Source of the DNA: Macrostomum lignano
Taxonomy: Eukaryota
Assembly: GCA_002269645.1 (NCBI GenBank)
Contig: NIVC01004397.1
Coordinates: forward strand, 1 to 47,273
DNA length: 47,273 nt
Reading direction: 5' to 3'
Made by a program: the position numbers and the translations under genes. The notes beneath the pieces are model-generated. The model did not search any database, had not been told where the DNA came from, and was given only the letters and a program-made list of their open reading frames with translations. This document shows, piece after piece, positions 1 through 47,273 of this stretch. How positions within the stretch are numbered: position 1 is the stretch's first letter; every line of letters begins with the position of its first letter.

Positions 1-244
1 GGCACTGACCGTACTCATTCGCTCTGGGAGTCGTACAGGTGCGGGTAAATACGCGATTTTAAAAGCTGAAATGTACCTAAGAGTACAATTAACATCATCA
101 AATTTTTCACAGGTATATCAATGAGAAAAGTCTGAAAATGTACATGTAACACATCGATGTGTGTGCTCATGCTCAGTGCATTAACACCGATCAGGGAATG
201 CGTTCAAGGAAATCATCAGGTAAATGTAGAACTTTATTTTTTAG

Positions 245-683
245 GCAATTCAACCCGGGCCGACCAAAGCATGCTCGCAGAGCCCTGCTTGGACTCAACC
301 GCAGGGAAATCAGGGCAGTGACCAGCACCCTCTTGGGTCATGGCTGTTTTGCCAGGCATCGTCACCTCCAGGGAAAAATCCGTAGCGAGGAATGCCCCAT
401 TCTGCTTCTCAGGTGTTGAGAATGCGGAGCACTTCATCTCTGAATGCCCCGCCTTTACTCACAGGACAGGCCCAAACCCGGACTTCACGACGCTTTCAGG
501 CCCGAAAACCTCTCCTAGACTCTCCGGAGGTGGACCGCGCTGCGGACATCGGCACACCGACGGACTTCTCTGCACGACACCACAGCAGCACCAGCTGCCC
601 GTAGTCGCCAGGGTTAGCGGATTGGGCGGCAACGCCTCCTCGCTGCATCCGGATGCCCGCAACCCCCTGCAGTTGAGTCAAGC
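245..683 (+). mobile_element. 5'-truncated, degenerate non-LTR retrotransposon (LINE) 3' end, copy A
   Basis: Visibly homologous to 22817-23231. Encodes [40 protein letters not shown] and then frameshifts. Ends ctgcagttgagtcaag. Confidence 0.85.
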
Positions 684-707
684 AAGACCAGAATATGCAC
701 CGCTTAC

Positions 708-3355
708 ACATAGCCAGCGTTGCACTGGCACCGATGCCCGGAGCTGGTGGACACGCAGTGCGAGTTCGGCGGGCACGTGACGTTGGCCAACACGCATTCG
801 TCGATTCGCTGGCACAGACTGTTGTCGACCATGGCCGAGCCCGGCTTGCAGGTGCAGCTGAAGCTGCCCGGCTGGTTGGTGCACACGCCGTAGTCGGGGT
901 CACCGCAAGCGTCCGGCTTGGCGCACTCGTCGATGTCGACGCACAGGAAGGGGCCGCTGGGCTGGTAGCCAGCCGAACAGGTGCAAGTGTAATTACCGGC
1001 CGTGTTGGTGCAGACTCCGTTGGGACAGGCGTTGGCGGATTTGCATTCGTCAATGTCGACGCAGTTATTATCGGAGTCGAGGATATAGCCTTTGGGACAG
1101 TAGCAGCGGTAGGAGCCCACCGTGTCGACGCACACCTGGTTAGGCGGGCATCTGCCAGGTAAAAAGGTTGGGTTGATATAGTAATAAAGCTTAGAATAAT
1201 TATACGTCAGGTGAAGGACAAACGAACGGATGTATGGATAGGACGTTAATGTACGTTAATGGACGAAAACTAATTGAGTTCGATACAAAGGTAGAGTTTT
1301 TATTAGACAAAAAGTTAAGACTAGACTATTGTGAAAGATTTTGAAGGTTGACTATTTAGGTAGACAAAAATGCAGACTGGAAGATTTAGGTAGACATAAA
1401 GGCTGTTGCATGTTTAAGAAACTTCAACTTTACCTCGCAGCTAGCCTAGCAGCGCTGGGCAGAGCGCATTCGTCGATATTGGCGCACGCGGTGTCCTTGA
1501 ACTCGTAGCCATCGGGGCAGTTGCACACGAAACTGCCGGGCGTGTTGACGCAACTGCCGCCTGGCTGACAGAAGCCCAGATTGGCTTCGGCGGCCAGTTT
1601 GCACTCGTCGACGTCTGCGCAATGATGAAGAAGATTCGATGACGACGGTGACCAGGCAGCGTTTCAACCATTGGCTCAGTGAGTTAAATTTGTGAGAAGT
1701 GCACAAAATAGAATTACCTCTAGACGGTCGGTCTCCCTTACCAACACCACCACCTGACCTTAAATTCACCTGTCTTAACTTACGGACCTGTCCTCAGCTT
1801 CACCTGTGATGTAACTTAACCTGTACATAACTGCAGCAATACTCAACCTCACTTGTACTCAACCTCACCTGTACTCAACCTCACCTGTACTCAACCTCAC
1901 TTGTGCTCAACCTCGCCTGTACTCAATCTCACCTGTACTCAACCTCACCAGTGTAGAAAAGTTAATGCCGCGTTATGGTGCTAGGCAGGCATGAAGAATA
2001 TCTCAAAGGCCGCTTGCACTTAGCAGGGCCGGCTTATATTTGGCTATGGCTAATTGCGTAATACGAGCTAAATCAATTATTGAAGTGAGTGGTTGGCTGT
2101 ACGTACTTGTACGGGGCAGTGATAGCGCTGGACCAAGTGAGCGAGGGAGAGAGAGAGGGAGGCAGATGTACACTGCTCCACAACCAGTACTCAAACTCAC
2201 CTGTACTTTAAACTCACCAGTACTAAACCTCGCCTCTCCTCAACTTCACCTATCTTTGTACTTGTCTATCTTCAACCTCACTTGTCCTCAACTCTTCACC
2301 TGCCGAATAACTCACCAACACAATCGGTGCCCTTCAGAGCGAAGCCAGCCTGACACTTGCACCGGAAACTGCCCATAGTGTTGACGCACAGCTGACCGGC
2401 ACCCGTGCAGTTGTGCAGACCCATGCTGCACTCGTCAATATCCTGGCACAGCCGTTCATTGTCAGGCGGGTTAATGTAACCCTCCGGACAGGCGCACGCG
2501 TAGCCGGTGGTGGTATTGTCAACGCACAGAGCTCCTGCTGGGCAAGCGTCGGCACGTTCCGAGCATTGGTTGATGTGCTCGCAGGCTCCTGTCAGAGACA
2601 TTTGCTGGCCTCGAGGACAGTAGCACTGGTAGCCGCCGCGGGTGTTGTTGCACAGCGCCGTGGGGTGGCAGCTGCCGTTGCGGCTACACTCGTCAACATC
2701 AACGCAGTAGACGCCGTTTACTGTGAAACCGACTGGACAGCTGCACGCGTAGCTGGCGAAGGTGTTGTGACAGGTCTGCTCGGGTCCGCACACTCCGGGA
2801 GAGGCGCATTCGTCGATGTCTGGATGACGAAATTTTAGAACAGTATATATGTGCAAGCTTTTGACGTTGTTTAGGGCGGTCAGGGTTCGAGGATGTGCCT
2901 CAGTGCTCATTGGGATCCTCTAGAGCGGTCAGCAGGGTTCGAGGATGTGCTCAGTGCTCATTGGGATCCCCTAGAGCGGTCAGCAGGGTTCGAGGATGTG
3001 CTCAGTGCTCATTGGGATCCCTAGAGCGGTCAGCAGGGTTCTAGGATGTGCTCAGTGCTCATTGGGATCCCCTAGATCGGTCAGCAGGGTTCGAGGATGT
3101 ACTCAGTGCTCAGATCCTCTAGGGCTTGGAAGCATCCTCTGCTTCATCGAGTTTATTTAGAGTTCGGAAGAGTTCTCATCAGAACCTCAACTCACCCTGG
3201 CAGTGGGTCCTGTTGAGCATCTCCAAGCCGAGTTTGCATCGGCAGGCGAAGCTGCCAACCAGGTTGACGCAGTCAGCCGTGCCTCGGTTGCAGTCGTCCG
3301 CGTTCTCGGAGCACTCGTCAATGTCTGCGTTGGGCAGAGGATTAAGGGATGAAAT

Positions 3356-3434
<79 letters not shown>

Positions 3435-3455
3435 CACAGACAGACAGACACAGAC

Positions 3456-3506
<51 letters not shown>

Positions 3507-3537
3507 CACAGACAGACAGTCAGTCAGACAGACAGAC

Positions 3538-3586
<49 letters not shown>

Positions 3587-3625
3587 CACAGACAGACAGT
3601 CAGTCAGACAGACAGACAGTCAGTC

Positions 3626-3678
<53 letters not shown>

Positions 3679-6600
3679 GTCAGTCAGACAGACAGACAGA
3701 CAGTCCCAGTCCCTGTCACTCACCAACGCAGCCGCGGGGTCCAACGGGCCGGAAGCCCTGGTTGCACTCGCACTGATAAGATCCGGGCGTGTCAACGCAC
3801 TTGGCGTTGGCCTGGCACGTGGCGCCTCGATCGCACTCGTTAATGTTGACGCACCGGTAGGTTCCGAGCACGTTCTCATAGCCGGACACGCAGTCGCAGG
3901 TGTAGTTCAACCGGTGCACCCGGTTGTCCAGGTTGCGGCAGCTGGAGATGCTGGTGTTGCACTGGTTGGGCCCGGCGCATTCGTTCACATCGTCGCACAC
4001 GACGCCATTGCCGGTGAAACCGTCCAGACAGACGCAGCGAGCCTCGCCGTTGACTGTCTGGCATTTGGCGAACGGGCTGCACCTGTTGGGAGGCGGGAGA
4101 CGGGATGGTCTCACGGTTTTCCTTTCCTCTCACAATCTCGTCTTACCTCACAAAATCTCACAATCTCATTACTCACACCTCACTAAATCTCACAATCTCA
4201 TCACACCTCACTAAATCTCACAATCTCATCACGTCTCACAAAATCTCACAATCTCATTACTCACACCTCACTAAATCTCACAATCTCATTTCAACTCACT
4301 AAATCTCACAATCTCATTACTCACACCTCACTAAATCTCACAATCTCATTACTCACACCTCACTAAATCTCACAATCTCATTACTCACACCTCACTAAAT
4401 CTCACAATCTCATTTCACCTCACTAAATCTCACAATCTCATTTCACCTCACTAAATCTCACAATCTCATTACTCACACCTCACTAAATCTCAAAATCTCA
4501 TTACTCACACCTCACTAAATCTCACAATCTCATCACGTCTCACAAAATCTCACAATCTCATTACTCACACCTCACTAAATCTCACAATCTCATTTCACCT
4601 CACTAAATCTCACAATCTCATTTCACCTCACTAAATCTCACAATCTCATCACGTCTCACAAAATCTCACAATCTCATTACTCACACCTCACTAAATCTCA
4701 CAATCTCATTTCACCTCACTAAATCTCACAATCTCATTACTCACACCTCACAAAATCTCACAATCTCATTTCACCTCACTAAATCTCACAATCTCATTAC
4801 TCACACCTCACTAAATCTCAAAATCTCATTACTCACACCTCACTAAATCTCACAATCTCATCACGTCTCACAAAATCTCACAATCTCATTACTCACACCT
4901 CACTAAATCTCACAATCTCATTTCACCTCACTAAATCTCACAATCTCATTACTCACACCTCACAAAATCTCACAATCTCATTTCACCTCACTAAATCTCA
5001 CAATCTCATTACTCACACCTCACTAAATCTCAAAATCTCATTACTCACACCTCACTAAATCTCACAATCTCATCACACCTCACTAAATCTCACAATCTCA
5101 TTACTCACACCTCACAAAATCTCACAATCTCATTACTCACACCTCACAAAATCTCACAATCTCATCACACCGCACTAAATCTCACAATCTCATCCTCACC
5201 TCACTAAATCTCAATCTTCTTATCTCACCTCACTATAGCTCAAATCCATCTCACCTCACCACATCTCAATCTAATCTCATCGAATTCCATCTCTTCTAAT
5301 CCAATTTCCATCTACCTTGGCGCCCGAGTCCAGCACGGGTCCACCTTCTGGCAGAAGTGAACGCAGACTCCGCTAGCGCAGGACTCAACGCCTTTGTCCA
5401 GCTGGTCTGCCGGGCAGCGACAGTCGTAGGTGGAATTTCCCCGATCCCTGCAGATGGTGCCAGCCGGGCACAGAGCCGATTTAGGCGGCGGGCAGTTCTG
5501 GTTGAGCTCGCAAAAGTACACGCCGTCGCCGTTGTAGCCTGGCCGGCAACGGCAGGTGCAGCTGCCGGGTGTGTTGGTGCACTCTGCCAGAGAGTGGCAG
5601 GGGTGGGTGCCAGTCTTGCACTCATCGACATCTTCGCAGCGCTTCGTGTTGGCGTTCCAAGTCCAGCCGAGCACGCACTCGCACTGGTAGCCACCTCGGG
5701 TGTTCACGCAGCGGGAGTAGTTGCCGCAGATGTACGGATCGTTCGTGCACTCGTCGAAGTCTACGCAGGTGCGCGGGTCGGCGGCCTGCGATGGTGCCGG
5801 GGGTTGGGCGGTGAGACAGAATGTTTGTTACTTCAATGAGATAAGAATTCGTGTAATCCAATCCTATCAACATCTCATCTCACTCAGTCTACATTTCACT
5901 TCATCCCATCTAGATCTCATCCCATCTCATCTCATCTTATCAACTCATCTAGATCTCATTTCATCTCAACTCATTTAGATCTCATTTCATCTCAACTCAT
6001 CTAGATCTCATCTCATCTCAACTCATCTAGATCTCATCTCATCTCAACTCATCTAGATCTCATTTCATCTCAACTCATCTAGATCTCATCTCATCTCAAC
6101 TCATCTAGATCTCATCTCATCTCAACTCATCTAGATCTCATCTCATCTCACCTCATCTACCTCTAGCTCTCATCTCGCCTTATTTATCTCTAGATCTCAT
6201 CTCGTCTCATCTATCTCTAGATCTTATCTCATAGGTCTTATCTTACTTTATCTAGCTTTTATGGCTCTTGTAACTGAACCTCATCTCATTCGGATTAGAT
6301 CTCATCTCATCCTATCTAGATCTGATCTCAGCCAGCTTACACCTACAATCCAGATCGAACCATACCCCATCTAGATTAAATAATTTTCTCCTCCGAGATC
6401 AGCCAAAACTCACCTGCACTAATCCTTTCGGACACTCGCACCTGTAGCCGCCAACAGTGTTCCGGCAGGTGGCTCCTCCGTAGCAGGCGTCAGTGCCGTC
6501 AGTACACTCGTCGATGTCTGTACAGGTCTTGCCGTCGCCAACGAAGCCGGGCTTGCAGACGCATCGGTGGCCGGGGCTGAGGTACTCGCAGTTGGCGTGA

Positions 6601-9600
6601 GGTGAGCAGCCCGCCTCCGCTCCTCCCCGTTTGCACACGTCCAGTGGGATACAGCGGATGCCGGACTTGATGGCCAGGGCTGTGCAGAGACAGTTGAACC
6701 CGCCTGGCGAGTTGGCGCACCTGCATGACAGATTTTTGTAAATGATATTTGGTGGTGTCAGGTCCGCTTTTTGAGGTACGCATTCGTGTACACCCTCTAC
6801 TGTCTCTCACTCCTCTACAACTCACTCTCCCTCTCACAGTCTGTTCTGTGCCTCCCGCTAAACTCCTCTCTCTGCGTCTATCAATCTACTCTCTTCTCTA
6901 ATCTAATCTCTCCCCTAATCTACTCTCTCCCCTAATCTAATCTCTCCCCTAATCTACTCTCTCCCCTAATCTACTCTCTCCCCTAATTTACTCTTTCCCC
7001 TAATCTACTCTCTCCCCTAATCCTAATCTACTGTCTCTCACTCCTCTACAACTCACTCTCCCTCTCACAGTCTGTTCTGTGCCTCCCGCTAAACTCCTCT
7101 CTCTGCGTCTATCAATCTACTCTCTTCTCTAATCTAATTTCTCCCCTAATCTACTCTCTCCCCTAATCTAATCTCTTCCCTAATCTACTCTCTCCCCTAA
7201 TCTACTCTCTCTACTAATTTACTCTCTCTTCTAATCTACTCTCTCCCCTAATCCTAATCTACTCTCTTCCCTAATCCTAATCTACTCTTTCCCCTAATCT
7301 ACTCTCTCCCTAATCTGCCCTCTCCTCCCAAATCTCCCCCACTAATTTCTCCTTTGATCTACCTCTCTCTCTCCCACACTGCTATCTCCCTTTCATCTAC
7401 TCCATCAGCTCACTTGGCCATGAGCGGATCGCCGCAGACTCCGGGCCTAAAATACGGACTAGCCGGGTCGCACTCGTCGTTGTCAACGCACAGGTTGCCC
7501 TCCTTGTGAAAGCCCGGCTTGCACTCGCAGTCGAATCCGATTGGCTTGCGTGGCACGCAGGTGGAAGTGGCCACATCGCAGGTGTGAGTGCCGGCGGTGC
7601 AGCTGTTATCAGCTGATAATTTGTGTTGTTAAAGCGAATTAATTTTTTGATGATTCCTAGGTTAAACCTACTAATAGTAGGCAAAAAGCGCATTTTGAAA
7701 TATTAAAATCTTACCAACGCAGATTCTGCCATTGCCAACGTAGCCGGATTTGCAGATGCAGCGAGTGTTGGTGCCGTCGAATACGCAGGTGGCGTTTGAG
7801 CTGCACAGGCCAGGGGTGCTGCAGGGATTGCGCTCTGAGGGCATGGGGAAGGATTTGTGTAGTAATTAGCTTATATAGTAAGCCTAAAAGAAAGCCTGTT
7901 GAAGGATAAGCGTGTGACAATGTGAAGTACTTAAGCCTGGTGAAGTATAAAACTATGGCATTATGAAGTACTCAAGCCTGGTAAAGGACTAACGTGTGAC
8001 ATTAGGAAGTACTCAAGCCTGGTGAAGTATAAAACTATGGCATTATGAAGTACTCAAGCCTGGTAAAGGACTAACGTGTGACATTAGGAAGTACTCAAGC
8101 CTGGTGAAGTAGAAAACTATGGCATTATGAAGTACTCAAGCCTGGTAAAGGACTAACGTGTGACATTAGGAAGTACTCAAGCCTGGTGAAGTATAAAACT
8201 ATGGCATTATGAAGTACTCAAGCCTGGTAAAGGACTAACGTGTGACATTAGGAAGTACTCAAGCCTGGTGAAGTATAAAACTATGGCATTATGAAGTACT
8301 CAAGCCTGGTAAAGGACTAACGTGTGACATTAGGAAGTACTCAAGCTTGGTGAAGTATAAAACTATGGCATTATGAAGTACTCAAGCCTGGTGAAGTATA
8401 AAACTATGGCATTATGAAGTACTCAAGCCTGGTGAAGGACTAACGTGTGACATTATGAAGTACTCTAACCTGGTGAAGGACTAACGTGTGACATTATGAA
8501 GTACTCAAACCTGGTGAAGGACTAACGTGTGACATTATGAAGTACTCAAGCCTGGTGAAGGACTAACGTGTGACATTATGAAGTATCCAAGCCTGGTGAA
8601 GGACTAACGTGTGACATTATGAAGTACTCAAACCTGGTGAAGGACTAACGTGTGACATTATGAAGTACTCAAGCCTGGTGAAGGATTAAAGTGTGACATT
8701 AGGAAGTAATCAAGCCTGGTGAAGGACTAACGTGTGACATTATGAAGTACTCAAGCCTGGTGAAGGACTAACGTGTGACATTATGAAGTACTCAAGCCTG
8801 ATGAAGGACTAACGTGTGACATTAGGAAGTAATCAAGCCTGGTGAAGGACTAACGTGTGACATTATGAAGTATCCAAGCCTGGTGAAGGACTAACGTGTG
8901 ACATTAGGAAGTATCAAGCCTGGTGAAGGACTAACGTGTGACATTATGAAGTATCAAGCCTGGTGAAGGACTAACGTGTGACATTATGAAGTGCTCAAGC
9001 CTGGTGAAGGACTAACGTGTGACATTATGAAGTACTCAAGCCTGATGAAGGACTAACGTGTGACATTAGGAAGTAATCAAGCCTGGTGAAGGACTAACGT
9101 GTGACATTATGAAGTATCCAAGCCTGGTGAAGGACTAACGTGTGACATTATGAAGTATCCAAGCCTGGTGAAGGACTAACGTGTGACATTATGAAGTATC
9201 CAAGCCTGGTGAAGGACTAACGTGTGACATTATGAAGTACTCAAGCCTGATGAAGGACTAACGTGTGACATTATGAAGTATCCAAGCCTGGTGAAGGACT
9301 AACGTGTGACATTATGAAGTACTCAAGCCTGGTGAAGGACTAACGTGTGACATTATGAAGTATCCAAGCCTGGTGAAGGACTAACGTGTGACATTATGAA
9401 GTACTCAAGCCTGGTGAAGGACTAACGTGTGACATTAGGAAGTACTCAAACCTGGTGAAGGACTAACGTGTGACATTATGAAGTACTCAAGCCTGGTGAA
9501 GGACTAACGTGTGACATTATGAAGTACTCAAGCCTGGTGAAGGACTAACGTGTGACATTATGAAGTATCCAAGCCTGGTGAAGGACTAACGTGTGACATT

Positions 9601-12600
9601 ATGAAGTACTCAAGCCTGGTGAAGGATAAGCGTGGAATTTTGAAGTACTGATGCATATAACTTGAAAAGTAACGTCTGATAGTATGGTGGGTGTGTTATT
9701 CTGTAAGCCATGCTTGAGACTCTAGCTTTGATTTCATGTCCTGATTCTGTTAAAATAATATGCATCACCACTGAGACTCAAAGGCCATGAACTCAGAAGT
9801 CAAGCTGTCTCACTGGCGCAGAAGAATCCGGTGCCATCAAATCCGGGCGGACAGACGCACGCATAGCCGGGGTTCTTGTTGATGCAGGTGGCCAGCTTGT
9901 GGCACTGGTTGCGCGGCTTCTTCTTGTCGCATTCGTCAACGTCGTCACAGGTAGTGCCGTTGCCCAGGAGGCCAGCGCTGCAGCGACAGTCGAAACCGCC
10001 CGGGGTGTTGACGCACAGAGCATTTTTGTCGCAGTTGGCTGTGCCGCTGAGGCACTCGTCGACGTCTTGACAGTTGATGCCATCGCCGATGTAGCCTTTC
10101 TGACAGGCGCAGGTGTAGCTGCCCTGCGTGTTGGTGCAGGTCGCCGAGGCGTGGCACTTGTTCAGAGCCGGATTGTCGCATTCGTTGATGTCCTCGCAGC
10201 GGCCGCCCTTGAGCTGGGCGCCCGGAGCGCACGGACACGAGAAGCCGCCGTGCAGGTTGACGCATACCGTCAGCTGCTTGCCCGAGCAGGATTTCGGATC
10301 CAGGCATTCGTTGATGTCGTTGCAGAACTTGCGACCGTCGCCAACAAACCCGGCGCCGCACTGGCAGGCGTACGAGCCCGGCGTGTTGCGGCACTCGGCG
10401 TGCTCAACGCACTGATGCGTCCCCTGGGCGCATTCGTTGATGTCACGGCAGGCGTCGTAGCCGTTGCCCTGGTAACCCGGGTTGCATTCGCACGTGTAGC
10501 CCTGAGGTGTGTAGACGCAGCGAGCGTTCGAGTCGCAAAGCGACTTGGCGCGACAATCGCCGACATCTAAAAATACGATGGAAGTTGCAGGATTCGGTTT
10601 GAAAATATTTAACACACGGACAACTGCAATAGAAAGACGCTACACTCGATTTTCTTAGAAATGAGACTGGTAAAGCTGACAGGCGTATCGCAATATTTGC
10701 CGTATCGCAAGTGCATTTAGTATGCTCTTGAGAACGCATAGCGCTGAATTGGGTTTGGCCATAGACATATTCGGTGGAGAAAAAAATCCGCTCTTACTTT
10801 CGTAGAGAGCTTCGTACTAGACTTTCGTACTGGCACGAAGATTGTGGTTATTCTCTCACTCATTTAAACAACAGTTTAGAAAACTGCTGTCAATGTTACT
10901 GTTGCACACCTTATCACACTATACTTGGCTAATGCTTTAACGAGCGCTCCTTTTATCAAGTATAAAGACAGAATTTACTATAGGTAATAAACTGGACTCT
11001 CACCGTCGCAAGTAGCGACACCGTCTCCGCGGTAGCCAGGTTTACAAGCGCAATTAAAAGCTCCGTCCGTATTTGAACACCTGGCATCGGGATGGCAGTT
11101 GCTCTTGCCCGTGGCGCATTCGTCAATGTCGCGGCACTTCACCCCGTCGCCCATGTAGCCCCGCTTGCACATGCAGTAGAAACTTCCCGGGTTGTTGGTG
11201 CAGATGGCGTGGTCCCTGTCGCAGTTGTGCGTCCCCTCCATGCATTCGTTGATGTCGTAGCACTGCAGTCCGTTGCCACTGTAACCGGCCGGACACTGGC
11301 ACGTGACCTGCTGATTGTCCCAGGTGCACAGAGCCACAGAGCCGCAGCCGCCATTGTTAAACAGGCACGGATTGTTGCCTTTGATGCAGATCTTTCCATC
11401 GCCGATGTAACCGTCGGGACATTCGCAGCGGTACGAGCCCAGCGTGTTGATGCACCGGGCATTCGATGCGCAGGCGTCGCTGCCAAGTTTGCACTCGTTC
11501 AGATCGCAGAAGTTGTAGCCGTCGCCGTCGTAGTTTGCTGGACATTCGCAACGGTAGGAGCCGGCGGTGTTGATGCAGTCGGCCAGACGATGGCACGGTT
11601 GCCGACTGCCGCTGCACTCGTCGATGTCGACGCAGCGACCTCCGACGTCCGTGTAGCCGGAGCGGCACCAGCAGGAGTTGTTGCGCAGGCAGAGGCCGAA
11701 CGGGCCGCAGTCGCAGGAGTTTTCTGAATTGACGCACCTGCCAGTTGCCGAGTCAAGGCTGAAGCCGTCGGAGCATTCGCACCTGGGTGGGGGGGGGGAA
11801 GACAGTTTAAACCAAGTTGAGTTTAAGCTGAAACTGATTTCGGTAATTTTATTTAAGAACGTCTGCAGACGAACCTACTGATTCTGTAGACAAACCTACT
11901 GATTCTGTAGACAAACCTACTGATTCTGTAGACAAACCTACTGATTCTGTAGACAAACCTACTGATTCTGTAAACAAACCTACTGATTCTGTAGACAAAA
12001 CTACTGATTCCGCAGACAAACCTGCTGGTTTTTAAGATGAAGCCTACCTGTCTATAGGTATAAGCTACAGGTATATACCTACCTGTACGCTCCAACGAGG
12101 TCCACGCATCTGCCGTTCTGCAGGTCGCAGTCGTTAAGCAGAGGATTTTCGCATTCGCGAATGTCCACGCATTCTCCAGCCGGGTTGAAGTGCAGCCCGA
12201 AGTTGCACACGCATCCGGCTCCGCCGTTGGCTCCCTGACAGGTGGAATTTGCCGGGCAGGAGACTCCGGTGCAGGCGTCTTGCACCTGGACGCAGCGCAG
12301 CTCGCCGTCGGGACCAGTCGTGGCGCTAAAAGTCGGCTCCAGGCACTTGCACTTTCCAGACTGTTGTGTGCGGAGTTAATATAAGTTGAGTTGAGCAAGG
12401 ATTTGAGGCGTAGGTTTGGGTGAGATGCAGGATTTAATTAAGGCTTAAGCACACGGTTGAATTTGAGGGTTTACAGCCAGATAGATTTTTACGGTTTAAG
12501 TTTAGGGTTAGAATTAGGGTTTTCATTTGCACAGTCTTGGTGTAGGGTTGAATTTTTTATTACATCTGCCCCAATTAGTCCAGATGTGCAACCGACAGCT

Positions 12601-15600
12601 CAGCCGCAGCTATTGCGCGGCGCATCTGAAGGCTGCGTACGGCTGTTCAGTCTAAGGACTGGGGGGTCGCCACACACCCTCAATTACCCCAGTTAATGCT
12701 GGCGCCCATTTTACAGCCGGGTGAACTGAAGCAATGCAGAGTTAAGTGTCTTGCTCAAGGACACAGATCGCTCCGAGTTGGTCGAGAATCGAACTCCCGA
12801 CCTTTCAATCGTGAGATTGAAGCTCTAACCACTACTAGCTAGGACCCCGACAGATTTTAGTGTCTAATCGTAATTCAGAGTCCATTGTAAGGTTAGACCG
12901 AATTTGTCGATGGCAAAACGAGCTTAGCGCTGTGCGTTCTCTGGAGCATACACAAATGTATGCACTAGCAATTGGAAAAACATACGTTCTAAGAAAATTG
13001 ATTGATTGAGTATATAGAATTGGATACTAGTTCCATTGTCAGATGAAATTCAAAGTTTAGTTCAGATCTTGGTGTAAAGTTTAACAATGAAGCCTACCTG
13101 TCTATAGGTATAAGCTACAGGTATATACCTACCTGTACGCTCCAACGAGGTCCACGCAATGGTTTAAAAGTGCAACATTAAAACTCGGCGTCCTTCTCCC
13201 AACCCACCTTGCAGTAGGCCCCGTCGGGGCAATTAACATCGAGGCATTTCTTGCCGCCTCCTTTGGCGCAGGTGGTTGGCTGGCTGCCAGCAACAGGCCA
13301 GTAGCCGGACTTGCACTCGCACACGTATCCGCCATCGGTGTCCAGGCACTCGGCATTGTCGCCGCACAGGTATTGATCTCTGGCGCACTGTTCAATACTG
13401 GCGCAGACTCGTGTCCCGCCGGTTACCCGCTCTTCGTAGCCGAAGTTGCAAGCGCACAGGTGACTGCCCGGGGTGTTCTTGCACACGGAGTTGCTCAGCG
13501 AGGAGCAGGTCTCGGGCCGTTCGCATTCGTCAATGTCTGAGGAGTTAAGCGTTAGGATAATGAGAAAAATTTGACTTTTATCCAGGTAAAAATACGCATG
13601 TATATGTTTAGAATAGTTTCGAATATGTTTATGTAAGTGCGCAATCTACTTGTAATAATGTAATCGATTATTGTATTTGAGGCATGGCGCACTTTAAGCG
13701 ACATTGTCACATAAGCGCGCGGATACGTTACGCAGTCATACGCACAGGCACACACTCACACAGGAGTGTACAGCGGTCTTAACTTTATTTATCGTTAGGG
13801 ATGGGGTTTAGTCCTTAAGGGTGTTAATTGCACGAGCAGAGCCAAGCCGAGATTCCAATTCAGCCCCAAAATTAATGTGACTGCACGTGGAATCGAGCCT
13901 GGGCCGCTGGCTGGCCGCGCGCTAGATCACTGAGCTACGGCCACAAAATACTAGAATACAAAAATTTAGTGTGTGCAGCACATACAGAGTGTACAGTATG
14001 AATGAGAATTCAGCAGTAATATAACTGTAAAGCAATGATGGTATACGTAAATAGAACCAAATGGGGTTGCTGATTTTTTATGCTTTTCATGCTTTGAACA
14101 TCAGTTTCATTAAGAAACAACGTGTTGCTTATTCAGAGTTGAATTCTTTCTTTGTTCCCCCCCAAAGGGGGGCGCAGATGGCTAGTCACGCTACTATTCT
14201 TTTCGTAAAACGATTTCCAATCCCTGATGAACAAGCTTGAGATTCAACGAAGCCCTAACCAATCAGAAACGAGTTTTACAATAATGCACATGCGCCGTTA
14301 CGAGTGATGGAGCTACAGTCATAAAATATTCGTGGAGCTGTCTGATAGTCCACAGCATTTATTAAACGACGCAAGCTTTTTTAGAATGCACTTACCAACG
14401 CAGGCGTCAGCCCGCAGCTCGTAGCCGCTGCGGCAGTCGCACCTGTACTTGCCCTGCGGCAGTTCCGTGCAAATGCCATTGACGCAAACGTTCGGTCGCA
14501 TGCACGGCGTGATCAGATTGGTGTCTGGTTGGGGAGATGCGACAATTGGGATTATATAGTTGCACGAAGCAGATCCAAGTAAATTAAACACAAACTGAAA
14601 AAGTCAACTTCCTATGTTCTGTAAAAATTTAAGTGAAGCTCGAAAATTTAAAAATCAAATCTAAAATCAAACGATTAGAAATTCTCCCTGAATTTAAAAC
14701 ATAGAGAGATGGGGAATTCTCCCACAATTTAAACTACAGAGAGATGGGTAATTATCCCACAATTTAAACTATAGAGAGGGGAATTCTCCCACAATTTAAA
14801 CCTTAGAGAGACGGGGAATTCTCCCACAATTTAAACTACAGAGAGATGGGGAATTATCCCACAATTTAAACCATAGAGAGACGGGGAATTATCCCACAAT
14901 TTAAACTATAGAGACGGGGAATTCTCCCACAATTTAAACCTTAGAGAGACGGGGAATTCTCCCACAATTTAAACTACAGAGAGATGGGGAATTATCCCAC
15001 AATTTAAACCATAGAGAGACGGGGAATTATCCCACAATTTAAACTATAGAGACGGGGAATTCTCCCACAATTTAAACCTTAGAGAGACGGGGAATTCTCC
15101 CACAATTTAAACTACAGAGAGATGGGGAATTATCCCACAATTTAAACCATAGAGAGACGAGGAATTATCCCACAATTTAAACTACAGAGAGATGGGGAAT
15201 TCTCCCACAATTTAAACTATAGAGACGGGGAATTCTCCCACAATTTAAACCTTAGAGAGACGGGGAATTCTCCCACAATTTAAACTACAGAGAGATGGGG
15301 AATTATCCCACAATTTAAACCATAGAGAGACGGGGAATTATCCCACAATTTAAACCTTAGAGAGATGGAGAATTCTCCCACAATTTAAACTACAGAGAGA
15401 TGGGGAATTCTCCCACAATTTAAACCACAGAGAGATCGAGAATTATCCCACAATTTAAACCATAGAGAGACGGGGAATTATCCCACAATTTAAACTATAG
15501 AGACGGGGAATTCTCCCACAATTTAAACCTTAGAGAGACGGGGAATTATCCCACAATTTAAACTACAGAGAGATGGGGAATTATCCCACAATTTAAACCA

Positions 15601-18600
15601 TAGAGAGACGGGGAATTATTTCACAATTTAAACTACAGAGAGATGGGGAATTATCCCACAATTTAAACTATAGAGACGGGGAATTCTCCCACAATTTAAA
15701 CCTTAGAGAGACGGGAATTCTCCCACAATTTAAACTACAGAGAGATGGGGAATTATCCCACAATTTAAACCATAGAGAGACGGGGAATTATCCCACAATT
15801 TAAACTACAGAGAGATGGGGAATTATCCCACAATTTAAACTATAGAGACGGGGAATTCTCCCACAATTTAAACCTTAGAGAGACGGGGAATTATCCCACA
15901 ATTTAAACCATAGAGAGACGGGGAATTATCCCACAATTTAAACCTTAGAGAGATGGAGAATTCTCCCACAATTTAAACTACAGAGAGATGGGGAATTCTC
16001 CCACAATTTAAACCACAGAGAGATCGAGAATTATCCCACAATTTAAACCATAGAGAGATGGGGAATTCTCCTGCAATTGTAAACCACTATGGATATCTCA
16101 CCATTGTAGCAGATCTTTCCATCTCCGCTGAGCCCCTCTTTGCACTGACAGGCGTAGCTGCCAGGTGTGTTGTAACAGGTGGCCTGCTTGTCACACAGTC
16201 CCGGATATCTGGTGCACTCGTCGATGTCCGAGCATTGGGCGCCGTTGCCTTCGAAGCCGCCGAGGCAGACGCAGGTGGCGTTGTCGCAGACTGCTTGCGG
16301 ATGGCAGCGTACGCCGTTGCAGTCCAGCTCTGTAGTTGAGGAAGAGAAAGGGAGAGAAGTGAATATGCTAGCATGTTCTGTGTCTCAACTTAAATAATTG
16401 TTTTGATATTTTAAAGATTTTCATTTTTTGAGTTGAATGAGCTCTCTAAGGGCTCAGCTACTAAGTGACGGATCTCTCTGAGGGCTCAGCTACTGACTGA
16501 CGGAGCTCCCAGGTGTCTCAGCTACTGAGTGACGGATCTCTCTGATGGCCCAGCTACTGAGTGACGGATCTCCCAGGTGGCTCAACTACTGAGTGACGGA
16601 GCTCCCAGGTGGCTCAGCTACTGAGTGACTGAGCTCCCAGGTGGCTCAGCTACTGAGTGACGGAGCTCCCATGTGTCTCAGCTACTGATCGAGTGACGGA
16701 ACTTCCTGGTGGCTCAGTTTCTGAGTGAAAGATTGCAATGATGACTCATTTGCTGAGTGACGGAGCTTCCGCATCGTCCATCTCTCCTGAGCAGCCTTTT
16801 CACTCTTGCTTTCTTCAAAGCTGTTAACTCAGGATACATACGGACCTATACTACGTTTGATGAAACTACTATCACCATCGAGTTTTACGCGTAGATTCGG
16901 CGCAGCATGGTTAGTACAACTCACTAGTATTATCCTTGGTGCAGTTGACTCCGTCTCCGGAATAGCCTGGCAAGCACTGGCAGCTGTACGATCCAACATT
17001 GTTGATGCACTTGGCGAACTGGGAGCAATCGTTCTTTGACGATAGGCACTCGTTCTCGTCTTCGCAGCTGCTCTTGTCGCGAGACATCACGTAGCCAGCG
17101 GAACAGCGGCATTCGAACGAGCCGGGCGTGTTGATGCAGGCGGCCAGCTGTGGACAGTTGGACGCGCCAGAGCAGCATTCGTCAATGTCGACGCAGACTT
17201 TGCCGTTGCCAATGAATCCGGCTTTGCAGGTGCAGATGTACGATCCGATTGTGTTGTTGCAGGTGGCGTATTCTTTGTCGCACAGGTGCAAGTTGAACTC
17301 GCATTCGTCGATGTCTGGGGAAAATTGGTTTTGTTTCGGTGTCTAATACTGCTCTCGAACGAGTCTTGAGAAATACCCACTGAAAGCTGGGCACCTGTTC
17401 AGCATAATACGAGTATCTATAGGACGGTGACATGTCTGAGGATCTGAGATGGAAATCTCGTGGGTGGCCTAGCATTCGAGGATCTAGGCTGGTGGCCCTA
17501 GCCTAAGGATCTGGGTAAAGCTTAATTAAGATCGAGTATCAGGGCAACCGAGGTGTGGCTATATAATCTAAGAAACCACAGCCAACCAGCCCTCACCGCG
17601 ACACTCCTCGCAATGCCCCATGTAGCCGTCCTGGCACTGGCACTGGTAGCCACCGTCGGTGTTCACGCATTGCGCATTACCGTTGCAGTCGTGCCGATTC
17701 TCTAAACACTCGTCGATGTCTTCGCACACTTTGGTGACGGGATTGTACACGTAGCCAGGCAGGCATTGGCAATCGTAGGAGCCGAACGTATTGAGACAGA
17801 GCGCGTTCATCTTAGTGCAGTTATTATTGCCCGTGTCGCATTCGTTCTCGTCTTCGCACAGGCCGGTTGTGACGTTCTTAACGAAGCCGCGTTCGCAATA
17901 GCACACGCCACGGTAGCAATACACCTGGGTCCCGTTACATTTGACGTCCAGACAGGGGTCGGGGCCCGTGCAACCACGGTTGCCGTCGTCGCAGGTGCAA
18001 TAAAATGAGCCAATCTGGAAGGTAGAAATAAAACACATCGCATTCTCAGCTTGCATGGAAGGAGATTGTCAAATGGGAAGGTATAATGCGCATGAACACT
18101 TCTTCGAAAAAATTACTTACGGTATTCGTACAGGTAGCGTTGAAGTAGCAAGCGTTCTTGTTCTTGCACTCGTCGACATCCTCACAAACTGTACCGTTAC
18201 CCGTGAATCCCTGATGGCAGGTGCACTTATAACGGCCTGGAGTGTCCGTGCAAGTAGCGTAGCTCCTGTGACAGTTGTTCAGCGTGCTGTTCGAGCACTC
18301 GTTGATGTTCTTGCACTTGTTCCTATTCACCCGCTCGTAGCCTGACTTGCAGTCGCATTCGTACCTGCCGTACGTGTTCCGACACTTAGTCGACGCGCGA
18401 TGACACGAGTGTTGATTCAACTTGCATTCATCTTTGTCGTCGCATTGTTTCGTCTTGGAGTTGCGCATGAAACCGTCTTGGCAGCGGCACTCGAAACTGC
18501 CTGGCGAGTTGAAGCACTCCTCTGTGGTGGCGTTGCACGGTTTGTTCTCCTCGCATTCGTCAATATCGTCACAGACTATACCGTCGCCGCGCCAGCCAGA

Positions 18601-19034
18601 GTTGCAGGTGCAGTTGAAGCTGCCGACCGTATTGCGACAGGTGGCGTGCGGTGAACAAGGACCGGTTTTGGTGGCGGCGCCAAGAGCACATTCGTCATCG
18701 TCTGGAAGCGGTGAGCAATTGGAATGACGAGATGATGTCCTGATTTGTCACCCAGAGTGCATCAGAGTGTTCTAGGACTTGGCTCTGGATTGTGTTGTTC
18801 TAAATTTCCGTGATTTCGATTTAGATGTAAAAGATTCTGCACTCAAAAATCACCGTCGCAGACGACTCCATTTCCGTGGAAGCCTTTCTTGCAATGACAG
18901 TCGTACATGTCATTCTCAAAGCCGCAGAAGCCATACTTGTGACAACCGTACGAAGTGCACGTGAGTGATGTTGCACCGGGCGACGTGCAGTTACACCGTT
19001 CGGTGCAGTTGGGCTTGATCATCATGTCACCGAT
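708..19034 (-). CDS. Domain block: about 53 tandem EGF/calcium-binding EGF repeats (19 exons)
   Basis: Repeated D-I/V-D/N-E-C...C-x-N-T-x-G-S/G-Y/F-x-C-x-C-x-x-G-Y/F-x-G-D/N-G-x-x-C in ORFs 704-1135, 2296-2910, 3716-4114, 5312-5707, 9800-10615, 10978-11337, 16911-17291, 17568-18056 and 18046-18468, plus short exons not in the ORF track. Many junctions are phase 1. No 8-Cys TB domains were seen. Confidence 0.95.
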
Positions 19035-22000
19035 CTGTTAGAATGAGTCAATTGTCAAAAGATTTAAAGTCAATTAATGGGGTGTATAGTAAAAGCAAAA
19101 CCCTACTGTAAGGGAAGTGACACTACATTTACGACACTACGCTCATTTACATTTCAATGAAGCATGTTAAAAGTGACATACGATACACAAGCGCGCAGTT
19201 GCAGACGATTTATTCTTACATTGTAGTAGAGTCCGTCCACCTGGCAGCCGCAGCGGGACGGCCGGACGCAGCGTCCGCTGGTCATCACGTAGCCCTCGTT
19301 ACAAACGCAGGCCTCCGTGCATCGGCCGGCGCAGAGGCCGCTAGCCATCAGGGCGGTGACATTCGGCTGAACGCAGGTGGGCTGGCAGGGCGAAGCGCAG
19401 CTCTCGTAGTGCTGATTCTCGCCGCAGGTCTTGGCTGTTGGTGAATAGGGGAAATCAAATGCAATTCATTAATTTAAGCTGGGTTGTCGCTTAGTGACGA
19501 GTACTTCAGTATTACTATTGCACTCCCAATTGAAGGAAGCCATAAATCCTTTCAACAACTTTGGATACCAAATTCCAATTTAAACAAAAGAAGAAATTTG
19601 CTCACGGCAGAAATCGGCACGCCGCCACTGTGAGCTGCTATTGTACCGCGACTGGCACACCGCGGCAATAGTGGTGGCAGTCTGGCACAGGTCCACTCCG
19701 CCAAGACAAGTGTCATACACGCAGCTGTCAATGTAGACATCGAAGCTGTCCTTCACGGCGGCCATAGCGGCGGCGCATGGTGCGAAGATCTCGCGCAGCC
19801 GGTTGCAAGTGGTCTTGGCTCGCTCGTGAGCGTTGCCGACGCATTCAGGATCGGGCGTCTCGCTGCAGCCGGGCTTGCACTCGTCGCCGTCCATAGCTCC
19901 CGTGTCGGTTCTCCAGGAGTCGCCAAACAGGCGTGCGTTATCGGTGGCGTTGCCGCTTGGTTCGCACACTGGGCCCAGGACCCAGTCGTTGCTGGCGTTA
20001 TTGTCAAAGTCGCCGCATAGGCCGCACATCTGACGCTTGAATGGAGTCTCAACTTTCACTTCGATTCGATCGTCGCCATTCCATTTGACGTAGAGGCCGA
20101 ACCGGGTGGTCAGTAGCTGCGGTTAATGATGATAGTTTTGAGTAATACCAGATCCTTAGTACAGATTGACTACCAGAAGCCTTAGAATGCGTCGCATTTG
20201 ATTATTTTTCGATAGCAAGCGATACTCACCACGTTGCCCTCAAAGAATCGGATGGTAAAACCAAGTGGTCGACCAGCAGAGTCGAGCGGCTCTGCTGGTA
20301 AATTCACCAACTGTCCGTCTAGTACCACTCGCATGCCCTGGCGCAGCACCACGGTCTGAGGACGATTAGGAGACATTAGTGTGATACTACGAGCTTTTGT
20401 TGTAGGCAAACTCAATTAAGTCAATTTCAACTTACCTTTCCAAACACTTTAACCAGAATCTCTTTAGTCCACGTGACCACCGATGCAGGCCGGTTCTTGC
20501 GCCAGTTCTTCTGCACCACCTCGAAGCTGGCCGGGCCAGTCGGCTTGCCGTCGCTGCAGCCGTCTCGAGCCAGGGTATAGCTGCACGCGCCCTGGAAGTG
20601 ATGCATCCGTTCGTCGAAGCTGCGGCAGTGCGGCTCTCCCCAGCACAGGCAGGTGCCAACTTCGCGACAGTCGCCAGATCGACCGGAGCCTTCGTATTTC
20701 GGTAGGCAGACGCAGATGAATGAACCTTCGGTATTGATGCACCGAGCGTTGGTGTCGCAGTTGTGCGCTCCAGTTGTACACTCATCAATGTCGACGCATT
20801 CGGTTGCCGAAGCGTGACGATAGCCTGGCTGACAGTCGCATCGGAAACTTCCGGGCAAATTGACGCACGCGGTGTTGGCTCCGCACTTGCCTAGTGCGCA
20901 TTCGTCATCGTCGAAGCACTGACGGCCGTTAGCAACAACTCCGGGTACGCCCAGACCGCGCCAGCCCGGTCTACAGGTGCATGTGATTGAAGCGGCTTCA
21001 GCTTCGGCGCAGTCGGCGTGCGGATCGCAGTCGTGCAGACCGAGCGCGCACTCGTCCAGGTTGATTCTCCGTTTGCCGCAGAACAGGTCGGAGAGCTGCC
21101 AGTCGCCTCGTCCGGCGGCGTCCGCACCGGCGGTGTCGATGCCGACAATGGGGACACTGCCGCTACCGTCGCTGCCGTCCTGCATGAGCAGGCCAGAGTC
21201 GTAGCGAGTGACGTTGTCAGCGATGTCGCAATTGCAGACTCGGGAGTCGATTTGAGCGCTAGAATTAAATGTGGTTGGTTGGAAAATACGCAGCTATGTC
21301 ACCTCAGTAAAGTTGTACTCAATCATTATTATTTGTAAATCATCAGCTATGTCCTACCGAGTTTTCCCCTGACAGCTGACGCGGTCGCCGCAGGCGCACT
21401 GCGCCTTGCCGGATACAAACTTTCTCGAGCGCTGGCCAGTTGCGCTAATCAGAGCGAAGCCCGGATTAGACATGATTCTGTAGCCGCTACAGGTGACCTT
21501 AACAGCCTGCGTGCAGGTAGTCAGTGACTTTACCAGCTCGGTGAGCTGCTTCGGTGTAGCGGTTTTGTAAGTGACCGACGTGTAGCCCGTGGAGTTGCGC
21601 GTGACCTGATCCACAACGACCCGGGTAGCCCAGTCCCACTTGCCCGGCACGCAAAGCACTAGGAACGGCTCAGAGCCCGGCTGAATCCACTGCTCAAAGC
21701 TGGTGCGTCGGCCCATTCTACTCACTTTTGAGCAGTGTCGTGGTAAGCCGCAGAAGTTTGGCGCGCAACGCATTGCTTCAGTGTACACCTTGACAAATTT
21801 GCGTTTTACGAGAGTAGGCGTCAATAGGATTCAAGCAATTAGTTAACGAAGGCGACTATTTATAAAAACTGTTTTAATTGATACTCTATACTCTAATTTA
21901 AGTGCACAAACAAAGGCTTTTGACGTCAAAGTAATATTTTAAAAGTTAACTGGCTAGCATTAAGTCTGGCGCATACCTCCAATTTGGCACCTGGAGACAG

Positions 22001-25000
22001 TGACGGCAGAGACACTCCAGTGATCGGTAGAACTGCTTTGTTAATCACGTAGGTGCCTTCCAGAACTCGAGAAGTTTGCCCGGCCACAGCCTCATCCGAA
22101 TGGCACAAGCTATCGTTGGCGCAGGTGCCAAGTACGCGACAAGCGCACCCAGTAATCATAGCAACGTCGGAGCCGGAGAAGTACGTAACCCTGGCGCCGG
22201 ATCGATCGGAGATTCGAACTCCGGCACCTAGCAGACCGGCTCGCTGGGAATAGGCGTGCACGAGCTGCCAGCACTGGCCGGCCTGGTCAGCTAGCGCCGC
22301 GGCCTGCTTGGCATCCGGAGACACGTAGTCAAAGGTGACAGATGTGGCCGATCCCGCAGTGCCGTCTACTGAGTAACTCTGCGAGCCGTAGAATTTGCGA
22401 AAGTAGAACCGGCTGATGCCCATGTACACCTGGATTAGGTTCGGTGAAAATATATATTGCAATACATTCTAAAAACTAAAGAATCATATGACTTCTTTGT
22501 GAATTGTTTTACCTTGCGATTCTGTTGATTACGACATTTGGCAATGTCGCAGGCGATGGAGAAAGGCTCCAGCGGTCCGGCTTGATCTGGATCGACGGCC
22601 AACTCGCCTCGGCCGTTAGGGTAGGGCGGAGTGCCCCGGGCGGAGTAGTACGAGTGGCAGTCTGGGTAGACCTTGTAGCAGCGCAGCTCGTGGACGCAGA
22701 TCTTGCGTTCGCTGTCGTTTGAGGCTGAAATAGTTTACGTAGCACAACTAGCTGTTGGGCTCATCAATCGTGGAGATAGGAAACTGAGAAGACTGTGTAT
22801 TTAGGAAAGTACAGTAAATTACAGGGCCCTGATTGGACTCAACCGCATGGACATCAGGGCGGTGACCATGGCCCTCTCGGGTCATGGCTGTTTTGCCAGG
22901 CATCGTCACCTCCAGGGAAAAATCCGCAGTGAGGAATGCCCATTCTGCCTCTCCGGTGTCGAGAATGCGGAACACATCATCTGTGAATGCCTCGCCTTTA
23001 CTCAGGACAGGCTCACCTACCTCGGCCCAAACCCGGACCTCTCCGACGTTTTCAGGCCCGAGAATCTCTGCCAGTTCGTCAGCTACCTAAGGGCTACCGG
23101 GACACCGGCACCACCGGAACTCCCTGCGCGACACCGCAGCACTAGCTGCCCATGGTCGCCAGGGGTGAGAGAAATGGGCGGAAACGCCTCCTCGCTGTTT
23201 CCAGACGCACGGAGCCCCCTGCAGCTAAGTCAAGTACAGTAGAGCCGGGCCTACAAGCTGAAGCAACTCACCCACAGCGTCAAGCCGCACGCTGCTCAGC
23301 GGCAGCACGGACTTGTCCGTGAACACGCCGTCGTCGTCCTTCCAGTCAGCTGATCCGTCGCATTTGCAGGCGCCGCCCTTGCATCCTGCACCACCGGCGT
23401 TGTCGCCCCAGTAGACAAGATGACCTCCGTCCTTGTCGGAGGCGCCCTGACTGCTGGTAATGCTGAACGCAGCTGAGCGACATTTGAAGTCGACGCGCTG
23501 GGTGCAGTAGGTTGACGATTGAATTAGAGCGTCAAGTTGATGGCGAGGGAAGCCGTGGTAGGTCAGGTTCAATACTCCACCAGCTTTGCCAAATGTGCCG
23601 CAGGTCTTGTGACCAACAACGGTGACTCCGATTGGTGGGGTGTTGCTCTGGTCGCAGGTGGCCAACGCTGGCGGTTTGTCGTTGCTGCCGTACGGGTTGA
23701 TAATCCAGGGTTCCACAGTTCGAGGCTGGGAGCTCGGCGGCGCGTAGAGATAGTTACCGTCGCGGATGTCCTGGCAGTCCTTGGGGATTCCTGAAATTGG
23801 AATGAGTTTTTGCAGCTTACCGACTCAGAGTGACGAGTTTCGCAAAAACCTTACGCATCATAGGGTACCTAAAAAATCTCGAAACAGTAAGACGAGTGTT
23901 TCATTGTTTTAAAAAGAAGTAAATGACCCTAATGCAGCAATATGGAAATATTTGGGTGCTTAATTGTTTTTGCCGATTCTGTGATTGATCTACCATTAAT
24001 ATCTAAATCAGACTACTGATTACGTAACGTATTAGTAGACAAGTAGCGTATATTATGATTAACAAAAAACGTACTCAAATTCGTGGAGTCCATGCAGCGG
24101 ACGCTATCCAGACAGATCTGCGTCTCAGCTGTCTCGTTGGTGCCCAGCTTGGTGCACAATTGAGTCATTGGTATGAGATCGCCGGTGCCGCGGAAGTTGA
24201 CAAACCAGCCGCGATCTTCGCTCCAATCGCTAGCCGCCCGGTCCGTGTTGCAGGCGTCGCCTTCGCGCTTGCAGACGCCGCTGATGCCGCAGGCGCAACC
24301 GGGGCGACCCTAAAATGGTTTTTGGTTATTTTTATGTAGGATATCTTAACGCTAGAATCAAGGAGGGAGAAGTGCTAGAGTGGTAATACGAGTCTAGTCC
24401 TAGTTTTGCTACAGAAGAGCAGAACGCATACAAACGATGGTTATTTCCGCATAAAGGCTACAAACCTGAGTGCCAGCCCATTGGGAGAACTCTCCGCCGT
24501 ACAGGCTGGTCCACCGGACATTGCCAGAAAACGGCGTGTGCTTAGACAGATACCTGGCGTACTGAATGCAGTAAGTAGATTGTTTAGCCAGGAAGTTCAC
24601 TTGCTCGTGGTTGATGGGTACACCAGCGCTGTAGTACTGGATGTTGTAGCAGCGTTCTCGTGACGCGGGGTCCACGTCTTTCTGCGTGGTGCGAACGCAT
24701 CCTCCGACTGAGGGCGTTTACGAAAGACGGAGTAAGAGGTGAAGGATTAAACATGAATTTCAAAAAATTAGCGATTATAACGACTCAGGCCACACCTGAG
24801 TTTACCTGGGATTCTTCATAAAATTCAGCCGGTTACGATGGATGCCCCACCTAAGCTTATCTGGCCTTCATCATAAAATTCACCTGGTTAAAAAGATACT
24901 CCACCTGAGTTTACCTGGTCAACATGAGAATCTTATTGTATTAATACTTACTATCTAACGTATCTCGAAGTTTTATCTACCGTGCGTGTAAAATAAACAA

Positions 25001-28000
25001 AGAATCTCTTTCTCACCAATCTGAATCTCGGTCTCGCCTCCGGGATTGCATCGGCCAGGTATGGGAGTGAATCCGCCTTTGTACTGATTAGGCAGCAGGT
25101 ACAAGTCGCCTAGACGTTGGTAGATGCAGGTCTCCTCAATGTCAACATTGAATCCGGTTCGATAGCGGCTAACACAAGACTCAGACACGTCTGTGGGAGA
25201 AGAAGTATAGTGGGCGCAAGGCTCAAAATCATTTTGCTACTAATCTTAAATTCAACGGTGGTTGAGCTAGAGGACATGGCGTTATTTTTTGGCGAATTTT
25301 TTACCAAGGATCGAAGCACTCACCGTAGCACATCATATCGCCGAACTCAACGTAGTTCTCTTTGCCAGAAACAAACATCGACTCGACAGGCAGCGCGTCC
25401 TTATCGTCCAGCTGGATGTTCTCGCTGGTGGCAACGTCGCCGGCTGCATCGCAGGCGCATTTCAAACCGGCGGCGCCGCAGGCCGAGGCGCCACCGCGCG
25501 CGGCGCATCCGCAACCGACACCTCCGTCTGGAGCGGTCTGGAAGCCGCGGCCGAAGTCGTACCGGCTGGCCCCGGTGCGAAGCGACTTCCAATAGGCGTG
25601 CCGTGTCGACTCGTTCGGCCCGAGCAGTAGCGGAGACTGACGGCACCGGTAAGTGACCGCCTGGCTGCAGTAAGTGGATCTGGTGGCTATGGAAGCAATC
25701 TGTTCCTTAGTGTGATAATAGCGAGCTTTGGCCTCGCACAGGTTTGACGTGTTGCTGCATGACGAAGTGCCAGCGGCCAGGTTCGGTATGATGGTGACGC
25801 CAGTGTCAAACTCTTGCATACTGCAGTAGGCCGGGAAAGGCTTGATGGCTGGAAGCAGAAGAAGTTGGGGAATGGTGACACTTTGAGGGATAGTCATGAT
25901 GTTGATGGTTTTTCGTGAAGAGACTGGATCGTTTTATTGTAGTAAGGTATAATAGGGAAAAAGTGATGCATCTGTTTTGGAGTGATGGGTGCAGATGGTT
26001 TGTGGGAACACACAGCGGATTGTACAGTCAGTCCTGATTGATTATCTGGCTGACTTTGGGGTGGTGGGTGCAGAGGGTTTGTGGGAACACACAGCGGATT
26101 GTACAGTCAGTCCTGATTGATTATCTGGCTGACTTTGGGGTGGTGGGTGCAGAGGGTTTGTGGGAACACACAGCGGATTGTACAGTCAGTCTTCAGTCAT
26201 TAGCTATTGAAGAAGAAGGCAAAGAGTCTTAAGGCGAGCCTTTCAAGGTTGCTTCTGCTTCTGCAGGTACAGTCTTAGATCTTACTAAAGCGATGGGGTG
26301 TAATCAAATGTCTTACCGGATCCCTTGAGATCAGGATCAATCGGATAAACATAGTTGTCTGTATAGCTTCTCAATATAAACGTGGCATCATCGTCCTCGC
26401 GGAATCGAGTCCTGTACATCTGGCAGGTGCCCATTATGCCGAACTGTCTTGAAGAGCAGGCGAAATAGCCGACACTGACGTTGCCAGACGAAGCCGGTCC
26501 AATATTCTCAGCCTTGATGCCCATAATTGGCAACTGGTCTTTGTTGAGCACCCAGCCAAAGTCGTAGGTCCATCCGACTCCGGTGTTGTCGCAGTTGCAC
26601 GATCTGCCGTTGGTGCATTTGTTCAGCGCCGAACAGGGGCAGGTGTTGTCGCTAGGCGAGCCGAAGCCCATATTTGGCACTGGCTGTTTGCCAGTAGTGT
26701 AAAAGTGCGAGGCCTCGTTGCCGGCAGACACGAGGGGCGAGTTGTTACAGTCGTAGCGGATCTACGAATTAACAGATAATAACGACTTTTGAACCGGTCG
26801 GAACATTTTTATAGTATTGTAACTAACGTTCTACAAATTTATCATGAGGGTATTATCATGAGGGTATCATGAGGGTATGATGAGGGTATCATCAGGGTAT
26901 CATCAGAGTATCATCAGGATATCATTAGGGTATCATCAGGGTAGCATCAGGGTATTATCAGGATATCATCAGGATATCATTAGGGTATCATCGGGGTATC
27001 ATCAGGGTATCATCAGGGTATCATCAGGGTAGCATCAGGGTATCATTAGGATATCATCAGGATATCATTAGGGTATCATCGGGGTATCATCAGGGTATCA
27101 TCAGGGTATCAACGGGGTATCATCGGGGTATCATGAGTGTATCATCAGGGTATCATCAGGGTGATATAAAAAACCTTAACTCGTTACTGTTGTTGCGAGC
27201 CACTAATTCGGAAAAATTACGCTCATATTACAATATTATTTTCACTAGGACAGTTTTGAACATACCATCATTATTTTTTCAGTAAAAGTATTTTTCCTGC
27301 ATTTCTACTGTAAGTAAAGTATCAATATAGTGCTAGGTATAGCATTGGTATTCATACTGTTTTGCACACCACGATTTTGACTCAACATAGCGACTAAAAG
27401 TCTTCAAGTTAACTGCTGAACCTTAACCTACATGCAATCTAAACCTACCCTAATTCTATCTTAAACCCTGACAATTCCTATAGTCAAATATAAACCTAAA
27501 CTCAAACTATTAGAAGTCAATTTGTCGAAATGCTTGGACGACTCGAAATTGGCATTAATTTTACGATTTAAAAACAAGCTAAACAACTTACTTCCTGACT
27601 GCAGAATGACATCATAGACTTAAGCAGCTGTAGTTGAGCCAAAGGTGCGCAATAGGTAATCGGATTGTCGCCCTTGGCGACACTCTTTGATAAGCCGTAG
27701 GAGCATCGCTGCCCAAAGTTGTCGTGGCTGACTACAGTGGTTGAGCCGATCAGGGCATTGTTGCAGAACGGATTGAAGCAGAGCGCCGGGAACGGCGGCA
27801 GCTCGCCACGCTGGTCGGATCGATCAGATGGACATTGGACGACAACTTGTCCGGATGCTCGTCGCAAGTGGCCGGAATGTCGAATTGGACGCCGGAGCAG
27901 CGCAGCTCGCCGACAATGTGCTCACCGGCGCCTCGGCTTGAACGGCCGCGAAAGCCACGCAACGGCAGCAGATCGCGATTGGTGATGTAGCCATAATCGC

Positions 28001-31000
28001 TGCTCGTGCTGCGTTGTGTCGCCGTTGCAATTGCAGCTGGCCGACTTTTGACGACAGAGTCCGACTGTGCCGCAGAGGCACTGGGGATAAGCCAAAGTTG
28101 ATCAATTGTAGGCTACAAAATTCTTAATGAAATTTCATTTTCGGATACCTACTCGTATAATGATTTGTAAAATACGAATTACGCTAGGAGTAGCCTGGGT
28201 ATTGGCTATTTTAGTTTCTTGAATATTTGTATCCAATTTTGTCTCTTGGGCTGATTCCCTTCACGGGGACAGATGGGCGGGCAAGTGGCAATCACGTGCC
28301 GCGGTTCCGTGCCCCTCTTGCAGGCTCAGGTACGTCCTTCTGAACCAAAATCGGAAGGATATTCGAGCCCTGTCATGACCTCCACCGATCATGGCTACGT
28401 TGCCAGACACTCGAGGAGATCTCATGCGAATACGGCGATGAAGATGATCAACACTTTTTCTCTCACTTCCCTTTCTTTACCAGAGACTCATCCACGCCTC
28501 TTCCGGTTCCTCCGGGCGACAAGACGAGCCACTTTCTTCCCCACGGAAGATCACGCTGCAGGACCTTCATGGACAAGGGGATGGGTGACCCTTGCCTCCC
28601 CGCTTGTGTCTACGGACCACCCTGCAGCTAAGTCAAGTCTAATTTAGTCCCATATCATGTCAAATAGTCCTTAATTTGATACTCACCTTGCCGATTGTGC
28701 CGGAGCCCCAGTCGCGATGAGTCTTCATGCTTCTATCATAGTACAGCATGTCCTCCATGGGATTGGCGCCGTAGAAGCAGTTGTATCTGAGCGAGAATAT
28801 TTGACAGTAATATAAGACTCCAAATGTTTCATCCAGAAATGCTATTGTGAAAAATAATTTTTTATGTTAACCTGATTTCAATATCCAAGAAAATCCCATA
28901 TATATGAGTAGGCTTCTGCTAGGTAATTGGTTTACAAGGGGCCTTACGCTTTGCGCATTGAGGGTTTTGCCTTCATTTCCTACAATGGCACGAAACGCCA
29001 TAGGCACTAAATTAACTTGGCCGTTCACGGAATCAGACGCGTTTAACTATTTAGCTACTCTGCAGCCTTGAATAACAACACACGTTCAGACAAGGTGTAA
29101 AGCAGCCCTCTGACACTCTAATCTCACAACAGCACAGTAGTCTGAATACGCACCTGATTGTCTGAATGCAAAAGCGGAGTTGCCAACCACAGCGGTCATC
29201 TCGTCAATCAGAGTGGTGTAGATCAGTTTCTCTCGCCACACGCTGCCAGAGTAGCGGGATTTCTTATTCTTCTCCGGCGGGAACACCGTGATGCCGTAGT
29301 CTGCGTACATCTCGCAGGTGACCTCCTGAGCGTCAAGGGGCCCGGTACCGTCGGGATCGATCGTCTGCTTGGAGCGGCGCGGGAAGGCTTCGGACATTTT
29401 TTTCAGGCGCAACTCGTGACAGGTGCGCGGCAGCTCGACGCAGGTCTTGCCGTTGCCAGCGTAGCCGTTCTTGCAGGCGCAGGTGAAACTGCCCGGGTTG
29501 TTCGTGCAGGTGGCGTTCGGGCTGCAGTCGTGGATGCCCATGGAGCACTCGTCGATGTCGACGCAGGTGCGCACACCGTCGCCTTTGTAGCCTCGATTGC
29601 AGGTGCACAAATTGCCAATACAGGCGGCCAAGCGGAGACAGTCGGAGTTTGAGACACAGTATCGAATGTCTGTTAAAATTATTGTGTAGAACTCGTATAG
29701 TCGAGTTAAACTACTGATTCAAGTAGCAACCGTAGTATTTTTATTTAGAAAGATGGACTGCTTGGGAATATAGTACCAACGATAAAAAGGGGATGTTAGC
29801 ATAGTTTAAGCATAGTCCGAAAATTTGAGCTCTGATATTCCGCTTGCAGTATAGAGGCTTGAGTAGACTCTGAGAATGAAGATGACGGCTGGCGATCTAA
29901 ATTTATTGCCGGTCCAATAATGGACCCATCAACCCCTCTTCTACTCAGCGACAGAGCTCAACCAGGGCTGATCTGCACCTGTAAAAAGCAACCCCTTTCA
30001 ACAAGTCAACAACTTCTATCCCATGCTTAACGAGCGACTTAAATCTACGAGCGGTGTCCCAAAAGTTCCAGGAATGTTTGCTCTTGCACCTCAGTATCTT
30101 GACCAATTTTTGTGCTTTCTGTCAAATTAAAGATAATTTTTAAACAAAAAAATTGTTATTTGAAGTTCAAATATACGAAAAATCTTTACCATCTGGTTCC
30201 GGCTAGAAGCTACAACAGAAAATTTGAAGGAAGATCAGCACTTGTGTTACACAGCCTCGAATGTCTGTGAATGTCTTTTCCGTCAACAATTTTCTTTACA
30301 AAAAGTAATTTTGAATTCGTGCCGCTGACGCGCCACGATAGACGTGCTTGCTAATTACATACCAGGTGCTTTCTTTTGGCTAGAGATATCAAAAATGAGT
30401 TCTCTTCATAGCCTTGAGAGTTAGCGGAGTCAAGTTTTCGCCCTGCGGTCTGCAGGATGGAGAGGACCCATAGCAACTCACCTTGGCAGCGACCCTCGGC
30501 GTTCAGCTGATAACCAGCGTCGCAGTCGCATTTGTATCCGCCAATCAGATTGGAGCAGGTGGAATGCGGCTGACAGATGCCATCGATCTCGCACTCATCA
30601 ATGTCTGATTGGTTTTGCGTTAGGGTTTCAAATGTTTAGACTAATAAAACATTTACAATCCGTAACTCAGAATCAGGTATTTATTCGAATTCACTCACCA
30701 ACGCACGATCGCCGACCGTCGCCATAGAAACCCTTCTTGCAGCGGCACTGCCCGAGGAAGCATTCGCCATTGGCTGCGCAATCGGAGTGCTTCAGACAGG
30801 GCGTGTTCTCTGCAATTGCGCGAAGGGTTGTCTGCGTTGCATCGTTTCACATGATGCTGGCCATTTATTTGAGTCGAAAATCGGAATACGCGGTTTTAGA
30901 AAACCTTTTTAATGTATCTCTAGCACGCACTTCTATAAATCTACCAGAAACCTAGCTAGCAAAGTTACATAATAATTTGTCCTAACTTGAAGCTTTACCC

Positions 31001-34000
31001 CCGACAAGCTACTCATACTAAACCTCAGTCAACTCTTACAACCTACTCAAACTAAACCTCAGTCAACTCTTACAACCTACTCAAACTAAACCTCAGTTAA
31101 CTCTTACAACCTACTCATACTAAACCCCAGTCAACTCTTACAAGCTACTCAAACTAAACCCCACTCAACTCTTACAATATACTCAAACTAAGCCTCAGTC
31201 AACTCTTACAACCTACTCAAACTAAACCTCAGTCAACTCTTACAACCTACTCAAACTAAACCTCAGTTAACTCTTACAACCTACTCATACTAAACCCCAG
31301 TCAACTCTTACAAGCTACTCAAACTAAACCCCACTCAACTCTTACAATATACTCAAACTAAACCTCAGTCAACTCTTACAACCTACTCAAGCTAAACCTC
31401 AGTCAACTTTTACAACCTACTCAAACTAAACCCCAGTCAACTCTTACAACCTACTCAAACTAAACCCCAGTCAACTCTTACAAGCTACTCAAACTAAACC
31501 CCACTCAACTCTTACAATATACTCAAACTAAACCTCAGTCAACTCTTACAACCTACTCAAACTAAACCTCAGTCAACTCTTACAACCTACTCAAACTAAA
31601 CCTCAGTTAACTGTTACAACCTACTCAAACTAAACCATAGTCAACTCTTACAACCTACTCAAACTAAACCATAGTCAACTCTTACAACCTACTCAAACTA
31701 AACCTCAGTCAACCCATACAATCTACTCAAACTAAAACACACATCTACCAGACAATTTACTCAAACAATCCTACCCAGAAAACACAACAAAATAGCCCCT
31801 TAATCTATATACTCCATATAAAACAGACCCTTGCTCAAGCCAAATCCAAAAATGAACCAATAAAGCATCGCTAACCGAATTCGCACACGGCCCAAGCGTC
31901 GGACGAGCAGCCAACAACGGTGAAGCCTTCCGCCGGGTCGGCAATCTGGGTGCAGCGGCCTTGACTAGCATTGGCTGGTGCGGCGCCGCCCTTCCAGTTG
32001 TAATAAGCAATCTTGCTGCCATCAGAGTTGGTGAAGTTGGTCGCATTGGCAGCCAGAAACAGGCCAGTGTAGTAGCTCTTCGGCCCAGTCTGTCCGGCGT
32101 AGATGACACGGCTAAAAAAATTGTACTCCTCCGGAGTCTGGAAAGCCACTAGATCGCCGCCGAGGCTGCGACAGTCGTCGAGATGGTGGGTGAAATTCTG
32201 CGACGTCGAAATCACCGTGTAACACTTGCCGTTGAAATAGTAAGCGTTTCTTGGACAGCGGTAGTAAGCTGAAGTTCCGGGTTTTTAAATACGCTATTGA
32301 AGCGATAGCTTTGAGACGAGTAGTGACAGAAGAATGTAAAGTAAAACATACACACAAAAGCGTATAGAATATTAGAATAACTATATCTATTAGAACTATC
32401 TATTAAATTGGCATCTTTCACATCCTTCACTTTCGCAGCTTTCGCATCTTTCACTTTGATGCTACATCCGAATCCAGTGCGTATGAGCAAGAGAGAAAAG
32501 GGGTGGCGCCCCAGCCGATAAACAGTTGGGCTTCCCTCTTGTCCGCCTGAATTGACTACGTTACTTACTGCTCTCTCATTGGCTGGGCTAGATTGGGCCT
32601 GCCCTCTGCCCCCTAGACTGAGTTTCGTCCGTCTGACTCTGACATCTCTCCTTACTGCTCTCCTATTGGCTGAGCTAGATTAAGCCTGCCCTCTGCCCCC
32701 TAGGCTGAGTTTCGTCCGTCTGACTCTGACATCTCTCCTTACTGCTCTCTCATTGGCTGGGCTAGATTTGGCCTGCCCCTAGCCTAAAGTGAATACTTTC
32801 TGTTCATTTTTAACACCATTGGCTTCTGAGGTTAGAAATGAAAGTTTAGCTGTCACATTAAATTTAAGTGACACTGCGCAGAGAAACTACTGAAAAAGAG
32901 TAGACACTCTACTTTTACATCCTTATTTATTCGATTATCTTTTTCGTATCTAAATACGAGTATAATGTCTAATGTCTTTTCCTATGCAATGTAGACGAAT
33001 TGGGCAGAGTAGTTGAGAGGTCAGCATCTATCTGGCTTCGATTCTGTGAACAGCCACATTGATTTTGGGGCTTGTGCACGAAAATTGGTCTGGGGGTTGC
33101 CGTGCAATTCTCGCCAATGAGTAACAGCAGAGGTCCGTAGTTATAACTTCAAGTACATGTAACATTGCTTCATAAAACCAGCTATCTATATATTGTTGTT
33201 TCATATAGTCAAGAGACTCACCATATCGTTGCTTCTGACAGATGTAGCCCAGTTTGTCTCCGCAAGCTCTGGTGGCCCATCGAGCCTGCGTGCTGATAGC
33301 GGCGCAGTCTTTGCCAGCAGCCGGCTCGCCTGGACTGTCCCACATGAGGTAGGCGGGATTGTAGGCGCTGCCATCCCACCATCTGAATGCGTTCGGCGCC
33401 AGCAGGGTGTCGTACTGCAGCCCGATCCAGTGGTAGCCGGAGCCAGCGCGGGAGTTGAAGAAGCTAAAGGGTGGAGTATAATGTCGTTAATTCTTTCCCG
33501 TTGGCACCCAATTGAAATTCTAATCAAATTGTTTTCGTATTCTTTTGCAATGTGAGTAATGTTTTATTAAATCAACTTTCAATTAATATATTGATTCGCG
33601 CATCAATTTTATGGTCGACTTCTTGGCCGCATTTCTCTTTCATGCCTCGCTTACCCTACTTTATCGATTTTATGATCGGCCCTTAACAGAATTTCTCTCC
33701 TAACCTCGTTAACCCTAAGTTATCGATTTTGTAGTCTACTCTCAACTAAATTTCGCTTTTTTACAACCCAATGAATTCCTTCAATTAAACTCACTAATCA
33801 TAAAGGAATTTGCTGACATCGTTGGCCCCAATAGAGACGAGATCGGCTCCCAATAGAGCGCACTGCACCATAGCGTCCTCGTAGGTCACCGCATCGTCGC
33901 TCATATAGTAACAGTTGCCACCCAGACTCTGCCAGCCCTCCGGGCAGCTGCGAGTGGCGCCGGGAACTTTGCAGACAGTGGCCAGCTGCTCTCCGCAAGA

Positions 34001-37000
34001 CCGAGCCTCCAGTTTGACAGCTCCATTGTTGAGCACTCCACTGCCGCACATGTCTGGTCGGAATCGTCCAACTCCGGAATTGGCGGAACTATTATCCCCG
34101 GAAGTGATCCAAAGTTTTCGCCAGAGAGAGCCAACAAAATCCATTGGCGGAAAGTAGCCGCTAGTTTTGTCGTCGGCGTATCCGGTCCAGAAATTTCCGG
34201 TGGCCAGTTTAGCGTTGAGCAGGACTTTGACCTGGCTGGCTACTCGCTCGTCCAGAATAGTGACCAAAGTGCCACCGAGGGTGGCGCAATATTCGGCAGC
34301 GGATGAATGGTTGCGCTTTGTATCGTCGTAATAGTAGCAGAAGCCTTCAATACTTGTGTAGTTAGCTGGGCAGTTGGCTGTGTACAATTTTATACAGGAG
34401 GAGTGCCTTTGAGTTTCTAATATTTTTATTTACGAGCTAATAAGTAGTGACCCTGAAAAGCCATATTTTGGCACTATCGCATCCCACAATGCTGTCGTCA
34501 GATCACAAACGGTTCGTAGGTTTCTTGGATTTTAAAAGTTTGGTGCTCCACATAGGGCTCTGAGCTCCTTGAGGCTCTAATACTCTTTCGACATCCGATT
34601 TTATAAGCTTCCTGGATAGCTTTGGACCCTTGGATGCCATTGGATATCGGATATCTAACTATCACGGGCTTTCCTGAAATATCTCTTGATCCTGAACGTC
34701 CCTAGATCCTGAATTTCTCTTGATCCTGAATAACTCTAGATACCAAATCTCTCTCGATCCTAAATTTCAGTGAATCGCGCCATTTCTGATATTTAATACA
34801 TTTTAAAACATGTATGTTCTTAGATCTTAAACGCGTAAAGATCGACTAGTTGCATCGGGATGTCTCCTAAATTTGGCACTTACGCCACTTGCAGCCGGAG
34901 TGACCAGCTCCTTTGTATCCGTCGCCAATGGACCCGTGTGGACAAGCGCAGGAAATGCTGCCGTTAGCCAAATCGCTGCAAACTGACGTTGGATCGCACT
35001 GCAGCTCCTTCAGATAGGAGCAGCCGGACTCGCCAGTGCTTGCGTTGGCATAGTTTGGCGCAATAAACGGTACGGAGCAGGTTTTACCGTCGCCAACGTA
35101 GGGCGACACGCAGGCGCACTGGTAGCTTCCGGGTAGGTTGCGGCAAATTGCGTTGGCGCTGCACGGCGAGACGGTGGCCGAGCATTCGTCTACGTCGCTG
35201 CAGTTGTAGCCGTTGCCTTGGTAACCAGACTGACAGCGGCACTGATAACCGCCAGGTGTGTTGACGCACACGGCTTTGGCGTGACAGGCGTGATTGCCTC
35301 TGGCAGATGGGTTTAGGGGTTTTTCAGTTAAATTCGACTGGAAGATGAAAAATAAACAAAAGATGACAATAGCGAAATGCGATAGTAAGTAAGAAGTAGC
35401 AGTAAAATAAACTTCTGAATGTCCAGGGGGAAAATGAACACAGAATCAGGACACAAATGGAGAAGGACGTAGAGACGGACGTTGAGACGGACGTGGAGAC
35501 GGACTTAGAGACGGACGTGGAGACGGACGTGGAGACGGACTTAGAGACGGACGTGGAGACGGACGTGGAGACGGACGTGGAGACGGACGTGGAGATGGAC
35601 TTGGAGACGGACTTAGTGACGGATGTGGAGACAAAAAGACTAACGCTAAAATCCAAAAAAGGCTAACTGTAAAAATGAAAAGCCGAAAAATGATGTTGCA
35701 GAAAAAGACGAAGAAAACATTGAGCGGACAGAAATCGCATCATTGGCCTCTCACTTGGCACACTCGTCAATATCCTCGCAGGCGGGCCCGGCGAAGCCTT
35801 CGGCACAGTCGCAGAAGGCGGCGCCATCCGGCAGCTGCACGCATTTGGTGTTGTTTTTGCACGCGTTGCCAACCGAGTCAATTCCGCGAGCGCCGTTGCA
35901 CACGTGCTTCTTAGCGCAGGCCTGCGAGTACCAAACCTGGCCCTTGGCCTTGTAGAAACCGCCGGCTTCGTCTCGTTTGGCCGCTGTGCAGCCGCATTGG
36001 TTGGCTCGGACGCAGACGTTGCCGCTTCGACGGTAGCTCGGCTGGCAATGGCAGGCTGGCTGACGACGCTGCACGCCGCAGTGGGAGCCGGTGCCGATGC
36101 CCTGGTTGATGTTCGGACAGTCGTTCGGCTCGCAGGGTCGTGCGTCGACTACCAACTGTTCGTTGGCCTGACAGGTGGAAGTCTCTGAATGGAGCGGTTC
36201 GAGTCGAGTTTTGAGTCACAGCGTGCGTCATGTGTCAACACATCGACTTTAATTTTGTCATCCTGAATGTAAACACTGAATACCAAATTAGCACCCTGAT
36301 TTATTCAGGCTGGATGCCAATTAATTTGAATTCCATATTTTCTGATGCTTAAAACTCAGAAACCGATTCAAGGCTATAACCACTTTGGAAATACCTTATA
36401 AATATAAATAAACCGCTAAATAAAATCTTACAAGCCTTCTGTAACATCCAGCCGAACATATCATTAACATAATCTATTAAACGTTATAACCGCACTACTG
36501 TCTCAAGTAGAAAGTGTAACATTTATTTGCACTGCTTACCCTGGCACAGTCCGGGCGGGAACAGCTGGGCGGAGCTGAGCAGGCCGCGGGCGCTGAGCAC
36601 CTTGTAGAATGCTGTAGTCAGCTGGCACAGCTGCAGGTTGTCGAAGGGAGCGGCCATGTCGCTGTGGCAGGCGTCGTTAAAGACTCCGCGAAGCGTCGCG
36701 TCAGCCAGGTAAGTTGAGAACGCGTAGTTGGACAGAATAGCATTGCAGACGACCATCACGGAGGCTGAGGAGACGCTGCTGCTTTCGACTGGGCGGGAAA
36801 TTTCCTCCTTTTTGCAGCTGCAATTCAGGCGGGGGGATAAAGAGCTGTTGTTGTTGGTGATAATAATGTAGCTCGTAAGATGTTGGTAAATGTGAGAATT
36901 ATTGGGCGTGGTCAGGAAGGTGGCAAGGTGGGCTGTGCCCCACCCCCCAATAAAGTGAAAAATGATATTTCGCTTCTTGCAGGATCTTTAACGCCCCTGG

Positions 37001-40000
37001 TACTAGCGCCCCTGGTGCTGGCGCCCCTGGTGCTGGCGCCCCTGGTGCTGGCGCCCCTGGTGCTGGCGCCCCTGGTGCTGGCGCCCCTGGTGCTGGCGCC
37101 CCTGGTGCTGGCGCCCCTGGTGCTGGCGCCCCTGGTGCTGGCGCCCCTGGTGCTGGCGCCCCTGGTGCTGGCGCCCCTGGTGCTGGCGCCCCTGGTGCTG
37201 GCGCCCCTGGTGCTGGCGCCCCTGGTGCTGGCGCCCCTGGTGCTGGCGCCCCTGGTGCTGGCGCCCCTGGTGCTGGCGCCCCTGGTGCTGGCGCCCCTGG
37301 TGCTGGCGCCCCTGGTGCTGGCGCCCCTGGTGCTGGCGCCCCTGGTGCTGGCGCCCCTGGTGCTAAAGCCCCTGGTGCTAAAGCCCCTGGTGCTAAAGCC
37401 CCTGGTGCTGGCGCCCCTGGTGCTAAAGCCCCTGGTGCTAAAGCCCCTGGTGCTAAAGCCCCTGGTGCTGGCGCCCCTGGTGCTAAAGCCCCTGGTGCTA
37501 AAGCCCCTGGTGCTAAAGCCCCTGGTGCTAAAGCCCCTGGTGCTAAAGCCCCTGGTGCTAAAGCCCCTGTTGCTAAAGCTCCTGGTGCTAAAGCCTCTGC
37601 TGGCGCTGGCACCAACCTTTTAAATACCTCAGGCGGCAGTTGACTGACAACAAAGTATTATATAATCATGCATTAGTAAAATTTAGGTCAGAAAAAATAA
37701 GTTTATAAAACCCTTAATCACTTTTTGTAGCGTATTGACTACTACTAAAACGATTTTCTAAATACACTTAGCGTCAAGTTCAGCTTACTTGGAATTGGAC
37801 TGATTAGCAGCCATCCAGGAGGCGTACACCGCCGCCTTATCCGAGCTCGTCGTGTTGGCGCCTTTCGGCGTGAAATCGTTCGCCTGATGGCCGTCGGAGT
37901 TGCCGCAGAGGCCGCACGGTTCAATGCCGGCCAGCTGGGGGGAGATCACGGTTGCCAGGTAGCGGCGCATGTCGTAGGAGACTTCCAAGCCGTAGTCCGT
38001 AGTGATTACGATGTCGTTCCACATGTAGGTGATGGCCACAGAGCTGTTCGGATGGCCGGCCAAATTGCCAGAGTAGGTGTTGAGGCTGGGCGTGATGGGC
38101 ATTCCATTTACCTGGAATAATTAATTGTTTGTGAAGAAGGTTAGTATTTTGTCTCTAGGGCTGTTCGCCAGATTCTATCCCAAAGGCACAGAGTGAGTAC
38201 AGGCCCTACGATAAGAAATGAAGTGCCGCTGTACACCATGTGCAAGTGTATGCCTGATTTTAAGCATCCGTGTGCGCTTATGCGTCTTCAGGTGTCAGCG
38301 AAATGGGCACGTCTTGTTTCCTCCTCACTGACTGCGGGTCGACTATCAGTTGGAAAAGCTCCCCGCGAACAATCAAGCTATTTAGTTGTCAAGCAGTTAC
38401 TATGCCATTACGAAACTGTGACATCTTGTCCGGAAGCACGAGAATTTCCCGTAGGAGATTAGGCCGCAGTGCAAATCCCCCTCAATGCTTAATTAAGTCT
38501 TAATAAAGAGATTTACCTGATCAAAACTTTTTGATGGTAACTGTATATCAAATGCATACCTGTGGGTTTTGATTTTTATATAGATGCAGGGCTACATCAG
38601 TGAGCTAATAATTAATTCATATGCCATGCTGCTTTGTCCCCTAAATCTCTTATTAAAGACTTACTTAGCATTAGGGGCGGGGGTAATGCAGACAAAATCT
38701 GCCGTATGATTAAATGCACTGCAGGAGAAAAGAATTGCGGGCAAATTGCACTGCCGCAAATCTCGACGGGCAATTCGTCTGCGGGCAATTCTCATGGACT
38801 CATCTTGTCCTGTGTCCTTGCGTTGCAGCACTGGTTGCATTTTTACTACTAAGCAATAAAACACAGGTTTTGAAACGGTTCTTGATTTTGTTATTTTCAG
38901 GTGTGGAGTTCTGCATGGAATGCTAAGTGGTCTAACACCTGTAAAGAGTTGCCGTTGCACTCACTGTAACTCCGTGCTCATTGTGCGCCATGATGGTGAG
39001 GTCGTACACCCGAACAAGAACGCCGGCAACAAAGACTTTGGCACCGCCGATCAGATCTTGTTGAATATCGACGCTGAAGGCGTACTTGCTTCCAGCGGTG
39101 GCGTTGCAGTTGGCGGCCAGCTGGAAGTCGCAGCGCGAGCCGCCAACCTGATGCGCTCCGTCGAAGGTTACCACGTGGACGTTGCCGAATGCGCTGCAGG
39201 CGGCTCCGGTGCGACAGTTGAAGCCGTCGCCAAAGTAGCCGGTTTTGCACTGGCATTTGTAACTTCCGGGCGTGTTGATGCACTGGGCGTTCGGGTCGCA
39301 ATTGTGCAGCTTCAGGGCGCACTCGTCGATGTCTGGAAATGAGTCAATTACAGGATGCTCAGCTACCTTAAGACATGATCTTTTAAACAACTTTTCAGTC
39401 ACTCTGTTATCTATTTAAAGATGCCGGACCTCTATAAATGGCGAAATTGATAACTTGTTGGGCTAGTCGACTAGAAACGCCGAGACATCCAATCCGTCGA
39501 AGTAATCATCCCGTGTTTTTTAATTCAAACTCAACGCTGGTGCTTAAGTTGGTAAATAATATTTATATAATACAATCTGAGGACTTCTAAGATGTCTTCA
39601 GTTTTAAGTTATTGCATACATGCTATTATTTGACATCACTTACCAGCTGGGCAGAGGTACGACACTTCGTAGTCGCTGCAACCGGCGGCTTTGTTCTGCG
39701 ACTTGTCGCACACGATGCCCTCTCGAGAGCAGGGGGTGGAGAAGTTCTGGCCAGTGGCTGAGGCTGACAGGCCGGTGCCGGCTACTCGGCATTTCCAGTC
39801 GATTGGAGAGTTGCAGATTTCACTGCATACCTACAATGGGACGGTATGGATCAGTGTGTCTGTCCGTCTGTGCTGTGTCTGTCCGTCTGTGCTGTGTCTG
39901 TCCGTCTGTGTTAGTGTCTGTCCGTCTGTGCTGTGTCTGTCCGTCTGTGCTGTGTCTGTCCGTCTGTGTTAGTGTCTGTCCGTCTGTGTTAGTGTCTGTC

Positions 40001-42563
40001 CGTCTGTGCTGTGTCTGTCCGTCTGTGCTGTGTCTGTCCGTCTGTGTTAGTGTCTGTCCGTCTGTGTTAGTGTCTGTCCGTCTGTGCTGTGTCTGTCCGT
40101 CTGTGTTAGTGTCTGTCCGTCTGTGCTGTGTCTGTCTGTCCGTCTGTGTTAGTGTCTGTCCGTCTGTGCTGTGTCTGTCCGTCTGTGTTAGTGTCTGTCC
40201 GTCTGTGCTGTGTCTGTCTGTCCGTCTGTGCTAGTGTCTGTCCCTCTGTGTTAGTTTCTGTCCGTCTGTGCTAGTGGCTGTCCCTCAGTGTTAGTGTCTG
40301 TCCGTCTGTGCTGTGTCTGTCCGTCTGTGCTAGTTTCTGTCCGTCTGTGCTAGTGGCTGTCCCTCTGTGCTAGTGTCTGTCCGTCTGTGCTAGTGTCTGT
40401 CCGTCTGTGCTAGTGGCTGTCCCTCTGTGCTAGTGTCTGTCCCTCTGTGCTAGTTTCTGTCCGTCTGTGCTAGTGTCTGTCCCTCTGTGCTAGTGTCTGT
40501 CCCTCTGTGCTAGTGTCTGTCCGTCTGTGCTAGTGTCTGTCCGTCTGTGCTGTGTCTGTCCGTCTGTGCTAGTGTCTGTCCATCTGTGCTGTGTCTGTCC
40601 GTCTGTGCTAGTGTCTGTCCCTCTGTGCTAGTTTCTGTCCGTCTGTGCTAGTGTCTGTCCGTCCGTGTGTGCTAGTTTCTGTCCGTCCGTCTGTGCTAGT
40701 GTCTGTCCGTCCGTCTGTGTTAGTGTCTGTCCGTCTGTGTTAGTGTCTGTCCGTCTGTGCTGTGTCTGTCCGTCTGTGCTAGTGTCTGTCCCTCTGTGCT
40801 AGTGTCTGTCCGTCTGTGCTGTGTCTGTCCCTCTGTGCTAGTGTCTGTCTGTCTGTGTTAGTGTCTGTCCGTCTGTGCTAGTGTCTGTCCCTCTGTGCTA
40901 GTGGCTGTCCCTCTGTGTTAGTGTCTGTCCGTCTGTGCTAGTGGCTGTCCCTCTGTGCTAGTGTCTGTCCGTCTGTCTGTGTTAGTGTCTGTCCCTGTGC
41001 TAGTGTCTGTCCGTCTGTGCTAGTGTCTGTCCCTCTGTGCTAGTTTCTGTCCCTCTGTGCTAGTGTCTGTCCCTCTGTGCTAGTGTCTGTCCCTCTGTGC
41101 TAGTGTCTGTCCGTCTGTGCTGTGTCTGTCCCTCTGTGCTAGTGTCTGTCCCTCTGTGCTAGTGTCTGTCCGTCTGTGCTAGTGTCTGTCCGTCTGTGTT
41201 AGTGTCTGTCCGTCCGTCTGTGCTAGTGTCTGTCCGTCCATCTGTGCTAGTTTCTGTCCGTCTGTGCTAGTGTCTGTCCGTCCGTGTTAGTGTCTGTCCC
41301 TCTGTGCTGTGTCTGTCCGTCTGTGCTAGTTTCTGTCCCTCTGTGCTAGTGGCTGTCCCTCTGTGTTAGTGTCTGTCCGTCTGTGCTGTGTCTGTCCCTC
41401 TGTGCTAGTGTCTGTCCGTCTGTGCTGTGTCTGTCCCTCTGTGCTAGTGTCTGTCTGTCTGTGTTAGTGTCTGTCCGTCTGTGCTAGTGTCTGTCCCTCT
41501 GTGCTAGTGGCTGTCCCTCTGTGTTAGTGTCTGTCCGTCTGTGCTAGTGGCTGTCCCTCTGTGCTAGTGTCTGTCCGTCTGTCTGTGTTAGTGTCTGTCC
41601 CTGTGCTAGTGTCTGTCCCTCTGTGCTAGTTTCTGTCCCTCTGTGCTAGTGTCTGTCCCTCTGTGCTAGTGTCTGTCCGTCTGTGCTATTGTCTGTCCGT
41701 CTGTCTGTGTTAGTGTCTGTCCCTCTGTGCTAGTGTCTGTCCGTCTGTTTTAGTGTCTTCCGTCGTTGCTAGTGTCTGTCCGTCTGTGTTACTTTCTGTC
41801 CCTGTGCTGTGTCTGTCCCTCTGTGCTAGTTTCTGTCCGTCTGTGTTAGTGTCTGTCCCTCTGTGCTAGTGTCTGTCCGTCTGTTTTAGTGTCTTCCGTC
41901 GTTGCTAGTGTCTGTCCGTCTGTGTTACTTTCTGTCCCTGTGCTGTGTCTGTCCCTCTGTGCTAGTTTCTGTCCGTCTGTTTTAGTGTCTGTCCTTCTGT
42001 GCTAGTGTCTGTCCGTCCGTTTTAGTGTCTGTCCCTCTGTGCTAGTGTCTGTCCCTCTGTGCTAGTGTCTGTCCGTCTGTGCTAGTGTCTGTCCGTGTGT
42101 CTTAGTGTCTGTCCGTCTGTGGGAGTGCCCTTTGTCTTTATGAGTGTCCTTCGTCTTTATGAGTGTCTGTCCGTCTGTGATGGTGTCTGTCCGTCTGTGA
42201 TGGTGTCTGTCCGTCTGTGATGGTGTAGTTTCGTCTGTGCTAGTGTTTGTCCGTGTGTCTTAGTGTCTGTCCGTTTGTGTGAGAGTCCTTCGTCTGTATG
42301 AGTGGCTGTCCGTCTGTGATGGTGCCCGTCCGTCTGTGTGAGTGTCTGTCTGTCTGTTTAGTATCTGTTTCTCTGTGCCTGTCAGTTTATCCATCTGTCT
42401 ATTCCAGCGTGTCTGTCTTTAGCAGGAGATTACCAAACAACCAAAAGGCCCAAGCTTACCACTCGAGCAAAGTTGATGTTCTCATTGTCACCATCGCTTG
42501 GGTCCCTGTCCGAGTTGCAGTAGGCGGTCCATTTTGATTTTGGCGCAATCAAGTCACGCGCAC
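708..42563 (-). CDS. Giant multi-exon secreted/extracellular mosaic protein (WxxW, 2x VWD-C8-TIL, 3x CTLD, 7x Caspr-type fibrinogen-like module, about 65 EGF/cbEGF); partial at both ends; 3 frameshifts as assembled
   Basis: Exons traced 5'->3', each with AG/GT boundaries: 42563-42460, 39830-39644, 39332-38965, 38111-37789, 36817-36540, 36184-35755, 35299-34884, 34377-33795, 33463-33222, 32268-31876, 30809-30699, 30604-30482, 29669-29154, 28786-28687, 28080-27592, 26761-26317, 25848-25324, 25190-25017, 24707-24466, 24309-24075, 23790-23272, 22724-22513, 22429-21977, 21788-21358, 21258-20436, 20355-20230, 20116-19606, 19434-19220, 19034-18854, 18701-18121, 18014-17597, 17314-16925, 16329-16102, 14524-14396, 13536-13208, 12360-12083, 11782-11004, 10566-9814, 7834-7715, 7612-7414, 6720-6414, 5785-5316, 4082-3724, 3324-3196, 2819-2316, 1614-1434, 1151-708. 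Phases join at every junction except 29154/28786 (frameshift). The last EGF is incomplete at a GTAAGC donor (707), so the gene probably continues leftwards. Confidence 0.93.
1841..1951. repeat. Intronic 16-bp tandem repeat (actcaacctcacctgt), about 7 copies
   Basis: Direct reading. Confidence 0.9.
2881..3122. repeat. Intronic minisatellite, about 51-bp unit, about 4.7 copies
   Basis: cagggttcgaggatgtgctcagtgctcattgggatcccctagagcggtcag repeated. Confidence 0.95.
3356..3702. repeat. (CAGA)n microsatellite filling most of a 399-bp intron
   Basis: Direct reading. It explains the QTDR/SVCL pseudo-ORFs. Confidence 0.98.
4128..5200. repeat. Intronic minisatellite, about 27-32-bp variant units (aaatctcacaatctcattactcacacctcact)
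   Basis: Direct reading. Confidence 0.97.
5870..6330. repeat. Intronic about 26-bp repeat (gatctcatctcatctcaactcatcta) with degenerate flanks
   Basis: Direct reading. Confidence 0.92.
6796..7380. repeat. 18-bp CT-rich repeat (ctaatctactctctcccc) nested in an approximately 231-bp direct duplication
   Basis: tctactgtctctcactcc... starts at both 6796 and 7027. Confidence 0.9.
7915..9630. repeat. 41-bp minisatellite, about 41 copies; A/B alternating at the left, homogeneous to the right
   Basis: A = gaagtactcaagcctggtgaaggactaacgtgtgacattat; B = gaagtactcaagcctggtgaagtataaaactatggcattat. Confidence 0.98.
11873..12022. repeat. 21-bp tandem repeat (aacctactgattctgtagaca), about 7 copies
   Basis: Direct reading. 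Confidence 0.95.
12553..12849 (-). mobile_element. tRNA-derived SINE with conserved central domain (Meta/V/Deu-type)
   Basis: The minus strand begins GGGGTCCTAGCTAGTAGTGGTTAGAGC...GGGAGTTCGATTCTCGACC (Pol III A- and B-box, stem TTCAA/TTGAA). It continues TGTGTCCTTGAGCAAGACACTTAACTCTGCATTGCTTCAGTTCACCCGGCTGTAAAATGGG and has an AATAAAAAA tail at about 12553-12561. Confidence 0.85.
13087..13158. repeat. 72-bp exact copy of 12037-12108 (exon end plus donor) in the upstream intron
   Basis: atgaagcctacctgtctatagg...aggtccacgca is identical at a 1050-bp offset. Confidence 0.95.
13795..13942 (-). mobile_element. Short tRNA-derived SINE-like element
   Basis: Minus strand GGCCGTAGCTCAGTGATCTAGC (A-box-like) ... 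GGCTCGATTCC (B-box-like), with an A-rich AAATAAAG end. No intact cloverleaf. Confidence 0.55.
14690..16072. repeat. About 33-35-bp minisatellite with a 138-bp four-monomer higher-order period
   Basis: gggaatt(c/a)tcccacaatttaaac + tacagagagatg / catagagagacg / tatagagacg / cttagagagacg cycling. The ctacag variant recurs at 14836, 14974 and 15112. Confidence 0.97.
16445..16770. repeat. About 32-bp degenerate minisatellite (ctcagctactgagtgacggagctcccaggtgg)
   Basis: Direct reading. Confidence 0.9.
19220..20654 (-). CDS. Domain block: second VWD - C8 - TIL unit
   Basis: [27 protein letters not shown] ... [11 protein letters not shown] ... [15 protein letters not shown] (VWD); [11 protein letters not shown] ... 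SCVYDTC ... LCQ ... VC ... WRRADFC (C8); [18 protein letters not shown] ... [26 protein letters not shown] (TIL). Confidence 0.92.
21070..29380 (-). CDS. Domain block: seven tandem Caspr/CNTNAP-type fibrinogen-like cysteine-rich modules
   Basis: Each module follows P-x-T/D-C ... IDPD-x-x-G-x-L-x-P-F-x-x-x-C ... S-x-x-C-x-Q-x-x-x-Y-x-C ... W-G ... C-x-C-G ... C-N-C-D ... D-x-G ... K-x-x-LP-V/I ... L-x-C. Module starts: [56 protein letters not shown]. The family assignment comes from recalled motif similarity, not an HMM run. Confidence 0.8.
22817..23231 (+). mobile_element. 5'-truncated non-LTR retrotransposon 3' end, copy B, with 10-bp target-site duplication; LOA/R1-like C-terminal Cys/His motif
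   Basis: Encodes [45 protein letters not shown], the C-terminal zinc-knuckle pattern of LINE ORF2 proteins. Flanked by aagtacagta at 22807-22816 and 23232-23241. The clade is inferred from the motif only. Confidence 0.9.
25987..26190. repeat. 79-bp tandem repeat, about 2.6 copies
   Basis: Units start at 25987, 26066 and 26145. Confidence 0.95.
26840..27165. repeat. 11-bp tandem repeat (atcagggtatc)
   Basis: Direct reading. Confidence 0.95.
28335..28639 (+). mobile_element. Highly diverged relative of the same LINE 3' end, copy C
   Basis: Remnant [20 protein letters not shown] aligns by eye with [22 protein letters not shown]. Shares the 3' terminus cctgcagctaagtcaagt with copy B. Confidence 0.65.
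29381..30809 (-). CDS. Domain block: four EGF/cbEGF repeats
   Basis: [37 protein letters not shown]; [41 protein letters not shown]; two more at the start of exon 29669. Confidence 0.9.
31010..31735. repeat. 34-bp minisatellite (aaactaaacctcagtcaactcttacaacctactc), about 21 copies
   Basis: Direct reading. Confidence 0.97.
31876..34377 (-). CDS. Domain block: three tandem C-type lectin-like domains
   Basis: [15 protein letters not shown] ... [15 protein letters not shown] ... FWTG; [14 protein letters not shown] ... [11 protein letters not shown] ... HWIGL ... FRWWDGS ... [11 protein letters not shown]; [13 protein letters not shown] ... [19 protein letters not shown] ... WAVCE. Confidence 0.92.
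32564..32780. repeat. 87-bp tandem repeat, about 2.5 copies
   Basis: cttactgctctc... starts at 32564, 32651 and 32738. Confidence 0.92.
34884..39332 (-). CDS. Domain block: EGF - first VWD - degenerate C8 - TIL - EGFs
   Basis: [14 protein letters not shown] ... CDFQL ... [11 protein letters not shown] ... [16 protein letters not shown] (VWD); [10 protein letters not shown] ... DACHSDM ... LCQLTTAFY (C8-like, several Cys lost); [19 protein letters not shown] ... [22 protein letters not shown] (TIL); cbEGFs in 35299-34884. Confidence 0.88.
35465..35632. repeat. 12-bp tandem repeat (ggacgtggagac)
   Basis: Direct reading. It explains the ETDV/SPRP/STSV pseudo-ORFs. Confidence 0.95.
36992..37610. 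repeat. 15-bp GC-rich tandem repeat (gcgcccctggtgctg / aagcccctggtgcta), about 41 copies
   Basis: Direct reading. It lies in the intron between the VWD1 and C8 exons. Confidence 0.97.
39644..42563 (-). CDS. Domain block: WxxW (Mucin2_WxxW-like) domain split over two exons
   Basis: Joining 42563-42460 to 39830-39644 (phase 0) gives [45 protein letters not shown] ... [35 protein letters not shown]. This fits the W..D.P.g..E ... C..P..CR ... GQ ... C ... G..C ... C.DYEV.x.C pattern of mucin/CILP WxxW domains. Confidence 0.85.
39850..42420. repeat. About 18-20-bp satellite (gtgtctgtccgtctgtgcta) filling a 2.6-kb intron
   Basis: Direct reading. It runs almost from donor 42459 to acceptor 39831. 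Confidence 0.98.
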
Positions 42564-42599
42564 CTGTACAATGAAAATAATAAAAATGTGTGACAGTAA

Positions 42600-43104
42600 G
42601 TGCGTGAAGGCTATGACATAGGACCATGCAGTGTACTGATCTAGCGCAAAGTGGGCCATGGGAGAATATTGGAGGCTGGGAATTTTGCTCAGCGAGCCAC
42701 TCAGCGATTGCAAGATCCAGTCGAAGTCCATCGGAAGCAGAACGGAGCCTGAAATTTGAAACCGGGGTGTTCAACTTAGGAGCCGAAAATTTCCTCGTCA
42801 CTGTCTGCATGGTGAATTAAGTTGGTTGAGACACTGGCGCAGAAGTTATAATGCTGGAGAGGATTGGTAGCAGAAGGTTGCGCAGGATAAAATCCCTAAC
42901 TTTTGACGTGTCCCGCCCACCTCCGCTGCTGACTCGCCGGCCCTCGCTCCCAGATTGCATGCTGAGCTCAGCAACTTGCAGCTCAGGCAGAATCCACCGT
43001 CTTAGCTGCACGTGTTGCACCGTCTTTAATCCTAACTGATCCTCGACTGCGTTCTCCCGTGCACCTGTTGCAGCTGAGTATTTTGCCTTTCAAGGATTTC
43101 TCCT
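42600..43104 (-). CDS. Possible further upstream exons of the giant gene (structure unresolved)
   Basis: Several AG/GT pairs and open frames (e.g. SVLLPMDFDWILQSLSGSLSKIPSLQY; MQSGSEGRRVSSGGGRDTSKVRDFILRNLLLPILSSII). I could not build a phase-consistent path with strong donors to the 42563 acceptor. Confidence 0.3.
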
Positions 43105-43249
43105 CTATAAGAAACATCGACTCCTAAGCGGATTAGACAGAATGAAAGAAGTAGAAGATTAATCAACTGCTGTGCTACCGAGTGCAGAATAGGCTTTAAA
43201 GTCTGATTGGTATGCCAAGAACGGCGCCACTGTCGCCGGGTCCGCAACT

Positions 43250-43900
43250 ACGCAATTTTTTCTTTTTTCTATTTTTGTTAGGATAAATCCTCGCGCTAAG
43301 AAAAGAATTGTAAATTGATTTAGCGAGATTAATAATAACGTTTGAGTAGAGGAAAATTGAATCCCAAAAAAGTTTTTCCTTAAGATTTTCGCAAATGCAC
43401 CTTGACATTCTGGCATACTTTTTGAGTGTGTGCACTTTAGAATGAAATGTGTTTGGCAGGTTTTTTTGGTCTTTCAGAAGATGACGGCCTCAATTTATCA
43501 GTTGTCGGCATTTAATTTGGGACTGGTTTGGGATTTGACTTTGCATCGAATACTACTGACACAGCTACAGTTAAGTAATGAGTTATCATATTTTGACTGA
43601 TGCAAATTAGAAAGATTTCTACCCTTGCGCGGCCATTATAGCTTGTACTGCAGAGTAAATGCACAATGCTCGTCAGTAGTAAGCAAAATGAACAGTGTGT
43701 CGAGATGAAATTCCTTCACTTTATATTTTTTAATATTTCAATTCTTCTTAGCGCGAGTGCCTGCTCACAAAAATGAAGATCTCTCAATGAACGCGCACAC
43801 TTTGTGCAAGAAGAGCTAGATGCATACAGATGGTAACAAACTGTACAAAAGACTAGGCAAAGCATCGAAAAGCAGACACACACAAACTGCATTCCCACTT
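43250..43900. promoter_or_regulatory. Candidate shared intergenic/promoter region between the divergent giant gene (-) and TAL gene (+)
   Basis: Position only: the two genes point away from each other across less than 1.4 kb. No TSS data. Confidence 0.3.
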
Positions 43901-43915
43901 GATTTGGTTTCACAG

Positions 43916-45146
43916 AAGCTCTTCACACGGCACTAAAAGGCAATGGAAAGAGGCTTGGTACTCCATCGATCTAGAAGCCAAGGGATCAATCAACGCGGAA
44001 GATTTGGCGGTCTATATGCGCAAGAATAACTACGAAGAAGCGTTTGTGAAGGTGCGGTGCAACTATAATGAGACGTGAAATTGCATTTTTGAAGTATTCA
44101 ATACTAAGCACTTGGTCTTCTGTTGCTTTACAGAAATGGATGGCCATATTTGATCAGGACAATTCGGGTACTATTGAACTCGAAGAGTACTGCGAAGTTC
44201 TGGGACTCAATGAGAAGGAAATGTGCGTTAAAAGATTGTGACCTCGAGGCTTTTTGAGCTAATTCTCTTTTTGTCTTGTTTGAGAAACATTTAATGAAAT
44301 TTTAAATATAGATAAACTACATCATCCCGGTCCCGGGAGAGGTTGGTCTCTGACCACGAGATCCCGATTGAGGTTGGTGCCTAACCACAAGGTCCCGATT
44401 GAGGTTGCTGCCTGACCACAAGGTCCCAATTGAGGTTTGTGCCTGACCACAAGGGTGCTCAGTCATGTGATGCCTCGACAATCCACAAAAATCGCTTGAT
44501 GATGTTGCTCATTCAAAAGCCACTCATTGACGTACATTGCTCTGGACAGGAATCGAATAAAAATTAGTTCGGGCTCTATTTAATCGGGATGGTCGTCTGA
44601 ACAAATAAAAATGTTAAAAGTAGAATTTTGCTGGCGCATACATGTATAACGTACATATGATGCTCTCATTACATGTATACTACATTAAATACGCTTATAA
44701 TAACATATAATAAGAACTAGCACGTTGTCGCATTAATTTGGCTATATGAAACAGGATGGAAGAGACTCGTCTTCGAGCCAAGGCAACCGGCATGCCTGAA
44801 GGTGTGGAGTACATTGCTGGCGACATGTCGGAGGAGCGACAGATCGATATTGCCAGGCTCTGCATTGAAGCGTTGGAGAAGCACTCTAGCTTGAAGGTAG
44901 GAAAATGGAAACACACAAGGAAGAAGATTAGATCACACAAAAAACTCTGAAATCGAGAAACTTTCTGCATTGCAGGAAGTCCCAAAGTGGGTGAAGCTCG
45001 AGGCTGACAAGCAATTCGATCGAGTCTGGCACGTGTTAGTTATTCGCGGCCAGTTCTGGTGCTACTTTGGTTTCGAGCCTGAAACCTCGTACGTGTTTAG
45101 GTACAAGAGGAACGTGTTCATCATCTGGAAGACGCCGAGAAATTAG
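43916..45146 (+). CDS. Tegumental allergen-like (TAL) family protein: two EF-hand motifs plus C-terminal dynein light chain-like domain; start codon unresolved
   Basis: Exons about 43916-44051, 44134-44222, 44755-44896 and 44976-45146(TAG), with GT-AG introns and consistent phases 0/2/0. Translation: ...KRQWKEAWYSIDLEAKGSINAEDLAVYMRKNNYEEAFVKKWMAIFDQDNSGTIELEEYCEVLGLNEKEMMEETRLRAKATGMPEGVEYIAGDMSEERQIDIARLCIEALEKHSSLKEVPKWVKLEADKQFDRVWHVLVIRGQFWCYFGFEPETSYVFRYKRNVFIIWKTPRN*. Confidence 0.9.
44325..44455. repeat. 31-bp tandem repeat, about 4 copies, in a TAL intron
   Basis: gaggttggtgcctgaccacaaggtcccgatt repeated. Confidence 0.88.
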
Positions 45147-45903
45147 GTTTAAAGAAAGTTTCTGCCCACATAAAGAAGCTAAAAAACGCACTTATTATTA
45201 TTATCAAATCTTGGAACTACTATTGGTTTTGTTTATTTAGCACCACTTTTGAAGTCAAGTTGGCTAGAAAATTGAGCAAATCTTGATTTTTTCATACTCC
45301 AAACACAGGAGTTTGAAGTTTTAAACTCTCCCTTCGTCATTTTTGTTTTATTGAAAATTCAGTTTAATGCTTGGTTTGATTAGCTCCAAAGGCTAGTCCA
45401 AGGCTTGTGTGAACGTAGTTCACGCACTAGAAAAATAAACGAGCGAACAGAGGAGTGTATTAAGCCACACAAAAGATCTTAGCTGGCATAAAAAGATCTG
45501 GAAAATAACACGCGCAACTATTAACAGTAGGATAGCTGTGACAAGAGTGAATGCTTTATTGCGCTTAGGGTGAAAGTTGATAAGGTCAAAATAGTACATC
45601 TTGGAAACAATATCCACTAGATTTAACAGATATCTCGTAAAAATTAGTCGATAATAATTTAGGAAAGAAGTTTAACTTAGTCTTAAATTTTAATGAACGG
45701 AAGATTTGACAATCTAGTTGTGGACTAGGAATACAGTGGGTTAGTTAAACTATCATTTACCAAAAAAACAACTCGAGCGGATAGGTCGGTCCAAGAACAA
45801 TAAACGATTCGATGGAAGAGAAAAAAGCACCTTTCTTCCAAATCAAAACAATCAGCAAGTGTCAAGAAAAGCTGTCAGTTCCCGATTGAAGCAGATCCTA
45901 AAT

Positions 45904-47193
45904 CTACTGCTCGATCAATTTAGCACCAACGTTACTCTTGAGTAGGGCGCGAGCTCGAGCCCGCAGCGCCTTGCGCTCGGCGAACAGTTTGCTGCGCGAC
46001 TCGATTAGCTGAGCCAGCAATTTGCGCAGAGAAACGACAGACTTGAGACGCAACTGGCTGCGACGTCTAAATTAAATGCATGTAGATTGGGTGATTCTTT
46101 AAAATAGTCTGTTGATACAGCAAAGTGAGTCAAGAAGGAGTTCATGACTACTTCTTAGCTCGTAATAATAGTAATACACTTAGTAAATCAATACCGAATT
46201 ATATTAGAAAGGAATATTATTCTTGCTTAGAATTTAAAACTGATTATAAAAAGAGATTTTAAACAACTAGCTAGCAGTGCTATCAGCTACTGCAACAAAA
46301 AAATAACTAAATTAGAAATAAATAAACATTAAATGATACCCTTATGAAGTTTAAAGGAGTGTGAAAGTTCTGATAAAAGAAATACAATGTTAAAATTTAT
46401 AGAATTATGAGAATAGTTCCATTTTTTATATAAACTGACTTAGTAGAATCTTTTAAAATTGCAAGTAAGTATTAATTTTTTTAAAAAAAAAATCTTTTTA
46501 AAAAATCATAATAAATCCATCACTTTTTTTCTGAAACATAAAATTTATAGTAGATATATCCTTAAAGGCATGCCACGAAAGCCTAAATATATTTATATCA
46601 ACAATACTGATTAGAAAGAAAAAACAAAAATACAAAATATTTAATATCCAGTTTTGCAATACATGTACTGCCATTAGCATTTCAGGCTTTATAAATATCA
46701 GCTAGAAAGCTCACTAAGTCTCTTTGCTAAAAGTGTATTCAGCACTGTCACTTGTTTTCAGATACAGCTAAACTGTAGTGGCTACTTCTGAACAATCTTA
46801 CATGCCTCATCTTATAAATGTTAGGGGAAAGGTTTGAAGGTAACCTACCTACCTTAGAGGGGCAACTTTTCCCATAAAATAAGTGCAAAATCAAGACTAA
46901 AGAGTAGCCGTGTTCTCAGGATTAGGGGAAAAGTCAACCCTGTACTCGACCTAAGAACACACAAAAATATTTAATAAGTTTATTTAATAAGTATACTAAT
47001 GTTCAACAATATATTCGAGAAAATAGTTGCTTATCAAAATGGATCATAAAACGTAACTATATTAAACACTTTTGCTAGTATTAAAAGCTGGTAAATAGCG
47101 CACAACTTACAAAAACTTCTCATAGTACTTGTTGTATGACAGGGCAACGTTAGATTGATAACTTTTTGCTAGTTGCCTCCGCCGCAGCGTCAC
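45904..47193 (-). CDS. Last two coding exons of an unidentified gene (basic, helical/coiled-coil C-terminus)
   Basis: Exon 47193-47111 (cattgtAG...GTAAGT, ends phase 2) joins exon 46066-45904 (atttAG...TAG): VTLRRRQLAKSYQSNVALSYNKYYEKFLRRSQLRLKSVVSLRKLLAQLIESRSKLFAERKALRARARALLKSNVGAKLIEQ*. Both exons are more GC-rich than the AT-rich surroundings. Confidence 0.75.
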
Positions 47194-47273
47194 CTACAAT
47201 GATAATTTGAGAAGACAAGTTCGTTTGTAGAAGTGGTAATGTACTCGTATGTTGTATAATGTAGAAACTTGTA

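What the first reader, a model, noticed from the sequence alone, without database searches (positions are those of the whole stretch)
708..42563. Giant (>5,400 aa) mosaic secreted protein combining gel-forming-mucin modules, lectins, a fibrinogen-like array and about 65 EGFs: candidate flatworm glue, mucus or matrix polymer
Seen: 47 phase-consistent exons giving WxxW-EGF-VWD-C8'-TIL-EGF-CTLDx3-EGFx4-FBGx7-EGFx3-VWD-C8-TIL-EGFx53+, with many NxS/T sequons and no PTS mucin tract, TB domain or TM helix in the window. Known: VWD-C8-TIL and WxxW are polymerisation modules of gel-forming mucins, vWF, zonadhesin and FCGBP. The published Macrostomum adhesive proteins Mlig-ap1 (CTL/vWA/EGF) and Mlig-ap2 (VWD/C8/TIL/TSP1) use these parts in separate genes. 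Inference: this architecture matches no family I recognise and unites both toolkits. It may be an undescribed structural component of mucus, adhesive footprint, rhabdite or egg-shell secretions.
Basis: partly seen in the sequence, partly recalled or inferred. Interest (0 to 1): 0.85.

Follow-up and report, generated by a model that had tools for sequence, protein, structure and literature searches.

The report
Giant secreted flatworm EGF/VWD matrix glycoprotein
The window holds most of one real, expressed Macrostomum lignano gene for a ~6,230-residue secreted glycoprotein that worms leave on surfaces; it is an enlarged member of an unnamed family shared with molluscs, and nobody has studied it.

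Summary

Corrections:
- The window is a whole 47,273-bp M. lignano scaffold, already annotated as partial PAA47595.1.
- The gene runs off both ends.
- Three 1-2-nt deletions break the frame in units 1-2; these are probably assembly errors.
- The seven "FBG" units are Caspr/CNTNAP-type fibrinogen-like domains. Their fold matches procollagen C-propeptides, not fibrinogen.
- The first "C8'-TIL" has no statistical support.

The C-terminus, taken from a near-identical copy, is Kazal-like x3, TSP1 and a VWF-like cystine knot. There is no TM helix.

Supplementary footprint mass spectrometry from Wunderer et al. 2019 lists transcript RNA1509_276 (18.7 kb, 6,230 aa) with 51 peptides. Of these, 49 map onto my model from WxxW to the cystine knot. 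So it is one gene and one protein, deposited on the substrate, and it is not Mlig-ap1.

Mollusc proteins of ~2,650 aa align collinearly over ~2,300 aa with the same seven units. The core is therefore a conserved, unnamed spiralian family. The N-terminal WxxW-VWD-lectin block and the ~53-EGF expansion are absent from those mollusc proteins.

Most likely role (inferred): a disulfide-linked, calcium-stiffened mucus or matrix polymer.

The parts
42460..42563 (-). First exon present in the scaffold (enters in phase 1). Start of the WxxW domain.
   Evidence: Peptide WTAYCNSD(K/R)[14 protein letters not shown] found in footprints. The true 5' exons (~353 aa) are not in the scaffold.
39644..39830 (-). 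Second exon. Rest of the Mucin2_WxxW domain.
   Evidence: Pfam PF13330, 46.6 bits, profile 1-88/88. Peptides [14 protein letters not shown] and [23 protein letters not shown].
37789..39332 (-). Two exons (38965-39332, 37789-38111): a calcium-binding EGF and VWD1, which carries a CGLC motif.
   Evidence: Pfam VWD 52.3 bits, EGF_3 48.9 bits. CGLC at residue 285. Peptides [26 protein letters not shown] and VFVAGVLVR.
35755..36844 (-). Two exons (36540-36844, 35755-36184): a degenerate C8-like stretch, a TIL-like cysteine pattern and one EGF.
   Evidence: Only the EGF is detected by Pfam (29 bits). C8 and TIL are not detected at E<=0.1. The same exon content appears in UniRef A0A1I8GF76 and A0A1I8J2E3.
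34884..35299 (-). Exon with three EGF domains.
   Evidence: Pfam EGF_3 89 bits, 3 stretches. Peptide [13 protein letters not shown].
31876..34377 (-). Three exons (33795-34377, 33222-33463, 31876-32268) encoding three C-type lectin domains.
   Evidence: Pfam Lectin_C 111 bits, 3 stretches. Peptides FLYDYFFNSR and IAYYNWK.
29440..30809 (-). Four EGF domains (exons 30699-30809, 30482-30604, and the 5' part of 29154-29669).
   Evidence: Peptides [10 protein letters not shown] and [13 protein letters not shown]. Aligns with the N-terminal EGFs of the mollusc orthologues.
21069..29433 (-). Array of seven ~200-aa Caspr/CNTNAP-type, COLFI-fold domains (U1-U7), spread over 13 exons.
   Evidence: The seven units are 22-26% identical to one another. 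phmmer finds 155 homologues, including CNTNAP1/2/4. The PDB profile search hits only procollagen C-propeptides. The AF2 model has pLDDT 83 and Foldseek gives TM 0.5-0.6 to 4ae2/5k31. 18 footprint peptides lie in U1-U7.
27815..29169 (-). Three frame-breaking deletions relative to the intact reading: win ~29169 (1 nt, T run), ~28011 (2 nt), ~27815 (1 nt).
   Evidence: The NCBI model PAA47595.1 starts just downstream. A sister scaffold has a different indel.
20667..21050 (-). Three calcium-binding EGF domains between the unit array and VWD2.
   Evidence: Peptides [12 protein letters not shown] and [25 protein letters not shown].
18960..20660 (-). VWD2-C8-TIL(-TILa) cassette with a CGLC motif. Includes the 126-nt exon 20230-20355.
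   Evidence: Pfam VWD 98.5, C8 30.1, TIL 42.3, TILa 19.6 bits. Peptides [19 protein letters not shown] and [27 protein letters not shown].
708..18959 (-). Array of ~53 EGF or calcium-binding EGF domains across 19 exons.
   Evidence: 100% tblastn match to PAA47595.1. 15 footprint peptides.
2..23 (-). Partial last exon in the scaffold (ANEYGQC). It completes the EGF begun at win 708.
   Evidence: The GTAAGC donor at win 707 overlaps an in-frame TAA. PAA47595.1 ends here; PAA83517.1 continues for 409 aa.

Best explanation
The window is a complete 47.3-kb scaffold of the Macrostomum lignano genome. It carries the middle ~88% of a single gene (transcript RNA1509_276 = RNA815_32; NCBI partial model PAA47595.1). 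The product is a ~6,230-aa, ~672-kDa, acidic, cysteine-rich secreted glycoprotein.

Shown:
- The exon structure and the domain order.
- It is one transcript and one protein, and that protein is present on surfaces where worms have attached.
- The core (EGF, seven Caspr-type COLFI-fold domains, EGF, VWD-C8-TIL, EGF, Kazal-like x3, TSP1, C-terminal cystine knot) is orthologous, unit for unit, to ~2,650-aa uncharacterised mollusc proteins.
- The mollusc proteins checked lack the flatworm's N-terminal WxxW-EGF-VWD-EGF-CTLDx3 block and carry far fewer EGFs than its ~53 after the second VWD cassette.

Inferred mechanism:
- The cystine knot makes disulfide-bonded tail-to-tail dimers in the ER, as in VWF and gel-forming mucins.
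- The two CGLC-bearing VWD modules and the WxxW domain give further head-end disulfide or non-covalent association, so the protein forms long filaments or networks.
- The calcium-binding EGF runs form stiff, calcium-dependent rods.
- The three C-type lectin domains, and perhaps the unit array, tie the polymer to glycans of mucus, glycocalyx or other secreted giants.

Its most likely role is as a structural or cohesive component of epidermal or pedal-type mucus, or of surface-associated matrix, rather than of the duo-gland glue itself.

The three frameshifts in this scaffold are most likely consensus errors of the long-read assembly.
For: - Source and identity: PAA47595.1 sits on a contig of exactly 47,273 bp and maps at ~100% identity.
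- Gene model.
- Pfam support.
- One gene: UniRef A0A1I8J2E3 bridges TIL1 to unit 5. There is no start exon or AATAAA in the CTLD3-EGF intron. Dataset S2 of PMC6410801 lists RNA1509_276_1 as '5UTR_CDS_3UTR', 6,230 aa, with 51 unique peptides; 49 of them map from WxxW to the cystine knot.
- C-terminus: EGF, Kazal-like, TSP1 (47.8 bits) and a cystine knot. The AF2 model of the knot has pLDDT 84, and its best PDB matches are the VWF CK domain 4nt5/9qrv (TM 0.63-0.67).
- Unit fold.
- Mollusc collinearity and unit-by-unit correspondence.
- A limpet pedal-mucus protein, P-vulgata_2 (2,500 aa; vWFD, EGF x11, Kazal x2, TSP1), fits this family's architecture (PMC7333891).
- Assembly-error reading: a sister scaffold's model shows an indel at a different site, while the transcript ORF is intact.
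Against: - No expression pattern, knock-down or multimer analysis exists for this protein.
- The footprint sample also contains vitellogenins, so it is not pure secretion, and the protein could be carry-over from tissue or eggs.
- Polymerisation is by analogy only. The protein has two widely separated VWD modules, not the D1-D2-D'D3 set of mucins and VWF. The first lacks a detectable C8/TIL. Pfam Cys_knot scores only 14.7 bits, and the last cysteine of the PROSITE CTCK pattern (pattern recalled from my own knowledge) is missing.
- The cystine knot and the first ~353 aa are not in this window.
- The sequence of P-vulgata_2 could not be obtained, so its orthology is unverified.
- The frameshifts could be real in this copy.
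Confidence: 0.65

Rival explanations
1. The protein is an internal extracellular-matrix or microfibril component, with a fibrillin-like role in basement membrane or parenchymal matrix. On this view its presence in the footprint sample is contamination.
For: - 45 calcium-binding EGF consensus prefixes and a best human hit to fibrillin-2. UniRef names one copy 'Fibrillin-2'.
- The footprint sheet is topped by vitellogenins, which shows non-glue material in the sample.
Against: - No TB/8-Cys domains: there is no CCC motif.
- The WxxW, CTLD, VWD and cystine-knot modules are typical of secreted mucus or gel proteins.
- It ranks 5th by score in the footprint sheet, with 51 peptides.
- A limpet protein of matching architecture is found in pedal mucus.
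Confidence: 0.22
2. It is a dedicated third component of the duo-gland adhesive, made in adhesive gland cells of the tail plate and required for attachment.
For: - It was detected in footprints.
- Its module set (CTL, VWD-C8-TIL, EGF run) is the same as the core of the cohesive proteins Mlig-ap1, Mile-ap1 and Tmed-ap1.
Against: - The paper that produced the footprint data names only Mlig-ap1 and Mlig-ap2 as the adhesive proteins and never mentions this transcript.
- Orthologues occur in molluscs. That these animals lack duo-gland organs is from my own knowledge.
- There are no Lys/Arg-rich regions; the protein is acidic, pI 5.9.
Confidence: 0.08
3. The copy on this scaffold is a decaying allele or paralogue (pseudogene), with functional copies elsewhere (Mlig025420 loci).
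For: - Three frame-breaking deletions lie within 1.4 kb.
- There is one R/K difference from the peptide and transcript sequence.
- M. lignano carries several near-identical copies of this gene.
Against: - All other exons are intact over 16.4 kb, with canonical splice sites and no other stops.
- All three defects are short deletions, one of them in a T run. That this is typical of long-read consensus errors is from my own knowledge.
- The sister scaffold shows a different indel.
Confidence: 0.25
4. The locus is two or more adjacent genes: an N-terminal WxxW/VWD/lectin gene and a downstream orthologue of the mollusc protein. The long transcript would then be a mis-assembly.
For: - Mollusc orthologues start with a signal peptide just before the EGFs that correspond to residue ~1114.
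- The CTLD3 exon would hit a stop two codons past its donor if left unspliced.
- NCBI models are fragmentary.
Against: - The EGF exon after CTLD3 has no ATG and needs an upstream phase-1 exon. The intervening intron has no candidate start exon and no AATAAA.
- A0A1I8J2E3 bridges the junction.
- A single 18.7-kb transcript with one 6,230-aa ORF carries peptides from both halves.
Confidence: 0.04

Closest known systems
Uncharacterised mollusc proteins of ~2,650 aa (Lottia gigantea V4AG22/LOTGIDRAFT_230443, Pecten maximus XP_033732371, Mercenaria XP_053408175, Dreissena XP_052258852). Probably also the limpet pedal-mucus protein P-vulgata_2.
   Same: A single collinear alignment of ~2,300 aa at 29-30% identity covers EGFs, seven Caspr-type units, EGFs, VWD-C8-TIL and EGFs (tested on the Lottia, Pecten and Mercenaria proteins and on a fourth ~2,600-aa protein, P0006, known only from public read assemblies, taxon unknown). 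The Dreissena protein carries the same seven units. The units correspond position by position: a perfect 1-7 diagonal against P0006. The C-terminal Kazal-like/TSP1/cystine-knot end is the same.
   Different: The mollusc proteins start with a signal peptide directly before the EGFs. They have one VWD, no WxxW and no C-type lectin domains (Pfam run on the Lottia, Pecten and Lymnaea proteins), and only about 6-11 EGFs after the TIL. The flatworm protein is 2.3 times longer. None of them has a studied function, and the sequence of P-vulgata_2 was not available to confirm orthology.
Fibrinogen-like domain of Caspr/CNTNAP/neurexin-IV
   Same: The seven units are sequence-homologous to the domain at ~580-790 of CNTNAP1/2/4 and neurexin-IV. 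They share the motif C.CG..G.C...(n)CNCD...(n)D.G....K..LPV.
   Different: CNTNAPs have one such domain, set among discoidin, laminin-G and EGF domains, and a TM anchor (from my own knowledge of CNTNAP2). Here seven are in tandem in a secreted protein with no laminin-G or discoidin domains.
Fibrillar procollagen C-propeptide (COLFI, PF01410; PDB 4ae2, 5k31)
   Same: These are the only solved structures hit by the unit profile (E 1e-4). They are also the top 17 Foldseek matches to the unit model, over the whole domain (E 1e-8 to 4e-6, TM 0.5-0.6).
   Different: Pfam COLFI scores only 15 bits against a cut-off of 26.2. There is no collagen triple helix upstream. Trimerisation and chain-selection features were not tested.
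Gel-forming mucins and von Willebrand factor
   Same: Shared modules: a WxxW (CysD-type) domain, VWD-C8-TIL with a CGLC motif, and a C-terminal cystine knot structurally closest to the VWF CK domain.
   Different: No PTS mucin tract. Only two VWD modules, ~2,700 aa apart, rather than D1-D2-D'D3. The first has no detectable C8 or TIL. There are no VWA or VWC domains. The bulk of the protein is EGF.
Flatworm cohesive adhesive proteins Mlig-ap1, Mile-ap1 and Tmed-ap1
   Same: They use the same module vocabulary in the same relative order: CTL, (EGF), VWD-C8-TIL, then a calcium-binding EGF run. Mlig-ap1 is from the same species and was found in the same footprint data set.
   Different: Mlig-ap1 is 5,407 aa on scaf1170, with >3,600 aa of Lys/Arg-rich flanks (pI >14), one CTL and 17 EGFs. 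None of the ap1 domain lists I read includes a unit array. This protein is acidic, has no KR regions, three CTLs, two VWDs, seven units and ~65 EGFs. No direct sequence comparison could be run.
Fibrillins and fibulins
   Same: Long tandem arrays of calcium-binding EGF domains. The best human BLAST hit in the authors' annotation is FBN2.
   Different: No TB/8-Cys or hybrid domains. The VWD, lectin, Caspr-type, Kazal and cystine-knot modules are foreign to fibrillins.

Membership tests
Spiralian 'seven-unit VWD' family (Lottia V4AG22 and relatives; unnamed) | Seven tandem Caspr-type units, positionally equivalent between species | tested here: met
   An HMM built from the flatworm units finds exactly 7 domains in the Lottia, Pecten, Mercenaria, Dreissena and Babylonia proteins, and in P0006, a protein known only from public read assemblies (taxon unknown). 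The best-match matrix is diagonal: 1-7 against P0006, 6 of 7 against Lottia and Mercenaria.
Spiralian 'seven-unit VWD' family (Lottia V4AG22 and relatives; unnamed) | Collinear flanks: EGFs upstream; EGF, VWD-C8-TIL, EGF_CA, Kazal-like/TSP1 and cystine knot downstream | tested here: met
   One BLASTP HSP of ~2,350 aa at 29-30% identity to residues 1114-3389. Pfam on mollusc proteins. The C-terminal cysteine pattern aligns.
Gel-forming mucin / VWF polymer family | N-terminal D1-D2-D'D3 set of VWD-C8-TIL assemblies | tested here: not met
   Only two VWD modules, ~2,700 aa apart. The first lacks a detectable C8 or TIL. About 353 N-terminal residues remain unseen.
Gel-forming mucin / VWF polymer family | Central Pro/Thr/Ser-rich O-glycosylated mucin domain | tested here: not met
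   Maximum P+T+S is 30% in any 100-aa window.
Gel-forming mucin / VWF polymer family | C-terminal cystine-knot (CTCK) dimerisation domain | tested here: met
   Taken from the near-identical copy PAA83517.1, outside the window. AF2 pLDDT 84; Foldseek best hits are the VWF CK domain 9qrv/4nt5, TM 0.63-0.67. Pfam Cys_knot gives only 14.7 bits. Dimerisation itself was not tested.
Fibrinogen-related domain (Pfam PF00147 Fibrinogen_C) | Match to the Fibrinogen_C profile and the full A/B/P-subdomain fold | tested here: not met
   No Fibrinogen_C hit at E<=0.1 for any unit. Foldseek aligns only 119 columns to fibrinogen gamma C, TM 0.27, E 2e-3.
Fibrillar collagen C-propeptide (COLFI, PF01410) | Match to the COLFI profile and fold; position C-terminal to a collagen triple helix | tested here: inconclusive
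   The fold and the PDB profile search match. But Pfam gives 15.1 bits against a cut-off of 26.2, and no collagen repeats precede any unit (direct reading of the translated sequence).
Caspr/CNTNAP proteins | Discoidin plus four laminin-G domains plus a TM anchor around a single fibrinogen-like domain | tested here: not met
   Only the fibrinogen-like domain is shared. Pfam finds no F5/8C or laminin-G domains in the pieces scanned. No TM helix.
Fibrillin/LTBP | TB (8-Cys, CCC-containing) domains interspersed among calcium-binding EGFs | tested here: not met
   No CCC anywhere in the 5,877 aa reconstructed.
Mlig-ap1 (published M. lignano adhesive protein 1) | 5,407 aa; Lys/Arg-rich regions A-C (>3,600 aa, pI >14); one CTL; 17 EGFs; scaf1170 | tested here: not met
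   Description in PMC6410801 against this protein's composition: K+R 9%, D+E 11%, pI 5.9. Direct sequence comparison was not possible.

The most novel reading that the evidence does not exclude
The seven-unit array of Caspr-type, procollagen-C-propeptide-fold domains may be an ancient self-assembly or substrate-binding platform dating from before the flatworm-mollusc split. It would define a conserved spiralian family of surface-mucus or adhesive-trail polymers. The flatworm 'cohesive' glue proteins (the ap1 family) would then be derived from this family by loss of the array and gain of Lys/Arg-rich flanks. On this reading the gene is the long-postulated 'mucus protein ancestor' type of temporary adhesives.
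Probability: 0.2. Interest if true: 0.7.

Novelty: new variant of a known kind. Interest (0 to 1): 0.45.

Why it matters
[quoted passage not shown] This ~672-kDa protein is the fifth-ranked entry in the same published footprint data set, yet it has never been discussed.

It has clear orthologues in molluscs, and one limpet pedal-mucus protein has a matching architecture. If it is a mucus or cohesive polymer, it links flatworm and mollusc surface secretions through a shared, very old gene family. It would also give a testable candidate for the 'mucus ancestor' of the flatworm glue proteins.

A fixed array of seven Caspr-type domains with a procollagen C-propeptide fold is an undescribed protein architecture whose function is open.

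Practically, the locus shows how the current M. lignano assembly and annotation fragment giant genes. Causes seen here are scaffold ends, frame-breaking indels, and introns that are 43% minisatellite and read as long false ORFs.

Tried and rejected
- Plus-strand reading: only Arg/Cys-rich junk frames and translated tandem repeats.
- First gene model (81 exons, 6,350 aa): it absorbed tandem-repeat ORFs ('GASTR', 'STSVS') and tiny spurious exons, so I replaced it.
- Word-indexed protein searches: the VWD2 cassette gave 3 distant hits. The unit profile gave none. Neither returned the M. lignano models, which came only from the exhaustive HMMER search.
- Exact-ORF look-up of a window ORF in public assemblies: nothing.
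- Literature searches for the locus tags (Mlig002622, Mlig025420) and transcript names (RNA815_32 and others) in main texts: nothing.
- Search for a paper linking the CNTNAP fibrinogen-like domain to procollagen: nothing.
- Search for a signal-peptide exon in win 42564-47273: only weak or unsupported candidates. These were MQFVCVCFSMLCLVF... at win 43769-43892, and an intron read-through MVLC... used by UniRef A0A1I8GF76. The two unmapped peptides show that the real 5' exons lie off the scaffold.
- Obtaining the P-vulgata_2 sequence from the limpet paper's supplement: not present.
- The repeat finder only re-listed the tandem arrays.
- Pfam on the first C8'/TIL and on the Kazal-like block of the flatworm protein: nothing significant.
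Full report
**What is in the window.** The coding signal is on the minus strand. The plus strand yields only Arg/Cys-rich junk and translated repeats, while the minus strand gives 49 EGF-pattern matches in long stop-free segments.

A first splice-aware dynamic-programming model over-predicted (81 exons), because intronic tandem repeats read as long ORFs. With repeats masked and stricter penalties it gave 47 exons and 5,423 aa.

I then threaded the database proteins through the DNA. This gave 48 exons, all GT-AG: 47 between win 42563 and win 708, plus a partial exon at win 2-23. They encode 5,468 aa.

Half of the introns are phase 1 (24 of 47). Intron length runs from 80 to 2,629 nt (median 399). 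Tandem minisatellites make up 43% of intron sequence, and none lies in an exon.

**Source and existing annotation.** An exhaustive HMMER search with one repeat unit returned two M. lignano proteins. One is PAA47595.1, 'hypothetical protein BOX15_Mlig002622g2, partial', 3,912 aa. It lies on a contig of exactly 47,273 bp, the length of the window, and maps to the window at ~100% identity.

The window is thus an entire scaffold of the M. lignano assembly. Near-identical copies on other scaffolds are PAA83517.1 (4,265 aa) and PAA72493.1 (2,844 aa, which UniRef names 'Fibrillin-2').

UniRef A0A1I8J2E3 (1,615 aa) spans the first TIL-like region through unit 5, joining the N-terminal block to the unit array. 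UniRef A0A1I8GF76 (409 aa) covers WxxW to the C8-like stretch.

**The gene runs off both ends.**
- 3' end: the last full exon ends ...CQCNAGYV, where an in-frame TAA overlaps a GTAAGC donor. Splicing to win 23..2 (ANEYGQC) completes the EGF. This is how PAA47595.1 ends.
- Downstream sequence: PAA83517.1 continues for 409 aa. That stretch holds one more calcium-binding EGF, three Kazal/follistatin-like modules (Kazal_2 at 20.7 bits in the flatworm; 41.7 bits with three stretches in the Lymnaea relative), a TSP1 repeat (47.8 bits) and a C-terminal cystine knot, then a stop. There is no TM helix.
- Cystine knot: Pfam scores it only 14.7 bits. An AlphaFold model built on eight orthologous C-termini has pLDDT 84. 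Its best PDB matches are the VWF CK domain (9qrv, 4nt5; TM 0.63-0.67, 24-25% identity), followed by norrin, sclerostin and VEGF.
- 5' end: the first exon in the window enters in phase 1 and has no ATG. The 4.7 kb upstream holds only weak signal-peptide candidates.

**Three frameshifts.** Compared with A0A1I8J2E3, the window lacks:
- 1 nt in a T run at win ~29169 (NSAF|CIQTIR),
- 2 nt at ~28011 (GDTT|RSTSS),
- 1 nt at ~27815 (IDP|DQRGE).

All three lie in units 1-2. The frame-restored reading is the one that fits the conserved unit motifs. The NCBI model begins just downstream of the last defect, which explains why it is 'partial'.

The sister model PAA83517.1 begins with an out-of-frame reading of win ~26615 joined to the true frame. 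That scaffold therefore carries its own indel at a different site. The transcript ORF is intact. I read the indels as consensus errors (about 0.7) rather than decay of this copy. Only raw reads can settle it.

**Domain order** (curated residue numbers, starting at the first residue in the window):

| Residues | Module | Support |
|---|---|---|
| 1-100 | WxxW | PF13330, 46.6 bits, full length |
| 101-136 | calcium-binding EGF | |
| from 137 | VWD1 with CGLC | 52 bits |
| to ~569 | C8-like stretch with few cysteines; TIL-like cysteine pattern; one EGF | only the EGF reaches E<=0.1 |
| 570-708 | EGF x3 | |
| 709-1120 | C-type lectin x3 | 111 bits |
| 1121-1271 | EGF x4 | |
| 1274-2706 | seven ~200-aa units | see below |
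| 2713-2840 | calcium-binding EGF x3 | |
| 2843-3226 | VWD2-C8-TIL-TILa | 98.5 / 30.1 / 42.3 / 19.6 bits, with CGLC |
| 3227-5468 | ~53 EGF | |
| beyond the window | EGF, Kazal-like x3, TSP1, cystine knot | |

Overall there are about 65 EGFs, 45 of them with the D/N-x-D/N-E/Q-C prefix. Cys is 10.3%, and the window part has 61 sequons. There is no PTS tract, no CCC/TB motif and no TM-grade hydrophobic segment.

**What the seven 'FBG' units are.** The units are 22-26% identical to one another, and nine columns are invariant across all seven, six of them cysteines.

- Pfam gives no Fibrinogen_C hit, and only a sub-threshold COLFI hit on unit 1 (15.1 bits).
- phmmer with unit 3 finds 155 proteins at E<=1e-3. 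Among them are CNTNAP1, CNTNAP2, CNTNAP4 and neurexin-IV, hit at their ~580-790 'fibrinogen-like' domain. There are also many small uncharacterised proteins of echinoderms, hemichordates, priapulids and molluscs.
- A profile of the seven units searched against all PDB sequences hits only fibrillar procollagen C-propeptides (5k31 at E 1e-4; 4ae2).
- An AlphaFold model of unit 3, built on a 32-sequence alignment, has pLDDT 83 and pTM 0.80.
- In Foldseek, the top 17 PDB matches are all procollagen I/III C-propeptides over the whole domain (E 1e-8 to 4e-6, TM 0.5-0.6). Fibrinogen gamma C follows with only 119 aligned columns (TM 0.27, E 2e-3).

So 'FBG' is right only in the Caspr sense. These are Caspr-type domains with a COLFI fold, and the full fibrinogen fold is not matched.

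**One gene, one protein, found on the substrate.** This is not Mlig-ap1, which has 5,407 aa, >3,600 aa of Lys/Arg-rich flanks, one CTL, 17 EGFs, and lies on scaf1170 (PMC6410801).

The supplementary footprint mass-spectrometry table of that paper (Dataset S2, sheet footprints_Trypsin_intact_1) lists transcript RNA1509_276_1 (= RNA815_32 = RNA1310_12):
- 18,692 nt, typed '5UTR_CDS_3UTR';
- protein of 6,230 aa, 671.8 kDa, pI 5.9;
- best Pfam hit EGF_CA, best human hit FBN2;
- 51 unique peptides, score 185, fifth in the sheet after two vitellogenins and two VWA/zonadhesin-like giants.

I mapped the 51 peptides onto my reconstruction: 48 match exactly and one has an R/K difference. They fall in WxxW, VWD1, the EGFs, the CTLDs, every one of units 1-7, VWD2, the EGF array and the cystine knot.

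The two peptides that do not map (TDGSVYVKDDFSR and YQCIQSCYDK) are not encoded in any frame of the window. The transcript's ORF is also 353 aa longer than my 5,877. Together these place the missing N-terminal exons beyond the scaffold end.

Further support for a single gene comes from the CTLD3-EGF junction. The intron has no start-exon candidate and no AATAAA, and the next exon has no ATG. This disposes of the multi-gene reading and shows that the protein is made and left on surfaces. The paper's text never mentions it.

**A conserved family.** Mollusc proteins of ~2,600-2,660 aa contain exactly seven of these units at residues ~230-1650. This holds for Lottia V4AG22 ('VWFD domain-containing'), Pecten, Mercenaria, Dreissena and Babylonia, and for P0006, a protein known only from public read assemblies whose taxon is unknown.

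Pfam on the Lottia, Pecten and Lymnaea proteins shows EGFs before the units. After them come EGF, one VWD, TIL, EGF_CA and (in Lymnaea) Kazal x3. There is no WxxW, no lectin and no second VWD.

BLASTP gives a single collinear HSP of ~2,350 aa at 29-30% identity between these proteins and residues ~1114-3389 of the flatworm protein. Their C-termini show the same Kazal-like/TSP1/cystine-knot end. Mercenaria starts with a clear signal peptide directly before the EGFs.

The unit-versus-unit score matrix is diagonal: a perfect 1-7 against P0006, and 6 of 7 against Lottia and Mercenaria. The array of seven was therefore already fixed before flatworms and molluscs diverged.

The mollusc proteins examined lack the N-terminal ~1,100 aa (WxxW-EGF-VWD-EGFs-CTLDx3) and carry only about 6-11 EGFs where the flatworm has ~53. 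No EGF exons cross-match at the DNA level, so the expansion is old.

**Link to mucus.** The limpet pedal-mucus proteome describes P-vulgata_2: 2,500 aa, complete, with a signal peptide, 7.8% Cys, vWFD, EGF x11, Kazal x2 and TSP1 x1. It was found in all mucus types and is BLAST-similar to the flatworm glue protein Mile-ap1 (PMC7333891).

Its length and detected domains fit the mollusc family. About 1,400 aa have no listed domain, which fits my finding that Pfam does not recognise these units. I could not obtain its sequence, so this is a lead and not a test.

The flatworm ap1 core order, as published, is the order found here once the unit array is removed: CTL, (EGF), VWD-C8-TIL, then an EGF run. 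That is compatible with common ancestry but remains untested.

**How it most likely works.**

Shown: a secreted-type, acidic, heavily disulfide-bonded, N-glycosylatable giant. It has calcium-binding EGF rods, three lectin domains, two CGLC-bearing VWD modules, a WxxW domain and a VWF-like cystine knot. It is deposited on the substrate.

Inferred, from the established behaviour of VWF and gel-forming mucins:
- tail-to-tail disulfide dimers through the cystine knot;
- further head-end association through VWD and WxxW, giving filaments or networks;
- calcium-dependent stiffening of the EGF runs, as in fibrillin;
- glycan cross-linking through the CTLDs.

The role of the seven-unit array is unknown. 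Its fold relatives trimerise procollagen chains or act as spacer or adhesion modules in Caspr.

I put 0.65 on 'polymeric mucus or surface-matrix structural glycoprotein'. The rivals are internal matrix (0.22) and duo-gland glue component (0.08). Separately, there is a 0.25 chance that this particular scaffold copy is defective.

**Novelty.** The gene is in GenBank and UniProt as hypothetical fragments, and in a supplementary table. It has no name, no complete model in those databases and no functional study.

In kind, it belongs to the VWD/cystine-knot/EGF secreted-polymer world. The conserved array of seven Caspr-type domains, and its combination with a mucin-like head and lectins, is an undescribed variant of that kind.

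Noticed in passing
window introns, e.g. 7892-9649, 39856-42368, 14680-16086, 4128-5268, 31004-31736, 36992-37589: 43% of intron sequence (11,182 of 26,160 nt) is tandem minisatellite with periods of 15-60 nt and up to 125 copies. None lies in an exon. The 15-nt array at 36992-37589 reads as a 235-aa 'GASTR' ORF on the minus strand and an 'RPWCW' ORF on the plus strand, and it fooled a naive gene model.
   Followed up: partly
window 278-682 and 22822-23234: A dispersed ~420-nt repeat, 79.5% identical and in the same orientation, sits in two different introns of the gene. It is possibly a transposable-element fragment. It is the only non-tandem repeat of >=120 nt within the scaffold.
   Followed up: no
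window 707-708 (minus strand): The last full exon ends GT|GTAAGC. Unspliced, this reads GTG TAA, an in-frame stop that would give a false C-terminus inside an unfinished EGF. The donor reading is the correct one.
   Followed up: yes
window ~26599-26615 (minus strand): The sister-scaffold model PAA83517.1 starts '[20 protein letters not shown]'. This is an out-of-frame translation of this stretch fused to the true frame. That scaffold therefore has an indel here which the window lacks, so different assembly copies carry different frame errors.
   Followed up: partly
window 42564-47273: The 4.7 kb upstream of the first exon has no convincing coding exon. The best signal-peptide-like candidate is MQFVCVCFSMLCLVFCTVC... 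at 43769-43892, with a GTGAGC phase-1 donor, and it is unsupported. UniRef A0A1I8GF76 instead reads through the intron just upstream of win 42563.
   Followed up: partly
window 3356-3703 versus 39856-42368: The (ACAG)n-like array near the 3' part of the gene is ~70% complementary to the 20-nt array in the second intron (repeat finder inverted pairs I1-I9). This is probably simple-sequence similarity and not a structure.
   Followed up: no
PMC6410801 Dataset S2 (not in the window): The same footprint sheet holds other undiscussed giants ranked above this protein: a 6,570-aa and a 5,237-aa VWA/zonadhesin-like protein, and a 1,602-aa WSC-domain protein just below it. Some may be Mlig-ap2 fragments. 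I did not resolve them.
   Followed up: no
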